Positions 1 through 64,000 of a stretch of 64,000 bases of DNA are shown here, one piece after another. The position numbers and the translations under genes are program-made. Numbering within the stretch: position 1 is the stretch's first letter; every line of letters starts with the position of its first letter. The notes beneath the pieces were generated by a model. That model had not been told where the DNA came from. It did not search any database and worked only from the letters and a program-made list of their open reading frames with translations. This DNA comes from a virus: positions 1 to 64,000 of the IMG/VR virus record IMGVR_UViG_3300036832_000548, one strand, 5' to 3'.

Positions 1-62
1 CTCGAAAGTTTATAAACTTACCAGCGCAACAAAAAATACACCTAATAAAGGACTGAAAAATA

Positions 63-1682
63 ATGGGATTGCGAGGAATTGGAGCGAGGCCGTTATCGGC
101 GCGTTCGCATCCATTAGATCCAAAGGTCAAGGCGGCGAACAAGCGTTTGCCGTGGATGAAGAAGACGTTGACGACGCGGTCAAGTCGGGTGATTGCGTTT
201 TGTCAGGACTTGACGGTGACGAGCGGCCCGGACGCTGGCAAGAAGCTGGTGTTGAGGCCGTGGCAGAAGGCGTTCATCGAGGATGTTTATCGAGTTGACG
301 CTGATGGCATCAGGCCTGTGCGGACGGCGGTGCTGTCGATGGGGCGCAAGAACGGGAAGACGCAGCTCGCGGCGGCGTTAGCGTTGTGCCACTTGTGTGG
401 ACCGGAGGCAGAGAGCCGGGGCGAGATCTATAGCTGCGCCAACGACCGCTTTCAGGCGGGAAAAATTTTTAACGAAATGGTAGCCCTGGTCGACAAGCAT
501 CCGTACTTGCGTGAGCGCACCAACATTGTGAATTTCCGCAAGGACATTGTTGATATGGAGACGGGGTCGATCTATTCGGCGCTGTCTTCTGAGGCACGGA
601 CCAAGATGGGATTGAATCCATCTTTCTGTTGCTATGACGAGCTTGGGCAGGCGGGTGATCGTGAGCTCTATGATGCGATGGATAGCGCGATGGGCGGTCG
701 CAAGGAGCCGCTGCTGCTGGTGATCTCGACGCAGGCGGCGGATGATTTTGCGCCGATGTCGCAGCTCATCGATTATGGGATCAAGGTCAATGCCAAGGAC
801 ATTATTGATCCGGCGTTTCATCTGACGCTGTTTCGGGCACCGGAGGATGCGGACCCGTGGGCGCTGCAGACATGGAAGGCGGCGAACCCGGCGCTGAACG
901 ATTTTCGGTCGCTGTCGGATCTGGAGCGGCAGGCGAAGCAGGCGCAGCGGATGCCGGCGCAAGAGAGTTCGTTCCGCAATCTGATTTTGAACCAGCGCGT
1001 GAGCGCGCACACCAAGTTCATCGAGCGCAGCGAGTGGAACGCCTGTGATGGCGAGCCTGACATTCCGATTGGGGTACCGGTGTATGCGGGGCTCGATCTG
1101 GGGGCCACGCGCGACATGAGCGCGCTGGTGATCGTGCATCAGGATTTCAACAACGTCTTTCATGTCGTCCCGTACTTTTGGCTTCCCGGTGATGTGCGGG
1201 ATCGAACCGACAAGGACAAGGCGCCGTATGAGAGCTGGGTGCGGCAAGGTTCAGTGATATCGTCGGGAGCGACGACGGACCCTGCGGTGATCGCGCACAA
1301 GATTGCGGAGATCAACGGTCAGAACAAGATCCAGACGCTGGCGTTCGACCGCTGGCGGATCAACGATCTCAAGCGCGAGCTGGACGCCATCGGGTGCTAT
1401 GTGCAGCTCGTCCCCCACGGCCAAGGGTTCAAAGATATGTCCCCGGCTGTGGACGTGCTCGAGCGGCTGGTGGTGCAGCGCCGGATCAGGCATGGGGGTA
1501 ATAAGCCGCTGGCGATGTGCGTGGCCAATGCGACGATCTCGCGCGATCCTACTGGCGGTCGCAAGCTGGACAAAGCGAAGAGCACGGGGCGGATCGACGG
1601 GATCGTGGCGCTCGCGATGGCGTTTTCGCTGGCGCTGATCAAGAGCGAGCGACCCATAGACGTGGAAGCTTTGATTGGGTGA
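63..1682 (+). CDS. terL: Terminase large subunit
   Basis: PWQ motif, Walker A MGRKNGKT, Walker B CYDELG, coupling motif VISTQ, nuclease GLDLG and C-terminal RIDGIVALAMA. Confidence 0.95.
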   Translation: MGLRGIGARPLSARSHPLDPKVKAANKRLPWMKKTLTTRSSRVIAFCQDLTVTSGPDAGKKLVLRPWQKAFIEDVYRVDADGIRPVRTAVLSMGRKNGKTQLAAALALCHLCGPEAESRGEIYSCANDRFQAGKIFNEMVALVDKHPYLRERTNIVNFRKDIVDMETGSIYSALSSEARTKMGLNPSFCCYDELGQAGDRELYDAMDSAMGGRKEPLLLVISTQAADDFAPMSQLIDYGIKVNAKDIIDPAFHLTLFRAPEDADPWALQTWKAANPALNDFRSLSDLERQAKQAQRMPAQESSFRNLILNQRVSAHTKFIERSEWNACDGEPDIPIGVPVYAGLDLGATRDMSALVIVHQDFNNVFHVVPYFWLPGDVRDRTDKDKAPYESWVRQGSVISSGATTDPAVIAHKIAEINGQNKIQTLAFDRWRINDLKRELDAIGCYVQLVPHGQGFKDMSPAVDVLERLVVQRRIRHGGNKPLAMCVANATISRDPTGGRKLDKAKSTGRIDGIVALAMAFSLALIKSERPIDVEALIG

Positions 1683-1689
1683 GAGTGAC

Positions 1690-2226
1690 ATGAGCCTCGC
1701 CTTGCGGGCGCGGCCTGATTTGCCCCGGCCAGGGTGCCGGGTGCGGCTTGTGTGCGGACCACCAGCAGCGGGCAAGTCGACACACGTTGCGCAGCATGCG
1801 AGCGCCAACGACGTGGTGATCGACGTTGATGCCATTGCGCAGGAACGCGGGCTTGGCAGGGATCGACCAGCTGCAGCGATTGGAGATCTGCTGGACGAGC
1901 GCAACGCGCGGCTTGCCGCACTGGCAGACGAGCCCAGCACAAGAACGGCTTGGGTGATTCTCACCGCGCCGTCGCCAGCGTTGCGGGCTTGGTGGTGTGA
2001 AACGCTTGGCGTGGCCCCGGACGACATGGTGCTGCTGCTGCCAAGCCGGGAAGAGTTGCAGCGGCGCATCATCGCGGACCCGGACCGGCGCTACGTCACG
2101 GGGTTGTATCTCGACCTGGTCGCGCAATGGTTTGCGCGCGAGCGGGCAAATGATCCCGGCATCTTGCGTCCCGGTTGGGACGAGAGCGGCATCCCGCTCG
2201 ATCCGTTGCATCCTTGGAACCGCTAA
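1690..2226 (+). CDS. Small P-loop (AAA_33/kinase-like) protein
   Basis: Walker A VCGPPAAGKST, VIDVDAI, C-terminal GIPLDPLHPWN; ATG at 1690 chosen. Confidence 0.7.
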   Translation: MSLALRARPDLPRPGCRVRLVCGPPAAGKSTHVAQHASANDVVIDVDAIAQERGLGRDRPAAAIGDLLDERNARLAALADEPSTRTAWVILTAPSPALRAWWCETLGVAPDDMVLLLPSREELQRRIIADPDRRYVTGLYLDLVAQWFARERANDPGILRPGWDESGIPLDPLHPWNR

Positions 2227-2239
2227 AGGAACCCTGACC

Positions 2240-3310
2240 ATGCTCGACAAAGTCAGCGAGCGCACGGCCCCAACCTTCACGCCGCGGCGTGATCCGCCGC
2301 CTCCGGGCAATCTGCTGTGCCGCTACATCACGGCGCATGCCAAGGCGTTCGTGGCGCGGATGCCGCCTGAAGAGGTGGCGCGCGATTGGTGGCCTGACGA
2401 TCCCATGGTCGCGACCTTACTGCGCGCGGCCTCGACCCCGGCGCAGGTCGGGCAAGCCGGATGGGCGGCAGAGCTGGCGCGCCGCATCGTCAACGATACG
2501 CTCGAGGTGCTGGCCCCGGCCTCAGCATCAGCCGCAGTGTTCCAGAGATCGCCGCAGCTCTCTTGGGGCAACGAGGCGATCATTTCCGTGCCGGGATTTG
2601 CCGCTGGCACGTCAGGCAAGACCAGTGTGTTCGTGGCAGAACGCCAGCCGATTCCGGTCTATCAGCCGCTGGTATCGGCGGCGCAGCTGCTCCCGTACAA
2701 GCTCGCGGGCATCATGGTGGCGACCCGCGAGGTGATCGAAGGCAGCAACGCAGAGTCGCTGATCGAGGATCTCATACGGCAATCGTTCGGACGCGCGCTG
2801 GACGAGGTTTTGATCGACGCCAATCCCGCAGCGGCCAATCGGCCTGCAGGCCTGCGCAATGGCGTGGTGGCACTCACGGCGACCACCGGCGCGGATGCGT
2901 GGGGCAATTTTATCGCGGACGTGAGCAAGCTCGCGGACGCCGTCTCCCCGGTGTCGGGCAATGCCCCGCTGGTCTTCATCGGCTCCGCTGGCCGCAAGAT
3001 GCGCGCCAACATTCTGGGCCTTGACGACCTCGATGACGCAGAGGTGTTCGGATCGAACGCGGTGATCAACGATTTCATGTGCATCGCCACGGCGGCGTTG
3101 GTGTCGGCGGTCGGCGTCCCGGAGGTCGAGGTCCAGAAAGTCGGCACGCTGACCATGGACGACGCGCCTGCAGCTGACCCGACAACGCCTGTCGGGACCT
3201 ACAAATCGCTGTGGCAGACCGACTCGTTCGGCATCAAAGTGCGCTGGCCGTTGAGCTGGGCAATGCGCGATTCGCGCGGCTTTGCGTGGCTGACCCCAAC
3301 AGGATGGTGA
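2240..3310 (+). CDS. HK97-fold capsid protein paralogue (no protease domain)
   Basis: Aligns by eye with the C-terminal half of 7418..9694 (RPAGLRNG/RPAGILNG, SLWQTDS/SLFQTDS); AAGGA upstream of ATG 2240. Confidence 0.85.
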   Translation: MLDKVSERTAPTFTPRRDPPPPGNLLCRYITAHAKAFVARMPPEEVARDWWPDDPMVATLLRAASTPAQVGQAGWAAELARRIVNDTLEVLAPASASAAVFQRSPQLSWGNEAIISVPGFAAGTSGKTSVFVAERQPIPVYQPLVSAAQLLPYKLAGIMVATREVIEGSNAESLIEDLIRQSFGRALDEVLIDANPAAANRPAGLRNGVVALTATTGADAWGNFIADVSKLADAVSPVSGNAPLVFIGSAGRKMRANILGLDDLDDAEVFGSNAVINDFMCIATAALVSAVGVPEVEVQKVGTLTMDDAPAADPTTPVGTYKSLWQTDSFGIKVRWPLSWAMRDSRGFAWLTPTGW

Positions 3311-3314
3311 CGAC

Positions 3315-4523
3315 GTGCTGCGCAAGCCCGTCATGAAGGCTGCAGAGTTCGGCGGGTTCGAACCACTCGACCTCGCGCCGGTGATCGTGTGCGAGCACAC
3401 GCAGACCGGCTGGCGCGGCCTGACCAAGGACGGCGAGATCCTCAACGTCAGCGGACACGTCAACGGATCGCAGCTCGACATTCCGCCCAATCTGGCGATC
3501 ACCCGTGGCGGCAACATCATCGGCTATCACGCGATCGACGTTGAACCCCACGACGGCGTCATCGCGGACTATCTTGAGCACCTCAACGCCGCGACCGCCT
3601 TGGTGCGCGACAACGACGCTCTGCAGGCCTTGAAGGAAATCGATTGCGCGCTGACCTGCGCCGCGACCGTGCTCGCCCGCTACAACCGCGCCATGATCCT
3701 GCTGCAGCTGGGCCGCTGGGACGAAGGTTTTGCGGAGTGGGCGGACTGCGAACAGACCTCGCCACTGTTCCGCCGCCCGCAATACGTCAAGGCCATCGAG
3801 CACGGACTCCAACCATGGCGCGGCGAGGAGATCGCCGGTAAGAAGCTGTTGCTGATCCACGACCACGGTTTTGGCGACACCATCATGATGCTGCGGCTCG
3901 TCCCGCTGCTCAACCTGATGGGCGCAGAGGTCGTGCTGCAGCTGCCGCAGGAGCTGGAGCGCCTCGCCGCGCAAGTCGCGCCGGTCACTCGCGACCTAGT
4001 CGATGCGGATTTTGTGTGCTCGATCCTGATGCTGCTGGCACAGCCGCAGCTAGGCGACACCAAAAAGATCATGGCCAGCGCGCCCTACCTGCAGGTCGAC
4101 ACTGGGCTGCAGAACAAATGGCTTGAGCGGCTGGGCTCGCATCACCGGCGCATCGGCATCGCTTGGTCAGTAGGTGTCGACCACAAGGACGATTTTCCGC
4201 GCACCATCCCGGTCGCGTATCTGGCGCAGGAATTGGCGCGCGACGGCGAGCTGATCACCGTGCAACAGCCGCTAACCGGCGAACGGTTCGAGGATTTTGC
4301 GGATTGCGCCGCGCTGATGAGCCTGCTGGACGAGATCGTCACGGTCGACACCGCCGCCGTGCATCTCGCCGGCGCGATCGGCCACCCGCGCATCACCCTG
4401 CTGCTGTCGCACTGGTCGAGCTGGCGCTGGCGCTTGCCGCTCTATCGCAACCTGCACATCTGCCAGCAGGAAACCGCGGGCGATTGGGCCAGCGCGCTCG
4501 CCGCCCGCAAAGCCGCGCCATGA
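3315..4523 (+). CDS. TPR-containing GT-B (family 9-like) glycosyltransferase
   Basis: TPR-like YNRAMILLQLGRWDEGF; WRGE..GKKLLL..HGFGDTI; DFADCAAL..LDEIVTVDTAAVHLAGAIG; WRW. Confidence 0.8.
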   Translation: MLRKPVMKAAEFGGFEPLDLAPVIVCEHTQTGWRGLTKDGEILNVSGHVNGSQLDIPPNLAITRGGNIIGYHAIDVEPHDGVIADYLEHLNAATALVRDNDALQALKEIDCALTCAATVLARYNRAMILLQLGRWDEGFAEWADCEQTSPLFRRPQYVKAIEHGLQPWRGEEIAGKKLLLIHDHGFGDTIMMLRLVPLLNLMGAEVVLQLPQELERLAAQVAPVTRDLVDADFVCSILMLLAQPQLGDTKKIMASAPYLQVDTGLQNKWLERLGSHHRRIGIAWSVGVDHKDDFPRTIPVAYLAQELARDGELITVQQPLTGERFEDFADCAALMSLLDEIVTVDTAAVHLAGAIGHPRITLLLSHWSSWRWRLPLYRNLHICQQETAGDWASALAARKAAP

Positions 4524-5119
4524 TGTTGCTGCCGACTATTCCCATCAGCAATCTGCCGGTCGGACCCATGCCGGTCGATTGGCAGGATCTGCCGCCGACC
4601 TATCTGAATTTTGGCGAGTTGGAGATCATCGTTGCGCTACTGCGAGCTGCGGCACGCCAGGACATCATCGTTGAAATCGGGCTGGCTGAGGGCCGCACCG
4701 CCAAGGCGATCTTAAGGGAATTGCCGCATGTGCAGAAATATATCGGCATCGATACCAGTGATGCGGGGTATCAGCCCAAACTGCGCAGCCAATGGACTGA
4801 ACGCTCGCCGTCGCCGGGATATCTCGCGCTCAACGAACCGCGCTTCGACCGCTGGCTGCTTCCACGCGGATCGCTCGACTTGACTGCTGACGACTTTCCG
4901 CCGGTTGATGCGGTGTTCATCGATGGCGATCATTCCTCAGAGGTCGTGCGCCATGACAGCGATCTCGCCCGCGCCATCGTGCGCGAAGGCGGCATCGTGA
5001 TCTGGCACGATGCTTCGAACGTGTCAGTCGAGGTGCATAGTGTGCTCACTCGTCTGGTAAACGAGGGTTGGCCAATCAATCAGATCGAAGGGACATGGTT
5101 GGCTTTTATGAAGGTCTAG
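4520..5119 (+). CDS. Class I SAM-dependent methyltransferase (Methyltransf_24-like)
   Basis: VEIGLAEGRT, YIGID, DAVFIDGDHS, GGIVIWHD; ATGA overlap with upstream gene. Confidence 0.85.
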   Translation: MMLLPTIPISNLPVGPMPVDWQDLPPTYLNFGELEIIVALLRAAARQDIIVEIGLAEGRTAKAILRELPHVQKYIGIDTSDAGYQPKLRSQWTERSPSPGYLALNEPRFDRWLLPRGSLDLTADDFPPVDAVFIDGDHSSEVVRHDSDLARAIVREGGIVIWHDASNVSVEVHSVLTRLVNEGWPINQIEGTWLAFMKV

Positions 5120-5585
5120 CAAATTCGCCGTGCAGTTCCTGAGCGGCATCTCGATACGCGGCAAATGCTTCAGCTTTAGTTTTGAAACGGCCCAGATGAA
5201 TAAAATGCCCGTTGACTGATATTGTTGCTCGCCATGGTCGCTGTTTGATCGCTGCTGAATATGAAACGCCTTTAAATCCGCTAGCGTTGTTTTTATTTTT
5301 CGGACGGTTCTGTTGGTTCTGTGATCGTGTTGAAAGACGGAGATTCGTGAAGCGATTATCCGTGCCCTTGCCGTTGCGATGATCAATCCATTCGGACGGC
5401 ATTGTGCCTGTCATCCACAGCCATGCGATACGATGCACGTAATAAGTTTTGTCAGCAACACGAACGACCAAATAGCCGTTTGTGAGCGTCCCTACTTTCT
5501 TGCCCGTAGTTCTGCGTTTGAGAAGGCCCGTATGCGGATCGTACACAAACAACTTTCGCACCCGAGACGATGTGAGCTTGGACAT
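5106..5585 (-). CDS. HNH homing endonuclease with AP2 domain
   Basis: HRIAW..IDHRNGKGTDNRFTNLR; SGFKGV..WRATI..LGRF..AYRDAAQELHGEFAR. Confidence 0.92.
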   Translation of the reverse strand: MSKLTSSRVRKLFVYDPHTGLLKRRTTGKKVGTLTNGYLVVRVADKTYYVHRIAWLWMTGTMPSEWIDHRNGKGTDNRFTNLRLSTRSQNQQNRPKNKNNASGFKGVSYSAAIKQRPWRATISVNGHFIHLGRFKTKAEAFAAYRDAAQELHGEFARPS

Positions 5586-5599
5586 AGCGAAAGCATAGC

Positions 5600-5695
5600 A
5601 TGAAATGGTGGGAGCGCCTGCTGATCGTGCTCGCCATCATGGGCGTGATGATCATCGCGCTCATCATCCTGTTGAGCTTCCCAACTCCACTGTGA
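5600..5695 (+). CDS. Small single-pass membrane peptide (31 aa)
   Basis: Hand-translated MKWWERLLIVLAIMGVMIIALIILLSFPTPL; fills an intergenic gap, below the ORF-track cutoff. Confidence 0.45.
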   Translation: MKWWERLLIVLAIMGVMIIALIILLSFPTPL

Positions 5696-5704
5696 GCAAA
5701 GATC

Positions 5705-6133
5705 GTGAGCACGCAGCACCCCACCGTGGAACTGATCGCCGGCGACGATTGGGAAATCGCCATCACGATGCTGGACGATGCGGGCAACCCGTTCGACCTC
5801 ACCGGCGCGACTATTTCATGGACGCTGATCGATGACGGCGGGCAACAGTTCATCGCACCGGACGAGGTGACCGTATCCGTCGCCACCGACCCCACGACCG
5901 GGGTCGCAACGGTCACCGTCCCCGGCACGGTCACCACCAGACTGAAGACATTCCTCTATCACGACGCCACGCGCATCGTCGTTGCAGGAGTAACCACAAC
6001 GATCTTGGTGGGCGACATCAAGGTCACCTCAGATCCGTTCGTGCCGCCCGTGCCGGTCTACAAGTTCACCAGCAAGGTGACAGGCGCGATGGGAGCGACT
6101 GAAGCTGCTGACACGGCTGATGTTGCAGCATAG
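5705..6133 (+). CDS. Putative virion beta-sandwich (BppU-N-like) protein with C-terminal ATEAAD motif
   Basis: GDDWEIAITMLDDAGNPFDLTGATISW pattern typical of phage structural adaptors; C-terminus GAMGATEAADTADVAA. Confidence 0.55.
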   Translation: MSTQHPTVELIAGDDWEIAITMLDDAGNPFDLTGATISWTLIDDGGQQFIAPDEVTVSVATDPTTGVATVTVPGTVTTRLKTFLYHDATRIVVAGVTTTILVGDIKVTSDPFVPPVPVYKFTSKVTGAMGATEAADTADVAA

Positions 6134-6144
6134 GACGCAGGTCC

Positions 6145-6909
6145 ATGCCCAGCGAAGACGTGCATGAGGTCGCGCAAGCGAATTTCGAGTTCTACAAGGT
6201 CGATGGTGACGTAGCCAGGGACCTTGGACACGACAAGCCGGTCAACGACATGAAGGACGCGGTGCGCGAGGTCGGCGCACACCCTGACCAAGTGCATAAC
6301 GTCGTGCAGCATGTGCTCGAGGCCGCAGACGAAAGCGGCAGCGCAACGAAGGCGCGAGAGGAATTTGATTTCAGCGGGCCGTTCGAAAAGCACCACGACG
6401 CCGCGCTCACCGTGCTGGAACAACACGAAGCAAAAAAACCAAAGGATTGGGGAGAGAGCAAAAAGTGGGAAGGCTGGCCCGATGACGTGACGATCAGTCA
6501 TGAGGCGACGAAGACCACTGTGACTATTAAGTCATTCGGAAGAGATCACAAATATACGGATGGGCAATTGCGTCAGGTGTTGGTGACTGATCTCTTCACA
6601 CCGGAAGAGTTTCGTGGAAAAGGCGGCGCTCATGCGGTAATGACGAAGGTTGAGACATTTTTGGACGTGCATAATCTGGTTGCAGTGCTTAATGCGCCGC
6701 CAGATGAAGAACGACCAGGTCTGCCTCAGCTTCATGCGCTTTATGCGCAGCATGGATTTTTCGCAGGCGCAAATAAACTTGAAATGATCAGATTACCCGG
6801 CGGGGTGAAGCCGACTGAAAAACCCAAGCCAAAAAAGGTTTTGATCCCGACGAGCCGCGCGATGAACAAGGCCGCTGGAGCGATGAGCGAGGCAACTAGC
6901 GAGGCCTAG
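6145..6909 (+). CDS. Hypothetical protein with GNAT-like C-terminal domain
   Basis: LFTPEEFRGKGGAHAVM resembles acetyl-CoA motif A; LHALYAQHGF resembles motif B. Confidence 0.55.
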   Translation: MPSEDVHEVAQANFEFYKVDGDVARDLGHDKPVNDMKDAVREVGAHPDQVHNVVQHVLEAADESGSATKAREEFDFSGPFEKHHDAALTVLEQHEAKKPKDWGESKKWEGWPDDVTISHEATKTTVTIKSFGRDHKYTDGQLRQVLVTDLFTPEEFRGKGGAHAVMTKVETFLDVHNLVAVLNAPPDEERPGLPQLHALYAQHGFFAGANKLEMIRLPGGVKPTEKPKPKKVLIPTSRAMNKAAGAMSEATSEA

Positions 6910-7390
6910 CGAATTCACCGAAATGCGTGCGGGCTGCGACCATGTAGGCGGCGTGAGCTGCGCGCCGGGTTTTGAACCGACCGAGATTGATTGTTTTGTA
7001 ATTCACTTTGATGCGGGCGGCATAAAGGCCACGGGCTTTATCGAATGTCACACCTTTCGGAGTGGATTTCTGTTTCTTGCGCCATCGTTTGCTGTTCGCT
7101 CCGTTGGTCGAATAGTTGGCCTGACGCAAATTGCTCCAGCGGTCATCGGAAGGATTGCCATTCGTGTGATCGATCATACGGCGGGGCCAACGCCCAGTCA
7201 TGTGAACCCAAGCCAAGCGACCTGTCATGTGGATGACTTGGTCAAGGCAAATCTGCCGATGACCATCATGACGCAGAGTGCCAGCAATATCGCCAGCTCT
7301 GACGTGCCCCTGACGATTGACACGCCAAAAGAACAAACCGGATGCCGGATCGTAGTCGAGCAGTGCTCGCAATCGTTTCGCCGTTAGCAT
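6896..7390 (-). CDS. HNH homing endonuclease with AP2 domain
   Basis: MLTAKRLRALLDYDPASG; IDHTNGNPSDDRWSNLR; LGRF..AYMVAARTHFGEFAR; start trimmed to 7390. Confidence 0.9.
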   Translation of the reverse strand: MLTAKRLRALLDYDPASGLFFWRVNRQGHVRAGDIAGTLRHDGHRQICLDQVIHMTGRLAWVHMTGRWPRRMIDHTNGNPSDDRWSNLRQANYSTNGANSKRWRKKQKSTPKGVTFDKARGLYAARIKVNYKTINLGRFKTRRAAHAAYMVAARTHFGEFARPR

Positions 7391-7417
7391 CTCCGATCTC
7401 CCTTGCAGGAGGCCATT

Positions 7418-9694
7418 ATGCCTATCAAGCCAGGAAAAGACGAGACGCAGTCGGAATGGATGGCCCGATGCACGCCTGAGATGATTGGCACCGGCGACAA
7501 TAAGCGCCCGCAGGAACAGGCCGTCGCGATCTGCCTCGACATCTGGCGCAACAAGGACAAGACCGCCATGAAACAATCGATCAAGCAATCGTTGCAGCCG
7601 GAAGACGACGAAAGCTATCAGGATTTCATGGACCGCTGCACTGACGAAACCGACGATCAGGATGTCTGCCAGACGCTCTGGGAAGATCGTTCCGTTGGCG
7701 GCATCAAACACAAGACCCACGCCGGCGAGGTCGACGGCACGGAGTATGTGCTCTCTGACGAAACCATCGACCGGATGGGCGACATCATCGAGGCTGACGG
7801 CTGGGATTTTACCAATTTCAAGAAGAACCCCATCGCGCTCGGATTTCACCGTCCCGATTTTCCGATCGGCAAGTGGGCCAATCTTCACATCACTAAGGAC
7901 AAGGAGCTGCGCGGCAAGCTCGAGCTGGCACCCAAGGGCACGTCGCCGCGCCTCGATGAGGTGCGGGCGTTGGTCGAGGCCGGGATTCTCAAGGCCGTAT
8001 CGGTCGGCTTCAAGCCGATCGACAGCATGCCCATCAATCCGAAAGATCCATGGAGCGGATCGCGCTTCATGAAGCAGGAACTGGTCGAATGCTCGCTGGT
8101 ATCAGTGCCGGCGAACGCCAACGCAATCGCGGTGGCAAAGTCACTGAAGCTTTCACCCGAAACGCTGAATCTCGTTTTCGCCGGGGCCGGCAACAAAGAC
8201 GGGACCATCAAGCGGCGCGGGTTCACTGGCGGGACCGCCTCGATACATCGCAACGGAAAGGGCGCGACCATGTCGCTAGCTCAACGAATTACTGAAATTC
8301 AGACCTACATCGGAACCAAAAGCGCCGAACTTGAGGAACACGTCGCGGCGCAGGACGACACCAACGTGTCGGATGAGCAGTACGAGAAGACCAAGCTGCT
8401 CAACGACCAGCTCGCCTCTGCCAGACGGCAGCATGCGATGCTGATCGAGGCTGAGAAGAACATTGCCCCCGGAGGCAGCAAGCCGAACGGCGGCAATGGC
8501 GCAACGCACAGCCGCGCGCTCGCGACGACCGCGTTCACGCAGACGCAAAGTCAAGAGCCGGTGGTGGCTCCAATCATCATCAAGTCCCGCAAGAAGGATT
8601 GGGACGCCATCGATCTACTGGTGCATGCCGGCGCTTCGATAATTGCCGCCAAGAACTGGGGCGTCTCCATCGACGCCGCGCGCACCAAGATCTACGGCGA
8701 GGATGAGCCGACCAAAGTCGTAACGGATTGGGTCATGCGTGCCCCGTCCGCGCCAGCCATGACAACCGTCCCCGGTTGGGCGCAGGAACTCGTCCATCAG
8801 ATCTACGCGGATTTGATGGGCCTGCTGTTTGCCAAGAGCATCTTCCCGCGATTGTCAGGAAGAGGCTTGACCTTGGCGTTCGGTCAGGCAGGCAAGATCG
8901 TGATGCCCACCCGCTCGCGCACGCCTTCGCTGGCTGGCAGTTTCGTAGGCGAGGGCATGGCGATCCCCGTGCGCCAAGGGGCGTTCACGTCTCAGACCTT
9001 CACGCCGAAAAAATTGGCAGTCATCTCCGTCTTCACGAGAGAGATGAGCGAGCATTCGATCCCGGCGATCGAGGGCGTGATCCGTGAGGCCATCGCGCAG
9101 GACACAGCGATTGCCATCGACAGCGTCCTGATCGATTCCAACCCGGCGACGACCATTCGTCCTGCCGGCATCCTCAACGGCGTTGTGGCCCTCACCGCGA
9201 CCGCTGGCGGCGGCATCCCGGCGATCGTGGGCGATCTCAAGCAGCTCGTCGGCGCGCTGATCACCAGCCTCTACGGCAATTTGCGCAACCCGGTCTGGTT
9301 GATGAACCCCGGAGACATGCTGTCCGCATCGCTGGCGACTGCGGTCAACACCGGCATTTTCCCGTTCCAGGAACAGATCAGCCAAGGTCAGTTGGGCAAC
9401 ATCCCGATAATTGACAGTGCAACAGTGCCGTCGAAGACCGTGGTGTTGATCGACGCCTCGGATTTTGTGACGATGCAAGGAGACGCAGTTCGAATGGAAC
9501 TTTCGGACACTGCGACGCTCCATATGGAGGACACAAATCCGCTCGATTTGGTCAGCGGTTCTCCTGGCACTGTTGCATCGCCGCAGCGTTCGCTATTCCA
9601 AACAGACAGCATCGCGCTTCGAATGATCGCGCCGCTCAACTGGGCCATCCGTCGCCCCGGCACCGTGGCGTGGACCCAGAGCGTCACTTGGTAA
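7418..9694 (+). CDS. HK97-family prohead protease fused to major capsid protein
   Basis: DRMGDIIE..NPIALGFH..PIGKW, AVSVGFKP, ELVECSLVSVPAN, then a coiled-coil region and an HK97 capsid domain; AGGAGG SD before ATG 7418. Confidence 0.92.
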   Translation: MPIKPGKDETQSEWMARCTPEMIGTGDNKRPQEQAVAICLDIWRNKDKTAMKQSIKQSLQPEDDESYQDFMDRCTDETDDQDVCQTLWEDRSVGGIKHKTHAGEVDGTEYVLSDETIDRMGDIIEADGWDFTNFKKNPIALGFHRPDFPIGKWANLHITKDKELRGKLELAPKGTSPRLDEVRALVEAGILKAVSVGFKPIDSMPINPKDPWSGSRFMKQELVECSLVSVPANANAIAVAKSLKLSPETLNLVFAGAGNKDGTIKRRGFTGGTASIHRNGKGATMSLAQRITEIQTYIGTKSAELEEHVAAQDDTNVSDEQYEKTKLLNDQLASARRQHAMLIEAEKNIAPGGSKPNGGNGATHSRALATTAFTQTQSQEPVVAPIIIKSRKKDWDAIDLLVHAGASIIAAKNWGVSIDAARTKIYGEDEPTKVVTDWVMRAPSAPAMTTVPGWAQELVHQIYADLMGLLFAKSIFPRLSGRGLTLAFGQAGKIVMPTRSRTPSLAGSFVGEGMAIPVRQGAFTSQTFTPKKLAVISVFTREMSEHSIPAIEGVIREAIAQDTAIAIDSVLIDSNPATTIRPAGILNGVVALTATAGGGIPAIVGDLKQLVGALITSLYGNLRNPVWLMNPGDMLSASLATAVNTGIFPFQEQISQGQLGNIPIIDSATVPSKTVVLIDASDFVTMQGDAVRMELSDTATLHMEDTNPLDLVSGSPGTVASPQRSLFQTDSIALRMIAPLNWAIRRPGTVAWTQSVTW

Positions 9695-9738
9695 TCTTGA
9701 TCAACTAATCAATATTAGCTGATCAACGAACGAACTAA

Positions 9739-9770
9739 CCCGCGCATCAGGCCGTTGTCTGATGCGCGGG
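9739..9770 (+). other. 12-bp GC-rich hairpin after capsid gene
   Basis: CCCGCGCATCAG-N8-CTGATGCGCGGG; no U-tract. Confidence 0.6.
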
Positions 9771-9799
9771 GAATGATTCCCGCAACAAGGAGAAACGCA

Positions 9800-10054
9800 A
9801 TGGCCGACGATCCCGGCAAAGCTATCAAGGAAAAATCCATGGCAGAGTTTGCCAAACGCACCAAAGGCAAGCCCACGCCCACGCAGGATGAACTCGACCG
9901 CGCCAATCTGGGCGAGCACATCACGGAGCATGAGGCTGACGGCTCAGATCCTGACGAGAATGCCGCAACGGTCAAGCAAGCGGAAGCAAAACCCGGCAGC
10001 GGCGGCAGCTATCAAACCCGGCAGGCCACGCCGCAACCGCGCAAGGCTGAGTAG
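9800..10054 (+). CDS. Small hydrophilic head-region protein
   Basis: AAGGAGA SD before ATG 9800; KPTPTQDELD. Confidence 0.7.
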   Translation: MADDPGKAIKEKSMAEFAKRTKGKPTPTQDELDRANLGEHITEHEADGSDPDENAATVKQAEAKPGSGGSYQTRQATPQPRKAE

Positions 10055-10119
10055 CTTAGCTTGGCCCCTTTGCCGGGGCTGAGTGGTGGGGAGCGGGCGC
10101 ATCCACGCGCCGCCCCTAG

Positions 10120-10148
10120 CCGGGGCGGGAAACCGCCCCGGTTAATTT
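10120..10148 (+). terminator. Possible intrinsic terminator/attenuator
   Basis: CCGGGGCGG-GAAA-CCGCCCCGG followed by TTAATTT. Confidence 0.55.
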
Positions 10149-10170
10149 CCCATCCTCACAAAGGCTATCG

Positions 10171-11616
10171 ATGGGCGCGCTCACTCGCATCGCTGACGGA
10201 TTCCGCACGCTGGTCCGCGCCACGGAAGGCGCGTTCAGGCCGGGGCCGTATTATCTGCCGGTGACGGGCGGATGGTTGCCTAACGGCGCAGCCATAAACT
10301 GGTGGCAGCAAGGCTACAACCCGATGGGTGCGCCGGGTTACGGCGCGATGGTCGAGGCCTGCCTCAGCGCCTACTCGCAGACGGTGGCGATGTGCCCCGG
10401 CTCGCATTGGCTGATGAACAACAAGGGCGGGCGCGACCGCGTCACCGTCTCAGCGCTGTCGCGCATCCTGCGGCACCCGAACGACTATCAATCGATTTCC
10501 GATTTCATGCTCAACCTGACGCGCTCGCTGTATTTCGACGGCAACGCTTACGCATTGTGCCTGCGCAACGACCGCTTTGAGATCGACGAACTGCATTTGA
10601 TGAATCCGCTCATGAGCCGCGCGCAGCTCGCGATAACCGGCGACGTGTTCTATACGCTGGCCGGCAACAACGTGATCGCGCAACGGATGGAGGGCGAGCA
10701 AAACATCTCACTGGTCGTCCCGCAACGCGATGTGTTGCATGTGCGACTGCATACGCCGGAATCTAAGCACCCGTTCCCGCTGCGCGGCGAGACGCCGCTT
10801 ATCGCGGCCTATGCCGACATTGCCACCAGCCAAGCCATCTCAAATCAGCAAATCCAGTTCTATCAAAACGAGGCGAGGCCATCGGCGGTGCTGCAGACCG
10901 ACATGGCACTCGACAAGGATCTGGTGCAGGCACTGACGGATCGATGGGACGAAAAAAGCCGGGGTCTGCATCAGGGCAAGACGCCCGTTCTCACCCACGG
11001 TCTCAAAGTGCAGCCCTGGTCCACGCCGGGAAAAGATGCGGCGATTGCGGAGATGATGAAACTCTCGCAGGAGCACATCGCGCTCGCGTTCCGCATCCCG
11101 CTGCAGATCCTCGGCATCGGCGGCACGACCTACAGCTCGACTGAGCTGCTCATGCAATCGTGGATCGCCAGCGGGCTTGGCTTCTGTCTCAACCACATCG
11201 AAGAAGCGTTTGGCGTGACCTTCAATCTGTGGGGACAGCCGGACGAGTACGTGGAGTTTGATACGGCGGCATTGCTGCGCTCTGCCTTCAAGGAACGCAT
11301 CGAAGGACTCGCGCGAGCCGTCCAGGGCGGTGTGTATAGCCCGAATGAAGCCAGAGCAATCGAAGGACTCGACGCGGTAAAATTTGGTGATGAGCCTAGG
11401 CTTCAGGCGCAGGTCGTCCCATTGTCCATTGCTGGTCAGATTCCGACAGCGCCCAGCGCGCCAGCCGCACCCGCACAGCCGGGGGCACCGCAACCGGACA
11501 AGCCGCCAGCACCATCGCAAGACGAGCAAGCCGCAAAACATCAGCGACGAGTACGAAGCCTGATCCATGCAGCAGATCAAATCGACCGACAGCGAGATCG
11601 AGAGCGAGTGGCCTGA
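10171..11616 (+). CDS. HK97-family portal protein
   Basis: PNDYQS..F, GNAYA, DVLHVR, RGETPL, IALAFRIP..LG, SPNEARAIEGL. Confidence 0.93.
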   Translation: MGALTRIADGFRTLVRATEGAFRPGPYYLPVTGGWLPNGAAINWWQQGYNPMGAPGYGAMVEACLSAYSQTVAMCPGSHWLMNNKGGRDRVTVSALSRILRHPNDYQSISDFMLNLTRSLYFDGNAYALCLRNDRFEIDELHLMNPLMSRAQLAITGDVFYTLAGNNVIAQRMEGEQNISLVVPQRDVLHVRLHTPESKHPFPLRGETPLIAAYADIATSQAISNQQIQFYQNEARPSAVLQTDMALDKDLVQALTDRWDEKSRGLHQGKTPVLTHGLKVQPWSTPGKDAAIAEMMKLSQEHIALAFRIPLQILGIGGTTYSSTELLMQSWIASGLGFCLNHIEEAFGVTFNLWGQPDEYVEFDTAALLRSAFKERIEGLARAVQGGVYSPNEARAIEGLDAVKFGDEPRLQAQVVPLSIAGQIPTAPSAPAAPAQPGAPQPDKPPAPSQDEQAAKHQRRVRSLIHAADQIDRQRDRERVA

Positions 11617-12970
11617 CGCCCTGCGCGACACGCTCGGCCAGGTCGTCGCTGACTTGCGCCGCCAGTGGCGGCTCGAGCATGAGGTCATGAGTTCGAACGC
11701 CGCGCGCACCATCGCGGAGCTGCGTGTTGATCTCAACAACCAGCGCACTGAGCTCGCCGCGATGTTCGCGGATACGGTTGTCAAGATGCAAGCGCAGTTC
11801 ACCGCGAGACTGGCTGAGCTGCGCGACGGCAAGGATGGTGCAGCTGGGCCGCAAGGCGACATTGGCCCAGCAGGGGCACAAGGCGAAAAGGGTGAGACTG
11901 GGCCGCAAGGCGAAGCAGGACCGCAGGGGCCGCAGGGCGCGGCGGGCGAGCTGGGCGCTGTTGGCGCTGATGGACCAATAGGTCCGCAGGGCGATCCGGG
12001 ATCGCAGGGCGAGCGTGGCGAACCTGGACCGCAGGGCGAGGCTGGAGCGCAAGGCCAACCGGGCAGCGTCGGCGCTGACGGCTTAACTGGGCCACAGGGC
12101 GAGCGCGGCGAAGCTGGCGCAGCGGGACGCGATGGTGACCACGGGCTCAAGGGCGATCCCGGCCCAGTAGGGCTGCAGGGCGAGCTGGGGCCTGTTGGAG
12201 ACGCAGGGCCACCGGGACCCAGCGGCGAACGCGGCGAACAAGGTTTGCCGGGGATCGCGGGCAAGGACGGCGTACCGGGAAAGCACGGCTTACAGGGAAA
12301 TCGCGGCGAGCGAGGACTTCGCGGCGAAACCGGACGGCAGGGCGAGCCAGGATTGCAGGGCGTTCCTGGCACTGCTGGCACTGCTGGCACAGATGGCGCG
12401 CCGGGAGAACGCGGGTCAGCGGGAGAGAAGGGCGAGCGCGGCGAACAGGGTCCGCGCGGCCTGTTGCAGATCGTCAAGACCTACGAGCCTGACGCTGTCC
12501 ACTATCTGGGCGATGTCGTTAGCCACGACGGCAGCACTTGGCAGGCAAAACGCGACACCGGGCAAGCACCGCCGCATCGGGACTGGATCTGCCTCGCTGC
12601 TGCAGCTCGCGCGATGCGTATCCGCGGCACCTACGAGACTGAGGAAACCTATGCCGCGTTCGATGTGGTGATGAAGGAAAGCTCGTCGCACATCGCACTC
12701 AAGAACGATCCCGGCCCATGTCCCGGTCCCGGCTGGCAGCTCCTGGCGGCATCAGGTCGGCGCGGCGTTGCTGGCGAGCGCGGCGCACACGGCGAGCGCG
12801 GGGCGAAAGGCGAGCGCGGTGATCCCGGCGAGGCTGGATCGATGATCGTCGGTTGGAAAATCGATCGCGAGAACTACACGATCACGCCTGTCGTATCTAA
12901 CGGTCAATACACCGTTCCGCCGCTCAACATGGGCGAACTATTCGAGCAATTCCACACCGAAACCAAATGA
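11567..12970 (+). CDS. Collagen-like protein (about 70 Gly-X-Y triplets) with N-terminal coiled coil and small C-terminal beta modules
   Basis: Uninterrupted GXY run; YLGDVVSHDGSTWQA and YAAFDVV modules. Confidence 0.85.
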   Translation: MQQIKSTDSEIESEWPDALRDTLGQVVADLRRQWRLEHEVMSSNAARTIAELRVDLNNQRTELAAMFADTVVKMQAQFTARLAELRDGKDGAAGPQGDIGPAGAQGEKGETGPQGEAGPQGPQGAAGELGAVGADGPIGPQGDPGSQGERGEPGPQGEAGAQGQPGSVGADGLTGPQGERGEAGAAGRDGDHGLKGDPGPVGLQGELGPVGDAGPPGPSGERGEQGLPGIAGKDGVPGKHGLQGNRGERGLRGETGRQGEPGLQGVPGTAGTAGTDGAPGERGSAGEKGERGEQGPRGLLQIVKTYEPDAVHYLGDVVSHDGSTWQAKRDTGQAPPHRDWICLAAAARAMRIRGTYETEETYAAFDVVMKESSSHIALKNDPGPCPGPGWQLLAASGRRGVAGERGAHGERGAKGERGDPGEAGSMIVGWKIDRENYTITPVVSNGQYTVPPLNMGELFEQFHTETK

Positions 12971-13173
12971 ACAAGCTCGCCATTTTACAGAGCGCACGCA
13001 TTGCAGAGCTGCGTGACCACGCCGCATTGGTCGCCAGCCTTTGCAAAGCGCCGGCGGTTGTCGAATTGCCGCATAACTCCCGGCGCGGCGACCACGACCG
13101 TCGGCGCTTCCTGATGTTGCTGGCGCACGAACGCCGCCGCAACTCCAGACTGGTCAAGCTGCTCGAGGAATAG
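12967..13173 (+). CDS. Hypothetical protein
   Basis: ATGA overlap upstream, abuts next gene. Confidence 0.55.
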   Translation: MNKLAILQSARIAELRDHAALVASLCKAPAVVELPHNSRRGDHDRRRFLMLLAHERRRNSRLVKLLEE

Positions 13174-13174
13174 A

Positions 13175-13828
13175 ATGGTCGACATCATTAAAAAGGTGCT
13201 GACCCCGCCAGACAGCATCGATCTGATGACGCTCGCAGAGGCGCGGCTGATGATCCTCAACATGCCAGGAGGCATCCCGCCTACTGACGAGCAGCTCGCG
13301 CAGATGATCACCCAATATTCCGCGCTGGTCGCGACACTGTGCAATCGGGTGCTTGGCTATCAGACTATGCGCGAGACGTGGCGCGATTTCGAACCGCTGT
13401 ATAACAATTTTGCCTCGCGCCGGTTGTTCCTGTCGATGTGGCCCGTGGTGGAAACGGACATCACCAGCGTGCAAGCGCCGCTTGGCACCGTGCTCGATCC
13501 GTCGACCTACGCGATCGAGGAACTACCCGGCAAGATCGAAATCCTCAACGGCGGCGGCAGCGACCCCATCGTGGTGGACTATTCTGGCGGATACAAATTG
13601 CCTGACGAAGCGCCCCCAGAACTCAAGCAGGCCGTAGGCCTGATGATCAGGCAATACCGATTCCAGAACGTGCTGGCCTCCGGCGTCCGCAGCGTGTCGC
13701 ACAAGGAGTCGCGGGTGCAGTATTTCTCGCCACGCGACATGCTGGCGGTGCAGCCCGTCAGCGGTGGCGTCAACATCACCAGCACCATCGACAACCTGCT
13801 TTCGCACTATCGGCGCGTCGAGATCTGA
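13175..13828 (+). CDS. Head-tail connector (gp6-like adaptor)
   Basis: LMTLAEAR, CNRVL, VDYSGGY..P.ELKQAV, LLSHYRR; position after portal. Confidence 0.8.
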   Translation: MVDIIKKVLTPPDSIDLMTLAEARLMILNMPGGIPPTDEQLAQMITQYSALVATLCNRVLGYQTMRETWRDFEPLYNNFASRRLFLSMWPVVETDITSVQAPLGTVLDPSTYAIEELPGKIEILNGGGSDPIVVDYSGGYKLPDEAPPELKQAVGLMIRQYRFQNVLASGVRSVSHKESRVQYFSPRDMLAVQPVSGGVNITSTIDNLLSHYRRVEI

Positions 13829-14361
13829 TGCCTGAGACATTTGAGGTCGGTGTCGATTGGAAAGTGAAGGAGCTGGGTCCGGTCTTTCGCGAGGCCGTGA
13901 ACCAGATGGCAAAGACTGTCCGCGATCGCGCCCGCCAGGATGTCGCCGGCGGTTTGCATAATTCAGGCCGCTTCGTGCGCGGCACCAACGTCAAGGTCGA
14001 CAAGATCGAGGGCGGATATTCAGTCGATGTGATCCAGCGGCCATCGTTCGCCAAGGTCTGGGAGTTCGGCGGCGTCAGCAGAGGCAATCCATATTTGTGG
14101 TTGCCAGCTCCCGGCAACCGCGCTTTGAAGCGCAACTACAAGGGCAAGCTGATCCGCCCAAAGGGCAGGCGGATTCTGGTCGCCGCCGTTCCCGGCACGA
14201 AGGTCACGGGCATGGCCGGAACCGGCACGACCCAGCGCGGTGACATCAAATACGTCGGCATCAGCTCGATCACCAACCGCAAGCGGTTTCATCTGAGCCA
14301 GATCGCGACGGAAGAAGCCAACAAGTTCATCACGACTTGGACCGCTCTGTTCAAGGCCTAA
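13828..14361 (+). CDS. Putative tail-completion/neck protein
   Basis: Basic protein with FAKVWEFGG motif; neck position. Confidence 0.55.
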   Translation: MPETFEVGVDWKVKELGPVFREAVNQMAKTVRDRARQDVAGGLHNSGRFVRGTNVKVDKIEGGYSVDVIQRPSFAKVWEFGGVSRGNPYLWLPAPGNRALKRNYKGKLIRPKGRRILVAAVPGTKVTGMAGTGTTQRGDIKYVGISSITNRKRFHLSQIATEEANKFITTWTALFKA

Positions 14362-14362
14362 G

Positions 14363-14803
14363 ATGCCTATCGATTTCTCAAACGAGATTTATCTGGTCGC
14401 TCAGAACGTGTTCGGTCGCCCGGTCACGGTGATGCCGCTCGTCAGCCAGCCGGGTGCCGCGAGCTACGGCGGCGTGGGAATATTCGACAGCCGAGAAACC
14501 GACGTGATCGCTGAGGACGGCTCGCTGTTCTCCGACTCCAAAACCATCCTCGATATTCGGATCGAGGATTTCCCGATCCTGCCCATGCAGGGCGACATCG
14601 TTGATGTGTCCGACATGCCGGGAGCGCCGGGAGGTCAATTCGAGGTCGCGGATCTCGCGGGCATAGGCAACGCTGGCGGCGAAATCACGTTGACGCTGAA
14701 ACGTTGGGTGGGATCGCTAATCGTTATGCTACCGCCTGCGGCTGTTGGCCAACTCGTTGCTAAGGAAGCAGCAGCAGATACAGCGGCGTTTTCTGAACCA
14801 TGA
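14363..14803 (+). CDS. Head-closure (lambda gpFII-like) protein with appended motif
   Basis: FGRPVT..GIFD..P.QGD.V..FEV..G.ITLTLK; extra tail GQLVAKEAAADTAAFSEP. Confidence 0.65.
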   Translation: MPIDFSNEIYLVAQNVFGRPVTVMPLVSQPGAASYGGVGIFDSRETDVIAEDGSLFSDSKTILDIRIEDFPILPMQGDIVDVSDMPGAPGGQFEVADLAGIGNAGGEITLTLKRWVGSLIVMLPPAAVGQLVAKEAAADTAAFSEP

Positions 14804-15402
14804 ACGTCACCACGGATGTTAACAGCTACTCGCACATCATCCAGCTCGGGATGCTGGACCGCATGCGGCTGGTGGCACCGTTCATCGGCGCGGCTCGGTA
14901 CGCGCGCTCGAGAGCGCGAGCGATCCGGCCAGAGCACATCCCGCTGGTCGGCTGCTACATCATGGAAGAAGGCTTGTCGCCTGACGGCGAGCCAGCGGTC
15001 GCTGAACCAAGATTCCTGCACCGGCTGACGCTCGCGTTCTCCTACATCATTATGGACAACGACACGGACGAGGTCGAGGACATGCTCGATGTCGGCCATT
15101 GGGCGATCATGGGGCTGCTGCACGATCCAGAGTGGCACCATTTTCCGCAAGGCGTGCGGATCGAGGCGGTCACGGGCGGTAATCGCACGCACCATTTCGG
15201 CAACCTCGGCAGCAGCCAGAACGAGACGCCCATCGCTGAGATGCGGATGGAACTCTATCTGACCTATCGCTCGTCTTTCGAGCCATACGTCAACGACATC
15301 TTCAAGACCTTCCACATGGAGACATCGCAGGTGCCGCCGTATCCGCCTGATGGAGGCATCCCGCCGATCATTATCGAAACAGACCTTTGGGACAACAACT
15401 AG
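14800..15402 (+). CDS. Putative tail terminator protein
   Basis: Size, synteny before sheath, acidic alpha/beta pattern. Confidence 0.5.
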   Translation: MNVTTDVNSYSHIIQLGMLDRMRLVAPFIGAARYARSRARAIRPEHIPLVGCYIMEEGLSPDGEPAVAEPRFLHRLTLAFSYIIMDNDTDEVEDMLDVGHWAIMGLLHDPEWHHFPQGVRIEAVTGGNRTHHFGNLGSSQNETPIAEMRMELYLTYRSSFEPYVNDIFKTFHMETSQVPPYPPDGGIPPIIIETDLWDNN

Positions 15403-15411
15403 GAGACAATC

Positions 15412-15732
15412 ATGGACATCGTGATGAAGCGCGGCGCCCGTCCAGGTCAAGTGCGTCCGCAGGAAAAGGGCTTTATCGAGAGGCGCGTCGTGCGCGTGCT
15501 GCCCACCAGCGATTTGATCCGCAAATATCTCAAGCATCAACCCAGCAAAATCGGCTGGCTCAAGGAAGGCTCAGTCGAGTGGCCTTGGGATTCGTTCACC
15601 CGCAATCGCCTGCGCGACGGCGACATCACGATTGAACCGCCCAAGGCGGCGGCGGCTGACAAGAAGCCAAGCGAGAAAAAGCCAGCTGCAGCGGCAAAGC
15701 CGACAGCGGAAGCCCATCCGAAAACCTCATAA
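15412..15732 (+). CDS. DUF2635-like small protein preceding sheath
   Basis: EGSVEWPWDSFTRNRLRDGDITI; position as Mu gp38-like genes. Confidence 0.7.
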   Translation: MDIVMKRGARPGQVRPQEKGFIERRVVRVLPTSDLIRKYLKHQPSKIGWLKEGSVEWPWDSFTRNRLRDGDITIEPPKAAAADKKPSEKKPAAAAKPTAEAHPKTS

Positions 15733-15815
15733 GACGCCCGCGCGTCTTTTCCTGAAAAACGGCCCGCACCCGCGGGACGCTGGCCGCTGCGCACCCTAAC
15801 CAATGGGAGGCAACA

Positions 15816-17651
15816 TTGCCTATCAGCTTTAACAACATACCCTCTAACTGGCGCATGCCACTCTACTGGGCGGAAATCGATCCATCGCAAGCGGGCTTGC
15901 CGATCGTCCGCAACATCGCGCTGATCGTCGGCACCATGAACTCGCAAACCAACATGGAAGTCCAGACGGCGACCGTTGCCACAGGCGGCGGCGGCCTCGG
16001 CTACGTGGTCAACGACGAAATCACGCTGCAATTTGGCGTCACCCTCAAGGTCACCACAGTGGCGTCCGGTGCCGTCACCGGCGTGACCGTCGAGACACCC
16101 GGCGCATTCCCCGGCTCTGCGCCACTGCCGCCCAACCCGCTGACGCAAGTCACGACGACCGGCGTCGGCCTGAACGCGAGCTTCGATGTGACGTGGATAC
16201 AGACGCTGGCGACCAGCGATTTCGGCGGCGTCGGGGTGCCATGGGTTCCGAAGCCGATGGGCACGCAGGCGCAAGCCGATAGCGAGTATGGCATCGGCTC
16301 AGAACTGAGCTGCATGTTTCAAAGCTTCTTCGGAAACAACTTTGCTCAGGAGGTTTGGTGCCTGCCGGTTCCGCCCGCGCCTAACGCGACAGCGTCGGCG
16401 GCGCAGGTGCAAATCCTGACACCCGCGACCGAGGCCGGAACGATCCATCTCTATGTCGCCGGTCATCACGTCGACAACGTCAATGTTGGCACAACTGATA
16501 CGGTGCAAAACATTGCTAATACATTGGCGACCGGCATCAATGACGATCCGACGCTGCCAGTGGTTGCGACGGTCGGCACGGCTCCCAACGACGACACAAT
16601 CACCATCACTTGCAAGACACCGGGGCTGAACGGCAACGACATCACCCTGCTGCTCAACTATTACGGCAAGGTCGGCGGCCAGGAATTGCCGAAAGGCGTC
16701 ACGCTGAGCGTGCCGCCGCAGCTAGGCCAAGGAACTGGCGGCGTGGTTGGTGCCGGCATCCCTGATTTCGGCTATGCCATCAGCAATCTTGGCGAACATG
16801 AGTTCGAATACATCGCGCTGCCCTATACCGACAGCAATACACTGTTTGATTGGGAGCAGGAGTGGTCGTTCGAGGACACGGGGCGTTGGGGGTGGATGAG
16901 ACAGCTCTACGGGCATTTGTTTTGTGCCCGACGAGACACCTACACCAATCTCATCATCTATGGCGAAACCCGCAACTTTGGGGCGACCTCGATCATGGGG
17001 ATCGAACCGGACGCGGCATCGCCAACCTATGAGTGGGCCGCAGCATACACGGCAAAAGCCGCTCGAGCCCTGACTAACGATCCAGCACGGCCTCTCCAAA
17101 CATTGTCGCTCAACACGATGTTGGCGGCACAACCGGAGCGCCGGTTCAATCTTCCTGAGCTCAACAGTCTGGCGGGCGTCGGCATCGCGACTCAGAAGAC
17201 CGGCACCGACAACATCCCGCGCATCATGCGGGAAACGACCACGGCGCAGTTGAATAGTCTGGGCTACAGTGACGACGCATATGAGTTGGTCACGACCTTG
17301 GCCACGCTCGCTGCACTGATCCGCAATCAGCGGCAGGCGATCACCAGCAAATTCCCGCGCTACAAACTTGGAGATGACGGAATTCGCGTGGGTCCGGGCC
17401 AAAAATTGGTGACGCCAAAGTCGATCGCCGCAGAGCTCGTCGCGCAATATCGGATCGATGAGTTCAACGGTCTCGTAGAAAATGTGGATGCGTTCAAGCA
17501 ACACCTCATCGTAGAAAGAGACGTAAATAACCCGAACCGGCTGAACGTGCTCTATCCGCCAGATCTGGTTAACCAATTACGTGTGTTTGCCGTGCTCGTT
17601 CAGTTCAGGCTTCAGTACGACAGAGGCCAGGACCTCGAGATCATCACCTAA
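15816..17651 (+). CDS. Tail sheath protein (Mu gpL-like)
   Basis: ISFNNIPSNWRMPLYWAEID, RWGWMRQLYGH, DPARPLQTL, NPNRLNVLYPPDLVNQLRVFA; TTG start after GGGAGG. Confidence 0.95.
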   Translation: MPISFNNIPSNWRMPLYWAEIDPSQAGLPIVRNIALIVGTMNSQTNMEVQTATVATGGGGLGYVVNDEITLQFGVTLKVTTVASGAVTGVTVETPGAFPGSAPLPPNPLTQVTTTGVGLNASFDVTWIQTLATSDFGGVGVPWVPKPMGTQAQADSEYGIGSELSCMFQSFFGNNFAQEVWCLPVPPAPNATASAAQVQILTPATEAGTIHLYVAGHHVDNVNVGTTDTVQNIANTLATGINDDPTLPVVATVGTAPNDDTITITCKTPGLNGNDITLLLNYYGKVGGQELPKGVTLSVPPQLGQGTGGVVGAGIPDFGYAISNLGEHEFEYIALPYTDSNTLFDWEQEWSFEDTGRWGWMRQLYGHLFCARRDTYTNLIIYGETRNFGATSIMGIEPDAASPTYEWAAAYTAKAARALTNDPARPLQTLSLNTMLAAQPERRFNLPELNSLAGVGIATQKTGTDNIPRIMRETTTAQLNSLGYSDDAYELVTTLATLAALIRNQRQAITSKFPRYKLGDDGIRVGPGQKLVTPKSIAAELVAQYRIDEFNGLVENVDAFKQHLIVERDVNNPNRLNVLYPPDLVNQLRVFAVLVQFRLQYDRGQDLEIIT

Positions 17652-17661
17652 CAAAAACATC

Positions 17662-17692
17662 CGGGCGGGCCAGCATTGAACTGGCCCGCCCG
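17662..17692 (+). other. 12-bp hairpin between sheath and tube
   Basis: CGGGCGGGCCAG-N7-CTGGCCCGCCCG. Confidence 0.6.
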
Positions 17693-17729
17693 ATCCTCTC
17701 AATCATCCTCAAGCTAAAGGAGATCAGCC

Positions 17730-18092
17730 GTGGCCCAGCGCATCGCAGGAACCGCGTTCTGCAAAGTCGATGGAAATATGCTGCCGCTGCGCGGGAACTT
17801 TACGGTCTCGCCCAGCTCGCTCGAGCGGACGTTTTTGGCCGGCCAGGATTATGTGCATGGCTACCAAGAACTGCCGCGCGTTCCGTGGATCGAAGGCGAC
17901 ATCAGCTCAACACCTGACATTTCGATGGAAGGCCTTGAGCAAATGATCGACGTGACCGTGACCGCAGAGCTGGCCAACGGCAAGGTGTATGTGCTGAAGG
18001 AGGCGGCCTGCAAGAGCGCGCTGGAAAACAACACCCGAGAGGGTCAGTTCCGCGTCAAGTTCGAAGGCACGACCTGCGAAGAGATTGGCTAG
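17730..18092 (+). CDS. Tail tube protein (Mu gpM-like)
   Basis: RIAGTAFCKVDG, GQDYVHGYQELP, VTAELANGKVYVL. Confidence 0.92.
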   Translation: MAQRIAGTAFCKVDGNMLPLRGNFTVSPSSLERTFLAGQDYVHGYQELPRVPWIEGDISSTPDISMEGLEQMIDVTVTAELANGKVYVLKEAACKSALENNTREGQFRVKFEGTTCEEIG

Positions 18093-18310
18093 TCGCCGCA
18101 GAGTTCTTCGACGGATTGCGCGGTCAGGTTCTCAGCAACCATGACCTCCAACAAGGCACGATCAGCGAATGGCGGCACGTCTTGGCCTGCCACCCAGCGG
18201 CGTATCGTGCGGGGAGCACGGCGCAAAAGCCGCGCCGCGTCCGTCTGGCTGAGTTCCAGTGTTTCGAGCAGCTCGCGCAAGCGTTGGGCTGATTTGGGAC
18301 GGCGAATCAT
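18089..18310 (-). CDS. Small XRE-like HTH regulator
   Basis: LELSQTDAARLLRRAPRTIRRWVAG; start trimmed to ATG 18310. Confidence 0.8.
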   Translation of the reverse strand: MIRRPKSAQRLRELLETLELSQTDAARLLRRAPRTIRRWVAGQDVPPFADRALLEVMVAENLTAQSVEELCGD

Positions 18311-18621
18311 GGGCGCGTGACCTCTGCAATTGTCGTCCAGACGATACGCCGCCCTCCCGAAAGTCTGCCTTTGATGTGGCAACGGCCGTTGATCTTGCAG
18401 ACGCTCAATATCCTGTTGATGGCATCGGCTCCGACGAACTTGGCGACAATGTCGGCGTCACACCACGAGTCCGGTCGATCAGCTTTCAAGAGATAGATGT
18501 CATCGTTTGCGTCCTTGGTCAGGACGCCACGACATGATTGGTACGGTCCGTGCGGACCTTGGGCATTGCCCGCGCTGGTGAGCGCGAGCAACGCTGCGGC
18601 GATGAGCAGAAGGCGCTTCAT
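18307..18621 (-). CDS. Small secreted Cys-containing protein
   Basis: Signal peptide MKRLLLIAAALLALTSAGNA; 4 Cys. Confidence 0.7.
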   Translation of the reverse strand: MKRLLLIAAALLALTSAGNAQGPHGPYQSCRGVLTKDANDDIYLLKADRPDSWCDADIVAKFVGADAINRILSVCKINGRCHIKGRLSGGRRIVWTTIAEVTRP

Positions 18622-19031
18622 TGTCGGGGTCCGTTGTTGGTTGAGCTGCCGACAAAGCGGCCCTGATCGTCATAGAACGAGCGCGAGTTGCCAATCCGCA
18701 CGGAGCTGCCCGCGAACGAACCTTGGCGATCATAGAAGCTCCGCGAGTTGCCGCGTTCCACGGACGACCCAGAGAACTGGCCCTGAGCGTCGTAGAACGA
18801 GCGCGTCTGCGCGTGGGCCGCGCCAATGAGGATGCTCATCAGCCAAAGCAGGATCGCCCAGAACACCGCTTTCTTGAAATAGAACCAGACCCAGAAGGCA
18901 TTGGCCTGATGGATCTCGCTGCGGACCTGAGCGAGACGAGCGCGGACGAGTTCCAGTTCCAGCGCCGCCAGTTCATCACGGGGCGGTAGCGGCTGCGGTC
19001 GATGCCGCCCCGGAAATTTGATGAGGGTCAT
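18618..19031 (-). CDS. Membrane/exported protein with three 20-aa repeats
   Basis: TM segment ending AAHA, then RSFYDxQGxFxGSS three times. Confidence 0.7.
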   Translation of the reverse strand: MTLIKFPGRHRPQPLPPRDELAALELELVRARLAQVRSEIHQANAFWVWFYFKKAVFWAILLWLMSILIGAAHAQTRSFYDAQGQFSGSSVERGNSRSFYDRQGSFAGSSVRIGNSRSFYDDQGRFVGSSTNNGPRQ

Positions 19032-19186
19032 GATCGCTTCGCCTCCAAAGGAGACACCAGACACAAAACGAGGATGATTATGAGGGCTGACTGCAGCACG
19101 ATAAGTGGCATGTCGATGGGCCAAAGCACAACGAGCATACCGCCGCCCAGCACGCCATAAACGAAGAGGCGGATGAGGGTGCTCAT
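19028..19186 (-). CDS. Small two-TM membrane protein
   Basis: MSTLIRLFVYGVLGGGMLVVLW..LIIILVLCLV; ATGA-coupled on both sides. Confidence 0.6.
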   Translation of the reverse strand: MSTLIRLFVYGVLGGGMLVVLWPIDMPLIVLQSALIIILVLCLVSPLEAKRS

Positions 19187-19296
19187 GTTAGCAATCCCAA
19201 GGTCAAAATACCGAAAATGATGAACAACGATGCGGCGGTTGACCAAAAACTCACCCAGCGGCTAAAGACGATCCTAGTTGCTTTCAACGTGGTCAT
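19183..19296 (-). CDS. Small membrane peptide (37 aa)
   Basis: Hand-translated MTTLKATRIVFSRWVSFWSTAASLFIIFGILTLGLLT; fills the gap with an ATGA overlap. Confidence 0.5.
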   Translation of the reverse strand: MTTLKATRIVFSRWVSFWSTAASLFIIFGILTLGLLT

Positions 19297-19299
19297 GAC

Positions 19300-19593
19300 T
19301 CAGCTTCCCATCGGATATTTGGCGGTGCCATAGATCTCATCGAGGAGTTCCGGGGGGCAGTGGAACGCGCGCTCGACACTGAACGGTTCCGTCATCTGCT
19401 TGCCCTTGTGGTCAGCGAAATGCACTGGGCCACCTTTCCACAGACGGTCCTTGCTGGGATCAAATCCAAACTTGGCCTTGATCTCGCGCACGAACCCTTT
19501 CGGATCGTCGCCCTCGTAGAAGATGATGCGACCCTGTGGGAACAGCTCACGCCACGTTGGCGTGCGCTTGGTCTTGGTCTTACGTTTGGTCAT
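19300..19593 (-). CDS. Hypothetical protein
   Basis: GAGGA SD before MTKRK. Confidence 0.65.
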   Translation of the reverse strand: MTKRKTKTKRTPTWRELFPQGRIIFYEGDDPKGFVREIKAKFGFDPSKDRLWKGGPVHFADHKGKQMTEPFSVERAFHCPPELLDEIYGTAKYPMGS

Positions 19594-19604
19594 GACTTTC
19601 CTCC

Positions 19605-19976
19605 TTATTCCTCGATGAACGCGCCGCAATCGATGCAGCGGCCACGACTGTCGCTGCGATGGTGGCAATGCTTCTGGATCTCTTCGATCTGTTCGTTGAC
19701 GAGGGTGAGCACCGCAGACCAATCATCAGTCTGCAATACGGGCAGGCCGTCATCAGCGAACTGGCCATCGCCGTCGAGGCGGTACACAGAAAAGCGGCAA
19801 CCCTCCTGATGCTCGCGATCCGCTGGGTCGAGATAGTCAATCCAGATGCTCAGCGGGCACTCTGCGTGATCGAAATGCGGCATCGTGTCGTTGTGCCAAG
19901 AGTTGTCGAGCCACTCTGCAGGAAGCGCAGGCATGGTGGCGGGATCAAACTTTGGGAACTCTTCGCGATAGCTCAT
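19605..19976 (-). CDS. Hypothetical phage protein
   Basis: MSYREEFP..W.DNSWHND.MP; C-terminal CxHxxxxGxCxxC. Confidence 0.7.
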   Translation of the reverse strand: MSYREEFPKFDPATMPALPAEWLDNSWHNDTMPHFDHAECPLSIWIDYLDPADREHQEGCRFSVYRLDGDGQFADDGLPVLQTDDWSAVLTLVNEQIEEIQKHCHHRSDSRGRCIDCGAFIEE

Positions 19977-20158
19977 TTGGACACCTTGAGGTGGAACCAC
20001 TCCACTATGAAATTGCACGGCTGCGAATAGTGGCGCATCTCGCTGGTGATTAAACGAGCCTTAAGCGCGTTGTAAATTTCCTGATCACTGTGGAAGAGCC
20101 GCAGCGCGTGATAGGTCGCCCCGTTAGGACAGCCCTGCAATCGTTCAAGAACGGTCAT
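19973..20158 (-). CDS. Hypothetical protein
   Basis: ATGA-coupled within the minus-strand run. Confidence 0.5.
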   Translation of the reverse strand: MTVLERLQGCPNGATYHALRLFHSDQEIYNALKARLITSEMRHYSQPCNFIVEWFHLKVSK

Positions 20159-20640
20159 TGTCCACCCCATGTCTCGCCAGCGGTGAGCGCGACCTCATAC
20201 GGATCAGGAGCAAGCTTGAACAACCGCTCCATGTCAGCATCGTACTCCGTGACCTGATCTGGGCTGAGAGCGGGCGAATAATCCGCGCCGCGTGTGTCAG
20301 GATGGAAACCAAGGCCAATCCTGACAGCCCACTTGCGGGCGATGCCGTACATCTCGCACCACTCAAGTGCGGCCTGCAGATTGGGGAGCGTGCCGTCAGC
20401 CAGAACGTCGCCCTCAAGACGGTAGAGGCCAACGAGATACGGTTCGTCCAACTTGTCGCCAAGGCCACTACCCTGATCGCAAATCCACAAGTAGCCATCT
20501 GGGACGATCTGCTCCCAACACAGGCACCCGCCGCCCGTGTGCGCGACCGTATAGTTGCCAGCAGCAGCAACCGCCTTGCCAACCTCGCTCGCTTGCGCGG
20601 CAGCAGTGGTCGCATCAAGCCAAGTGAAAAAGTTACTCAC
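20155..20640 (-). CDS. Hypothetical phage protein
   Basis: GTG start after GGAGG; HTGGGC and GFHPDTRGADY motifs. Confidence 0.65.
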   Translation of the reverse strand: MSNFFTWLDATTAAAQASEVGKAVAAAGNYTVAHTGGGCLCWEQIVPDGYLWICDQGSGLGDKLDEPYLVGLYRLEGDVLADGTLPNLQAALEWCEMYGIARKWAVRIGLGFHPDTRGADYSPALSPDQVTEYDADMERLFKLAPDPYEVALTAGETWGGQ

Positions 20641-20965
20641 GGGGATCCTCCTGCAGCGCCAATGGTGACTCTGAGTTCCAAGCCTCATCGCTCTCAGCGT
20701 CGTCGCAGCCGGGATCGAGGTGCGTGCCATACGGCGGCAAATAAACCTTGCCCTTCCATTCCTGCTGTAACGCTGCGGTGACTTTTTCGTCGTCCACGCT
20801 CACAAGCATGGCGCACCAAATTTCGTTGAGACCATTTTCAGCGATGGTGCCAACTGTGCCAGCGGGCACGATGCACTCTGGAAAGATGTCGAGCGGCTCC
20901 GCAAAGCGGACGCGCGTCCCTTCCGGGAGTTTCGCGAGTTCAAGCCAAGTCAATTGACGGGTCAT
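20633..20965 (-). CDS. Hypothetical protein
   Basis: Coupled ORF in the minus-strand run. Confidence 0.6.
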   Translation of the reverse strand: MTRQLTWLELAKLPEGTRVRFAEPLDIFPECIVPAGTVGTIAENGLNEIWCAMLVSVDDEKVTAALQQEWKGKVYLPPYGTHLDPGCDDAESDEAWNSESPLALQEDPRE

Positions 20966-21129
20966 GACTTTCTCTTTCGCTGCTTCTGGCCATCGCTGTG
21001 GCCCCAATCGTAAATCGCTTGATCCAAGCCACCGGGAAAATAGTCGCCTTGTTCGCCGTCTTGGAATCCGGTGCGATAGGTTTCGAGTTCCGTTCCGGTC
21101 AGTTCGTAGGCTTTGCGTTTCTTCTTCAT
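20962..21129 (-). CDS. Hypothetical protein
   Basis: YxxGFxDG/YDWGHSDG pattern; coupled ORF. Confidence 0.55.
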   Translation of the reverse strand: MKKKRKAYELTGTELETYRTGFQDGEQGDYFPGGLDQAIYDWGHSDGQKQRKRKS

Positions 21130-21133
21130 GATC

Positions 21134-21340
21134 TCAGTCCATGTAGCCGTGGGGATACTGAGTCTTGGCGTGGTCGCGGCACGAATGGCACGGCTCGACG
21201 TGAGCGTTCCAACCTTTTGCAACACGCTTTTCGGTGCCGTCATATTTGGAGCGGTAGACATAGAATTTAGCGGTCTCGCGAACTAGTTCACCGCGTGAGA
21301 TACACGGGCCAACGGGAGAGAAGGTTCTAACGGTAGTCAT
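21134..21340 (-). CDS. Hypothetical protein
   Basis: GAGGA SD; HVEPCHSCRDH. Confidence 0.65.
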   Translation of the reverse strand: MTTVRTFSPVGPCISRGELVRETAKFYVYRSKYDGTEKRVAKGWNAHVEPCHSCRDHAKTQYPHGYMD

Positions 21341-21394
21341 TTGGTTCCTCGTTTGTTTGATCGGTGGGGAGGGGCCGTAACCCCTCCGGGCTGA

Positions 21395-21592
21395 TCAAGC
21401 GCGGTACCTGTCGATATAGGCAACCGCCTCGTCTACGCTCTTAAATCCGTCCTTACAGTCATACATGCTGTTGAACTTGTTATAGATGCTGTAAGTGCCT
21501 GCGGCTTTAGTCGGATATTTTTCTGACCAGAACTCGATTGAATAGTTGCGGTAAGAGATCCGGCCAAATTCGTCTGTCTGTGCTTTGCTCAT
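21395..21592 (-). CDS. Hypothetical protein, first gene of the inverted cassette
   Basis: AT-richer ORF MSKAQTDEFG directly downstream of the predicted promoter. Confidence 0.6.
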   Translation of the reverse strand: MSKAQTDEFGRISYRNYSIEFWSEKYPTKAAGTYSIYNKFNSMYDCKDGFKSVDEAVAYIDRYRA

Positions 21593-21615
21593 TTCTTTCT
21601 CTCTTTGTTGAAATG

Positions 21616-21651
21616 AATATAGGACAATCCGTCCTAGGACGCAAGGTCCTA
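21616..21651 (-). promoter_or_regulatory. Sigma70-like promoter overlapped by two TAGGAC-N5-GTCCTA palindromes
   Basis: Minus strand TTGCGT (21644-21639)-N17-TATATT (21621-21616); palindromes at 21620-21636 and 21635-21651. Confidence 0.7.
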
Positions 21652-21739
21652 GTGTGCGGCATCTTGGCTGGAATAACAGCCTGTTTTTCAAGGGGGTAAC
21701 TACGACGGTAACCAGAGGTTGACAAGAGGAACACACACA

Positions 21740-22105
21740 ATGGACGACACGACCAATAAACCCGCCCCGGAAGAGGCCATCGATTTCGAGAGCAGCCCGC
21801 AGCTCGATCAGGAAGCAAACCTTGAGCACACGTTGTCGAAGCCCATCCAAGCGCATGGCGAGGAGTTGCGCATTCTCAGATGGCGCGAGCCAACCGGAGC
21901 TGACATCGAGCGCGCAGGCAATCCCATCGTGATCGATTTCTTTGGCGAGAAGCCCACCCTGACATTCAACGAAAAGAAGATGGGCGCGATGATCTCCGCG
22001 CTCTGTCAGATCCCGCCCTCGAGCGTGCGCCAGCTAACCGCAGCGGACTGGAATTCCATCGCTTGGAAGCTAGTCCGTTTTTTTATGCCGCAGGGGGCGG
22101 CGTAA
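21740..22105 (+). CDS. Tail assembly chaperone (Mu gp41-like)
   Basis: LSKPIQAHGEE...LRWREPTGADI, IPPSSVRQLTAADW; precedes tape measure genes. Confidence 0.85.
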   Translation: MDDTTNKPAPEEAIDFESSPQLDQEANLEHTLSKPIQAHGEELRILRWREPTGADIERAGNPIVIDFFGEKPTLTFNEKKMGAMISALCQIPPSSVRQLTAADWNSIAWKLVRFFMPQGAA

Positions 22106-22281
22106 TCGCGCCCGACAGCATCGTGCTGATGTGTTACGAGCTGGCGTATTTCTATCACATTGATCCGCGCTTGTTCCTTGAGCAGACCATCAGCGAGCTG
22201 GCGCGCCACAAGCTGTGGACTGCGCGCCTGACTGAACGGATTCGCGCTGCGCAAGAGGCAGAGTCCGGTTCTGAGAATTAG
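22078..22281 (+). other. Putative -1 programmed frameshift (T7 run) and extended chaperone frame
   Basis: CGT TTT TTT ATG near the chaperone end; the -1 frame stays open to TAG 22281 (CYELAYFYHIDP..TISEL). Confidence 0.75.
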
Positions 22282-22284
22282 GCA

Positions 22285-24468
22285 ATGCCTGACCAGACAG
22301 TCGAGATCAAACTAGTATTGCGGGACGAGCTGTCCAAGCAGCTTGCCCCTATTGTTGCGCAGGTCAGGCAGCTCAATCAGGCGATCGATACTACCCGCCC
22401 GCAACAGCACATGGAGCGGTTCGGCGGGGCCGTCCAGGGCGTTCGCCGCGAACTCTCCGCACTATCGCAGATCACTTTCGGCGGGTTGATCGGCGGCGGC
22501 ATTGTCGCTGGCTTAATGGCCACGGCAAAGGCGCTGGGCGACATGGCCAACCGTGGCCTCCAGCTCCGCTACAGTGCCGACGCGCTGGGCGTCACCACCG
22601 GGATGCTCAATCAATTTTCCGACGCCATGATGGGGCTCGGGAAATCGCGTGAGGCAGGTCAAGCAAGCATCGAGGCAGCAACCAAGTCGCTGCGCGAGCT
22701 ACAGATCGAAGGAGGACAGTCAAAGCTTTTCACTGAACTCGAGCGCGCCGGCGGCGAAACCGGCCAACGCCTCGCGCAAGAACTGGCGAAGGAGATCGCT
22801 GGACCGCGCGGCCTGCAGGGCGGTCTTGAGTATGCGATGCGCCGCATGGCGGGGATGCGACAGGAGTCAGCCGCCAAGTTCGCAGAAATTCTGGGGCTGG
22901 GGCCGGGGTTCGGTCGGGAGGCCGCGCGGGATTATCTGCAAGTCCTCGGGCAGCTCCCCAAGCGACTCGAACTTTCGCATCAGCAGCAGCTCGAGCTGGC
23001 AAAGGCCAATGCGAGCCTCGGCATCTCTTGGGACAATATCAAGACTACGCTGGCCGGATCGCTGCTCCCGATCTTCGCGCAGCTCACTCACACGCTCGAT
23101 CAGTTCCTGCAATCCAAGGCCGGTCAGGAATTCACCAAGCAGCTCGAATCATGGGGCCGCGAGATGAATGCCGCGCTCAAGGAGTGGCTTGAGGGCGGCG
23201 GCTTAACGCGACTGACCGAAACGCTCGGGACAGCGGTTGGCACGTTGAGGCAGGGATTTGAGGCCGCTGACAAAGTGGTCACGGCCATGGGAACGGATTG
23301 GGGGCACGTCCTAGGTGCGCTTGGGATCGCGGTGTTCGCCTCACAGTTGGCGGGCATTGCTTCTAGCCTCCGATTGATTGGAGGCATTCCCGGCATCGCC
23401 TTGATACTTGGTAGCCTCGCGCTCATCACAAAGCCAAAGATCGAGGACATCAAAGACCCGGCAAAACGTGCGCAAGCGGAAAAGGACGTAGCGGGCGGCG
23501 CAGCACAACCCGGCGACCCGTGGGCACTTTGGAATATTCTCAAGGATCTGTTGAAAGGCAACATCGATTGGAAATCGATGTTGCGCGAAGATCCGCTCCT
23601 TCCCTTTCCGGGCAGTGGGCAATCCAAGACTCCATCAGAGAAGCGCGCCGACGACGCAGCAAAAAAGAACGCGCAACAGCGCATCACCGAAGAGTTCAGA
23701 GATCTCGATTACGAACTCCAGAAGCTCAATCAATACCTCGCGCCGGGTGGACCAGAAGGCAGCGCAGGATCAAGCGGTTTCCAACTGCCTCCGTATCAGC
23801 AAAAAGATTTCACGTTCTATTATCCCGGTGCCAGCGGTGCGAAGGGAATGGAAGGACCGTTTGAAACCGCGCGAGCGGGATTGGACAAGCAATTCACTCC
23901 TAAAACACTTGATGATTTTCGGTTGGGGCTCACGCCCGCTGTTACGGTTGCTGGACCTGCGAGCAAATTGGGACAGTCGATCAACTTAGGCGATATCGAA
24001 TATCGCAGCCCGATTGATGGCAAAGTCTATCAGGTCCCTAATGTGCCGGGTTATGTGCATGATCGCGGCGGGGCATTCACAGAAGATAAACCAAACAAAC
24101 GCGACATCGCCGTTGGCGATTTTCGTGGCCTCAATCCTGTCACCGGCTTGCCATTCAATGACGCTACCGCAGAAGCGTTCAGCCGCGGGAACAAGCAATT
24201 TGCCGCCGGCACATTTCCAACAGCGTCAGGCTACGATGAAGCGGGCTTTACCGGCGAAGGCGTTGTCGGCACCGATCCGATCACGTCGCATCTCGCCACG
24301 CGCGATTCTCAATCCGTCAATGGCACCGCTACCGTCGACATAGACGTTGGCGGCATGACGCAAGCGATGCGAAATCCGAATGACCTGTTCAAGCCGCAAC
24401 CACTCGGCGGTTCAGTGCAAATGCAAAACGTGACGCGCCCAGACAACAATCCTATGAGTTTCCAGTAA
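22285..24468 (+). CDS. Tape-measure-like protein 1 with 3D/DPBB-like lytic transglycosylase domain
   Basis: Helical Ala/Gly-rich N-terminus; FTFYYP..VTVAG..VHDRGGAF..RDIA near the C-terminus. Confidence 0.7.
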   Translation: MPDQTVEIKLVLRDELSKQLAPIVAQVRQLNQAIDTTRPQQHMERFGGAVQGVRRELSALSQITFGGLIGGGIVAGLMATAKALGDMANRGLQLRYSADALGVTTGMLNQFSDAMMGLGKSREAGQASIEAATKSLRELQIEGGQSKLFTELERAGGETGQRLAQELAKEIAGPRGLQGGLEYAMRRMAGMRQESAAKFAEILGLGPGFGREAARDYLQVLGQLPKRLELSHQQQLELAKANASLGISWDNIKTTLAGSLLPIFAQLTHTLDQFLQSKAGQEFTKQLESWGREMNAALKEWLEGGGLTRLTETLGTAVGTLRQGFEAADKVVTAMGTDWGHVLGALGIAVFASQLAGIASSLRLIGGIPGIALILGSLALITKPKIEDIKDPAKRAQAEKDVAGGAAQPGDPWALWNILKDLLKGNIDWKSMLREDPLLPFPGSGQSKTPSEKRADDAAKKNAQQRITEEFRDLDYELQKLNQYLAPGGPEGSAGSSGFQLPPYQQKDFTFYYPGASGAKGMEGPFETARAGLDKQFTPKTLDDFRLGLTPAVTVAGPASKLGQSINLGDIEYRSPIDGKVYQVPNVPGYVHDRGGAFTEDKPNKRDIAVGDFRGLNPVTGLPFNDATAEAFSRGNKQFAAGTFPTASGYDEAGFTGEGVVGTDPITSHLATRDSQSVNGTATVDIDVGGMTQAMRNPNDLFKPQPLGGSVQMQNVTRPDNNPMSFQ

Positions 24469-27366
24469 ATGGTAGCTCGCAAACCACAAACCATCGAGGT
24501 CGTCGTTCGCGACGAGGTGACGCGCGCTCTTGAGCGTGCGCGCTCGCATATGCGCCAAGTCGGTGGCGGCAAGGAAACACTGGGCGGCATAACGGGCGCG
24601 ATCAAGGGACTCGAGGGTGGCATCGAGTCAGTCGCACGCGGCATCAGCCGCGAGTTTGGCACGCTGGCCCGCATGGCGGGCGGCAGCTTGCTGGGTGCTG
24701 GTTTTGTCGCTGGCCTCAACAGGACGGCGCAGGCGCTGGGCAATGTGGCGCGGGCCGCAACGCAGCAGCACTATCTCGCTGAACAAATCGGGCTGACGAC
24801 GCAGCAGCTCGCAAATCTCACGGCTCGCGGTCGCGCGTTCGGCTTGGGTGTTGAGCAGACCACGGCTGGCATTTCGAGTCTCTCCAAAAATCTGCGCGAT
24901 CTGAAGATGCTCGGTCAGAACGCGCCCATTTATAAGTCACTCACGGAAGCGGGCGGCGGTAGTGGTCAGCGGTTTGGCGACAAGCTCATAGCAGCGGTCA
25001 GGGGACCTGGCGGCTACGACGCTGGCGTCCATACGTTTATCAAACTGATGTCGGAGACGAACGCTCAGGCGCAGAGCAAGCTCTCTGATATGTTTAATCT
25101 AGGTTCGATTGCGTTCCGCGATCTCGATTCTCTTGGTCTGGGCGATCTTCCAAAGCCGATTGTATTGTCTGATTCGGCAGCGCGCGATCTCACGCGCTCG
25201 ACGGCGCTTGCAGATCAGTCGTGGACAAATATCAAAAACACTGTCGGCGGCGCGTTGATGCCGGCGGTCGAACAGTTGGCGCGAACGCTTGACGCATTCC
25301 TGCAAGGACCTGGCGCAGGAATGCTCAAACAGTTTACAGACTGGGTTTCCAAGATCAACATCCCATGGGGAGCAATCGGCACCGCGCTGGCGAGTGCAGC
25401 CGGAATATTAAGCATGGCCTTCATCTGGGTGAAGAAGGCAATCGTGGAGGTCACTCCGATAGTCGATAAAATCGGCGGCTGGGGACCGCTTCTGCTCACG
25501 GCGGGTGCCGTGATCCAATACGGCAACGTCAACAAGGTCACGCTGAGCTTGTATGTCATCGGCGGTGCGTTGACCGTCATTGGCGAGCACGACTGGGTAC
25601 TCAAAGCACTCGCTGACGCCAGCAGATTGGCAATGGGGACGGGCAAACTGTCATCGCAGTTTGGATCGCCCTATTCGAGGAACATCGAGGACCGTCGCGG
25701 GCAGCCGTCCATACAGATGCCGCCGAATGCCAAGGCCATGCGCGGCGGCTACAACCTCATGAGCAGCACCACTGGCTCGAGCGACGACGATGACGATATC
25801 ACCAATGCGTTGAGTAATCAGCTGCAAAGCACCAGCGCGCAAGTCATGCAGCTGGCCAATATCGTGGCAACGCAGGGACTGACTCCCGATCAGCTCGGCG
25901 GCGGGACTGCAGGAGGAGGACAGATCCGCATTCCCAGCGCTGGTGGCGGCGGTGGCGGGTACACGCCGCGCCCGCGAGCTGCACCGCCGCCTTCGACACC
26001 ACGGACAACAACGCCACCGTCGACGCCACCGTCGACGCCGCCAGCACCGCCTCCATCGACGCCGCCAGTAACACCACCAACGCCATCTTCAACACCGTCG
26101 AGGCCATCCTCGACAACGCCTCCAGGGCCGACACCGGGACCAACACAGCCGCCGCCCGGAGGTACTAATAAGGGCGTGTTGCTGTTCGCGCACGGCCTTA
26201 CCGGACGCTATGCGGGGATGCACGGCAGCATCGCGCAAGTCGAAGCAGACGTTAAGCGATACGCGGCAGCGCACGGCTATAGCAGCGTTGAGTTCATTTA
26301 CGGCTCGCCCGCCGAACAAGAACGGCAAATGCTGGATCGGGTTAAGCGCGGAGGCGTCGGCGGCCTTTTGGGCTTTTCGGCTGGCGCTGGTCCTGCGCGA
26401 CGGGTCAGCAATGCGACCGGTGTGCCGGCGGTTACGACCGGAGCACCAAGAGTTCCAGGCGACGTGAGCCCCGCGAAACGTCACATGGACCAAATCCGCG
26501 TGCTGGCGGAACAGGAAGAAAGGAAACGACTACAACAAAATCCGACCGCGCAGCCACAAGTGCCAACCGCGAACCCGCAACAGCCGACCACCGGGCGGTC
26601 GGGATTGGTTTCGCCGGTCACCGGATCATTCGGTGAGAATTCGTCCAACCCATACGGCGCTGCTCGCAAGGGTGGGCGACCGCACTCCGGCGTCGATTGG
26701 CGCGCGGAGAATGGGACGCCAGCGGTTGCGATGATTGGCGGTGTCGTTACGCACGTCGGCTACGATAGAGGCGGTTACGACAACTATGCGGTGGTGAAGG
26801 GTGACGACGGCGTCTATCGTCGATATGCCTATCACGGGCGATCGCTTGTCCACAAAGGACAGCGGGTCGAGCAAAAGCAACCGCTTGGCATCATTGATCG
26901 GCGCCATCTGCATTACGAAGAAATCCACCCGAAATTGGCGAATGGCAAACCGAATCCGGTGTATGCGGAATTTGAGCGGAATGGCAACGCCAGCACCAGC
27001 TATCAACGCGGCACGTCCGATCCGTCGCAGACGCTCAATATGCCATATCGGACCAGGGTCACCGCAGGCGAACCGCTTGGCGGCCAACCTGCAACGGCAC
27101 AGCCTGCGCAAACGTCGCCAATCGTCTATTCGAACGAGGACGAGATCGAGCGGCTCAAATATAAAAAAGAATTGGACGAACAATATCCGCAGGGCGGCTA
27201 TACGCCGATTCCAAAAGGTCGCATCAGCGGCCTTGTCAATCTCCAGATCAATGTGCGCGGGCCGCGCGGCGTGAAAGTATCTGGCGAAGGTGCCGGGGTC
27301 GTAGGGCCTGCGAGCATCGACCGATCCGATCCCAGCGGCGGCATCGAAGGCTTCTCACCGGCATAA
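24469..27366 (+). CDS. Tape-measure-like protein 2 with alpha/beta-hydrolase-like and M23 peptidase domains
   Basis: Paralogous N-terminus; Pro/Thr linker; FAHG..GFSAG; HSGVDW..YAYH..HLHYE. Confidence 0.8.
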   Translation: MVARKPQTIEVVVRDEVTRALERARSHMRQVGGGKETLGGITGAIKGLEGGIESVARGISREFGTLARMAGGSLLGAGFVAGLNRTAQALGNVARAATQQHYLAEQIGLTTQQLANLTARGRAFGLGVEQTTAGISSLSKNLRDLKMLGQNAPIYKSLTEAGGGSGQRFGDKLIAAVRGPGGYDAGVHTFIKLMSETNAQAQSKLSDMFNLGSIAFRDLDSLGLGDLPKPIVLSDSAARDLTRSTALADQSWTNIKNTVGGALMPAVEQLARTLDAFLQGPGAGMLKQFTDWVSKINIPWGAIGTALASAAGILSMAFIWVKKAIVEVTPIVDKIGGWGPLLLTAGAVIQYGNVNKVTLSLYVIGGALTVIGEHDWVLKALADASRLAMGTGKLSSQFGSPYSRNIEDRRGQPSIQMPPNAKAMRGGYNLMSSTTGSSDDDDDITNALSNQLQSTSAQVMQLANIVATQGLTPDQLGGGTAGGGQIRIPSAGGGGGGYTPRPRAAPPPSTPRTTTPPSTPPSTPPAPPPSTPPVTPPTPSSTPSRPSSTTPPGPTPGPTQPPPGGTNKGVLLFAHGLTGRYAGMHGSIAQVEADVKRYAAAHGYSSVEFIYGSPAEQERQMLDRVKRGGVGGLLGFSAGAGPARRVSNATGVPAVTTGAPRVPGDVSPAKRHMDQIRVLAEQEERKRLQQNPTAQPQVPTANPQQPTTGRSGLVSPVTGSFGENSSNPYGAARKGGRPHSGVDWRAENGTPAVAMIGGVVTHVGYDRGGYDNYAVVKGDDGVYRRYAYHGRSLVHKGQRVEQKQPLGIIDRRHLHYEEIHPKLANGKPNPVYAEFERNGNASTSYQRGTSDPSQTLNMPYRTRVTAGEPLGGQPATAQPAQTSPIVYSNEDEIERLKYKKELDEQYPQGGYTPIPKGRISGLVNLQINVRGPRGVKVSGEGAGVVGPASIDRSDPSGGIEGFSPA

Positions 27367-27369
27367 AAA

Positions 27370-29883
27370 ATGGCTCAAGGCACCAGATCACCCACCGTCG
27401 AGATCCTCGTCAGGGATGAGGCTACGGTTGCGCTCGAGCGCGAGCGCGCACGCATCCGAGCGGCTGCGGCCAATCATGAGCTATTTACTGGACTCGAGTC
27501 AGCCTTCAAAGGATTCGAAGGCGCAATCCAGTCGCTGGCGCGGACGGTCAATCGTGAATTTAGAACGATATTGGGACTAACCGGCGCGGGCGGCTTTCTC
27601 GGAGCTGGCCTTGTCCTCGCCATCGACAAGACGGCACAAGCCGTCAGCGGCCTCGCGCGTTCCGCTGAGGAGAACAGATATCTAGCCGACACGCTTGGCG
27701 TGACCACCGCGCAGCTCAACAACTTGGTTGCGCGCGGTCAGGCGCTCGGCATGAGCACGGAGCAAAGCAGATCAGGCATCGAGAGCCTGCTCCGCGCGAT
27801 GCGCGATCTAAGACTGATGGGGCAGGATGCGCCGGTCTATAAGGCGCTGGTGGAGGCTGGCGGGGCGAGCGGCCAACGTGTTGGTGATCAGCTCATCGCT
27901 ATGGTGAAGGGACCGGGCGGCTACGAGGCAGGCATCCGTCAATTTGCCAAACTGCAATCGGGGATGAACCTCGATGCCCAGCGTAAATTGTCGGAAATTT
28001 TCGGCACAAGTTCACTTGCATTCCGCGATCTCTATACCGTCAAGAATATCCCTTCGATTATCGATCTTGCTGGTCCACAGGCGCGCCGTCTCAGCATCGC
28101 GATGGCGAGTCTGAATGTCTCGTTCGATAATTTGAAGACCACGCTTGCTGGCGCGGTGATGCCAGCGTTCGAAGGATTATCGCAAACACTCGACAAGTTC
28201 TTGCAGGGTCCTGGCAAGAAGATCGTTCAGCAATTCGCGGATTGGCTGTCAACGCTCAATATCCCGTGGGACAGAATCGCCAAAGGCTTGGTGGGCGCGG
28301 TCGAGGCGCTGCGAGACATTTTTGCATGGGGCAAGAAAACCGCAGAGGATCTCGAGCCGATCATCGGGAAACCCAAATTGTGGGGACCCGTATTGAAAAA
28401 GATGGCTGATCTGGTCATTCCCGGATTCGTCAATCATCTGCTGACTTTTGCCAAGGCATTGATGGCCGTTGGCCAGCATGCGGATGTGATCGCGAAGATA
28501 ACCGCAGCCGTCCGCGGCGGCGAAGCTCCCGCGCCGCCAACTGCGAAGCCATCAGCATCACCGTTGCTGCCCATGCCGACGCCGCAACAACTGCGTGGCA
28601 CTGGCCGCACGCAAGGCCAGAGTCCGTCAGCGCCGCGAGCGATGGGCCTGCTATCGACTGGTGGTGGTTATACTCCCGGTGGAGGCGAGGACCCGCAAGA
28701 TACCGATCAACTGAGCGAACAGGTACACGCGACATCGCGGCAAGTGTTGCAGCTCGCGAACTACATATCTTCGCAGGCTCTCACCACGGACGTGAGCGGT
28801 GCGGGCGGATTGGCTGGGCTGGCTGGACAAATCCGCACGGGCAGAGTTGGCCGCGCTGGCACAACAATCGGCGGCGGTGGTGGAGGCACGCGCGGCGGTG
28901 GTGGTGGCCGACGCGGCGGTGGTGGAGACAGTGGCATCCCTGACACCGGGACAAACGCAACCGGCACCACGAAAGGCGTCACGTCAGAAGGCATGGCACT
29001 GCTTGACACCATCGCGACTTGGGAAGCGGAGCCAGCTTTCAAAAACGGTCAGCGCGCTGGCTGGAATACAATGATTGGCAACGTCCGCTTCGATCCGAAT
29101 ACGGACGAGCACCCTAAAAGAGCCTATCCGTGGCTGCGCGGTTATGTTGGGGGGGCTGGTGTTTCCTATGCGTCTGGTCGCTATCAGGAAACGATCAACA
29201 CCTATTATGAGAACGTCGCGCGCAGCAAGCGATTGCACCCCGGCATGAAGGTTTCGGGCTGGTCGCCAGAGGCCCAGAACATTCGCAACTGGGACAAGGC
29301 ACAAGATATTTACGCGCGCCGTTATAGAAATCTCGGCATTCCAAGTCTGACCGGCAACTTGCAAAAAGATTTGGAAGCCAACAAAAACAACCCAGCAATG
29401 ATTGGAAGGATGGCGCGGGCACTTAGTGGTGAATGGACGACGGCCCCTGGTGGACACGAACGCTCAAAACAAACGGGCAAGAGCGAGAGCCAATATTCAA
29501 CGCAATATCTAAAAATGCTCGCGAGGACATCGCAAGATCCCGCGCTGGCCAATCAAAGCGATCCTGCCTCGCCGTCCTCATCGTCAGCATCGTCATCGCC
29601 AACAGCGCCGACATCGCCGCCTGCGCCAACGTCACCAATTGTCTGGTCGAACCTGGACGAGATCGCGCGTCTTGAGCGGGAAGCACGGGAGGCGGCAAGC
29701 CTACCAGCTGGCGGGTTCACCCCAATTCCGCGGCAAGGCGGCTCGAGCAGGATCAATCTGAACGTCAACGTGCGCGGGCGCAGTGCAAGGGTGTCGTCGG
29801 AAAGCAGCGGCGACATGGGATCGGCAACGATCAGCCGGGACAAAGACCCAAGCGGCGGCATCGAAGGCTTCTCACCGGGATAA
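27370..29883 (+). CDS. Tape-measure-like protein 3 with lambda-lysozyme-like domain
   Basis: Paralogous N-terminus; ALLDTIATWE..ASGRYQ..TY..WSPEAQ..LSGEWTTAPG. Confidence 0.8.
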   Translation: MAQGTRSPTVEILVRDEATVALERERARIRAAAANHELFTGLESAFKGFEGAIQSLARTVNREFRTILGLTGAGGFLGAGLVLAIDKTAQAVSGLARSAEENRYLADTLGVTTAQLNNLVARGQALGMSTEQSRSGIESLLRAMRDLRLMGQDAPVYKALVEAGGASGQRVGDQLIAMVKGPGGYEAGIRQFAKLQSGMNLDAQRKLSEIFGTSSLAFRDLYTVKNIPSIIDLAGPQARRLSIAMASLNVSFDNLKTTLAGAVMPAFEGLSQTLDKFLQGPGKKIVQQFADWLSTLNIPWDRIAKGLVGAVEALRDIFAWGKKTAEDLEPIIGKPKLWGPVLKKMADLVIPGFVNHLLTFAKALMAVGQHADVIAKITAAVRGGEAPAPPTAKPSASPLLPMPTPQQLRGTGRTQGQSPSAPRAMGLLSTGGGYTPGGGEDPQDTDQLSEQVHATSRQVLQLANYISSQALTTDVSGAGGLAGLAGQIRTGRVGRAGTTIGGGGGGTRGGGGGRRGGGGDSGIPDTGTNATGTTKGVTSEGMALLDTIATWEAEPAFKNGQRAGWNTMIGNVRFDPNTDEHPKRAYPWLRGYVGGAGVSYASGRYQETINTYYENVARSKRLHPGMKVSGWSPEAQNIRNWDKAQDIYARRYRNLGIPSLTGNLQKDLEANKNNPAMIGRMARALSGEWTTAPGGHERSKQTGKSESQYSTQYLKMLARTSQDPALANQSDPASPSSSSASSSPTAPTSPPAPTSPIVWSNLDEIARLEREAREAASLPAGGFTPIPRQGGSSRINLNVNVRGRSARVSSESSGDMGSATISRDKDPSGGIEGFSPG

Positions 29884-29900
29884 ATTGAGGCTCGACTAAC

Positions 29901-30455
29901 TTGGCTTCCATACGTGATAATCATAACGTCTGGCGCGACAATCTGGTGCCCGCCTCGTTTCGCGGCGCGGTCTTTCATGTGGAGACGAGCGCGCGATCGA
30001 GCGGACGCAGGACAGTCGTCCATGAGTATCCGAAACGGAATAACCCCTATGCCGAGGACATGGGCCGCAGCGCGATCCGCTGGCAGATCACGGGCTATTT
30101 GATCCTGCGCGACAAGGGCATTCGTGGCAACCTGCTCAGCCAGATTGGAGACATGATCAACGCGCTCGAGGCGGACGGCCCTGGCGTTTTGATTCATCCG
30201 ACGCTGGGCGAGATGCTGGTCCAGTGCGAGAGATATTCGTACAGCGACAAGCGCACGGCCGGCGGTTACATCGAGTGGGATATGCAGTTCGTGGAGGCGG
30301 GATCTGGGATATTGACTGCAGTGATCAATACTGCAGCCATGCTGGTCATGACCTCGACCGCAGCTGAGACAAGCGCAGCGACGGCAATCAAAAGCGATAC
30401 AGCTCCGCTGCAGAGCACGATCAAACCTCAACCCAGCCAAACCGTAGCGGCATGA
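29901..30455 (+). CDS. Mu gpN-like DNA circularisation protein, N-terminal part
   Basis: WRDNLVPASFRGAVF, GRRTVVHEYP, YAEDMGR, GVLIHPTLG, FVEAG. Confidence 0.9.
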   Translation: MASIRDNHNVWRDNLVPASFRGAVFHVETSARSSGRRTVVHEYPKRNNPYAEDMGRSAIRWQITGYLILRDKGIRGNLLSQIGDMINALEADGPGVLIHPTLGEMLVQCERYSYSDKRTAGGYIEWDMQFVEAGSGILTAVINTAAMLVMTSTAAETSAATAIKSDTAPLQSTIKPQPSQTVAA

Positions 30456-31123
30456 GCACGCCATCTGAACTAGCTGAAATCAACGGCATCGTTAGTCGGA
30501 TAACTGCGAATTTGATGCGGTTTAACGGCATGCGCGGTCAGACCGGTTCTGCGTTGCGTCAAGCCTGCGGCGATCTTAATGCACGCACCAGCACCTATGT
30601 GGTTGATGGAACATTCGCCAATCGCTTGTTGAACTGCTTTCTCCTCGCAACCGTGGCCGGCATTAGTCTTGATTGGATGGACCAGGTCGTTGCTGGACTT
30701 ATTGCTGAACAGCCGACCACTCTGATGTCGACCAGTGTCGTACAGAATGCGTTGATCATGGCTATCGCGCAGGAAGGGCGGATCATTGCAGCGACAGTCT
30801 ATGTCAGTCGCGATGATGTCGATGCGACCATGCAACGGATGAATAATTGGTTCGAAACCATCAAGGACATCATCGCGGATACCATGAGCGGTCCAGGCTA
30901 CGAGGCATTCATCACGCTTACGGGATCGATCACCCGGCATCTGACAGACAGCGCGCGACCGTTGCCGCGGATACTACGCTATCAGATGCCCATGGTGATG
31001 CCGGGGTTGTTGGCCAGCCAATACATCTACGGCGACGGGAGCCGGGATGAAGAACTGGCGGCAGAAAACAAGGTCGTCCATCCCCTGTTCATGCCACTGG
31101 CATTGCGGGCCTTGAGCGCGTGA
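30452..31123 (+). CDS. Mu gpN-like protein, C-terminal part
   Basis: LPRILRY..MPGLLASQYIYGDGSRDEELAAENKVVHPLFMP. Confidence 0.8.
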   Translation: MSTPSELAEINGIVSRITANLMRFNGMRGQTGSALRQACGDLNARTSTYVVDGTFANRLLNCFLLATVAGISLDWMDQVVAGLIAEQPTTLMSTSVVQNALIMAIAQEGRIIAATVYVSRDDVDATMQRMNNWFETIKDIIADTMSGPGYEAFITLTGSITRHLTDSARPLPRILRYQMPMVMPGLLASQYIYGDGSRDEELAAENKVVHPLFMPLALRALSA

Positions 31124-31130
31124 GGCAATC

Positions 31131-32279
31131 GTGCCGTTCAGAGCTTCAGAAATCGCAGTCATTACTGTCGGTGGCATGGATTTCAAGGATTGGGAAAATG
31201 TCACGGTCAAGATGGTGGAAGGAGAATCGAACCACAGTTTCAAGCTGTCGGTGTCGGAAGGAGCCCCGCTGACCAAAGATTTTGGGAGTCTGAAGATCAA
31301 GCCAGGGGATCATTGTACGATCACGCTGGGCGGTGAGCTGGCCATTTCTGGATACGTCGAGACGCGGCAAGTCGGCTACAACGCAACACAGCATGGCATT
31401 CAGATCATTGGGCACAGCTACAATAAGGCGGCGGCTGATGGCTCCGTCATGCACAAGACGATGGAGTTCAAGAACCAATCGCTGCAACAAATCGGGACGC
31501 AACTCCTGAAACCGTTCGGCATCCAGTTTGTCCCTAAGACGGCAATGCCTACCAAGCAATTTCCACGGGTGAACGTGGCGCCAGGTATGAGTGCGTGGCA
31601 TCAACTCGATATCCTTGCGCGCCAGCGGCAGGTGACCCTAGGGACTGACAAGCAAGGCAACGTGACAGGACGGACGTTTTTTCAGGGCGGCGGCGATGCG
31701 CTGGTCGAGGGCGTAAATATTCTTGATGGTCAAGAGGTCATGACCATGAACATGGGCGACGGGCCGCTCAATGAGAAAAGTCAGACACCCGGCAGCAATT
31801 TCAATTTTGGGCGCGAGGCCGCAGGCCCAACGTCAAAAACCGATAGCCGACCACTGGGTGAGTCTGGGAAGGGCGTATATGCGCCGCAGGTTGGATTGAC
31901 TGAGCATCACGGCGACAAGGACGACACCAAGGCGCGCGGCAATATGGAACAACAACGCCGCGGCCAAGAGCAGTTGCAAGTGACCATAGTGGTGCAGGGG
32001 TGGATGAGACCGTCAGGCGGCCTTTGGGAGCCGGGGACGAAGGTCATGGTGCAATCGCCCATGCTGTTGGTTAGTGAATCGCTCAAGCTCATGTCAGCGA
32101 CATTTACGCAAGACAACAAGTCAGGGACGCGCACGACGCTGGAGCTCACGCGCGAAACCGGCAGCGAACAGGACGCCAAGGACGGGAAGGCACCTTACAA
32201 CATGGATCCGAAAACCCCTGGCGGCGTGGACGATCCAAGCGATCCGTCCGGGGGCCGACCGGGATTCTCGCCGGGATAA
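31131..32279 (+). CDS. Baseplate hub (Mu gp44-like)
   Basis: IKPGDHCTITLGGELAISGYV, LVEGVNIL, VQGW..GGLWEPG, GTRTTLEL. Confidence 0.88.
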   Translation: MPFRASEIAVITVGGMDFKDWENVTVKMVEGESNHSFKLSVSEGAPLTKDFGSLKIKPGDHCTITLGGELAISGYVETRQVGYNATQHGIQIIGHSYNKAAADGSVMHKTMEFKNQSLQQIGTQLLKPFGIQFVPKTAMPTKQFPRVNVAPGMSAWHQLDILARQRQVTLGTDKQGNVTGRTFFQGGGDALVEGVNILDGQEVMTMNMGDGPLNEKSQTPGSNFNFGREAAGPTSKTDSRPLGESGKGVYAPQVGLTEHHGDKDDTKARGNMEQQRRGQEQLQVTIVVQGWMRPSGGLWEPGTKVMVQSPMLLVSESLKLMSATFTQDNKSGTRTTLELTRETGSEQDAKDGKAPYNMDPKTPGGVDDPSDPSGGRPGFSPG

Positions 32280-32295
32280 TGGGAGACATCGACCG

Positions 32296-33207
32296 ATGGT
32301 GATGCGAAGCAACAGCGGCGACTCGGCTAACCGCATTCAAACTCATGCGTCCCGTGCGACTTTGCGCGAACTCGATTCGAGTCCGTTTTGGAGTGAGACA
32401 AAAGAACTCGATGTGATGGACAGCGAGACACATACCGGCGTCGAATTCGCTGAGAATTATGGGGGGACTTGTGTGCCGGCGAAACAGGACCAAGACGATC
32501 AGCAGCAACAACAAGGCCAACAGGACACTGGGGGTGGCAGCAGCGGTCCCGGAGGCGGCGGCGCTGGCTCGCAGGGCGAGGAAGGCCAACAGCCGCAGGG
32601 CGATGCCGCTGAGGCCATCGTGCTCTATCTCAATGGCTCGCGCAGCCATCCGGTCATCATATCGATGGGCGATCGGCGTCATCGCCTGATCGGATTAGAG
32701 GAAGGCGATGTTGCCAATCATCGGCTCCAGAGCGACCGGCAGCAATTTCTTCTGTCAAGCGACGGCACCTATCTATCGACGCGCGATGACAAGGTAATGC
32801 GGATCGCGCTGGTGCCGTCAGCGGATACTGGCACGCCGAAACCGCAACAGCCATCTGCGACACAAACAGCGGCGAGCGGAGGCAGCAGCGGCAGCTCGAG
32901 CAGCGGTGCAGGTCAGCAGAACCAACAAAAAAAGTACGGCCAGAAATCAGCCAAGAGCGACAACCAGAGTTCAAAGATCAGCATTCAACAAACAAAGGAC
33001 GCGACGACCGTTCAGCAAAACAGTGCATATTCACAGCAGGGGTCGGATCACAGCACGGTTTATTACGGAGACAAAACCAAGTCAGCGCAGGCGACCACCG
33101 ACCACGCGCATTTGCGCACGGGCGGCAATCGCATATTCACCGACAGCGGTGGGTGCTGGTCGACGGTGCCGATCCAGCAAAAGAAGGATGGCTACTGCAA
33201 AGAATAA
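32296..33207 (+). CDS. Baseplate spike (Mu gp45-like)
   Basis: E...GVEFAENYG, AEAIVLYLNGSRSHPVII..DRRHR..LEEGDVA; Gln/Gly/Ser-rich insertions. Confidence 0.8.
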   Translation: MVMRSNSGDSANRIQTHASRATLRELDSSPFWSETKELDVMDSETHTGVEFAENYGGTCVPAKQDQDDQQQQQGQQDTGGGSSGPGGGGAGSQGEEGQQPQGDAAEAIVLYLNGSRSHPVIISMGDRRHRLIGLEEGDVANHRLQSDRQQFLLSSDGTYLSTRDDKVMRIALVPSADTGTPKPQQPSATQTAASGGSSGSSSSGAGQQNQQKKYGQKSAKSDNQSSKISIQQTKDATTVQQNSAYSQQGSDHSTVYYGDKTKSAQATTDHAHLRTGGNRIFTDSGGCWSTVPIQQKKDGYCKE

Positions 33208-33211
33208 TCCC

Positions 33212-34399
33212 ATGCGCTGGTGGCTCAACACGGACGATCCGCAGATATTCGCGGTCGACAATGCGTCAGTCAGCGGGATGGATTTCTCGACGCTGCCGAT
33301 CAATTCGTGGATGGTGCAGTGGACGGATGGCAAGGGCGAGATCGAGAACCAGATTGACCCCAACACGAACGACAATGGCCTACGCGCAAGCTTTATCGAT
33401 GTCACGCCTTATGCATCATTCTTTCAGCAGTTCCTTACGCTGTTGCCAGGTCTGACACTGGCGCAAGCGCAGAAGGTTCAAACCGATCTGATCAAACAAA
33501 TCTTCGAAAGCAAGCGGCAGGACCCATTTCACTATCCTGTCGCATCTGGGGACTACTCGTGGGACGCATCGGACGAGGCGCTGTTTTCGTCTCATGGAGC
33601 GCAACTACAAAACAATCTTACAGAGATCGGCGCATCCGTTGTCTCCTACACGGCTTCCGCTACCATCACGATTCCAGCGGAGCAGGCGTGGGTTCGCATG
33701 TGGGGCGGATCGGGCGCGTCGGGTGCTGGATCATCTGTGTCTTATTTGATCGGATCGCCGGGTGTTGGCGCACCGGGTTATCTTGAAAAATTTCTGACCG
33801 GACTCACGCCAGGCCACACGCTCACCTACACGCGCGGCAATGGTGGCGCAGCGACGACAGGAGTGGGCGGCAACGGCACGCCATCGATCTTGGCGAGTGG
33901 CACGCAGACGATTCCTACGCTCACGGCGAATGGAAGCAACGGGACAAGCCTTAACAGCGCTGGCATGTATCCCACACAAGGCAGTGCAGGCGGGACGGCG
34001 ACTGGTGGTGACATCAACCGTAAGGGTCAGATGGGAGGGCCGTCAGTTACTCAACAAGCAGATAGTACTGGCGTGTTGGCGCTGTTGTTTGGAACGGCTG
34101 GTCAGACCGGACTGGCGAGCGGCGTTGATGGTTCCTATACTAGCCCCGGCAATCCGGGCAATCCGGGCGGCATGATCGTGTCCTGGGGCAACGTCGTCGT
34201 CACGACCGGCATGCAATGGATACCGATTGGTGCCAGCGCGCCGGTGGCCGTGACATCGACAGAGCAAACCGCAATTCTCAATGGCATCGCCGTGCGCACC
34301 AACACTCTTGCTGGCACGAAAAATACGAAAGTCGCGCAGGTCGAAGCGCTGACAGTGATCGCAGACGTAATCAATTACGACGTAACTGCGGGGTGGTGA
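33212..34399 (+). CDS. Putative tail/baseplate protein with inserted glycine-rich domain
   Basis: MVQWTDGKGEIE N-terminus; VRMWGGSG..GYLEK..GGDIN..GQ.GG Gly-rich module; ends YDVTAGW. Confidence 0.6.
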   Translation: MRWWLNTDDPQIFAVDNASVSGMDFSTLPINSWMVQWTDGKGEIENQIDPNTNDNGLRASFIDVTPYASFFQQFLTLLPGLTLAQAQKVQTDLIKQIFESKRQDPFHYPVASGDYSWDASDEALFSSHGAQLQNNLTEIGASVVSYTASATITIPAEQAWVRMWGGSGASGAGSSVSYLIGSPGVGAPGYLEKFLTGLTPGHTLTYTRGNGGAATTGVGGNGTPSILASGTQTIPTLTANGSNGTSLNSAGMYPTQGSAGGTATGGDINRKGQMGGPSVTQQADSTGVLALLFGTAGQTGLASGVDGSYTSPGNPGNPGGMIVSWGNVVVTTGMQWIPIGASAPVAVTSTEQTAILNGIAVRTNTLAGTKNTKVAQVEALTVIADVINYDVTAGW

Positions 34400-34400
34400 A

Positions 34401-34583
34401 ATGGGCCAAGCATACCGACCCTCATGCGCCCAGTGTGGCTATGAGGCTCACGGCTTGCCGGATCGCAAGCAGGATCTGGTCCAGAAGCATGTCATGGGCG
34501 TGCTGGTCTGGCTCCATTTGCAGTGCGAGCAAATCTATCGACAGAACGCGGCGCCGCCGCCAGCACCGGCACCACAACAATGA
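34401..34583 (+). CDS. Small Cys/His protein
   Basis: CAQC..HLQC; ATGA-coupled to gp46-like gene. Confidence 0.55.
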   Translation: MGQAYRPSCAQCGYEAHGLPDRKQDLVQKHVMGVLVWLHLQCEQIYRQNAAPPPAPAPQQ

Positions 34584-35128
34584 CCGATATCTATCTGCAG
34601 GATCGGGTCAGTCTAGCCGGCACGTTCATGGATTGGCTGCAGAACGCTGATGGCTTGTCTGAGGAACAGGAGCTGGCCACGGCGGTGCGCGTGGCGATCG
34701 GTACGGACACCTTGGCCGCGATTGACGATCCGTTGCCTGATCTCGACAGCGAAGATCGCCGCGGCTGGTGGGGGGACTTGGACGCTGAGGAAATCTGGCA
34801 AGGCTGGCCAATAGGCTGCAAGAACTGGCTGCTGTTCCGCGCCAAGATTGCTGACCCTTATTCATGGGAAGGCGCAACCTTGGTGCGTGCCAAGGCTTAC
34901 ACCCGCCAAGCCCTGCAGCCGTTCATCGATCTGCACATCTGCAGTCGCATCGATGTCGACGCAACGCGCAGCGGTCGCGACCAGATCTCGGTGAGCGTCA
35001 GCATGTATCGCGGACCCAAGCGACTTATCGAGCTGCGCTTCCAAAGTCTGTGGGACGAAATCGGGCGCGATTATGTTCCGGTCGGATCGAAGGATCGATA
35101 CGTCACCGGCCAACCCCTTAATCCTTAA
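34580..35128 (+). CDS. Baseplate protein Mu gp46-like
   Basis: DRRGWWGD, IGCKNWLLFRAK, AKAYTRQALQP. Confidence 0.9.
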   Translation: MTDIYLQDRVSLAGTFMDWLQNADGLSEEQELATAVRVAIGTDTLAAIDDPLPDLDSEDRRGWWGDLDAEEIWQGWPIGCKNWLLFRAKIADPYSWEGATLVRAKAYTRQALQPFIDLHICSRIDVDATRSGRDQISVSVSMYRGPKRLIELRFQSLWDEIGRDYVPVGSKDRYVTGQPLNP

Positions 35129-35143
35129 TTTCGGATCTATCTC

Positions 35144-36232
35144 ATGCCGTGGACCACACCGTCACTCAAGACGGTCAGGCAGCTTACGCGCGATGCAATC
35201 ACGGCCAACCTTTACGGTGCCGTCTTCGTCGGCAACAACGTGCTGCGCGTCATGGCAGACACGATGGCGGGGCTGGCGCATCATGTCCTGCGCTATATCG
35301 ATTGGCTCGCGCTGCAGCTCCTGCCCGACACCGCTGAAACAGAATGGTTGGATCGGCATGGTTCCATCTGGCTGGTGAATTCAGATGGCACCATCGGACG
35401 AAAGCTGGCAACGCTGGCATTCGGTTCCATCTCGGTCACTGGCACACCCGGCGTTGTTATTCCGCTGGGCGCGACTTTGGTCAGCCAGCCAGCGACAGGC
35501 GCTGTCACAAATTACGAGACCATGGAACAGAGCGTTGTCGGCCAGACTTCGACATCGCTCAGCGTGCGGGCACTCGATGCTGGCAGTAACGGCAACCAGG
35601 CCGCAGGCCAGTTCTTGCTATTCAATCCAGCATTGAACGGCGTAGATCCTCCCGCCTCTGTGATTACGATCACGGGCGGCGCTGACGATGAGACGGACGA
35701 CGAGCTGCGGATGCGCGTTCTCAAGCGCATACAGCAGCCTCCGATGGGGGGAGATGCCACGGATTATGAAGCGTGGGCCTTGGCTGTGCCTGGAGTTACG
35801 CGAGCATGGGCATTTCCGCTAGAGCAAGGCATGGGCACGGTAACCATCCGCTTCATGATGGACGATCTTCGTGCCGACAATAACGGCTTCCCCTTGGCGG
35901 AAGACGTGACGGCGGTCGAAACCTACGTTGACTCGCAGCGCCCAGTGGCGGTCAAGGACATCTTCGTTGTCGCTCCAATTCCGTTTCCAATCGATCTGCG
36001 CATCAATCAATTGGTCGTTGATAGTGGCGCTACACGCGAAGCAATCGAGCAATCGCTGGTCGAGATGCTTTTTGAAAAAGCCGTTCCTGGCGGCACGATA
36101 TATGCCTCATGGGTCGAGGTGGCCATCGCTGACGCGCTAGGCGTCGATCATTTCGAACTGGTGTTTGCCACACAGGCGATGCCTAGTCCTGGACACTTGG
36201 CAATTCTGGGATCGATCATTTACGCGGGATAA
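35144..36232 (+). CDS. Baseplate J/Mu gp47-like wedge protein
   Basis: LPDTAETEWLDRHG, GGADDETDDELR.R, GG...DYEAWALAVPGVTRAW. Confidence 0.93.
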   Translation: MPWTTPSLKTVRQLTRDAITANLYGAVFVGNNVLRVMADTMAGLAHHVLRYIDWLALQLLPDTAETEWLDRHGSIWLVNSDGTIGRKLATLAFGSISVTGTPGVVIPLGATLVSQPATGAVTNYETMEQSVVGQTSTSLSVRALDAGSNGNQAAGQFLLFNPALNGVDPPASVITITGGADDETDDELRMRVLKRIQQPPMGGDATDYEAWALAVPGVTRAWAFPLEQGMGTVTIRFMMDDLRADNNGFPLAEDVTAVETYVDSQRPVAVKDIFVVAPIPFPIDLRINQLVVDSGATREAIEQSLVEMLFEKAVPGGTIYASWVEVAIADALGVDHFELVFATQAMPSPGHLAILGSIIYAG

Positions 36233-36241
36233 GGGTTTGCG

Positions 36242-36958
36242 ATGCCGGATAGGCACATAAGGCGCGACGGTGATGCCTATGCGGTGCAATGTGCTGCGCT
36301 GTTGCCGCAAGGAGTAGCGTGGCCGCGAGAGCCTGATTCCGTCTTAATGAAAACGGTGCGTGGCCTCTCACAGATCTGGGGTTACGTCGATGGTCGCGCC
36401 GCTGACTTACTGGAAAGGGAAAGCGATCCGCGTCTGACAATCGAGCTGCTCCCGGATTGGGAGCGCAACTGGGGACTTCCTGATCCCTGCTTCAAAAGTG
36501 CGCTGACCATCGAGCAGCGGCATACGTTGCTGCTGTTCAAGATGACGCTGTTGGGTGCGCAAAGCCGACAGTGGTTCATCGATATCTCAAAGTGGCTCGG
36601 CTATAGCATCACGATCACGGAATTCGCGCCATTTACTTGCGGGATCTCGCAATTAGGTGACACGCGCGGCATGGAGTTGTGGGACGACACGCCAGGTCAG
36701 CATCCTGAATTGATGGATGATTTTCGTTGGGAAATCGGCCCACCTGAAACTCGATTTTACTGGCAGGTCCACGTTCACCTTGCGCCATTGATGTGGTTTC
36801 GATGTGGATCTGGCCGCGCCGGCGAGGACCCGCATCTGACGATCGGATATGCACAGGATCTTGAGTGTCTATTGAGGCGCTGGAAACCTGCTCAGACTGA
36901 CATCGTTTTTGATTACAGCAACCTATCTCCGCCGAACAAGTACGCAGGATTGCCATGA
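36242..36958 (+). CDS. Baseplate protein Mu gp48/DUF2313-like
   Basis: LLPQGVAW, ELLPDWER.WGLPD.C, LECLLRRWKPAQT. Confidence 0.9.
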   Translation: MPDRHIRRDGDAYAVQCAALLPQGVAWPREPDSVLMKTVRGLSQIWGYVDGRAADLLERESDPRLTIELLPDWERNWGLPDPCFKSALTIEQRHTLLLFKMTLLGAQSRQWFIDISKWLGYSITITEFAPFTCGISQLGDTRGMELWDDTPGQHPELMDDFRWEIGPPETRFYWQVHVHLAPLMWFRCGSGRAGEDPHLTIGYAQDLECLLRRWKPAQTDIVFDYSNLSPPNKYAGLP

Positions 36959-38742
36959 AATACGAGCCGCCGCTCACCAGCTCTGATCCGAATGCGCCGT
37001 ATATCAACGCGCAGGAGGGAAAGGGCATACATGGCTCGGTTCCAACGGCGGCGACCGTCGAAAATCCGCTGCGAGAGATTACGAGTCTGATCACGAACTC
37101 GGAACAGACGCCTGACGATGGTGACTTGATGCAGGTCACTCGCGGTGTCCGCGACGGACGATTGAACTTTCGCGTGGATCAAGGAACACCCGATGCACTT
37201 GTTGTCGCGCAACTGTCGCCGCCTATTACAGATTATGAGGCTGGCCTTGAAGTTCGTGTATTGGTGGCCCACAGCGCAAGCGGAACTGTGCCGGTTACAA
37301 TTCAGATTGGCAATCTTGCGACGGCGGGTGTCGTAAAATTAGACGGCACTGATTTGAAGGCCAACGATTTGTTGGCCGGACAGATTGCAGATTTGGTTTA
37401 TGATGGTGTTAATTTTCAGGTCCAGAACCTTGGCATTGCCGATCAAGCTGGTTCTGGCAACATTGATCGATATGAAATTACGATCCCCTACGTGCATGAC
37501 ACTGGTACTATCAATCATTTGATTGGTTTGTACGTTCCAAGTTTGCCCAATATAAATGAAGGGAGAACCGTTGAAATCAAACTGGCAAACAATACGACTG
37601 GGCCAGTTGATTTCAAGCCCAACAATTTCCCAGTCTATCCAGTGCGTCATCCTGACGGTACTGACCTGTCCGCAGGCGACGGCGTCATCAACCAGATTTT
37701 GCTTCTCGTTTGGGACGGCGGGCAGTGGCAGTTAATCAGCAGCCGCGCGGACCCGACTGCACTTATTGTAAGAACGCCAAAGCGATCGCTGCAGTTTCAG
37801 GACCCTAGCGCTGGATGGTGGGGAACCTACACGTCCTTCCCATTTATGATGCGCACGCCCAAGGCCGCTGGCAACAGCAGCCTATGGACGTTTAGTACGT
37901 TCATTCGTTGGCCGGTTTTGATCCCACGGCCTAATGTGGTTCCAGGCCATCAAACCGATCTTAGAGAGTTCGTCATATCCGCTGCCGACGCTACCGGACC
38001 TGCTACTGGTGGAGCTGGCGATGTGACCTGCCTGGAGTTTGAAGGCGCCGACATCGACACCTGTCTATCGACCTTTTGGGACAATACTAACGTCCCAAAA
38101 AGCGGTTACGGCGACTCCACTACGCCTGCAACGCATAACGGTGTTTTTGCGTGGGGCTTATTCAAAGACACAAACTGGCATCATCTAATGTGGCGGGGAG
38201 ACTCGATCAGCGCTCATCAAACTGAAGTGTGGATCGATGGCATTCTGGTAAATGCTGGTTCTGTGACTACTCCAAGCACGATGAATGCAGCACGGTTGCA
38301 CGCTCTCGGCACCGAAACTGGCCCGGATAATCCCGCTAACACGACTCCCACTCCTGTTGCGTTCCAACCATCAGTCTATGGCTGTCGTGCTCGCATGGCC
38401 GAGGTTGTCATGGTTGATGGGCAGTGGCTCGATTGGAGCGTCTTCGCCTATAACATCGGCGGCATAATGGTCCCGAAAGTGCTTAACATACCGGCGATGA
38501 ATTTCGGAGTGAACGGCTATTATTTGAACTGGTCGAATGCCACTGCCATGACAGAAACAACTTTAGGCTCCGACTACAGCGGCAAAGGCAATAATTGGAC
38601 GCCGGTCAACTTCACGGCTGCGCATCTGCATTTGGACTATCCCGGTAATCCTGACTCTACCGAGACCTTCGGAACCTTTACCAATGGCGGCACATGGCCA
38701 ACCGGCCTACCGCCAGGATGGCGCACGATTTCAGGACCGTGA
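36955..38742 (+). CDS. Tail fibre/receptor-binding protein 1 (LamG/ConA-like C-terminus)
   Basis: Baseplate-anchor-like N-terminus (E.P.REI..LI); WTFSTF, DTNWHHL, VWIDG, FGVNGYYLN, DYSGKGNNWT. Confidence 0.8.
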   Translation: MKYEPPLTSSDPNAPYINAQEGKGIHGSVPTAATVENPLREITSLITNSEQTPDDGDLMQVTRGVRDGRLNFRVDQGTPDALVVAQLSPPITDYEAGLEVRVLVAHSASGTVPVTIQIGNLATAGVVKLDGTDLKANDLLAGQIADLVYDGVNFQVQNLGIADQAGSGNIDRYEITIPYVHDTGTINHLIGLYVPSLPNINEGRTVEIKLANNTTGPVDFKPNNFPVYPVRHPDGTDLSAGDGVINQILLLVWDGGQWQLISSRADPTALIVRTPKRSLQFQDPSAGWWGTYTSFPFMMRTPKAAGNSSLWTFSTFIRWPVLIPRPNVVPGHQTDLREFVISAADATGPATGGAGDVTCLEFEGADIDTCLSTFWDNTNVPKSGYGDSTTPATHNGVFAWGLFKDTNWHHLMWRGDSISAHQTEVWIDGILVNAGSVTTPSTMNAARLHALGTETGPDNPANTTPTPVAFQPSVYGCRARMAEVVMVDGQWLDWSVFAYNIGGIMVPKVLNIPAMNFGVNGYYLNWSNATAMTETTLGSDYSGKGNNWTPVNFTAAHLHLDYPGNPDSTETFGTFTNGGTWPTGLPPGWRTISGP

Positions 38743-38745
38743 CCC

Positions 38746-39240
38746 ATGTCAATTCTCACACACGACAGACCGGACCCGAGGTACTACACGAATATCGTGC
38801 AGTACGACAATGGGGACTGGGCAGCTGATCCACTTCCAGTTGACGATACGATCATATATCCGACCAGGGGCGGATACACCGGAGCAGGCATTCCATTTCC
38901 AGGCTTGCGCACGACCACTGCAGGCAGCGTGAAAACTATGGCGCAACAGCTGATCTACAAATACGCGCCCAACGACTTACAACGAAATGCTCTCTACATC
39001 TTGGTAACTCAAACATCCGGTACTGCTTGGACGAACGCCAAGGCGATGATGGACTGGATAGCTGCGGTCAATGCTTTCAGAGATACAACAATTGCGAACA
39101 TCAAAACATTAAACTTCAACCAGATTGTTATGTATATCCCGCCTCTTGGAATGCCGCCCTGGCCTGTGCCACCGGCTGGCTTGACGCCAGTATCGGGAGC
39201 ACGGGTGGGCAGTGCTACTTATGCGCTTCGCTATTCTTAA
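38746..39240 (+). CDS. Fibre-associated protein 1 (chaperone-like)
   Basis: Follows fibre 1; paralogue of 41165..41611. Confidence 0.65.
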   Translation: MSILTHDRPDPRYYTNIVQYDNGDWAADPLPVDDTIIYPTRGGYTGAGIPFPGLRTTTAGSVKTMAQQLIYKYAPNDLQRNALYILVTQTSGTAWTNAKAMMDWIAAVNAFRDTTIANIKTLNFNQIVMYIPPLGMPPWPVPPAGLTPVSGARVGSATYALRYS

Positions 39241-39252
39241 AGGAGAGATGAC

Positions 39253-40998
39253 GTGCAATATCAGCCTCCATATGGTCCACCTGGCCTAATTGATCCGAAC
39301 GCCTCTTACATAAATGGCGATCCTACAATCGGGCGTCAGGGCTCCGTGCCGCCCGCTTCAGCGTTCGAATATCCACAGCGCGAGATCGTCAACCTGATCA
39401 GCAATTCGAAACAGGTCCCGACTGATCAGGATCTGATGCAGATGACGCGCGCCGTGCGCGACGGCAAGCTGATATATAGTCTCGATAGTGGTCCGCTGGA
39501 TACTGTGGAGATTCCCAATTTCAACCCGCCGATCATTTCCTACACTCAAGGGCTGACATTACATGTTCTTATCGCCCATACGGTCACCGGGCCTACGACT
39601 ATAGCCATCGGTAATCTAAATCCCACGGCCATCAAGCGCAGAGACGGGGCCGAACTTAATGCTAACGATATGGTGGCCGGCCAGATTGCCACTTTGGTTT
39701 CGGACGGTAGTTTCTTTCAACTCCAAAATATGGGCGCGGATGGTGGCGTTGGTGGCGCAACGACGCTGCACAACGTCGATCTGCCTTATGTCCACGACAC
39801 GGGCGCGCTCGATCCGAATTGGCAAGATCCAAAACAAACCACAAAGAATCATGTGATCGGACTATACAGTCCGGTGTTGCCTGACATCAAGGAAGGCCGC
39901 ACGGTTGAGGTTAAGCTCGATCAAGTAATCCAAGGGCCAACTGATTTTGCGCCGAACTCATTTCCGATTCATCCTGTGGCACATCCTGACGGCTCTCCAA
40001 TCGTAGCGGGCGATGGCGTTCCTAATCAGATTTGGCTTTTGGTGTTTGATTCAGCCCAATGGCAGTTGCTCGATGTTTTCAATTCAGGCGCTCAACCCGG
40101 ACCTGAGCCAGCACCGAAAGCGTATGACGGCAGATCGCTTCAATTGATGCCTCCCGGTAGTCCTAGCTACGGCGCTTGTAACACTCCCCAGTGTTTGGAT
40201 CGCATGCCTTCGTTGAATACGAATCGGCAAGTGTTCACGATCAGTGCCTTCGTAAAGACTCCTGTAGCAACAAATCAAATCTATGGGGGCGCTCAGTCGG
40301 GCGGCGGTCAATCTTGGGCGTTCACAGCCGGTGACGTTGGAGGGGCGTGGTGGGGTTGTAGTATGAATTTCTTTGGCGTGAACCTTGAAGGCGACACAAC
40401 CAACAACAACATATGGACTGTCTGGTGGAATAACTCTGGCGGTCAAGTCTCAGGCGTAGGATCGTATGAATCTTACACAGGTGTGACGAATGGGTACTAC
40501 ACGTCAGGCATAATGACTGACAATAAATGGCATCACTTTCTCTGCACCTCTGATGGAGCATTTATCTATGTCTATATGGACGGCATTCTGAAAAACAAGG
40601 GTGCTGTTTCGGGCAACAGTCCTTGGAATAGCACGCTGAAACAGAACATTGGAACAGATTGGTCTTGTACTGGCATGCCAACCTTAGGTGGCGCTGCCGG
40701 TAATTTCGGGTACAGCACATTGCGTTATGCAGAAGTGATCAACATAGATGGCCAATCGATAGGAGATTATACAAAGTTTGCTCAGGCAGTTAATGGCATT
40801 CTCGTTCCGCTCGATCCGAGCGAGATCATGAAGATGAACTTTGGTCCCAACGGATTTTACTTGAACTGGCAGAACGCAACCGACGCCACGCCGACTGGCT
40901 TAGGCAAGGACGCCAGCCCGAACAACAATAATTGGACGCCAAGAAATATGGATTTGACGCATCTTCAAACCGACTTCCCCGGCAAGCAGCAATCATAA
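39253..40998 (+). CDS. Tail fibre/receptor-binding protein 2 (LamG/ConA-like C-terminus)
   Basis: Paralogue of 36955..38742; DNKWHHF, VYMDG, FGPNGFYLN, DASPNNNNWT. Confidence 0.8.
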   Translation: MQYQPPYGPPGLIDPNASYINGDPTIGRQGSVPPASAFEYPQREIVNLISNSKQVPTDQDLMQMTRAVRDGKLIYSLDSGPLDTVEIPNFNPPIISYTQGLTLHVLIAHTVTGPTTIAIGNLNPTAIKRRDGAELNANDMVAGQIATLVSDGSFFQLQNMGADGGVGGATTLHNVDLPYVHDTGALDPNWQDPKQTTKNHVIGLYSPVLPDIKEGRTVEVKLDQVIQGPTDFAPNSFPIHPVAHPDGSPIVAGDGVPNQIWLLVFDSAQWQLLDVFNSGAQPGPEPAPKAYDGRSLQLMPPGSPSYGACNTPQCLDRMPSLNTNRQVFTISAFVKTPVATNQIYGGAQSGGGQSWAFTAGDVGGAWWGCSMNFFGVNLEGDTTNNNIWTVWWNNSGGQVSGVGSYESYTGVTNGYYTSGIMTDNKWHHFLCTSDGAFIYVYMDGILKNKGAVSGNSPWNSTLKQNIGTDWSCTGMPTLGGAAGNFGYSTLRYAEVINIDGQSIGDYTKFAQAVNGILVPLDPSEIMKMNFGPNGFYLNWQNATDATPTGLGKDASPNNNNWTPRNMDLTHLQTDFPGKQQS

Positions 40999-41193
40999 AT
41001 GTGTACGTTTTGCGAGGAAACGAGACGCAGGGCGATAAGGTTGACCGCCATCGTCGAAGCTTGGACCAGAAGCCGACTGGGTGTCAATTCGCAGATTGTG
41101 ACTGAAATTGATCGCTATTACCGTGAACAGTACAGACTGGCGGACTCAAACGCGGAAGGTCAAAATGGCGATAATCACGACAACCAAGCCTGA
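40999..41193 (+). CDS. Small hypothetical protein
   Basis: MCTFC start immediately after TAA. Confidence 0.4.
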   Translation: MCTFCEETRRRAIRLTAIVEAWTRSRLGVNSQIVTEIDRYYREQYRLADSNAEGQNGDNHDNQA

Positions 41194-41611
41194 TCCGAGG
41201 TATTATCAAAATATCACGCAACTGCCCGACCTCACTTGGTCCTCTGATCAGAAGCTTCTTCCTGACCAACAACGTATTGCGCCCGGATATACGAGTGCCA
41301 ACCCTCAGAACATCGCAACCATTCCTGGGCTAACGTCAGAAACAGCATCGAATGTCACTGAATACGCTGCATCACTGGTCAACAAATACGCGCCTGCGGA
41401 TGTGCAAAGAAACGCTCTCTATACATTGTCCCACACACCCACTGATGCGAACTCCAAGGCGACGATGGATTGGGTTGCTTCAGTCAACTCCTATCGGGAC
41501 ACGCAAATCGCCAACGTCAAGACATTAGATTTCAATGGATGTGTAGCGTACATCGTGCCTACTGGAATGCCACCGTGGCCAACACCCCCGTCCTTCCTGA
41601 CACCCTCATAA
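41165..41611 (+). CDS. Fibre-associated protein 2 (chaperone-like)
   Basis: KPDPRYY, KYAPADVQRNALY, GMPPWP shared with 38746..39240. Confidence 0.65.
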   Translation: MAIITTTKPDPRYYQNITQLPDLTWSSDQKLLPDQQRIAPGYTSANPQNIATIPGLTSETASNVTEYAASLVNKYAPADVQRNALYTLSHTPTDANSKATMDWVASVNSYRDTQIANVKTLDFNGCVAYIVPTGMPPWPTPPSFLTPS

Positions 41612-41624
41612 AAAGACCGTCATC

Positions 41625-42098
41625 ATGGCCTCGCAGCTTCTTTATTTGCCCGTCTGCGTGCTCGTTGCTGAAGCGGCAAACAATGCTGATTGGCTCGATG
41701 GCCTTGAATATTGGGATGCACCGCCGCCAGCCGGCAATCCGATAATGCTGGACGGCATCTCGTTCACGCTCGAGATGCGATCTGCGCCGCCAGCCGCAAC
41801 CGTTGTGCTGCAGGCAAGCACAGTCAATGGGTTTCTCAAGGTCTATGACAACACTTGGCAATTGTCTGTTCCGGCTGCGACTATGCAGCTCGTCCCGCCA
41901 GGAGATTACGTTTTCGATCTGCTCGGGATGGCTGACGGATACACGCGCAATCTCGTGCAAGCGACGGTCACCATCGATCTGGGAATCACACGAAGCATTA
42001 TTCCAACAGCGACGATATTGCCGAGTGCCCAACCGATTCCATTTCCGGCATCAACAATCACTCGCGTCGTCGGAATCAATCCAGAGGCAGTGATATGA
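41625..42098 (+). CDS. Putative BppU-N-like adaptor protein
   Basis: NNADW..PIMLDGISFTLEMR..PGDYVFDL..V.IDLGITR. Confidence 0.55.
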   Translation: MASQLLYLPVCVLVAEAANNADWLDGLEYWDAPPPAGNPIMLDGISFTLEMRSAPPAATVVLQASTVNGFLKVYDNTWQLSVPAATMQLVPPGDYVFDLLGMADGYTRNLVQATVTIDLGITRSIIPTATILPSAQPIPFPASTITRVVGINPEAVI

Positions 42099-43495
42099 CG
42101 ATCCAATCAGTCACAGTCGTAAACGGCAGCGCCGGCAACATCGGCCCTCCTGGCCCTCCTGGTCCGAGTTATAACGGAAGCAGCACTTCACCCTTCGTCA
42201 TTGGCGTTGGTCCAAAAACTTTCATCACGCAACCCAATCTCGCATACCTGCCGGGGAGCAGAGTGCGTTTCTCATCGGCGGCGTTGCCAATCGATGATTG
42301 GATGGAAGGTGTCGTCAATTCTTATTCTGCTGGCGTCATGCTGGTCACGATTGATCTAATTAGTCAGACACGGGACTCGAACAGTCATAGTGACTGGAAT
42401 TTGACCGCTGCAGGACATCCCGGCGCACAAGGCAATCCCGGCGCGCAAGGTGTGGCTGGTCGTCCGGGTAATGTCATCTGGCAAGGAGTAGCCGCGCCGA
42501 CAGGGAGTGCTCCGGCATCGCCCGTCGATGGTGACTATTATCTTCAAAACAATCCGGCTGTGCCGGGATCAGCGGCATATCTGTGGGGGCCATATAATCA
42601 TGCCGCCACGCCGTCGTGGGGCGCGTCTGGTTTGTTGCTTGCGGTTGGACCGCCCGGACCCATGGGACCTACAGGGGCGACTGGGGCGACCGGGGCGACT
42701 GGGCCTCAGGGATCTATCGGACCAGCGGGGCCTCAAGGTGTGCCGGGGCCATCCGGGAACCAAGGACTTCAAGGAAATCCTGGAGCAGGATATGGTGGCT
42801 TCTCCACAACATCAGCAACAGTCGGAATAGGAACATTCACGTTCATTTTGACTACGGCTGGATATGCTTATGTTGTTGGATCACGCATCCGCGCGACTTC
42901 GCAATCAAGCAATGAATGGATGGAAGGCGTTGTCACCAACTACACCGGTACGACCCTGGCGTTTACTGCCGATCTTGTTTCTGGTTCCGGGACACACGCT
43001 GACTGGAATATCAGTATCGCTGGCCAACAGGGTCAGCAAGGCATCCCAGGACCTGCGGGAGCTGGCAGTGGCGACATGCTCCGCAGCAATAATCTCTCAG
43101 ATGTTTTGAGCGTTTCGACTGCGCGCAACAATCTCGGCCTCGCTGCCGTCGCTAACAGCGGTTCGTATGCGGATCTATCCGGCAAGCCACTGCCGCCAAC
43201 GCAGCGCAGCGTCACGGCCTCACCAATCTCGCTCGTGGCAAATGATGAGATTATCAACTGCAACATCACGAGCGGTACGGCTTCATGCAACTTGCCATCT
43301 GCCGCCACGCGCGCGGGCAGAGCACTCGTCTTCAAGGACGTTGGCGGGCAATTCTCCAACCATCCGCTGACGCTTACTTGCGCTGGCTCAGAAAGAATGG
43401 ACGGGCTCGGCGGCATTACGCTCAACACCAACTATCAGTTCCTGCGGCTCGTACCCGCCAATGATGGGGTGAACACAGGATGGTCACTGCAATAA
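42095..43495 (+). CDS. Collagen-containing fibre protein with duplicated beta modules
   Basis: GXY runs; module AYxxGSRxR..WMEGVVxxY..HxDWN present twice; NNLSDV..ARNNLGL. Confidence 0.75.
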   Translation: MTIQSVTVVNGSAGNIGPPGPPGPSYNGSSTSPFVIGVGPKTFITQPNLAYLPGSRVRFSSAALPIDDWMEGVVNSYSAGVMLVTIDLISQTRDSNSHSDWNLTAAGHPGAQGNPGAQGVAGRPGNVIWQGVAAPTGSAPASPVDGDYYLQNNPAVPGSAAYLWGPYNHAATPSWGASGLLLAVGPPGPMGPTGATGATGATGPQGSIGPAGPQGVPGPSGNQGLQGNPGAGYGGFSTTSATVGIGTFTFILTTAGYAYVVGSRIRATSQSSNEWMEGVVTNYTGTTLAFTADLVSGSGTHADWNISIAGQQGQQGIPGPAGAGSGDMLRSNNLSDVLSVSTARNNLGLAAVANSGSYADLSGKPLPPTQRSVTASPISLVANDEIINCNITSGTASCNLPSAATRAGRALVFKDVGGQFSNHPLTLTCAGSERMDGLGGITLNTNYQFLRLVPANDGVNTGWSLQ

Positions 43496-44283
43496 GACTG
43501 CTCATCATCTTCGCAGCTCTGCTGCTTGGCCTCGATAGGGCGCAGGCGCAGTGCTCAGGCCAACCTAGCGCCAATCAATTCTGTGCTGGCCCGAGCTCAG
43601 GCGGCTCCGGTTTGCCAGGCTGGCGTGCGATGGTTGGCGCGGATCTGCCGACACCGATCAGCGCGCCGATCCAAGTGAACACGACAGTGATCACCGGCGG
43701 CACGTCGGGCCGCACTCCGTACAACAATGCGGGGGTATATGGCGAATTCGTCATGGGCGGCGATTGTAGCCTCGCTGTGCCTAGCATTACTTGCACCAAG
43801 ACGGGCGGCGCGGCATTCGTCGCATCAGCAACGACTGACGCGACCAACGCCAGCAACATCGGCACCGGCACGCTCGCCACGGCGCGGCTCAACACGGCGG
43901 CAGCTGCGGATTTCGAGGCTGGCACTGCCGGTAAGGTTCTAGTCGCAGATCAGGTGTTTACTACCGAAGCAACGGTCGTGGCAGCGGCGACCACAACTCT
44001 CAACTTTAGCAACTTCATCAACGTCCAAGTCACGATGGGTGCGTCGATCACGACGCTGAATTTTTCAAACGTCAAAGCCGGTCAGGCTGGACTGATACGA
44101 TTCGTGCAAGGAGCATCGGGCGGCCCATACACAATCCCGGCGACGATAAATTCAACATTAAAATGCGCGGGAGCGTGTAACTATACGCTATCAACGGCAG
44201 CGAGCGCAGTCGATATCATTGGCTACACTTGTCTCTCGGCCACGTATTGTGTTGGTGGCGCATTGCTTAAGGACGTGAAATGA
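43480..44283 (+). CDS. Signal-peptide-bearing, Cys-rich fibre-like protein
   Basis: MVTAIRLLIIFAALLLGLDRAQA-Q; C-terminal LNFSN..AGQAG.I..VQ..LSTAASAVDII module. Confidence 0.65.
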   Translation: MVTAIRLLIIFAALLLGLDRAQAQCSGQPSANQFCAGPSSGGSGLPGWRAMVGADLPTPISAPIQVNTTVITGGTSGRTPYNNAGVYGEFVMGGDCSLAVPSITCTKTGGAAFVASATTDATNASNIGTGTLATARLNTAAAADFEAGTAGKVLVADQVFTTEATVVAAATTTLNFSNFINVQVTMGASITTLNFSNVKAGQAGLIRFVQGASGGPYTIPATINSTLKCAGACNYTLSTAASAVDIIGYTCLSATYCVGGALLKDVK

Positions 44284-47243
44284 AAATGCGCTGGCGTTGG
44301 CTGCAAAATGTAGTGAGCGTCGCGGCGCTCTGCGGATTGTTTTCGCAGGGCGCGTTCGCGCAACTACCGGGGACGTTTCAGCCGCTCACTGCGGTGGCCG
44401 CTGGTGGTGGTGTCCAAGATTGTATTGGTGGGACTATCACCTATAACGCCGGACAAACGATACACACGTTCACGAATGCTGGAAGCAATGATTTCGCATG
44501 TGCGTCCGCGCGAACCGTAAACTATTTGGTCGTTGCGGGCGGCGGTGCCAGTGGCGGTGCACAAAATGCAGGCGGTGGCGGTGCTGGAGGGATGCTGACT
44601 GGCACTGGCACAATTCCTATTGGAACAAGTCAGGTCGTGGTTGGGGCAGGCGGCATCGCTGCCGTAGGGTTAACGAAAGGATCGAGCGGCGGCAATTCGC
44701 TGATACTAACACCGGGCGGTGCTGGATCGTGGTTTGGCATAATGCCAAGTCTATCACTTTCTAGCTTCGGGTCAGGGAGTGCCGGGTTCGAATATCGCAG
44801 CCGCATCAATACGGCGGCATATGTAGGGGCACCTGTGCTAGGATCGCAACTGCGGATAACAATCGGTCAAGGTGCTAGTAGCCGCGCACTATTCAATGCG
44901 ATGTATTGCGGTCATGCGGCAGCGGCAAGCCCCAACTTAAATTACGATGGCAATCAGGTTCAGATCAAATGGGCAGGTGCCGCAAGCCCATCTGGCGGCG
45001 TCCCAACCGGCTCGATTGTTTCCGATCCAGTCACCTTCGCGTTTTCCGGCAGCAAGGATTTAATCTGTGCAACAAATTGGAATGACAATTCTATTACTGG
45101 AAATGAAACGGCTGGCACTAATATCGTTGGTACTAATTGCTCAGGTGCGAATGCTGGCAACACGACATCGCCCTGCGCAACTGGTACTGCTCAGTACTGG
45201 CTGGTTCCGATTTTGCAGATCGAGGCCTTCGCCGCTGGCACGATTCTCGCGCAATCCACGGGTGGTGGAGGCGGCGGCGTCAACTCAGGAGGCTTGCAAG
45301 TTGGTCTCAACGGTGGGTCAGGTGGTGGTGGTAGTGGTGCCGCAACGGCGGCAGGGACTGGGATAGCTGGACAGGGTCACAACGGTGCATTTGCTGGCAG
45401 TGGTGTTAATTCTGGCAGCGGTGGTGGCGGGGCTGGTGCCGTTGGTGTTGTGGCTGTCGATCCTAACGGCGGCAACGGCGGCGCTGGTCTCTCGTCATCA
45501 ATAACTGGCACATCGGTTTGCTACGCGGGCGGCGGTGCCGGCGGGCCGTGGACCGGTGTTGCGGGAACGGCCACTTGCGGCGGCGGCAACGGCGGAAGCT
45601 ATTCGCCCTCGACCGCTTGCACGGTAGGAACACCAAACACTGGCGGCGGGGGCGGCGGCGGTAATGGCACCGGCGGCTCGTGCACTGGTGGAAGCGGCAT
45701 CGTTGTCATCAGCTATCCGTCGTCTGGCGTGCCGTACGTGAATTGCATAGGCGGCACGATCACGACTTCCGGCGCGAACACTGTCCATACGTTCGCAACA
45801 GCCGGCACCTTCAGTATTAGCTGCGGAACGGGCAAGACAATTAACTATTTGATTGTTGCTGGCGGCGGTGCTGGTGGTGCTAATTCTGGCAGTGCAAGTG
45901 CTTCACCTGGCGCTGGTGGAGCAGGCGGATTTTTAACTGCTTCAGGCACATTCCTACCGGCTGGGGCGTCGTCTGTTGTTGTTGGAGCTGGGTCACCTGC
46001 GCCTACAGCTTATAATGTTGCGCCTTGCAATACGACTGGCACAGCAGGTAATTCATCAATTGGACCTATCGCAACCGCCATCGGCGGGGGCAACCCCGGT
46101 TGTAATCAATTTGCTGGTTCCAATGGTGGCTCGGGCGGCGGCAGTTCCTATGGTTACACCGTCGGGCTAGGTACTAGCGGACAAGGCAACAATGGCGGAA
46201 AAGGCTTTGTGGCAGCACCTGGGGGCGGCGGCGGTGGTGGTGGTTGCGGCGCTATAGGCGTGGATGCTCTCACTGGCACTGTTGCCGGCAATGGTGGGAC
46301 TGGTTGCACCAGTTCGATCACTGGAACATCGGTTTGCTATTCCGGTGGCGGCGGCGGCGGCATTACGGGAGTTGGAACGCCGGGAACTGCAACGTGCGGC
46401 GGCGGCAATGCCGGGGCCTCGGGTGGCGTCAACGTCGGAACTGCTGGGGTTAATGGAACTGGAGGCGGTGGCGGTGCCAGCAGTACAAATGCTGCAGCTC
46501 TTGGCGGATCAAAAGGTGGGGATGGAATTGTTGTCATCTCGTATGTCACAGGCTCCACGACGCCGCCACCACCTGTTCCTAATCTGACGCTTTTCGCTAA
46601 TCCGGGGAAGAGTACTCAAACCACCACAGTCATTACAGCAACCACGACTGCGCCGATAGTTGCTGGCAACTTGGCCATCGTCGCATTTGGGAATGCGAGC
46701 AACAACGGCGCCGCAACAGTGTCAGTGTCGGATGGCACCAACAGTTACACAAAAGCAAAGAACCAAGGCACAGCGACGACAAATTATGCCGAGGTCTGGT
46801 ACAAAGCCAATGCCGCTGCCGTGCCGAGTGGATCAACGATTTCTGTCACATACGCCAGTGCTCCCGGTGGAGCACCCTATGAGCGCCAAGTCATCATCGG
46901 TGCGCAGTCGCTAAATGTCATTACGACTTCGCCGCTGGATCAGACGGCGGGTGCGAACGGGACTGGCAGCACAGTGTCAGTGTCTATACCGGCACTCGCG
47001 CAGGCATCCGAGGTGATTGTTTGTATGTGGTGGGTAAATCAACCGGGCAGTCCTAGTTCATTGACTGCCTCTGGACCTGGCTTTACCAATGTAGCGACCG
47101 GATTTGATGCCACCAACTATCCAGATGGCTGGTCGCTCGACCAGAAGGTCACACAGAGCACTGCTGCGGTGACCTACAATCCAACTTGGAGCTCTGGTAA
47201 CTCGGGCGCGCCGGCAGCGTGCGCCACGTTCAAGGGCATCTGA
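44280..47243 (+). CDS. Large signal-peptide-bearing glycine-rich protein (two Gly-rich domains)
   Basis: MKMRWRW..AALCGLFSQGAFA-Q; CIGGTIT..HTF..NYL.VAGG..G.GIVVISY module present twice. Confidence 0.75.
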   Translation: MKMRWRWLQNVVSVAALCGLFSQGAFAQLPGTFQPLTAVAAGGGVQDCIGGTITYNAGQTIHTFTNAGSNDFACASARTVNYLVVAGGGASGGAQNAGGGGAGGMLTGTGTIPIGTSQVVVGAGGIAAVGLTKGSSGGNSLILTPGGAGSWFGIMPSLSLSSFGSGSAGFEYRSRINTAAYVGAPVLGSQLRITIGQGASSRALFNAMYCGHAAAASPNLNYDGNQVQIKWAGAASPSGGVPTGSIVSDPVTFAFSGSKDLICATNWNDNSITGNETAGTNIVGTNCSGANAGNTTSPCATGTAQYWLVPILQIEAFAAGTILAQSTGGGGGGVNSGGLQVGLNGGSGGGGSGAATAAGTGIAGQGHNGAFAGSGVNSGSGGGGAGAVGVVAVDPNGGNGGAGLSSSITGTSVCYAGGGAGGPWTGVAGTATCGGGNGGSYSPSTACTVGTPNTGGGGGGGNGTGGSCTGGSGIVVISYPSSGVPYVNCIGGTITTSGANTVHTFATAGTFSISCGTGKTINYLIVAGGGAGGANSGSASASPGAGGAGGFLTASGTFLPAGASSVVVGAGSPAPTAYNVAPCNTTGTAGNSSIGPIATAIGGGNPGCNQFAGSNGGSGGGSSYGYTVGLGTSGQGNNGGKGFVAAPGGGGGGGGCGAIGVDALTGTVAGNGGTGCTSSITGTSVCYSGGGGGGITGVGTPGTATCGGGNAGASGGVNVGTAGVNGTGGGGGASSTNAAALGGSKGGDGIVVISYVTGSTTPPPPVPNLTLFANPGKSTQTTTVITATTTAPIVAGNLAIVAFGNASNNGAATVSVSDGTNSYTKAKNQGTATTNYAEVWYKANAAAVPSGSTISVTYASAPGGAPYERQVIIGAQSLNVITTSPLDQTAGANGTGSTVSVSIPALAQASEVIVCMWWVNQPGSPSSLTASGPGFTNVATGFDATNYPDGWSLDQKVTQSTAAVTYNPTWSSGNSGAPAACATFKGI

Positions 47244-47258
47244 GAATTCCATTGATGG

Positions 47259-47627
47259 ATGACGATGAGCACTTCCTTCCGCGAGGACTGGAAGGTCGGC
47301 AGCGCATTGCTCGCCGCGTTGTTGGCGCTTGGCATCATTGGCGCGGTCATCGTTTATTTAATGACTCCTGCGCCAGCACAACAAGTGTCACCGCCGTCAG
47401 CAGATTTGTATGCCGACATTCCGTTCGATCCAAAGCTGTTGCAAATCGACAAGACGGCGCTGACTGAGGCATACCACGATCAGCTCAAGCATCTATTTGA
47501 CATCTGGCTCCGGGGACAGGCGCAGAGCACCAAGGAAATCACCACGGGGCTAAAGATCGCGCGGCGCGCATACGGCATTGCCGCTGGGCAGATTGCCAAG
47601 CGCGAAGCAGAGGCCGGACTGAAATGA
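47259..47627 (+). CDS. Membrane-anchored/exported hypothetical protein
   Basis: N-terminal TM helix then APA-QQ; helical C-terminus. Confidence 0.65.
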   Translation: MTMSTSFREDWKVGSALLAALLALGIIGAVIVYLMTPAPAQQVSPPSADLYADIPFDPKLLQIDKTALTEAYHDQLKHLFDIWLRGQAQSTKEITTGLKIARRAYGIAAGQIAKREAEAGLK

Positions 47628-47664
47628 GCATCGAGGGCGCATATGCCAAGGCAGAAGGAGAACG

Positions 47665-48045
47665 ATGATGGCTGTGAACTATTCCAATTCGATCAAAGAC
47701 CAAAGGATGACGGCAGCATTGAACGGCATCGACAACAATGCCGCGCCAGCCTACATCGAGATCTGCACGGCTGCGTTTGCCGCGGTGCTGGTGACGATCA
47801 CGCTGGCCAAGCCAAGCTTCACTGAAGCCGCGCAAACGCTCACGATGGCGGGCGCGCCAAAGTCAGGCGTTGCTGGCGGGAACGGCACTGCTGCGGTCGC
47901 CCGTATCAAGGACGGCGGCGGCACGGTGCAGGTCAACAATCTGTCTGTTGGCACGTCAGGCTCTGACATCAATCTCAATAGCGTGGCTATAAGTTCTGGT
48001 CAGACCGTTACGCTTTCTTCGGGGACTGTGACCCACGCGCCGTGA
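47665..48045 (+). CDS. Small all-beta putative virion fibre/decoration subunit
   Basis: GTAAVARIKDGGG..SVGTSGSDINLNSVAISSGQTVTLSS; AAGGAG SD. Confidence 0.6.
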   Translation: MMAVNYSNSIKDQRMTAALNGIDNNAAPAYIEICTAAFAAVLVTITLAKPSFTEAAQTLTMAGAPKSGVAGGNGTAAVARIKDGGGTVQVNNLSVGTSGSDINLNSVAISSGQTVTLSSGTVTHAP

Positions 48046-48057
48046 TAGAGTTACCGA

Positions 48058-48759
48058 ATGGGCGAAACAAAAATAGAGCGTCACCGTCGTCAATGCCGCG
48101 AAGCTACACGCCGATGGCGCGCACGGCACAAAGCGGGCATGCCAAAGCGCATCATGCAGGCTGCACCGGAGGGAATCGCACTGTATCCGATCCCCGGTTA
48201 CAGCAATTACATGATTGATGATGATGGCATCTTATATTCGCGGTTACCATTTCACGCGCCGCGAATAGAAGATGGCAACTTTGTCCCGTGGCGCGTTGTC
48301 CCGCTGAATAGATCGTTAAGAAAAGGGGCGAATGGTCACAACTATTTCACGGTGAGAATACGCGCCGATGCTGAGAAAAAACGAAAGCGCGTCTTAGTGC
48401 ATCGGCTGGCAGCACTGGCATTCCTTGGTCCGCGTCCGACCGGAATGTTTGTTGCGCATGAACAACTAGGATTTGAAAATAATTCGCGTGCTAATCTGTC
48501 CTACAAAACGCCTAAACAAAACAAAGCAGATGAGCTTAGAGACGGCACGCGCTATCAGGGCGAAGAGCATCATGAAGTGCGGATACATAATGCCATCTGG
48601 CCGGAGCTAGTGGTTCGATGGAATGCGGGCATAGAACGTAAATCGGATATTTGTCGCGAGTACAAGATCAGCCATCAGGCCGTGAGGCGTCGATTGGCGC
48701 GTGAAAATCCATACAGCAGGCCGGACTTCGCGGGTGCATTTGAAGGATTAGTAACATGA
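48058..48759 (+). CDS. NUMOD4-like/HNH homing endonuclease
   Basis: IPGYSNYMI...G, VHRLAALAFLG, AH..NNSRANLSY.T.KQN. Confidence 0.8.
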   Translation: MGETKIERHRRQCREATRRWRARHKAGMPKRIMQAAPEGIALYPIPGYSNYMIDDDGILYSRLPFHAPRIEDGNFVPWRVVPLNRSLRKGANGHNYFTVRIRADAEKKRKRVLVHRLAALAFLGPRPTGMFVAHEQLGFENNSRANLSYKTPKQNKADELRDGTRYQGEEHHEVRIHNAIWPELVVRWNAGIERKSDICREYKISHQAVRRRLARENPYSRPDFAGAFEGLVT

Positions 48760-48923
48760 CGTTCGAACAAGAACTCAAGGCAGCAATCGACCAACATCGC
48801 GGCGAAGGCTTCGAAAAGCTGCGGGCCGTAGTCGATGCGATCTTCGCCAAGCATGGTCGCGAGATCCCGCAACCGATCACCGGCACCATTGAGACAGTTG
48901 ACCCTGGCGATAGGCTGCAATGA
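48756..48923 (+). CDS. Small hypothetical protein (55 aa)
   Basis: Hand-translated MTFEQELKAAIDQHRGEG..ITGTIETVDPGDRLQ; ATGA overlaps on both ends. Confidence 0.6.
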   Translation: MTFEQELKAAIDQHRGEGFEKLRAVVDAIFAKHGREIPQPITGTIETVDPGDRLQ

Positions 48924-49327
48924 CTCAGCAAACGATCGGCATTGGTTCCGCGCCCAACGACGGCACCGGCGATCCGGTTAGAACTGCGTTCGACAAGTGC
49001 AATAAAAATTTCACTGAGCTCTATCAGACCCAGCGGCGCGTCACGTCCTCGCCCATCACGATTACATCGACTGATGCGATCATAAATTGCAACATCAGCA
49101 GCGGCTCGCCTACTTGTACCTTGCCGCCATCCGCCTCGCGCGGAGGCCTGCCGCTCATCTTCAAGGATGTCGGGGGTCATTTCGCCGCTAACAACCTGAC
49201 CATCACTGCGGCAGCTAGCGAATTTATCGACGGGCTGACCACCATCGTACTCAGCACGAATTACCAGAGGCTGAAGCTGCTTCCAGTCAATGACGGCGTT
49301 GGAGTGGGGTGGATCATTGACCAATGA
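48920..49327 (+). CDS. Virion protein with T4 gp9/gp10-like N-terminal motif
   Basis: IGSAPNDGTGDPVRTAFDKCNKNFTELY; C-terminal domain closely similar to the C-terminus of 42095..43495. Confidence 0.65.
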   Translation: MTQQTIGIGSAPNDGTGDPVRTAFDKCNKNFTELYQTQRRVTSSPITITSTDAIINCNISSGSPTCTLPPSASRGGLPLIFKDVGGHFAANNLTITAAASEFIDGLTTIVLSTNYQRLKLLPVNDGVGVGWIIDQ

Positions 49328-52110
49328 CATTCCCAACTGCCGATCTCACAACGATCACGGCAGACAGAACTGATTTCACTGCCGACGCTTCCGTTACGCT
49401 AACTGCCGACACGACGAAATTCACGGCGGATAGCACCAGCATATCCGCCGATATGATCATGCTGCCGGGTGCCGTGGGCACACTGGCGGCGACGGAAGCG
49501 GCAGACGGCGCGACATTTGCTGGTGCGGTTGCGTGGCCGGTCATCACCGGCACGTTGGTCGCAACCGACGTTGCTGATGGCGCAGCATTCAGCGCAACGT
49601 CAGTCACGCTCGGGGCATTGGCGGCGACTGAGAGCAGCGACACTGCGGCATTTTCCGGTGCGGCGGCTACTCTTGGATCGCTAGCGGCGACAGACGCTAG
49701 TGACGCCACGACGTTCGCCGGTCAAGTCGCTTGGCTCGGAACAATCGCCGCGACGGAAGGCGCGGATACCAGCACATTCTCTGGCATCATCGGATTGCTC
49801 GGCTCGCTGGCGGCTGAAGAGATCGATGATGCGGCAAGTTTCACCGGCTCTGCAGTTACGTTTGGATCGTTCGCTGCGAACGAGGCTATCGATACCGCAG
49901 CGTTTGCTGGCACTGCCGTCACGCTCGGCAGCTTTGCGCTCACTGAAGATGTCGACACGGCGGATTTCGCGGGCGGTCTCGTTGGCCTCTCGACGCTGAC
50001 GGCACAGGAAGGCCCGGATAGTGCTGCGGTCAGCGGCCAGGTCGAATGGTTCGTAACTCTAACGGCGACGGAAGGCGCGGATAGCGGTTCGTTTGCGGGT
50101 CTGACCGGTCTGCTTGGTTCGCTCGCGGCGACTGACGATCTCGATACGGCGGCAATCGACGGCGCGGTTGATTGGCAGCTCGAACTCGCGGCTGTTGAGG
50201 GCTCTGACGCTGCAGCGTTCAGCGGGCAGAGCGAATGGATCGCCACCCTAGCCGCGACTGAAGGCGCGGACGTTGCGGCCTTTGTCGTATCGTCAGCGTT
50301 CAGCGGCATCCTCGCCGCGACTGATGATCTCGACACCGCAGTGTTCAGCGGACTTGCTGGTGCGATCGGCCAGGTCGCGGCGGTCGAGGCGGGCGACAGC
50401 GCGTCGTTCAGCGGCCAAGTCGAAACCGTTGTGGCGCTGGCCGCGACGGAGGACGCAGATGCAGCCGCGTTCGCTGGCGAGCTGGTCTGGGCCGGGACGC
50501 TGGCAGCGGTTGAAGCCAGCGATATCGTGGCCTTCGCTGGCGGGATCTCAACGGCCGGCGCGTTGGCGGCGACTGAGGACATCGATACCGCAGCGTTCTC
50601 CGGTTCTGGCTATCTGATCTATGCCAGCCTCGCCGCCACAGACGCGGTCGATGCTGCGGCATTCAGCGGACTGGCTGGTGTGCTGGGATCGCTGACGGCG
50701 CTCGAGGGCGCTGATCAGGCGACGTTCGCGGTCACAGCCACATGGCTTGGCACGCTGGCCGCGACTGAGCGCGCTGACGACGCCTATTTCCCCGGCGAGT
50801 CGATTACGTTTGGCACGGTCGCCGCGACTGACGGGCAAGACGCGCCGTCCTTCAGCGGCACGGTCGCATGGCAAGGTGCCCTTGCTGCGGCAGAGATTGG
50901 CGACCGTGCGGGATTTGCCGGTCAAGCGGCCTTTCTAGCCACGCTGGCTGCAATCGAGCTGCCAGACGCCGCCAGCCTCACGGGCGCGGTAGCGTGGCTG
51001 GGCACGCTGGCCGCTCAGGAGGCGGCGACCGATACAGCCTCGATCCAGGGGCTTGTAAGCGCCTACGGTGCGCTAGCTGCCAACGAGGCAGGCGACAGGG
51101 CCAGCCTAACCGCCAGCGTGCAGACCCTCGGGTCTCTGGCAGCAACGGAACTCCGTGACACCGCTGCGTTCAGTTCGCAGGTCGGGGTCAGCGGAACCCT
51201 AGCGGCGAATGAGACCGCCAGCGACACTGCCAGTTTCGGGCTGTCTGCCCAAACGCTCGGTGTCATAAGCGCGATTGAAGCAGCCGGTGATGCCGCCGCG
51301 TTCAGCGGGGAGGCTGGTCGCGTCGGCACGCTGGCCGCGACTGAGACGACGGTCGATGCCGCGCAGTTTCAGGGTCAAGTCGTTTGGGTCGCCACGCTGG
51401 CGGCGGTCGATGGTCCCGACAGCGCGCAGCTTGCGGGGCGCGTTACCTGGTTCGCCACTCTGGCGGCGAACGAAGGTCCTGACGCCGCCAGCTTCAGTGT
51501 CACCCTCGGATGGCTGGGTGCGCTCGCCGCGCATGAGGCGCCTGACAGCGCCAGCATCACGGCTGTTGCCCAGACGTTTGCAACGCTCGAGGCGGTCGAG
51601 CGTCCAGACAGCGCGGCGATATACGGCATAGCCGGCATAGTCGGTTCGCTCAATGCGCACGAAGCGCCCGACACATTTCAGGCCAGCGCGGTGGCCGGCG
51701 CGATCGGCGCGCTCGCCGCGCTCGAGGCACCGGATCGCGCGAGCTTCACGTCAGCTGACGTTCAGACGGTTCAGTTCGTTGCAAGGAAAATCCCGCTCGA
51801 TGTCACGGTCACCGTCAAGCCACGGATTGTCGCCGTCGTCAGGCAGGTCGACACGGCGTGGCAAACCAATGTCACAGCGTCAGGCTATAGCGATGCTGTT
51901 CAAAGCAAGCAAACGCGCATCACGGCGACCAATCGGCAGACTGAGTTTACTGGCCAGAGCACGCCGCTCGATAATGTTATTACGTTCAAACCAAGCGGCC
52001 TGAGTTCTACAAGCAAAAAGATCGGCGCAACTGCCGACATGAAGATCACTGCATCTGGCTATCAGGCGACGGCGCAAGGCAAGCGGACGGGGTGGAAAGG
52101 AAAGCCATGA
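49324..52110 (+). CDS. Long repeat protein (about 36 x 21-aa GxLAAxExxDxAxFxG units)
   Basis: Repeats counted by eye; N-terminal TADxTxx heptad repeats. Confidence 0.85.
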   Translation: MTFPTADLTTITADRTDFTADASVTLTADTTKFTADSTSISADMIMLPGAVGTLAATEAADGATFAGAVAWPVITGTLVATDVADGAAFSATSVTLGALAATESSDTAAFSGAAATLGSLAATDASDATTFAGQVAWLGTIAATEGADTSTFSGIIGLLGSLAAEEIDDAASFTGSAVTFGSFAANEAIDTAAFAGTAVTLGSFALTEDVDTADFAGGLVGLSTLTAQEGPDSAAVSGQVEWFVTLTATEGADSGSFAGLTGLLGSLAATDDLDTAAIDGAVDWQLELAAVEGSDAAAFSGQSEWIATLAATEGADVAAFVVSSAFSGILAATDDLDTAVFSGLAGAIGQVAAVEAGDSASFSGQVETVVALAATEDADAAAFAGELVWAGTLAAVEASDIVAFAGGISTAGALAATEDIDTAAFSGSGYLIYASLAATDAVDAAAFSGLAGVLGSLTALEGADQATFAVTATWLGTLAATERADDAYFPGESITFGTVAATDGQDAPSFSGTVAWQGALAAAEIGDRAGFAGQAAFLATLAAIELPDAASLTGAVAWLGTLAAQEAATDTASIQGLVSAYGALAANEAGDRASLTASVQTLGSLAATELRDTAAFSSQVGVSGTLAANETASDTASFGLSAQTLGVISAIEAAGDAAAFSGEAGRVGTLAATETTVDAAQFQGQVVWVATLAAVDGPDSAQLAGRVTWFATLAANEGPDAASFSVTLGWLGALAAHEAPDSASITAVAQTFATLEAVERPDSAAIYGIAGIVGSLNAHEAPDTFQASAVAGAIGALAALEAPDRASFTSADVQTVQFVARKIPLDVTVTVKPRIVAVVRQVDTAWQTNVTASGYSDAVQSKQTRITATNRQTEFTGQSTPLDNVITFKPSGLSSTSKKIGATADMKITASGYQATAQGKRTGWKGKP

Positions 52111-52322
52111 GCATCGAGGGCGCATTGCCGCCGCATCCGCCACCGCTCGAGCCCACGCCTTCGTATGCGATCAAGGAGCTGCTCACTGAGGCGAAAATCA
52201 GTGCGCTCAACGAAGGTCTCGCTGACCAGGGCGTCACGCCGGATCAGATCATTTCTATTCAGTACAGGCGTATGCATGGAAGCGCGCGTTACCACGTCTT
52301 CTACAAAGGAACACAGACATGA
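52107..52322 (+). CDS. Small hypothetical protein
   Basis: AGGA SD; ATGA overlaps on both ends. Confidence 0.6.
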   Translation: MSIEGALPPHPPPLEPTPSYAIKELLTEAKISALNEGLADQGVTPDQIISIQYRRMHGSARYHVFYKGTQT

Positions 52323-53602
52323 GCAAAGCTATCGCCATCAGCTCTGGCCATGCGCAGGATGTGCCAGGCGCATCAGGCGAATGCGACGAGGTCACAGAAG
52401 CCCGCAAAATTGTCGACCGCGTCCATGAACTGCTGCAGCAAGCAAACGTGCCGTGCGTCAAGTTCCACGATAACGAATCGCAATCGCAGTCAGAAAATTT
52501 AGACGCCATAGTATCCTGGCATAATCAGCAGGACCGGCAGAGAGACATCAGCGTCCACCTAAATGCTGGAGGCAATGATGGTCCAATGGGCTGTGAGGTG
52601 CTTTGGGTCACGCAGGAAGAACTCGCTGGCGAGATCTCCGCGGCTATCGCAGCTGCAGGTCATCTCAAAAACAGAGGGCCGAAGGAACGCACTGATCTGG
52701 CGTTCCTGAACGGGACCGACATGCCTAGTTGCTTGCTCGAGGTAATATTTTGCGATAGCAGTGCCGACACTGAGTTGCTGAACGAGCACCATGAAGCGAT
52801 CTGCGTTGCGATTGCGGAGAGCATCGCTGACGTGAGGCTCGAGCAACAGCCACCAGCAGAGAGGCCACCAATCGATATGCCAGATCGGCCACCGCCCGAA
52901 CCCGCTGAGGAGCAAAGCCGCGTCAATATCGTGGGCCGCGCGCAGGGAGATGTTCAAGTCACCATCAACGGCGTCGTCGTCTATGGGCACGGTCGACGGG
53001 GGCGCGGTCAGCGTTGTCCGAATAGGGTGGACATGGTCGCCACGATGCAGGGTGATGTCATCGTCGTGCTGAACGGCGAAGAGTTTCACAACAAACCTGT
53101 CGCTATCCCGCCAGAGCCGCCGCCTGACGAACTCCAACCGGAGATCAAAGCGAACCACAAGAACGTATTCGCGACCACGTTCGGCGGCGAAGCGGACAAC
53201 GAACACAGTGCCTATCCACCCTATGACAGCGACGGCATGGGCGAGTATTTGGACGATGAGAGCTTCTATGTATCGCTGCCAGTTGCTGTCGACGATGCGG
53301 AGGACCGCGAGCGCGGGGTCACGGTGTTCAATCGCGCGAACGGCAAGAGCGCGCCGGCGCCGGTGAAGGACAAGGGACCATGGGTTATCAATGACGATGC
53401 GTATGTGTTTGGTGACGAGCGACCGATCGCGGAGCAATGCTACAACGATCATGAGCCGCTGCCGCAGGGATCAGGAAATAACGCTGGGAAGATCCCGGCG
53501 AATCCCGCTGGCATCGATCTGTCGCCGGGACTGATGAAAGAACTCGGGATGACCGACAACGGCCCAGTTGATTGGCGCTGGAACGAGGCTGAGATCGCCT
53601 AA
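52319..53602 (+). CDS. Endolysin: Amidase_3 domain plus DPBB-like C-terminal domain
   Basis: ISSGH..E..ISVHLNA..RTDLAFL..LLEV.FCDS; ATTFGG..VKDKGPW..GIDLSP. Confidence 0.85.
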   Translation: MSKAIAISSGHAQDVPGASGECDEVTEARKIVDRVHELLQQANVPCVKFHDNESQSQSENLDAIVSWHNQQDRQRDISVHLNAGGNDGPMGCEVLWVTQEELAGEISAAIAAAGHLKNRGPKERTDLAFLNGTDMPSCLLEVIFCDSSADTELLNEHHEAICVAIAESIADVRLEQQPPAERPPIDMPDRPPPEPAEEQSRVNIVGRAQGDVQVTINGVVVYGHGRRGRGQRCPNRVDMVATMQGDVIVVLNGEEFHNKPVAIPPEPPPDELQPEIKANHKNVFATTFGGEADNEHSAYPPYDSDGMGEYLDDESFYVSLPVAVDDAEDRERGVTVFNRANGKSAPAPVKDKGPWVINDDAYVFGDERPIAEQCYNDHEPLPQGSGNNAGKIPANPAGIDLSPGLMKELGMTDNGPVDWRWNEAEIA

Positions 53603-53714
53603 GTTCTGTTGACAACCAAGTGTTGCGCTATTGACGAACTGTCACAAGCGCGTAGCAATCACTAGCGTAACGTCAGACTCGTTTACCAACCAACCCAAAA
53701 GGAGCTTGACCGCG

Positions 53715-54368
53715 ATGAATCCTTTCCTCGCTATGATTATTCCCGTCAGTGGTGCTGGTGGTCCGGTTGATCCGGGGTTCGGCGTGCCCGGTTGGCCCGC
53801 GCATCCGATCGCACCGGGCGGCCCACCGGGGGTGCCGACACACCCGTGGGTTCCGCCAATGCCGCCAACGTGGGGCGGACGACCACCTCCCGGTTACATT
53901 TCTGGTGGTCCCGGATCGCTGCCGGGTGTCCCGCCTGGAACATGGGGCGGGGTTGCGCCGCCGTGGGTTGACCATACGCTGCCGGGTGTCCCGCCTGGAA
54001 CATGGGGTGGAGTCGCGCCGCCGTGGGTTGACCACACGCTGCCCGGATGGCAACCACATCCGTCACATCCGATCGCGCCCGGTGGTGGTCAACCTCCCGG
54101 CATTTGGGGCGGCCCCGGTTCATTGCCGCCTTGGGCCATGCCGCCGATCTATCTTCCGCCTGACGAAACGCCACCAGAGCCTGGTTCTGGCAATTCGCCA
54201 GCACATCCGATTTACATCCCGCCCCCGCACGGACAGCAGCCGGGTGGCGGCAAGTTCTTGGTCCATGTTTTTGTGCCGGGTGTCGGCGGTGTGTGGTTCC
54301 TAATCGAAGCGCCGCCAGCTCCAGCGCATCCGATTGTTGAACCGCCTCCAACGGGACCGAAGGCCTGA
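53715..54368 (+). CDS. Pro/Gly/Trp-rich low-complexity protein
   Basis: AAGGAG SD; recurring HPI and WGG motifs. Confidence 0.75.
   Translation: MNPFLAMIIPVSGAGGPVDPGFGVPGWPAHPIAPGGPPGVPTHPWVPPMPPTWGGRPPPGYISGGPGSLPGVPPGTWGGVAPPWVDHTLPGVPPGTWGGVAPPWVDHTLPGWQPHPSHPIAPGGGQPPGIWGGPGSLPPWAMPPIYLPPDETPPEPGSGNSPAHPIYIPPPHGQQPGGGKFLVHVFVPGVGGVWFLIEAPPAPAHPIVEPPPTGPKA
53917..54043 (+). repeat. 60-nt tandem repeat (about 2.1 copies)
   Basis: LPGVPPGTWGGVAPPWVDHT encoded twice with only synonymous differences. Confidence 0.85.
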
Positions 54369-54434
54369 ACACGACGGGACGAGCGGCAAGAACGGCGGGA
54401 TGACCGTCGTGCCGCCCGCCGCGACTGAGGTAAT

Positions 54435-54472
54435 AAAAAAGCGGGGCACCGACATGGTGCCCCGCATTATTT
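54435..54472. terminator. Likely bidirectional intrinsic terminator
   Basis: AAAAAA-GCGGGGCACC-GACAT-GGTGCCCCGC-ATTATTT between convergent genes. Confidence 0.75.
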
Positions 54473-54927
54473 CATTCTGATTTTCTCGCTTCCATCTCAG
54501 CCTTGAAATCATCAGGCGTTCGCCGCGTCTTCCGTTTCGGCTCAGCCCCATCAGCCCTTGCAGGTCCGGGTGGGGCGGGAGGGGAACCGGCCTCGGTTGT
54601 GTTCCCCGAGGTCGGTTTCTTCTTCCTGCGCAACGACGGGACCTCGTCATTCAGCGGAGCCTCGACCGTCTTAGCGGCGATCGCCGTGATCAGCGCCGGC
54701 ACTGCTGATGCGGTTGGGCCTCCATTGTGGGTGGCGATAGTCAGGCGGTCGAGCTTGTCGAGCCGCTTGCTGCTGCGGGTCACGGTACGGATCTGGGCGT
54801 CGATCCGCTTTTCCTGCCGGACGAATGCCGCGAGCATTTTTTCCCGCTTGTCTCGCATCCGGTTCAGAAGGGCCACCTCGGCATTGTGTTTCCGTCGGGC
54901 ACGTTCTAGTCTTGGACTGTCGGTCAT
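54472..54927 (-). CDS. Basic coiled-coil hypothetical protein
   Basis: TAAGGA SD before MTDSPRLE; Arg/Lys-rich. Confidence 0.7.
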   Translation of the reverse strand: MTDSPRLERARRKHNAEVALLNRMRDKREKMLAAFVRQEKRIDAQIRTVTRSSKRLDKLDRLTIATHNGGPTASAVPALITAIAAKTVEAPLNDEVPSLRRKKKPTSGNTTEAGSPPAPPGPARADGAEPKRKTRRTPDDFKAEMEARKSE

Positions 54928-54961
54928 GATTGATATCCTTAGAAGGTTGGTTGCAGACCCC

Positions 54962-55056
54962 ACCCCGGCTGGTTGACGCCCAGCCGGGGTTTCTTTGCTT
55001 TCCGATTTACATTTCAAAAAGCCCGGTCATTAACGACCGTGAGATAGAGTCTAGCA
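54962..55056 (-). promoter_or_regulatory. Putative extended -10 promoter and structured leader
   Basis: Minus strand TGcTAGACT (55056-55048), short hairpin, CTTTTTGAAATG, 11-bp hairpin 54962-54990. Confidence 0.45.
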
Positions 55057-55170
55057 CACGCGATTCCGCGTTCAGTTAGTTAGAAGATGAATAGCAAACA
55101 CTTAGCTCGGCGCGGTGTTTGATGTTGTTGATGAAAATACTTTCTAAAAATACCGTTTTGGAATTTCGGC

Positions 55171-55281
55171 ATGGATCGCGGCACCCGCAACGCAGCCATC
55201 ATTTTCCTGATCGTCGTCGCGATCCTAGTCGCGATGTGGTTTATCGGTGCGTATGTCTGGAACGGAGGAGACTACCAATGA
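55171..55281 (+). CDS. Small single-TM protein (36 aa)
   Basis: Hand-translated MDRGTRNAAIIFLIVVAILVAMWFIGAYVWNGGDYQ; ATGA-coupled to the next gene. Confidence 0.55.
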   Translation: MDRGTRNAAIIFLIVVAILVAMWFIGAYVWNGGDYQ

Positions 55282-55457
55282 CAAGAGGTCTACTGTTTTG
55301 GGTCGTCTATGTGATCTGCGTCATCGTTTGGCTAGGCGTTAGCTTTGGCGGCTTCGGCGGTCCATACGGCGCGCACCTAGCTGGCGGCAGCGTCATCGAG
55401 TTCATTCTGTTTGGTCTGCTCGGCTGGCAAGTATTTGGTCCGGTCGTTCACGGCTAA
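55278..55457 (+). CDS. Small two-TM protein (holin candidate)
   Basis: GGAGG SD; two hydrophobic helices; LLGWQVFG. Confidence 0.6.
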   Translation: MTRGLLFWVVYVICVIVWLGVSFGGFGGPYGAHLAGGSVIEFILFGLLGWQVFGPVVHG

Positions 55458-55504
55458 CGAGTTCCGCGTTACGCTCCGTGGCGCGGAAGATTGCCCTCCC
55501 CACT

Positions 55505-55532
55505 AGCCCCGGCTCACACCGGGGCTTTTTTT
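55505..55532 (+). terminator. Intrinsic terminator
   Basis: AGCCCCGG-CTCACA-CCGGGGCT followed by a T-run. Confidence 0.85.
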
Positions 55533-55533
55533 A

Positions 55534-55686
55534 TTATGATCGCAGCATCCACATGGCGAGCCCAAACAATGCCGCGCCGAGTGACATGCCTATGATGGCG
55601 ATTGCCACGCCAAGCAGCATGAGTTGCCAGCCCTGGCGGCGGTTCATCCAACTGTCAATCCGCCCGATTGGTATTCGTTTGCTCAT
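55534..55686 (-). CDS. Small single-TM protein (50 aa)
   Basis: Hand-translated MSKRIPIG..LMLLGVAIAIIGMSLGAALFGLAMWMLRS. Confidence 0.5.
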   Translation of the reverse strand: MSKRIPIGRIDSWMNRRQGWQLMLLGVAIAIIGMSLGAALFGLAMWMLRS

Positions 55687-55832
55687 TGGTGGTGGATGTG
55701 CTGCATGAAGAGGTCACGCTTCGCGATCTCCATGAAGACCGCGCGCGTATCCTGCGGCAGCGGATTGAGCTTGGCCCAGCTCACCATCACGACGGCGAAG
55801 ACGAGCGGCAGCAGCACGGTGAGCCGGGTCAT
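55683..55832 (-). CDS. Small membrane/exported protein
   Basis: MTRLTVLLPLVFAVVMVSWA; ATGA-coupled. Confidence 0.5.
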   Translation of the reverse strand: MTRLTVLLPLVFAVVMVSWAKLNPLPQDTRAVFMEIAKRDLFMQHIHHQ

Positions 55833-56050
55833 TTTGCCCATTTTGGCCGCTTGAGTTCGCCACTCGCCAGATCGATCAGAGCCGTGCCTATCTTGGCGGC
55901 TTGCTCGCGCGGGATCAGCCAAGTGATCGTCATGTGCTCTGGGTGTTGCATACTCAGAAAAATGTGCTCGGACCCATCGAACATCACCTTGCCGACCTTC
56001 CAGCGCGGATCGAGTATGGCTTGCAGTATCTTTTCGTCATTGATGCTCAT
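55829..56050 (-). CDS. Hypothetical protein
   Basis: AGGA SD, coupled ORF. Confidence 0.6.
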   Translation of the reverse strand: MSINDEKILQAILDPRWKVGKVMFDGSEHIFLSMQHPEHMTITWLIPREQAAKIGTALIDLASGELKRPKWAK

Positions 56051-56301
56051 GTGGTTCCTAAGCTCATCAGTTCATCTGCAAGCTTTTCCATGAGCTTGCT
56101 GACCTCGCGTATCCTGCGTGCGGTCATTCGCAGGTTCAACCTGTGATCAGGTCTGCTGACCAACGCCGCGAATCGTTCCGCCTCTTTCCGGCTCTTAAAT
56201 GTTTTGATCCGGCGTTTGCCATCAGCGTCAGTCCAATTAACGATCATCGCTATGCTGCGCACACCTTTGCTATTGTACCATGTACGCTCGCGGATGCTCA
56301 T
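56047..56301 (-). CDS. Stand-alone integrase arm-binding-like domain protein
   Basis: IVNWTDADGKRRIKTFKSRKEAERF. Confidence 0.55.
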   Translation of the reverse strand: MSIRERTWYNSKGVRSIAMIVNWTDADGKRRIKTFKSRKEAERFAALVSRPDHRLNLRMTARRIREVSKLMEKLADELMSLGTT

Positions 56302-56471
56302 TATGGCCGCATGGTTCGCGTTGTTCGATAGACGCCGTGGCCGACTTTGACCACAACGCCGTTGCGTCGAAGCGTGCGCAGCGTAGGAAATTCAATCCCC
56401 TTAGCGCGTGCGCTTCCGCGTAGTTCGCGCCATTGCACCCATCGGAATTTTTGTGGTTGGACTCGTTTCAT
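56301..56471 (-). CDS. Small basic winged-helix-like protein
   Basis: TLRTLRRNGVVVKVGHGVYR. Confidence 0.5.
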   Translation of the reverse strand: MKRVQPQKFRWVQWRELRGSARAKGIEFPTLRTLRRNGVVVKVGHGVYRTTRTMRP

Positions 56472-56538
56472 GGATTTCCCTTTGCCTTCCACCCAGATCT
56501 TTGGCTAGTGTCGGCCCTCCTGTCAACTGGAGGTTGCC

Positions 56539-56958
56539 TTGCGCGCTTACCTGATCGACCCTGCCCTGCATCGGATCTCGGACATCGAGCTTAACGACCG
56601 GGACATTGTCGGGGATATGCACCGGATAATTGGTGCGGTGACGCTCGACAAATTAAAGATTAGTGACGCCGGCGACCGCATGTGGTGCGATGACGGCGTG
56701 CTCGCTCGAGGTGTTCCCTGTTTCGCATTCAAGCTAAGGGGCAACGGACCCTTCGGCGGCAAGTGCATCATCATCGGACATGACAGACAGGGCGACGAGC
56801 GCGCTCCAGTCGTTCCGCTGGAAATGATTGAGAACGACGTTGATTGGCTCGATGAAATCGTCCCGGAAATCGTCTGGCTCCAAGAGCCCGCAACGGTCTT
56901 CGGGAAAGAGGGCACCCGGTTCCACAGCGTCGTCACCTACTCGCGCAAAAAAACCTAA
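56539..56958 (+). CDS. Hypothetical phage protein (DUF3846-like)
   Basis: GGAGG SD with TTG start; AYLIDP..MWCDDG..GKCIIIG.D. Confidence 0.6.
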   Translation: MRAYLIDPALHRISDIELNDRDIVGDMHRIIGAVTLDKLKISDAGDRMWCDDGVLARGVPCFAFKLRGNGPFGGKCIIIGHDRQGDERAPVVPLEMIENDVDWLDEIVPEIVWLQEPATVFGKEGTRFHSVVTYSRKKT

Positions 56959-56959
56959 A

Positions 56960-57139
56960 ATGAAGCAGCGTAAGTTGCAGCTCCCGATGGTCGACGGCAG
57001 CTTAGTGGTGTGCGCGCGTTGTACGTTTCGCGCCGCCAGTCATTACATTGTGGAGATGGTTAGCGGCAGTTCAAAATATCGCGTCTTGTGTTGCCAGTGC
57101 TACGAGTGTTCTGAAGGAAAGAAATGCAATCATGTGTAG
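56960..57139 (+). CDS. Small Zn-ribbon protein
   Basis: CARC..CYEC. Confidence 0.5.
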   Translation: MKQRKLQLPMVDGSLVVCARCTFRAASHYIVEMVSGSSKYRVLCCQCYECSEGKKCNHV

Positions 57140-57198
57140 CTTTTGCGATCAGGTCAGGAACTGGCCGCGCGCCATCGGGCGATGGATGGGAGATCGTT

Positions 57199-57501
57199 AT
57201 GCAAATCCGCAGATTCAGCGACATACCGGAAATCGATTCCGACGAGGGGGCCAAGCAAGCGCAAGCAATCAAGCGGCAAATCAGGCCGCACCTGGCCGGC
57301 CTTCCGTCAGAGGTTCAGGGAGCAATCCTAGCGGACCTTCTGTCCCTTTGGCTGGCGGGCCACATCGTTCCCGGCAACCGGCGCGAGACTGATAGCCTGC
57401 GCTCCGTCTTGCTCAGGCAGCACGTCAAGGCGGTGCGGGAGATGATCCCATCGAGCGAGGCGGAAATTTTGGGGAACCTGCCTGTGGCTGGCAGTGGCTG
57501 A
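57199..57501 (+). CDS. Hypothetical protein
   Basis: GGGAG SD; LAG...VQGAILADL...WLAGH. Confidence 0.65.
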   Translation: MQIRRFSDIPEIDSDEGAKQAQAIKRQIRPHLAGLPSEVQGAILADLLSLWLAGHIVPGNRRETDSLRSVLLRQHVKAVREMIPSSEAEILGNLPVAGSG

Positions 57502-57574
57502 CGGTAGCAACGCACGGTTGACAGGTTGCCGCAGGGTGCCAGAGTCCGCGTGTCTGCAAGGGATGGGGGATTTC

Positions 57575-58003
57575 ATGAGACTAGTCACCGGAATGCTTTT
57601 GCTCGCGTGCAGCTCGAGCGCGATGGCGGCTGACCAGTGCATCAGGTCGCTGCCTGATCACCGTCAAGGCCACTGGCACTATCGCTATCAGGATGGTGCC
57701 AAGTGCTGGTACGGGCCGGGAGCGGAGTCGATTCGACTCTCGCGCCGGGAGGATCGTGAGCAGCTCGAGCCGCGTAGGCACCGCGAGCCTGAGCGGACGG
57801 CACCGCCTACACCGGTCGCCAGCATTGCACAATATATAGAAGAAGAGCCTGACCAGCCGCTCGATCCAACGGTGAAGCGCGTGCGCGTGGAACCGTTTCG
57901 GATGCCGCTCAGCTCAAGCCGGCGAATCCAGCAAACTTTTGAGCAGCTCGTTGACGCTTGCCAGTTAAGCATCGAGGCGTGCGAGCGATTTGTCGGTCGC
58001 TGA
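57575..58003 (+). CDS. Exported hypothetical protein
   Basis: Signal peptide ending AMA; C..HWHYRY..KCWY. Confidence 0.65.
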   Translation: MRLVTGMLLLACSSSAMAADQCIRSLPDHRQGHWHYRYQDGAKCWYGPGAESIRLSRREDREQLEPRRHREPERTAPPTPVASIAQYIEEEPDQPLDPTVKRVRVEPFRMPLSSSRRIQQTFEQLVDACQLSIEACERFVGR

Positions 58004-58343
58004 TATGTCTATATCCAATGATAGGGCAACTGGGAGTTGACGATTCTCGCGTTAGCGTCAGGGTGGGGACGGTGGGACAGTTGCGTTGCTAGTGCGCTCT
58101 TGCCCTGCCTGCGGCGGGCGACCTGGGGCCTCGGGTAAGCCCGCCGTATCATTCTTTTGTCTTAACCCCATAGCTCCCGGTTCAATTGCGGAAGCATCGC
58201 CTTCCATCCACAGCATTTTTTGTCCGCAACAAAAGGTTGACCCTTATACCTTTCGATATACGGACAACGCCGTAGTTTTGCGCATAGAGTTGCCTCGATG
58301 GGATTCCACGGGGAGGGCGACCCCTCCAGAAAGAAGGAACTGA

Positions 58344-59051
58344 ATGAAGACTCTATTACTAGGTGCAGCCGCGCTTGCCGCGTTAGCGTTCGTGACGCCC
58401 GCAAGCGCGCAAAGCGAAAGCGTGACTATCGACCTGACTAACATCAACCTTCCCGGTACTACGTTCTCGGTCTCCGGTAGCGTGACTCAGAATGGTACGG
58501 GCGGCCTCAATGTCAGTTTGGTCACTGACGGGTTCAACACGCCGGACCTATTCTTCCACGGTTCGACGGGTCATCCGACGTTGGGCTTCGATCTGGGTGG
58601 CCTCGTTGCCGGTCTTGGTATCGTCAATGGCGATATCTCGATTGCCAACGCGACCTTCTTCGACCCGACCCACAACGTGACGACGACCGCCGTTCTCGGC
58701 ATCGGCAGTCAGCAATACGATGGGTTCGGCAATTTCACGTTCAACCTCACTTGCGGTCTTGCCTGCCAAGCGTCGACCACGGACGTGACGACGTTGAACT
58801 TCACCATCAAGGACAGCGACGGCAGCTTGCTGTTGGCGAACCTCGTCAACAACGGTAACGGCAATCTGTTCGGTCTGGACGTTTGGACTGATCAGGGCGG
58901 CGCAGGTGGCAACACCGTCGCCACTGGCTTCGCAGCCGTGCAACTCGCTGCGGCGGTTCCAGAACCCGCGACATGGGGCATGATGCTGCTCGGCTTCATT
59001 GGCCTCGCGGCTGCGTTTCGCACACGTCGCCGGATAGCTGGCTTCGCCTAA
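58344..59051 (+). CDS. PEP-CTERM (PEPxxWA-like) surface protein 1
   Basis: Signal peptide; Thr/Gly/Asn-rich body; VPEPATW + TM + RTRRR. Confidence 0.92.
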   Translation: MKTLLLGAAALAALAFVTPASAQSESVTIDLTNINLPGTTFSVSGSVTQNGTGGLNVSLVTDGFNTPDLFFHGSTGHPTLGFDLGGLVAGLGIVNGDISIANATFFDPTHNVTTTAVLGIGSQQYDGFGNFTFNLTCGLACQASTTDVTTLNFTIKDSDGSLLLANLVNNGNGNLFGLDVWTDQGGAGGNTVATGFAAVQLAAAVPEPATWGMMLLGFIGLAAAFRTRRRIAGFA

Positions 59052-59121
59052 TAAGAAACGGGCATCGATATCGGGACGGGCGCACGCGCCCCTCCAGCTT
59101 CCCTCCACTTAATCGGGTGAC

Positions 59122-59772
59122 ATGATGAAGAAAATCTTACTTGCTAGCGTGTTTGCTTTGGCGGTCGGACCCGCCCTCGCAGACTCGATCCAACTGACGG
59201 CAACCGCCGATGGCGGCGTTCCTATTGTTATCAATAGCGCCGATGGTTCGCTCACTGTGACGAACCAAGCATTCGGTGTGTTCAACTTGAACAGTCTGTC
59301 GATCAACAGTCAGACGTTCCTTGCGCCTCCGGGCGTGTTATCGTCCAACACGTTGGACGTTGATCAAGCCACGACCGGCACTCACACGCTGGCCCTCGAC
59401 ATCATTGCATCTGGTCTCTCTGGGCCGAATGCAGTTGAGAACTTTCTGTCGAGCTTCAGCGTGAGCGGCCAAACGGCAGGATGGTCAGTGATCGAGCGAA
59501 CAACGATCAACGGCAATCCGTTGGCGACCACTCCCTTGTTTACTGGCGTTAGCGACTCGGCGTTCAGCAACAATCTCGCGTTTGCTGGCACGCTGTTCAC
59601 CGCCGACGAGCACTATCTGATCACCAGCGTGGGCCAAGGCAGTTTCAACGGCGGCATCGACATCGCCGTTGGCGTTCCTGAGCCTGCGACTTGGGGTATG
59701 ATGTTGCTAGGCTTCGTCGGCTTGGCTGCAGCGTTCCGCACACGTCGGCGGATGAGCCACGGCATCGCGTAG
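59122..59772 (+). CDS. PEP-CTERM (PEPxxWA-like) surface protein 2
   Basis: Signal peptide ending ALA-D; Ser/Thr-rich body; VPEPATW + TM + RTRRR. Confidence 0.92.
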   Translation: MMKKILLASVFALAVGPALADSIQLTATADGGVPIVINSADGSLTVTNQAFGVFNLNSLSINSQTFLAPPGVLSSNTLDVDQATTGTHTLALDIIASGLSGPNAVENFLSSFSVSGQTAGWSVIERTTINGNPLATTPLFTGVSDSAFSNNLAFAGTLFTADEHYLITSVGQGSFNGGIDIAVGVPEPATWGMMLLGFVGLAAAFRTRRRMSHGIA

Positions 59773-59831
59773 GCTTTAGTAACTTTCACTACGCGACACC
59801 TCGCCGGGAGCCCACCGCTCCCGGCATTTTT

Positions 59832-60191
59832 ATGAGGCCCGCAATGTTATGGACTTACTCTCTGATCTTCTGCGCGGTCGTGGGCGCGCTCATCATCTGG
59901 AAAATGTTTCAAGGCGAGAAGCGCATCGAGCTTCCGCGCTCGACGGGAACACCGCGATCGAACGAAGCTGGCAGCATCCTCTCCCGCAACGAGTGTCCGG
60001 TCTGCCGACAGGCAGGCGCGGATTTCTACTATGGCCCAGTCAATCCTGAGTTCCGCGTGCTGTATTGTGCAAACCCGGAGTGCCGCACGACCTTCAAGGT
60101 CGAGAACTACGGCGGCGGTCGCGTCTATGCGGACATCGATGACGATGAAGCGCCAGCGTACCTGTACGGGCTGACTAAGCGGCGGTCCTAG
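59832..60191 (+). CDS. Membrane-anchored Zn-ribbon protein
   Basis: N-terminal TM; CPVC..CANPEC. Confidence 0.6.
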   Translation: MRPAMLWTYSLIFCAVVGALIIWKMFQGEKRIELPRSTGTPRSNEAGSILSRNECPVCRQAGADFYYGPVNPEFRVLYCANPECRTTFKVENYGGGRVYADIDDDEAPAYLYGLTKRRS

Positions 60192-60420
60192 CTCGCCTCA
60201 GCCAGCCCGTGCCTTGGGGACCGGGCTGGCTGCTTCTGGGGCGGGCATTCGTCATGGGGTGGGGGTGGATATGACGCCTGCTGCTTCCATCAAGCCGCAG
60301 GACTCAAGGGGGGCGAGATTCCTGCGACCGCGAACAGTGTAACACGGATTCGCGCTGTTCCAACCACAGGTTGACATTCGCACACGAAAATTCCACCCTG
60401 ACAATCGAGGCTAATCCCCC

Positions 60421-61410
60421 ATGAGCGATTCTGCTGTCGAGAAGGCAATCACGAACTGCCGCGCAGGTGTTGAGCAAGCCGCGACCGGCACGCGCGCCAT
60501 TGAGAAGGCGCACGCTGACCTCAAGCCCATAGTGTTCCGCAGCCAGCCCGTGGGCCTCGCGATCGCCATGGGCGACTTGGAGCGTCAGCGCAACACGACG
60601 ATCCGCGGCATGCTGCTGGCCAATGCCAAGGAGGCTGTCAGGCTTGACCGCCGCCCCGCTGCTGGCTTGGCCTTCTGCCAACTCCGTGAGACCTTTGAGC
60701 GGCCCAGCGAGTGGCTGGCGTTTCTGCAGATGAACCTTGCTCCGCTACAGCTCACCAAGGTCGAGGCCCTGATGGGCGAGGTCCGGTTCCGGGGTGCGCT
60801 GATGACCTGCTCGCATCCGGGGTGTGACTGCACGGTCAAGGCACCCTGCTCCCACGGCAAGCCTTATATCGTTGACGGGTCGTGGCCTGACGATACCGCC
60901 GTTGTGCCTGCAGCGCTTGTGACGACCGCCGCCATGGATCGCGCCCTTGAGGCCATCAAGGCTGACCGGAATAAGAGTAACCGTTTGATCGCACGAGAGA
61001 TCGGCGCTTCTGAGTTCCTTGTCCGCAAGGCCCGCAAGGCAATCGCACCCGCAATCGCAGTTGCAGACGAGACGGCCCGCATCGGGCAGGACGGTCGCGC
61101 TCGCCGCGCGCCCAAGCGCGGTCAGGGTTGGCAGGTCTTGCCCCCGGAAGGCCAAGGGGAATGCGATTACAATCCTGAATTTGAGCCAGCGTTCGACGGC
61201 ATGTCTGACGCTGAGCTTCGCCAGCAGGCCCACAAGGCGCAGATGGCTGAGGCTGAGCGTCTGGGGCAGGAAGGTGCTTTTTTGCGCGCCGGCACCAAGA
61301 AAGGCGAGATCAACCGGGCGCGCCTGAAGGAGGTGCGGCGGGCGATCAGGTCATTGAAGACGTACTACGACAGGCTGCTCGAAATCGGAGAGATAAAGAA
61401 AGGGTCGTAA
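60421..61410 (+). CDS. Hypothetical DNA-binding protein (Cys cluster plus HTH)
   Basis: CSHPGCDC..CSH; KSNRLIAREIGASEFLVRKARK; RIGQDGR. Confidence 0.65.
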   Translation: MSDSAVEKAITNCRAGVEQAATGTRAIEKAHADLKPIVFRSQPVGLAIAMGDLERQRNTTIRGMLLANAKEAVRLDRRPAAGLAFCQLRETFERPSEWLAFLQMNLAPLQLTKVEALMGEVRFRGALMTCSHPGCDCTVKAPCSHGKPYIVDGSWPDDTAVVPAALVTTAAMDRALEAIKADRNKSNRLIAREIGASEFLVRKARKAIAPAIAVADETARIGQDGRARRAPKRGQGWQVLPPEGQGECDYNPEFEPAFDGMSDAELRQQAHKAQMAEAERLGQEGAFLRAGTKKGEINRARLKEVRRAIRSLKTYYDRLLEIGEIKKGS

Positions 61411-61427
61411 CCAGAGAGGAGGCGCCG

Positions 61428-62003
61428 ATGGCGCGACAAAAGTACAAGAAGCTCTACACGGCTGACGATTGCTCGACGCACGTCTGGGCGCTCGTCAAAG
61501 ACGCGCGGGAGAACGTCGAGTTCACGCTCAAGCTCGACGCCGCGTTCATCCAGGACTCGCGGCGCGGCGTGCCGTGGAAATGCCTGCTGGCCAACGGCAC
61601 GGCTGCTATCGCCCATAGCGGTCACAATCCGTTCAGCCATCCGGTCAAGTTCGTTTACGTCGAGGGGTCGCACCTCTACGTCCTGACCCGCGTGTCAGGC
61701 CGCAACCGGCGTGAGTATCCGCTGGCCATGCGATATCGCCACAATTTCACAAAGACCTTGCGGCAATTCGACAACATGACCAAGGCCCAGTTTGTGGAGC
61801 TGTTTGGCGATGCGGGTGTACAGATCAGGCTGAAGCCACCCATCCGCCATCAGCGCAGTGCGGAGCAGACTGAGAGCCGCCAGCAGCCCGCGCGTGCGCC
61901 CTCGACTGAGCGCAGGCTGGTTGGGGCCATGCGGCGCGCCCGTGACGCGGGCCTGCTCAACCTTGAGCACCTTGGCGGGCCTAGCCCTGCCACGGCGGCC
62001 TGA
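61428..62003 (+). CDS. Hypothetical basic protein
   Basis: AGGAGG SD; followed by a terminator. Confidence 0.7.
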   Translation: MARQKYKKLYTADDCSTHVWALVKDARENVEFTLKLDAAFIQDSRRGVPWKCLLANGTAAIAHSGHNPFSHPVKFVYVEGSHLYVLTRVSGRNRREYPLAMRYRHNFTKTLRQFDNMTKAQFVELFGDAGVQIRLKPPIRHQRSAEQTESRQQPARAPSTERRLVGAMRRARDAGLLNLEHLGGPSPATAA

Positions 62004-62035
62004 CGACCCTCTCCCGGAGGGGAGGTGCGGCGGTG

Positions 62036-62067
62036 AACCGGGTGCCCGAAAGGGTGCCCGGTTTTTT
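62036..62067 (+). terminator. Intrinsic terminator
   Basis: AACCGGGTGCCC-GAAA-GGGTGCCCGG followed by TTTTTT. Confidence 0.85.
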
Positions 62068-62533
62068 ATGGGGAGAGAGACGTATCGTCTCGGCCAAGGC
62101 GCTCTTGATACCCATGTCCCGGATGCCGAGACGGGCCGCCATCGGCCACAAGGGGAATGATGCCCACCTGCTTGATGCCGGTGGCGGCCACCTAAAAGAA
62201 CGAGCCGACCTCCGGGGCGTTAAGAGGCCGGCTCGTCCTGCTTGGTAACCCGGCTGGTCGAGGGCTGGGCAACCGCGGGGATCATCGCACCGGCGCGGCT
62301 GTGTTGTCTAGGCCTATCCCTGCCGTTGCCGGCCCATCCACAAGAAACAAACGTAGACCCGACATTTGGCCCGACAGAAACTGGAAAGGTTGGTGTATTC
62401 AAGGTGTTGAAGCACCCTATAAGGGCGAAATAGACCATCAATCGCTGCCCATCGCTGCCAAAAGCATTGTGATTGCAATGGGACTTATTATCTGGTCTGA
62501 TGTCAGCAACCACCGACCCGACAAGGACCAGAC

Positions 62534-63727
62534 ATGGATAAGATCGATACCAAGGGCGCCCGCGAGAAGCTCCCCGCACGCGGGCGCGCATACTTCCTAA
62601 ACACTGTCGCCAGTGGCATCACGCTGGGCTATCGCCGCCTGCCGGCTGGCCCTGGCTCCTGGCTCATTCGTAAGGCCGACGGCAAGGGCGGGGCCGTCCT
62701 CGTCACCTTCGCCAAGGCGGACGACCTGGTGCCAGCCGACGGCAAAACCATCCTCGACTTTGATCAAGCCCTCTTGCGAGCCCGCGAGGTTGCGGTCGAC
62801 CTCATGAGCGACGTTGGCCCGCTGTCTATCGACAGGGCACTCACCGACTTTGCCAACGATCTGGCTGGCCGCGATTCGAACCCCGATAATGCCCGCCGCG
62901 TTCGCAAGCATTTGTCCTCGACTATGCTTGCCAAGCCCGTGGGCGCGCTCACCGCGCGCGAGCTTAAGCGATGGCGTGACGATCTCCTGAAGAAGATGAC
63001 GCGGCCGACGGCCGTACGAACAATCAAGATGTTCCGCGCCGCGCTTAATCTCGCTGCCGATCTCGATAGCAAAATCACCAACCGCAATGACTGGCGGATC
63101 GGCCTTAAGACGCGAGACGACTATCGGCCGGTTGATCGGGTACTTGAGGATGATCAGGTGCTACAGCTGATCGACGCGGCCTATGCGTTCGACTATCAGT
63201 ACGGCTTGCTGCTTGAGGTGTTGGCGTTCACCGGAACGCGCACCAAGCAGGCGACGCGCCTGATGGTCAGCGATCTTGATATCGCTGACAAGGACAAGCC
63301 GCGCCTGATGATGCCCGTGAGCCGCAAAGGCAAGTATCGCAAGACCGAGGTCAATCGGTCGATCCCGATTCCTGTCGATCTCGCTGGCAGGCTGCGTGCA
63401 GCTGCTGGCACTCGGCCGCGCAATACAGCGTTACTAGTCGACGGCAAGGGCAACCCGTGGAAACCGGCCGGCAACGAGATACGCAGGATGTGGAAGCGCG
63501 TCGCCGAGCAAGGCGGAATCAAAGAAACCATGTACGCCCTGCGGCACTCGTTCATCACGCGCAGTCTTAAGGCTGGCATTCCGCCAAGCGTGCTGGCGAA
63601 CAGCGTCGACACATCGGTGGCAATGATCGAGAAAACCTATGGGCGCTTCGTCGCCAATCATGCGGACGACATCATGCGTCGTGCCCTGCTGCCATCAAGC
63701 AAGAGGATCCTTCGGATTGTGCCGTAG
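62534..63727 (+). CDS. int: Tyrosine recombinase/integrase
   Basis: N-terminal LGYRR arm domain; catalytic TGTR, RKG, YALRHS, DTS, KTY. Confidence 0.92.
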   Translation: MDKIDTKGAREKLPARGRAYFLNTVASGITLGYRRLPAGPGSWLIRKADGKGGAVLVTFAKADDLVPADGKTILDFDQALLRAREVAVDLMSDVGPLSIDRALTDFANDLAGRDSNPDNARRVRKHLSSTMLAKPVGALTARELKRWRDDLLKKMTRPTAVRTIKMFRAALNLAADLDSKITNRNDWRIGLKTRDDYRPVDRVLEDDQVLQLIDAAYAFDYQYGLLLEVLAFTGTRTKQATRLMVSDLDIADKDKPRLMMPVSRKGKYRKTEVNRSIPIPVDLAGRLRAAAGTRPRNTALLVDGKGNPWKPAGNEIRRMWKRVAEQGGIKETMYALRHSFITRSLKAGIPPSVLANSVDTSVAMIEKTYGRFVANHADDIMRRALLPSSKRILRIVP

Positions 63728-63925
63728 CCGCTCAATGCGGCGGGCCCACTCCGCGTCGGCCTCGCGTGTAATGCTGATCTTCCCGCCTCGCGACAGTTGC
63801 ACAATAGCTGGCGCGAGGCCTTTCTTTTGTAACTTCGTGAACCGGGTGCGCGAGACACGCCGCTTCACCAGCCATTCGGCCAATGTGTAGTCGCGGTCAG
63901 CCGCGATGGCCTCTTTTTTTGGCAC
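63695..63925 (-). CDS. Excisionase/AlpA-like small DNA-binding protein
   Basis: YTLAEW..VSRTRF.KL..GLAP..ITREADAEW; convergent with and overlapping the integrase end; AAGGA SD. Confidence 0.7.
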   Translation of the reverse strand: MPKKEAIAADRDYTLAEWLVKRRVSRTRFTKLQKKGLAPAIVQLSRGGKISITREADAEWARRIERLRHNPKDPLA

Positions 63926-64000
63926 GTTTCCGTCCTTTCCGCTTGATTCTCGCTTGTCTCAATCTCGTCGCGTAGCCGCCCATCATCTCATCGTTGATGC

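Follow-up and report, generated by a model that had tools for sequence, protein, structure and literature searches.

To our knowledge, rope-and-bead fibres have so far been seen in a handful of cryo-EM structures, dated 2024-2026, and in each of them the rope was found in the density and not from its sequence. Such fibres, also called chain-like, are described for phages GP4, VP1, A1002, Sf14 and Bas63 (PMC12609058, PMC13730344). Whisker-collar complexes occur in the myophages Bas63 (JohannRWettstein) and Sf14 (PDB 9mt4, 9c39; PMC12609058). The Bas63 whisker monomer consists of an N-terminal helix, the element that mediates dimerization, and an incomplete sandwich; whisker dimers sit like beads on the rope domain of the collar, which completes the sandwiches (PMC12609058). 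From the chain lengths and the text of the Bas63 paper, we infer that chains I-M of 9mt4 are the whisker protein gp5. In GP4 the rope is a protein of its own and serves 5 dimers (PMC12609058). The podophage chain-like fibres comprise Fiber I gp80, a rope protein and a fiber-tail-adaptor in GP4 (PDB 8jou), gp11 in VP1, and the nozzle-rope gp39 with gp40/gp41 in A1002 (PMC13730344). In these fibres, bead dimers dock at tandem sites of a rope by beta-sheet augmentation. A garland protein, gp014 of Agrobacterium phage 7-7-1 (9rkv chain A), is located distally on the baseplate in contact with the tail fibres, and the available text of the report describes no rope for it (PMC12796354). Garland dimers of 7-7-1 contact the long tail fibre at its beta-helical section, a model for the outside decoration of a rod.

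We analyzed a 64,000-nucleotide stretch of a soil phage from IMG/VR (IMGVR_UViG_3300036832_000548, hereafter the window), which in our view probably encodes a two-protein rope-and-bead virion fibre. Three independent lines support this reading: the fold of the bead protein, the linkage of its gene to the repeat-bearing gene, and neck-protein fusions with 1-4 units encoded right after the bead gene. The first-pass annotation had taken the repeat for a docking strand for a small subunit, the long protein for the scaffold of a beaded filament and single copies for attachment points, a proposal that these sequence, modeling and analogy arguments favor. Its statement that no described system matches does not hold, given the five phages above. 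As in GP4, the putative rope is a separate protein. In Bas63, by contrast, the rope is an N-terminal extension of an Ig-like collar protein and holds 2 dimers, whereas the 928-aa protein here stands alone and has 36 regular units. The window phage also differs from Bas63 and Sf14 in fusing single units to other virion proteins; bead identity to these phages is 9-10%, and no rope sequence likeness was found. New here are a rope unit defined by sequence and mirror-symmetric, very long ropes, and putative portable single-unit tags.

The putative rope protein and its repeat unit

The following features make up the region around the rope gene:

47624..47642 (+) and 52107..52125: copies 1 and 2 of a 19-nt direct repeat, 100% identical and spaced by 4483 nt
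47665..48045 (+): putative bead protein, 126 aa, N-terminal helix and beta-sandwich, whisker / Fiber I / garland fold (AF2 model)
48058..48759 (+): HNH endonuclease gene between the bead and rope genes (PF13392, phrog_59)
48920..49327 (+): protein of 135 aa whose N-terminus is of the T4 gp9/gp10 type (PF07880, E 1.3e-7; phrog_677, phrog_958)
49324..52110 (+): putative rope protein, 928 aa (ORF and translation)
49477..51759 (+): array of 36 units (alignments, HMM domains, mirror symmetry of the core)

The 19-nt repeat pair flanks a block with the bead gene, the HNH gene, a 55-aa ORF, the gp10N-like gene and the rope gene. The rope gene ends the tail-fibre block, and its start overlaps the stop of the gp10N-like gene (ATGA).

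The rope protein had been described as mostly GxLAAxExxDxAxFxG units, about 36 in number. Segmentation gave exactly 36 tandem units at residues 52-812, 31 of them 21 aa and 5 of them 22 aa long; HMMER reported 36 domains in the ORF, as did the whole-genome search (36 places). The array is preceded by 51 aa with about six short xTAD heptads and followed by a 116-aa C-terminal region without repeats. The unit consensus in the window is xxxGxLAAxExxDxAxFxGxx. Alignment across phages shows a core, L-A-A-T-E-A-x-D-T-A-A-F, followed by ~9 variable residues, and the T, E, D and T of the unit, which are surface-type residues, are nearly invariant. This 12-residue core (LAATE-Ax-DTAAF) is nearly identical when read in either direction: its mirror-pair score is 10.87, compared with -1.54 +/- 2.46 for random pairings, none of which (0 of 20,000) reached 10.87.

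No Pfam or PHROG family matched the rope protein, for which we found 170 homologues at E<=1e-3. The number of units per protein in nature ranges from 1 to about 43, and the rope of one relative has at least 34. No PDB chain, solved ropes included, resembles the unit in sequence, so that homology to the solved ropes is not supported by this comparison. Folding of the repeats alone as a solenoid had been named as an outcome that would speak against docking. AF2 modeled the units without a partner as a beta-helix with moderate confidence (pLDDT 70.8), an ambiguous result that neither proves nor excludes an extended rope.

The putative bead protein and its linkage to the rope gene

The AF2 model of the bead protein (pLDDT 95.7) has a helix at residues 8-22, followed by the strands of a beta-sandwich. 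Its earlier description as all-beta is therefore right for the sandwich and wrong for the N-terminus, where the predicted helix corresponds to the element that mediates dimerization in Bas63. The model matches the whisker chains of Sf14 and Bas63 and the garland protein of 7-7-1. With the whiskers the likeness is at fold level only (9-10% sequence identity), and with gp014 of 7-7-1 it extends to both sequence and fold, indicating homology. In its length, N-terminal helix and incomplete beta-sandwich, the protein falls within the whisker / Fiber I class (~105-170 aa). In PHROGs its family is classed among the virion structural proteins, and the proteins that share its fold are structural components of virions. 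The family occurs at no fewer than 529 loci in IMG/VR. An ESM-Atlas lead (score 0.84) pointed to Pfam PF23140 (Gp80, the GP4 fibre monomer family), which is found on 24% of that cluster's members; this assignment was rejected, as none of 58 bead sequences matched the family at E<=1.

The bead and rope genes of the window lie on the same strand, 1.3 kb apart. We assessed this linkage from both sides. Among 80 IMG/VR loci picked by the bead alone, 60 had at least 3 kb of downstream sequence and could be tested. An array of at least 3 units followed on the same strand in 53 of them, and in 31 of 38 after near-identical beads were removed; three of the seven loci lacking such an array had no unit at all. 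Conversely, 76 loci were picked by the repeat DNA pattern alone. Of the 32 that extend at least 4 kb upstream, 30 carry a bead gene there on the same strand (25 of 27 when only distinct arrays are counted). Bead genes and unit-bearing genes are thus almost always same-strand neighbors. For instance, the order bead, one gene, rope recurs in phage records MW202496 and P26059A. Rhizobium phage RHph_TM27A has a bead and no unit at E<=1, and no unit was found in phage 7-7-1 at E<=10.

Single units on neck and phrog_1084-like proteins

Outside the array, the features concerned are:

5705..6133 (+): phrog_1084-like protein, 142 aa (phrog_1084, E 1.4e-10)
6077..6130 (+): C-terminal single rope unit of the phrog_1084-like protein, GAMGATEAADTADVAA (12.5 bits and E 0.0024 under the HMM of other phages only)
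14363..14803 (+): 146-aa neck protein (head-tail attachment), gpFII-like (PF05354, 28.6 bits; cut-off 26)
14741..14794 (+): C-terminal single rope unit of the gpFII-like protein, GQLVAKEAAADTAAFS (E 0.0026, 15.8 bits)
14800..15402 (+): neck-region protein, 200 aa, between the gpFII-like and sheath genes, no unit here

We built one HMM from the 36 units of the window and ran it on the 1,230 other six-frame ORFs of at least 30 aa. The gpFII-like protein (12.5 domain bits) and the phrog_1084-like protein (7.8) were the best two, and the next ORF reached 2.3 bits by domain and 4.0 as a whole ORF. An independent HMM of 224 units, taken from other phages only, returned the same top two (phrog_1084-like 12.5 bits, gpFII-like 7.7), followed by an ORF at 2.2 bits. 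The first-pass annotation had placed single copies on three proteins, to be checked with a repeat HMM; these two tails were scored, and the third candidate, 48756..48923, was rejected, as it reached -4.1 bits, placing it 616th among 847 scored ORFs, and the second HMM gave it no score. In the search of the 82.6-kb genome, positions 14741-14794 were the only match outside the array, and the tail of 5705..6133 was not reported.

The gpFII-like protein scores above the gathering threshold of the lambda gpFII / Phage_attach family (PF05354) and is encoded in a neck gene cluster (adaptor, one gene, gpFII-like, two genes, sheath); a 30-sequence profile gave no PDB sequence match. Its C-terminal extension of ~25 aa consists of a Pro-rich linker and one unit. 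The tail is kept, with the key residues of the unit, in orthologues P0124 (88% identity) and P0126 (74-75%), at 13.3-14.5 bits. It is missing in the other 37 homologues, including P0125, P0127 and other short forms. In the genome-size relatives G001 and G002, ropes and beads are present but the gpFII-like proteins lack the tail, so the tails are optional.

The phrog_1084-like protein, which is probably Ig-like judging by weak, sub-threshold matches (Big_3, E 0.01; Invasin_D3, E 0.016), ends in a linker (DPFVPPVP...) and one unit. No close orthologue was found against which the conservation of this tail could be judged. After the same DPF.P.VP linker, a homologue (L010) has three units (16.6-25.2 bits), and in other phages homologues directly follow rope genes. 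The neck-region protein 14800..15402 matched nothing in Pfam or the PDB, and two of its homologues carry N-terminal units (phmmer E 7.6e-15 and 8.5e-23): both are encoded directly after the bead gene, the one in L163 starting with one unit and the one in L175 with four. Unit fusions were thus seen on the gpFII-like and phrog_1084-like proteins in the window, on the gpFII-like protein in P0124 and P0126, on the next neck protein in L163 and L175, and on the phrog_1084-like protein in L010.

Proposed fibre and alternative readings

We propose that 47665..48045 is the bead and, by analogy, would form homodimers with an open sandwich edge, and that 49324..52110 is the rope, with every 21-22-aa unit acting as one docking segment. 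The core of the unit may form a short hairpin or strand pair that would complete the sandwiches of the two-fold symmetric bead dimer by beta-strand augmentation, while the 9 variable residues would span to the next dimer. The 36 units could then carry 18 to 36 dimers, giving a beaded filament tens of nm to about 100 nm long. Single units on the gpFII-like and phrog_1084-like proteins would be rope stubs, each docking one bead dimer onto the virion, and the stubs on the neck ring would yield a minimal collar. The gp10N-like protein, whose gene immediately precedes that of the long rope, is a candidate for its anchor on the baseplate.

The array could instead form, on its own, a single-chain beta-helical rod with one coil per unit (~17 nm for 36 coils), which the bead only caps, anchors or decorates and on whose open end single units stack. 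We consider this unlikely. The beta-helix model has a pLDDT of 70.8 only and comes from a run without a partner, and repeats are often predicted as solenoids. Moreover, proteins of 1, 3 or 4 units exist beside the bead gene, but one coil makes no beta-helix, and near-invariant surface-type T, E, D and T residues suit a binding site better than a rod core. Known right-handed parallel beta-helix rods (TPS domains such as HxuA and FHA, pectate lyases, tailspikes) showed no sequence relation to the array, and forms with 1-4 units cannot build such a rod.

Still less probable is a homotrimeric fibre shaft (a triple beta-helix or three packed helices), in which the lectin-like domains of homologues are receptor-binding heads and the small protein is an assembly chaperone or adaptor. 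Extra Pfam domains on 22 of the 120 rope homologues listed (PF13385 on 9, also PF00622, PF00754 and PF01833) would fit such a shaft, as would the position of the rope gene after the gp10-type gene at the end of the tail-fibre block and a unit of 21 (3 x 7) residues. However, no 7-residue sub-period is evident in the unit, the filing of the bead family as virion structural and the structural role of its fold relatives speak against a chaperone, and a trimeric shaft is hard to reconcile with single units fused to hexameric neck proteins. It is hardly believable that the two tails are functionless, as chance Ala/Thr/Glu/Asp-rich ends or recombination remnants. Their scores are modest (7.7-15.8 bits), they are missing from G001, G002 and most orthologues, and 5705..6133 has no close orthologue to compare. 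Nevertheless, both top the 1,230 other ORFs under two different HMMs, the key residues of the gpFII-like tail are kept in three proteins that are 74-88% identical overall, and the L010 homologue has three clear units after the same linker.

The rope-and-bead reading can be extended to a bolder picture, which we regard as possible but rather doubtful. The 21-residue mirror-symmetric unit might be an autonomous, portable tag that brings one dimer per unit to any virion protein, and the number of units (1 to ~43) might be a ruler of fibre length. As each dimer would have two equivalent grooves, it could bridge units on separate proteins, tying the 36-unit rope to the neck and Ig-like stubs and knitting collars or garlands. 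The unit might then serve as a sequence signature by which such fibres, lectin-like heads included, could be recognized in hundreds of soil phages that have not been cultured.

The 21-aa unit with its mirror-symmetric LAATEAxDTAAF core, tied to a bead family, is a first sequence definition of a rope, and it lets annotators name two very common "hypothetical" phage genes. The ropes are far longer than the solved ones (36 units in the window and no fewer than 34 in a relative, compared with 2, 5 and 11 dimers). The grafting of 1-4 units onto neck proteins and an Ig-like protein would, if true, explain how fibres are anchored and their length set, and the tag-and-bead pair could be a modular basis for protein filaments of defined length. 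By gene number, the A1002 bead genes gp40 and gp41 follow the rope gene gp39, and these two bead proteins resemble the two tandem bead paralogues that we found in both G001 and G002.

The repeat array and its relatives

The open reading frame at 49324..52110 encodes a 928-aa protein, here called the rope, in which residues 52-812 form a head-to-tail array of 36 units, 31 being 21 aa long and five 22 aa long. The consensus of these units is xxxGxLAAxExxDxAxFxGxx, and the Asp is invariant. At the DNA level the copies are no more than 60-80% alike, and Tandem Repeats Finder did not report the array; the array is therefore old and has been conserved as protein. The rope matched no family in Pfam or PHROGs. 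PDB sequence searches with the rope protein and with an eight-unit profile gave nothing credible (single match Cam1, E 0.51), Foldseek with an eight-unit model against the PDB gave nothing at E<=0.001, and tblastn against named phages retrieved only Curvibacter phage P26059A. Residues 1-51 of the rope (49324..49476) hold about six short hydrophobic-T-A-D heptads (FPTADLT, TITADRT, FTADASV and others) that are distinct from the 21-aa units; gp7 of P26059A likewise begins with short FDSAVFD-type repeats.

When the best 8000 candidates were scored, the rope family comprised at least 170 proteins of 510-1624 aa at E<=1e-3. A variable globular part precedes the array in all six homologue sequences inspected, and at least 22 homologues, out of 120 among the matches listed, carry extra Pfam domains, including PF13385 (nine of them), PF00622, PF00754, PF01833 and PF03629. 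Families named by these accessions include Laminin_G_3, SPRY and TIG. A degenerate DNA pattern for ATExxDTAAF retrieved 85 stretches in IMG/VR, where, with the score threshold applied, open reading frames contain 3 to 34 units each. What is conserved in the unit from phage to phage is a core of 12 residues, L-A-A-T-E-A-x-D-T-A-A-F; some nine variable residues come after it.

Two relatives of genome size, G001 (81,984 bp) and G002 (82,286 bp), carry ropes with 38 and with 11+3 units, respectively. In the G001 rope (locus L003, 2887..6864, 1325 aa), the 21-aa units are followed by a different Gly/Ala-rich periodic region and then a C-terminal domain; between the bead gene (see below) and the rope are encoded a 139-aa protein and a 660-aa protein whose N-terminal part includes a hydrophobic stretch. 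Six further loci (L098, L101, L117, L100, L104 and L153) encode a compact subfamily of about 280-325 aa with 3-6 units and, after them, a conserved C-terminal part (ERPxPVEGxGYGILPxLEGEAHGVV ... DDDEAAAxxWMLAA). The compact genes lie 0.6-1.7 kb upstream of the adaptor gene.

Association of the rope with a bead gene

The 126-aa protein at 47665..48045, here called the bead, belongs to phrog_3758, annotated as "virion structural protein". AlphaFold2, given 58 aligned relatives, modelled it as a helix (residues 8-22) preceding a beta-sandwich (pLDDT 95.7, pTM 0.86). Pfam searches of 58 beads returned only sub-threshold noise, with PF23140 absent. No natural fusion of bead and unit was found among the open reading frames matching the bead model.

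To assess the linkage of the two genes we used two locus samples, each picked independently of the other's criterion, with some contigs common to both. Sample A was selected by the repeat DNA pattern and contains 76 loci with an array of at least three units. A bead gene lies upstream on the same strand in 30 of the 32 loci with at least 4 kb of upstream sequence (25 of 27 distinct arrays). Sample B was selected only by the bead, which retrieved at least 529 loci, and contains the best 80 of them; an array lies downstream on the same strand in 53 of the 60 loci with at least 3 kb downstream, and in 31 of 38 after removing beads that are at least 95% alike. Seven testable bead loci show no array: one unit is present in L163 and two in L164, weak single matches occur in L170 and L171, and the other three lack units. 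It is common for the bead and rope genes to abut or overlap. In the named phages MW202496 and P26059A the order is bead, one gene, rope; in RHph_TM27A a bead is present and no unit was found at E<=1. The gp10N-like protein, considered as a constant partner, was rejected, as it was seen in only two repeat-selected loci (L051 and L022).

Neck genes and single copies of the unit

The window is the initial 64 kb of an IMG/VR virus record of 82,591 bp, judged complete by CheckV, and the phage is contractile-tailed. Megablast of 7403-17651 against named phages gave no match, so there is no close named phage at the DNA level.

Main genes of the window
63..1682, terminase
7403..9694, protease-capsid fusion
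10171..11616, portal
11567..12970, collagen-like protein (467 aa; matches many PHROG "tail fiber" families, best E 1.9e-55)
13175..13828, head-tail adaptor
14363..14803, gpFII-like protein
15816..17651, sheath
17730..18092, tube
downstream of the tube, baseplate hub and wedge
ending at 47243, fibre block
52319..53602, endolysin

Directly after the terminase lies a 437-aa open reading frame (1997..3310) that weakly resembles major head proteins (phrog_617, E 2e-13), additional to the protease-capsid fusion.

The first-pass annotation had placed single copies of the motif on three other proteins. We scored an HMM of the 36 window units against all 1,231 six-frame open reading frames of at least 30 aa. 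Apart from the array, the best two were the gpFII-like protein (12.5 bits) and 5705..6133, a phrog_1084-like protein (7.8 bits), both at their extreme C-termini; the third-best scored 2.3 bits by domain and 4.0 bits over the whole frame. To guard against circularity, a second HMM was built from 224 units of other phages only, and the same two tails again took the top two ranks (5705..6133 at 12.5 bits, the gpFII-like protein at 7.7 bits; next 2.2 bits). Two of the proposed copies thus hold under both models. The third, 48756..48923, was rejected (-4.1 bits with the window HMM, rank 616 of 847 scored frames). In a profile search of the whole 82.6-kb record, 14741-14794 was the sole match outside the array (E 0.0026), and the tail of 5705..6133 was not reported.

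In the gpFII-like extension, a Pro-rich linker leads into G-x-[LF]-V-A-x-E-A-A-D-I-A-A-F. Among 39 homologues it is present in P0124 (88% identity) and P0126 (74-75%), and the very close relatives P0125 (85-89%) and P0127 end about 22 residues earlier; with both HMMs, scores were confined to the three long forms. The contigs of P0124 and P0126 are short (4,055 and 1,474 bp). The tail is thus a conserved, optional module. It does not accompany every rope gene: G001 and G002 have ropes, and their gpFII-like proteins have no tail. The gpFII-like profile matched no PDB sequence, and a locus search with this protein alone as query found no relative.

For 5705..6133, a search of a 5.8-billion-protein set returned only the protein itself and no close orthologue. 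More distant homologues occur in viral loci, directly after the rope gene in at least 10 distinct loci. One of these homologues (L010, 3021..3674) shares both the domain and the DPF.P.VP linker, after which come three clear units (16.6-25.2 bits). Sub-threshold matches hint that 5705..6133 and its homologues are Ig-like; if so, they would correspond to the Ig-like collar or the fibre-tail adaptor of other phages, which we regard as a lead only.

Units also occur on neck proteins elsewhere. The L163 locus runs adaptor, one gene, gpFII-like, bead and neck protein, with the sheath gene further on, and the neck protein starts with one unit (M-A-T-I-T-G-T-L-A-T-V-E-A-A-D-V-A-A-I). In L175 the order is gpFII-like, bead, a neck protein with four N-terminal units, and sheath. 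These neck proteins are homologues of the 200-aa protein at 14800..15402 in the window, which has no Pfam or PDB match. Units are therefore found on three different carriers encoded beside the bead gene or, in the case of the window, on its gpFII-like protein.

The adaptor gene is in the same locus in 26 of 80 bead loci, and in those of the 26 that were inspected it lies 1-2 kb after the bead-rope pair. The pair adjoins the neck genes in most relatives, unlike in the window, and this suggests that the module was moved in the window phage, possibly as a cassette. Perfect 19-nt direct repeats (47624..47642 and 52107..52125) bracket a 4.5-kb block that contains the genes for the bead, an HNH endonuclease, a 55-aa open reading frame, the gp10N-like protein and the rope. 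The collagen-like gene lies between portal and adaptor, the place of the bead-rope pair in relatives; in L163 a collagen-like open reading frame ends just before the adaptor gene.

Comparison with known rope-and-bead fibres

The first-pass annotation knew of no described system that matches. This belief is outdated because the rope-and-bead architecture has already been described. In Bas63, the whisker protein gp5 combines an N-terminal helix with a sandwich that is incomplete. Its dimers are lined up end to end, "such as beads on a string", along the collar protein's N-terminal "rope"; this rope threads grooves of the whisker monomers, whose sandwiches it completes (PMC12609058). From length, copy number and the structural-neighbour list in the paper, we infer that chains I-M of 9mt4 are gp5. 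GP4 is described as having a separate rope protein bearing five Fiber-1 dimers, and in A1002 a rope of about 300 Å joins eleven dimers in augmented beta-sheets (PMC13730344).

The bead matched 9rkv_A with E-values of 0.29, 0.024 and 6.5e-4 as the profile was deepened. Chain length and a gene beside the long-tail-fibre gene fit this chain being the phage 7-7-1 "garland" protein gp014, 36 homodimers of which are described as ringing the distal baseplate and touching the fibres (PMC12796354). The same paper gives the capsid fibre proteins of 7-7-1 as unknown (PMC12796354). No 21-aa unit was found in phage 7-7-1. Record JQ312117, confirmed to be this phage, has two bead-like genes (000103 and 000105; 51386..52764) directly after the long-tail-fibre gene.

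The simplest account covering the data, and the most likely one, is the published rope-and-bead design, in which the units would dock bead dimers. The 12-residue core is a sequence mirror, with L/F, A/A, A/A, T/T and E/D paired around A-x. Its mirror-pair score is 10.87, compared with -1.54 +/- 2.46 for random pairings (0 of 20,000 reach 10.87) and -4.79 for direct pairing. The core could form a hairpin with mirror-image arms, which would fit the dyad of a bead homodimer. At the spacing of about 27 Å in A1002, 18-36 dimers would give a fibre of roughly 50-100 nm. AlphaFold2 predicts, with moderate confidence, a beta-helix for the rope alone, so the rope may fold unaided, or the helix may be merely what the program makes of a repeat given with no partner.

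Relative to the described fibres, the new features are a rope unit that is regular and defined by its sequence, rope lengths of 36 units and above, separate ropes with lectin-type domains, and single-unit stubs on neck proteins. No similarity was found between the unit and the solved ropes. A literature search on tandem-repeat ropes found no relevant paper, although absence is no proof, and the word "repeat" is absent from the main text of the A1002 paper (PMC13730344). The window has one bead gene only. G001 and G002 each have two tandem bead paralogues (G001:C1:32588-33357, E 5e-60 and 3.5e-16; G002:C1:66748-67518, E 5e-52 and 5.7e-20), which recall the two bead proteins of A1002, gp40 and gp41.

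Follow-up and report, generated by a model that had tools for sequence, protein, structure and literature searches.

Three tandem, predicted tape-measure paralogues with different candidate cargo domains in the tail operon of an uncultured soil phage

Long-tailed phages normally have one tape measure gene, whose product forms a homo-oligomer and sometimes carries a muralytic domain. Tape measure proteins (TMPs) with lytic domains are already known, as are adjacent TMP-like genes annotated in Staphylococcus jumbo phages. For the former, single TMPs with an embedded muralytic domain are described in the myophage P1 (Sit, with an SLT domain; PMC9024508), phiCbK (gp95, with CHAP; PMC3556154), TM4 (Tmp; PMC1796659), and T5 (pb2; cited in PMC9024508). 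For the latter, two adjacent TMP-like genes are given for MarsHill, Madawaska, and Machias (bioRxiv 10.1101/2020.12.14.422802) and the adjacent TMP-like genes 00259 and 00260 for Staphylococcus phage DC4 (PMC10638138). Beyond these jumbo-phage annotations, the literature searched, supplementary tables aside, yielded neither a study of TMP genes duplicated in tandem nor one of a heteromeric TMP.

Here, we analyze a 64,000-nucleotide window (positions 1 to 64,000 of IMG/VR virus record IMGVR_UViG_3300036832_000548) from an uncultured, contractile-tailed soil phage and describe three tandem genes (T1, T2, and T3; Table 1) at its tape-measure position.

Three paralogous genes in one tape-measure slot

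That three consecutive genes here are homologous had been proposed from the sequence alone, and this held: all three are open reading frames on the plus strand with pairwise identities of 31-43% (E 1e-34 to 1e-99). By BLASTP, T1 shares 31% identity with T2 (373 aa, E 4e-39) and 32% with T3 (335 aa, E 1e-34), while T2 and T3 share 43% (E 1e-99, 473 aa) and a further block at their C-termini (81 aa, 53%, E 7e-19). The N-terminal motifs quoted in the original prediction (xTVEIxxxRDE, AGGxxGQR, and SWxNIKxT..LDxFLQ) are present, T2/T3 homology returns after the cargo as it had stated (SPIVxSN..NVRG, within the C-terminal block), and the low-complexity linkers and cargo positions it had named are approximately those of Table 1. 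When all 82,591 bases of the record were searched in six frames, the scaffold turned up only in T1, T2, and T3, which have a common architecture of N-terminal scaffold, variable cargo slot, and homologous C-terminal domain; the T1-type and T2/T3-type C-termini are taken as homologous because profiles built from each match the C-termini of many single-copy relatives. These comparisons support T1, T2, and T3 as true paralogues at the tape-measure position, each with different cargo, as had been claimed.

Table 1. Features of the array and its neighbours (nucleotide positions in the window; residues in the respective protein)
Feature	Nucleotides	Residues	Strand	Remarks
Tail assembly chaperone pair (G/GT type)	21719-22281		+	ORF 21719-22105, -1 extension 22063-22281
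T1	22285-24468		+	727 aa, predicted tape-measure paralogue 1
T1 N-scaffold		~1-380	+	PHROG matches
T1 hydrophobic segments		57-85 and 340-386	+	hydropathy
T1 G/S linker, short		near 487-497	+	
T1 orphan cargo module	23776-24276	~498-664	+	
T1 C-terminal tape-measure domain		665-727	+	end ..QMQNVTRPDNNPMSFQ; common to single-copy relatives
T2	24469-27366		+	965 aa, predicted tape-measure paralogue 2
T2 N-scaffold		~1-370	+	
T2 hydrophobic segments		300-332 and 354-372	+	hydropathy
T2 P/T/S-rich linker		~476-565	+	
T2 GFSxG...H domain	26161-26538	~565-690	+	Ser637, His672
T2 M23 peptidase	26680-26919	738-817	+	PF01551; H739-x3-D743, H813-x-H815
T2 C-terminal domain		884-965	+	end DPSGGIEGFSPA
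T2 C-terminal tag	27328-27366		+	DPSGGIEGFSPA-stop
T3	27370-29883		+	837 aa, predicted tape-measure paralogue 3
T3 N-scaffold		~1-370	+	
T3 hydrophobic segments		66-86 and 348-367	+	hydropathy
T3 G-rich linker		~475-530	+	
T3 GH104/lambda-lysozyme-like module (predicted)	28981-29529	~538-720	+	Glu552, GRYQ at 603
T3 P/S-rich linker		between cargo module and C-terminal domain	+	
T3 C-terminal domain		756-837	+	end DPSGGIEGFSPG
T3 C-terminal tag	29845-29883		+	DPSGGIEGFSPG-stop
DNA-circulation protein (Mu gp43 type)	29901-31123		+	split: 29901-30455, 30452-31123
Baseplate hub (Mu gp44/GpP type)	31131-32279		+	PF22255, PF21683, PF22174, PF21929

The gene order (sheath, tube, G/GT chaperone, T1-T3, DNA-circulation protein, hub, and gp45 spike) is that of Mu genes 39-45, with T1-T3 filling the slot of the single TMP gp42. 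The chaperone ORF matches PF10109 (Phage_TAC_7, E 1.2e-11) and phrog_166, a slippery run T_TTT_TTT lies at ~22080-22090 with an overlapping -1 ORF, and the G/GT pair also lies upstream of the relatives' arrays. Downstream, the DNA-circulation protein matches PF07157 (E 1.3e-24) and, with its N-part and C-part, phrog_184, its split being kept in relatives; a genome-contig profile search for a prophage or host with an alignment of this protein gave no match.

All three proteins match PHROGs: T1 matches phrog_2276, named 'tail length tape measure protein', over residues 5-373 (E 4e-11) and also phrog_9570 (E 4.4e-8), T3 matches phrog_2013, phrog_2276, and phrog_9570 (TMP-family E 9.1e-5 and 5e-4), and the sole match of the T2 scaffold is phrog_2013 'lytic tail protein' (E 7.7e-5). 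None of the three proteins reaches the cut-off of a Pfam TMP family, while relatives give sub-threshold matches to TMP_2 (2.4e-4), TMP_3 (1.8e-3), and PhageMin_Tail (0.038). Scaffold profiles compared with Mu gp42 yielded an hhalign probability below 1%, and the Atlas whole-protein models are poor (pLDDT 0.48-0.49). A tblastn search of T2 against 50,697 phage records matched M23 modules only, in four records, so no cultured phage there has the scaffold at the BLAST level. We consider it very probable that T1-T3 are TMP paralogues with muralytic cargo.

The record was assembled from a metagenome, and at their 3' ends T2 and T3 are 83-86% identical in register at the nucleotide level, including an exact run of ~28 bases (86%, also in register, between the T2 tag and the T3 end), which could suit a chimera assembled from strain variants or duplicates that are redundant and heading for loss. 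However, copies at 31-43% protein identity are far past strain variation, and the 3' repeat cannot account for a T3 start that lies behind T2. In addition, a 23,262-base Logan contig (run X1) from a second assembler covers 21000-31500, spanning all T1/T2/T3 junctions, with 0 differences and a flat depth of 15, although this contig probably comes from the record's own sample and is thus a control on the assembler rather than on the biology. For T2 and T3, near-identical pieces occur in two other soil studies, and two-copy arrays were found on many independent contigs. No copy is interrupted, and purifying selection acts on them, with dN/dS against relative L007 of 0.17-0.34 across the segments of T1 and 0.10-0.27 for T2 (scaffold 0.23). 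Artefact or decay is thus highly improbable.

The three genes are in one frame, with TAA alone between T1 and T2 (T2 starts at the base right after the T1 stop) and TAA plus AAA between T2 and T3 (T3 starts three bases past the T2 stop); no clear Shine-Dalgarno sequence was seen before T2 or T3, and no RNA was among the listed runs holding the sequence. Such an arrangement would fit a single polyprotein made by read-through of single TAA stops. Yet, counted from coordinates, only roughly one in two related arrays has both copies in the same frame, the copies of relative L006 are in different frames with an ATGA overlap, each copy has a conserved Met-starting N-terminus, and there is no sign of leaky stops. 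On this frame, N-terminus, and stop evidence, we rejected read-through fusion as hardly credible.

Cargo modules

The M23 peptidase predicted in T2 was confirmed by Pfam (PF01551, E 2.4e-14, 53.7 bits against a cut-off of 28.7) and by PDB M23 chains (E 2.3e-8 to 1e-4), the best of them being 9k2v_E 'Internal protein'; its HxxxD and HxH are what we take to be the zinc-ligand motifs of M23. The domain before it had been called a GxSxG hydrolase. Only 27 representatives of this family were found among 1.84 billion proteins. In the 24 aligned members, G-F-S-x-G and a His further downstream are without exception conserved, and the domain often lies beside peptidoglycan hydrolase domains. No acid between the Ser and the His is invariant among these 24, none of which has a Pfam family on the domain, and a PDB search with the domain profile gave no match. 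Judged from the alignment, this is a real, rare, and unnamed conserved family; the conserved domain with its Ser and His therefore stands, while the label of ester hydrolase is a guess.

For T3, the lambda-lysozyme-like assignment of the original prediction found support transitively. The profile of the cargo matches a protein annotated as GH104 (hhalign 94%, E 1.5e-7), and this intermediate matches lambda R (E 1e-4), while the direct comparison with lambda R was not significant (BLASTP E 1.3, hhalign 3%). A tblastn search gave E 1e-2. Glu552, invariant in 3/3 rows, aligns in the hhalign block with a Glu of lambda R that is presumably the catalytic one. An Atlas structure match to 'GH24' clusters (TM 0.69/0.61) was also obtained, and the JGI name of one of three intact T3 orthologues (P0002-P0004, 61-71% identity over the first 380 residues), P0004, is 'muramidase (phage lysozyme)'. 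The cargo had no Pfam, PHROG, or NCBIfam match, the PDB had none for the whole protein or the cargo profile, a word-based search with the cargo returned one near-identical fragment with no name, and metagenome scans with alignment A8 and with P0004 found no relative. Through the intermediate, the module is a supported candidate for a GH104/lambda-lysozyme-like enzyme.

The 3D/DPBB-like reading of the T1 cargo was not confirmed. Pfam gave no match even at E 10, nor did PHROGs and NCBIfam, nor the PDB for the whole protein or the cargo profile, and comparison with the DPBB_1 region of relative L030 reached an hhalign probability of 0.2%. The PF06725 profile, which hits 8 of 14 control genomes, matched nothing in the whole genome at E up to 10. 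Atlas leads consist of TM values of 0.44-0.46 to MltA/3D clusters and a feature score of 0.81 to a 3D cluster, where 0.8 is reached by shuffled proteins a third of the time. Elsewhere, the module occurs only in L007 and P0008: a local HMM had no match beyond L007, tblastn gave only noise (E 0.6), and a word-based search returned one near-identical fragment with no name.

Copy number, duplication history, and cargo exchange in relatives

Relatives were surveyed by anchoring on the neighbouring DNA-circulation gene, leaving out of the tally the 47 of 92 sources that were incomplete, including L036 with at least three copies. This survey found the variable copy number and cargo swapping that had been anticipated: among 38 distinct complete arrays, 23 have one copy, 14 have two, and this window alone has three. 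Relatives with extra copies mostly have two genes, so one gene per trimer chain is not general.

A tree was built from 72 representatives of 102 scaffold rows (merged at 95% identity, with N-terminally cut or short matches omitted). It contains a T1-type clade (12 rows) and a T2/3-type clade (17 rows), each with SH-aLRT 99 and with matching internal topology, and within the latter T2 and T3 form sister groups (SH-aLRT 100) that each include orthologues of their own. In L066, L075, L040, L033, L045, and L080, the paralogues of an array group as sisters. The tree indicates that the split between T1 and T2/T3 is old, that T2/T3 is a younger duplication, and that other lineages duplicated independently.

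Cargo was censused with Pfam in 57 of 64 full-length unique members (omitting L010 copy 1, L016, L055, L060, L073, L085, and L095), yielding M23 in eight, Phage_lysozyme2 and SLT in three each, Amidase_2, Glucosaminidase, and DPBB_1 in two each, and Phage_lysozyme, M15_4, and CHAP in one each. Two-copy relatives hint at a division of labour: of 10 first copies, two (L028 and L029) carry Glucosaminidase and the remaining eight had no cargo match, whereas M23 was found in 6 of 9 second copies. These distributions indicate that cargo cassettes were swapped between scaffolds. M15/VanY-like motifs read by eye in P0005-P0007 were dropped, since Pfam gives no backing.

Assembly of the tail and comparison with known systems

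As the best explanation overall, we propose mixed TMP chains in one Mu-type contractile tail, with a probability of roughly one half. This guess is based on TMPs being trimeric in solved tails, such as JBD30, where three TMP chains come together in the baseplate as a C-terminal coiled coil (PMC11445458), and on near-equal non-cargo lengths of ~547, ~557, and ~556 residues in T1, T2, and T3 between boundaries that we set. By analogy with established TMPs, all three would be produced from the late tail operon, probably via translational coupling, handled by the G/GT chaperone, and packed inside the tail tube, their C-termini lying at the hub; sheath contraction would then expel them into the periplasm, where the cargo modules would cut peptidoglycan and the hydrophobic segments might aid formation of a DNA conduit. 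One tail with mixed chains would bring glycan- and peptide-cleaving activities together in each virion. A point against this reading is that folded cargo of 170-300 residues would be too big for the tube lumen; we assume that it is stored unfolded. Co-assembly of T1-T3 in one tail, taken as a claim of its own, has in our estimate slightly less than an even chance.

Alternatively, T1-T3 may form homotrimers, with one kind of TMP per tail and up to three virion classes per burst as bet-hedging across hosts or cell-wall states. Each of the three has both terminal domains and is thus a complete TMP, one kind suffices for a tail in the single-copy relatives (23 of 38 arrays), and the near-equal non-cargo lengths, with our boundaries, would give equal tails either way. 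However, the T1-type and T2/3-type C-termini have diverged, and of the three only T2 and T3 end in a tag, DPSGGxxxFSP[AG], that the hub also has, which looks like specialization to different places and not like interchangeable parts; the tight gene coupling also favours co-synthesis at one site. We therefore consider homotrimers unlikely.

The tag occurs three times genome-wide in six frames: in T2, in T3, and at the end of a C-terminal extension of the hub protein (DPSGGRPGFSPG). The large terminase carries an internal ..ISRDPTGG.. resembling the tag region, which was taken as chance since it lies within the nuclease domain. That the tag of T2/T3 is common only to the hub protein would also suit T1 alone setting tail length, with T2/T3 as TMP-derived tail lysins that keep the scaffold only for chaperone-dependent loading and the tag for the hub. 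T1 would have the ancestral C-terminus, its ..QMQ..SFQ motif being the type of many first copies of arrays, and one of the two TMP-like genes of the Staphylococcus jumbo phages is annotated 'tail lysin' (bioRxiv 10.1101/2020.12.14.422802). Against this, the whole 360-residue scaffold is kept in T2/T3 under purifying selection (T2 dN/dS 0.23), T1 too has a cargo slot, with a glucosaminidase in the first copies of L028 and L029, and the tag is missing in the second copies of L024, L029, and L030. A single ruler with passengers thus appears improbable.

Returning to mixed chains in one tail, a stricter form is tentative and, in our judgement, rather doubtful: an obligate heterotrimeric TMP with one chain per gene (2:1 in two-gene relatives), in which one ejection would deliver glycan- and peptide-cutting activities and an unnamed Ser/His activity, the linker-flanked slot would be a recombination cassette, and the tag common to T2, T3, and the hub would serve as a docking peptide fixing chain order at the hub. 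Were this so, the cassette slot would allow rapid re-equipping of the tail within this phage group. The presence of two or three old, selected paralogues in 15 of 38 distinct arrays, with repeated independent duplications, argues against a view of one gene and one homotrimer; in these tails the TMP 'ruler' may be a delivery device built of several chains, and duplication a route to several envelope-breaching enzymes. The T1-T3 family makes heteromeric TMPs directly testable and offers a natural map of cargo-exchange sites in a TMP.

Among known systems, Mu gp42 (NC_000929, 'tail length tape measure protein') occupies the identical slot in the same gene order and, at 690 aa, is similar in length to T1, but it is one gene with no muralytic domain annotated and no detectable similarity (hhalign <1%). 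For the cargo, the T2 M23 domain is, among solved structures, most closely related to the internal protein of Anabaena phage A-4L (PDB 9k2v chain E, E 2.3e-8). As proposed for T2, this protein is virion-internal and leaves the particle to breach the envelope, and in this podophage several different proteins are ejected together (PMC12002296); it differs in being stored in the capsid and not the tail and in having no TMP scaffold, so that the M23 module alone is related. The T3 module shares colinear motifs with lambda R (NC_001416) and GH104 (a Glu after LDxxA, GRYQ, SPxxQ, and WxSxPGG), its hhalign match of 94% being to a 'glycoside hydrolase family 104 protein' of Synechococcus phage DSL-LC02; lambda R is a free endolysin, whereas the T3 module is embedded in a TMP and its activity is predicted.

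The Staphylococcus jumbo phages likewise have neighbouring long proteins at the TMP locus with transmembrane segments, theirs being helical and carrying PF18013/PF00877 or M23. Those proteins differ in being ~2000 aa long and annotated as 'TMP' and 'tail lysin/lysozyme', the phages are AR9-like with a Gram-positive host, and, compared by annotation, they have two TMP-like genes, whereas three are found here in a Mu-type tail. Finally, T1-T3 resemble P1 Sit, phiCbK gp95, TM4 Tmp, and T5 pb2 in being long proteins at the TMP position with an assumed helical N-terminal part, a peptidoglycan hydrolase near the C-terminal third, and presumed ejection into the envelope; in those phages, however, one gene gives one protein species, whereas the present locus would give three, with different cargo.

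Three tape-measure paralogues in one tail operon

The tape-measure locus of the window holds three complete, selected tape-measure protein (TMP) paralogues with different cargo, and the arrangement is common in its group. The IMG/VR virus record (82,591 bases, the window being its first 64 kb; class linear, CheckV completeness estimate 100%) carries on the + strand of the window a Mu-type contractile-tail operon (table), in which the gene order is that of phage Mu, but the slot filled in Mu by one tape-measure gene, 42, is occupied by three tightly packed open reading frames, T1, T2 and T3. The original prediction of three tandem tape-measure paralogues with a common N-terminal scaffold was borne out. 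T1 and T2 share 31% identity (373 aa, E 4e-39), T1 and T3 32% (335 aa, E 1e-34), and T2 and T3 43% (473 aa, E 1e-99), with a further block of 53% at the C-terminal 81 aa (E 7e-19); the scaffold is absent from the rest of the genome, and by sequence the three are clearly paralogues.

Features of the tail region and other features of the window
Feature	Coordinates	Strand	Remarks
Protease-capsid fusion	7403-9694		one 763-aa ORF matching both PF04586 (prohead protease) and PF05065 (capsid)
Sheath	15816-17651	+	Mu-type tail operon
Tail tube	17730-18092	+	PF10618
Block of small genes	18089-21856	-	3.6 kb, between tail tube and chaperone genes
G/GT-type tail assembly chaperone	21719-22105, -1 extension to 22281	+	extension crosses T_TTT_TTT run
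T1	22285-24468	+	727 aa
T2	24469-27366	+	965 aa
Ser/His domain of T2	26161-26538		residues ~565-690
C-terminal tag, T2	27328-27366		DPSGGxxxFSP[AG]-stop
T3	27370-29883	+	837 aa
C-terminal tag, T3	29845-29883		same motif
DNA-circulation protein, two genes	29901-30455 + 30452-31123	+	184-aa N-part, 223-aa C-part, 4-base overlap
gp44/GpP-type hub	31131-32279	+	3' of DNA-circulation genes
C-terminal tag, hub	32241-32279		same motif
gp45-type spike	after hub	+	Mu-type tail operon

All three proteins have hydrophobic glycine-rich segments, around residues 57-86 or 300-386. The PHROG tape-measure family phrog_2276 matches the T1 scaffold (E 4e-11), T3 has a weaker PHROG tape-measure match, and the sole PHROG match of the T2 scaffold is phrog_2013, 'lytic tail protein'. 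No Pfam TMP model reached threshold on any of the three, and Mu gp42 has no detectable similarity to the scaffold, as is common among tape-measure proteins, a fast-evolving class; their probable TMP membership is thus based on gene position and PHROG matches. C-terminal profiles grown from T1 and from T2/T3 both match the C-termini of many single-copy relatives. This makes the two C-terminal types homologues of each other, and every paralogue is accordingly complete as a TMP, having scaffold, cargo slot and C-terminal domain. T1, T2 and T3 lie in one reading frame, with spacers of TAA (T1-T2) and TAA plus AAA (T2-T3); as counted from coordinates, the copies are likewise in a common frame in about half of the related arrays.

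A chimeric assembly of strain variants, the alternative raised with the original prediction, is contradicted by copies far too diverged and by an independent assembly. The sole notable repeats, where T2 and T3 end (83-86% over ~50 bases at the 3' side, in register), cannot have given rise to the tandem order, and in the Logan assembly of the probable source run a single 23,262-base contig spans 21000-31500 without any difference and at even depth, an agreement that checks the assembler only, since this run may be the source sample. Two other soil studies contain fragments that match T2 and T3 at 97-100% identity. One contig (depth 5.2) from a run of another soil study fits the window to 27450 and resumes at 29986, with 26 unrelated letters between, not in frame; it could represent a relative without T3 or an unrelated organism.

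Elsewhere in the operon, the DNA-circulation protein is encoded by a single gene in Mu (495 aa, going by the coordinates of its record) and by two genes in the window; the same split in L008, L009 and L012, three related viral loci, shows that this is a conserved state rather than a broken gene. In the related locus L006 the tube gene (5316-5681) is directly followed by the chaperone gene (5697-6086), and L008 has one 116-aa ORF between them, so the minus-strand block looks like an insertion specific to the window's phage.

Cargo domains and their exchange

The M23 peptidase predicted for the second gene was confirmed at T2 residues 738-817 (PF01551, score 53.7 bits, cut-off 28.7), with the HxxxD and HxH motifs present; its closest solved relative is chain 9k2v_E, an 'internal protein'. 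Upstream of it lies a rare Ser/His domain covered by no Pfam family, with 27 matches (E up to 0.001) among 1.84 billion representative proteins. All 24 aligned members share an invariant G-F-S-x-G motif and, downstream of it, an invariant His; some also carry Phage_lysozyme2 (5/24), VanY (2/24), M23 (1/24) or Amidase_2 (1/24). No other part of T2 is under such strong constraint (dN/dS 0.105). Of the GxSxG hydrolase originally proposed here, the conserved domain stands; a serine hydrolase function is a reasonable guess, and the domain is a candidate new envelope hydrolase family.

The T3 cargo is probably lambda-lysozyme/GH104-like, in keeping with the original prediction. It had no match in Pfam, PHROGs, NCBIfam or PDB sequences, and direct comparison with lambda R was not significant, but its profile aligned with the annotated GH104 protein of Synechococcus phage DSL-LC02 (hhalign 94%, E 1.5e-7), which itself matches lambda R (E 1e-4) over the same motifs; the Atlas's own model gave TM 0.69/0.61 to 'GH24' clusters over 160 residues. 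The 3D/DPBB-like domain proposed for T1, by contrast, was not recovered: its cargo (~residues 498-664) matched neither PF06725 nor any other Pfam model and no PDB entry, and was not similar to the one DPBB_1-bearing relative compared; leads from the Atlas towards 3D/MltA clusters (score 0.81, TM 0.44-0.46) fall within the chance range as the tool gives it. This orphan module, found only in the related locus L007 and the related protein P0008, is under purifying selection (dN/dS 0.17).

Across 57 unique members, Pfam identified M23 (8), Phage_lysozyme2 (3), SLT (3), Amidase_2 (2), Glucosaminidase (2), DPBB_1 (2), Phage_lysozyme (1), M15_4 (1) and CHAP (1). First copies held glucosaminidase in 2/10 and nothing named in the others, and the nine second copies held M23 (6), SLT (1), DPBB_1 plus M15_4 (1) or nothing (1). 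The M23 cassettes of T2 and of copy 2 in L010 are 75% identical and their scaffolds 32%; the T3 module shares 55% identity with a module in the distant 1179-aa TMP from L080, a protein in which the Ser/His domain is present as well; and P0002 joins a T3-type scaffold to a different unnamed cargo. Slower cargo evolution could yield such discordance, but dN/dS is similar for scaffold (0.18) and cargo (0.17) between the window and L007, which points to exchange of cassettes between scaffolds.

Copy number and history among relatives

A survey of related phages for copy number and cargo swapping, suggested with the original prediction, found copy number to vary and cargo to be swapped. It was anchored on the neighbouring DNA-circulation protein, which is independent of TMP gene number. 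Of the 94 related viral loci that this gave, 80 were retained; an iterated scaffold HMM was scored over all + strand ORFs. Complete arrays (chaperone upstream, anchor downstream, all copies full-length) occurred in 45/92 sources (91 loci and the window), giving 38 distinct arrays at 95% identity: 23 single-copy arrays, 14 two-copy arrays and a sole three-copy array, that of the window. L036 has at least three copies, its chaperone side missing. In some lineages, the ORFs that follow the last TMP and precede the anchor are hub and spike in another order, not extra TMPs; L033, L036, L038, L045 and L071, unlike Mu and the window, have the gp44-type hub and gp45-type spike there.

In a tree inferred from 72 scaffolds by maximum likelihood (LG+G4, quick search in IQ-TREE), first copies of close relatives form one clade (12 rows, SH-aLRT 99) and second copies another (17 rows, SH-aLRT 99). 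Both show the same internal grouping, indicating an old duplication with both copies retained ever since. T2 groups with the L007 second copy and P0007, T3 with P0002-P0004, and these groups are sisters (support 100); on this tree the T2/T3 duplication is younger than the first/second-copy one and predates the split of the window's phage from several others. Copies in L066 (100), L075 (94), L040 (94), L033 (98), L045 (100) and L080 (93, with a long-branch warning from the tool) have their nearest relatives within their own array, so duplication was repeated.

Possible working and known systems

By analogy with single TMPs bearing a lytic domain, described for P1 Sit (PMC9024508), phiCbK gp95 (PMC3556154) and TM4 (PMC1796659), the three proteins would fill the tube lumen, leave the tail on contraction and act on the cell wall. 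That they co-assemble in one tail is a guess, drawn from the three-chain coiled coil described for TMP C-termini in the JBD30 tail (PMC11445458), near-equal non-cargo lengths (about 547, 557 and 556 residues for T1, T2 and T3, boundaries set by the analyst), genes that look translationally coupled, and long co-inheritance in the 72-scaffold tree. A simple rule of one gene per chain does not accommodate the relatives that have two genes, and the paralogues may instead form homotrimers, each of one kind, or be arranged as a 'ruler plus passengers'.

The C-terminal tag shared by T2, T3 and the hub occurs nowhere else in six frames of the 82.6-kb genome. Among relatives it is on most, not all, second copies, a related form ending DP[ST]GGGxI[QE]SPA; it is found on the L009 hub as well.

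That a single TMP can bear a lytic domain is textbook knowledge. To such proteins, and to the two adjacent TMP-like genes annotated in Staphylococcus jumbo phages (bioRxiv 10.1101/2020.12.14.422802; PMC10638138), the window's case adds a copy-number survey, dated duplications, cassette exchange and an unnamed Ser/His domain.
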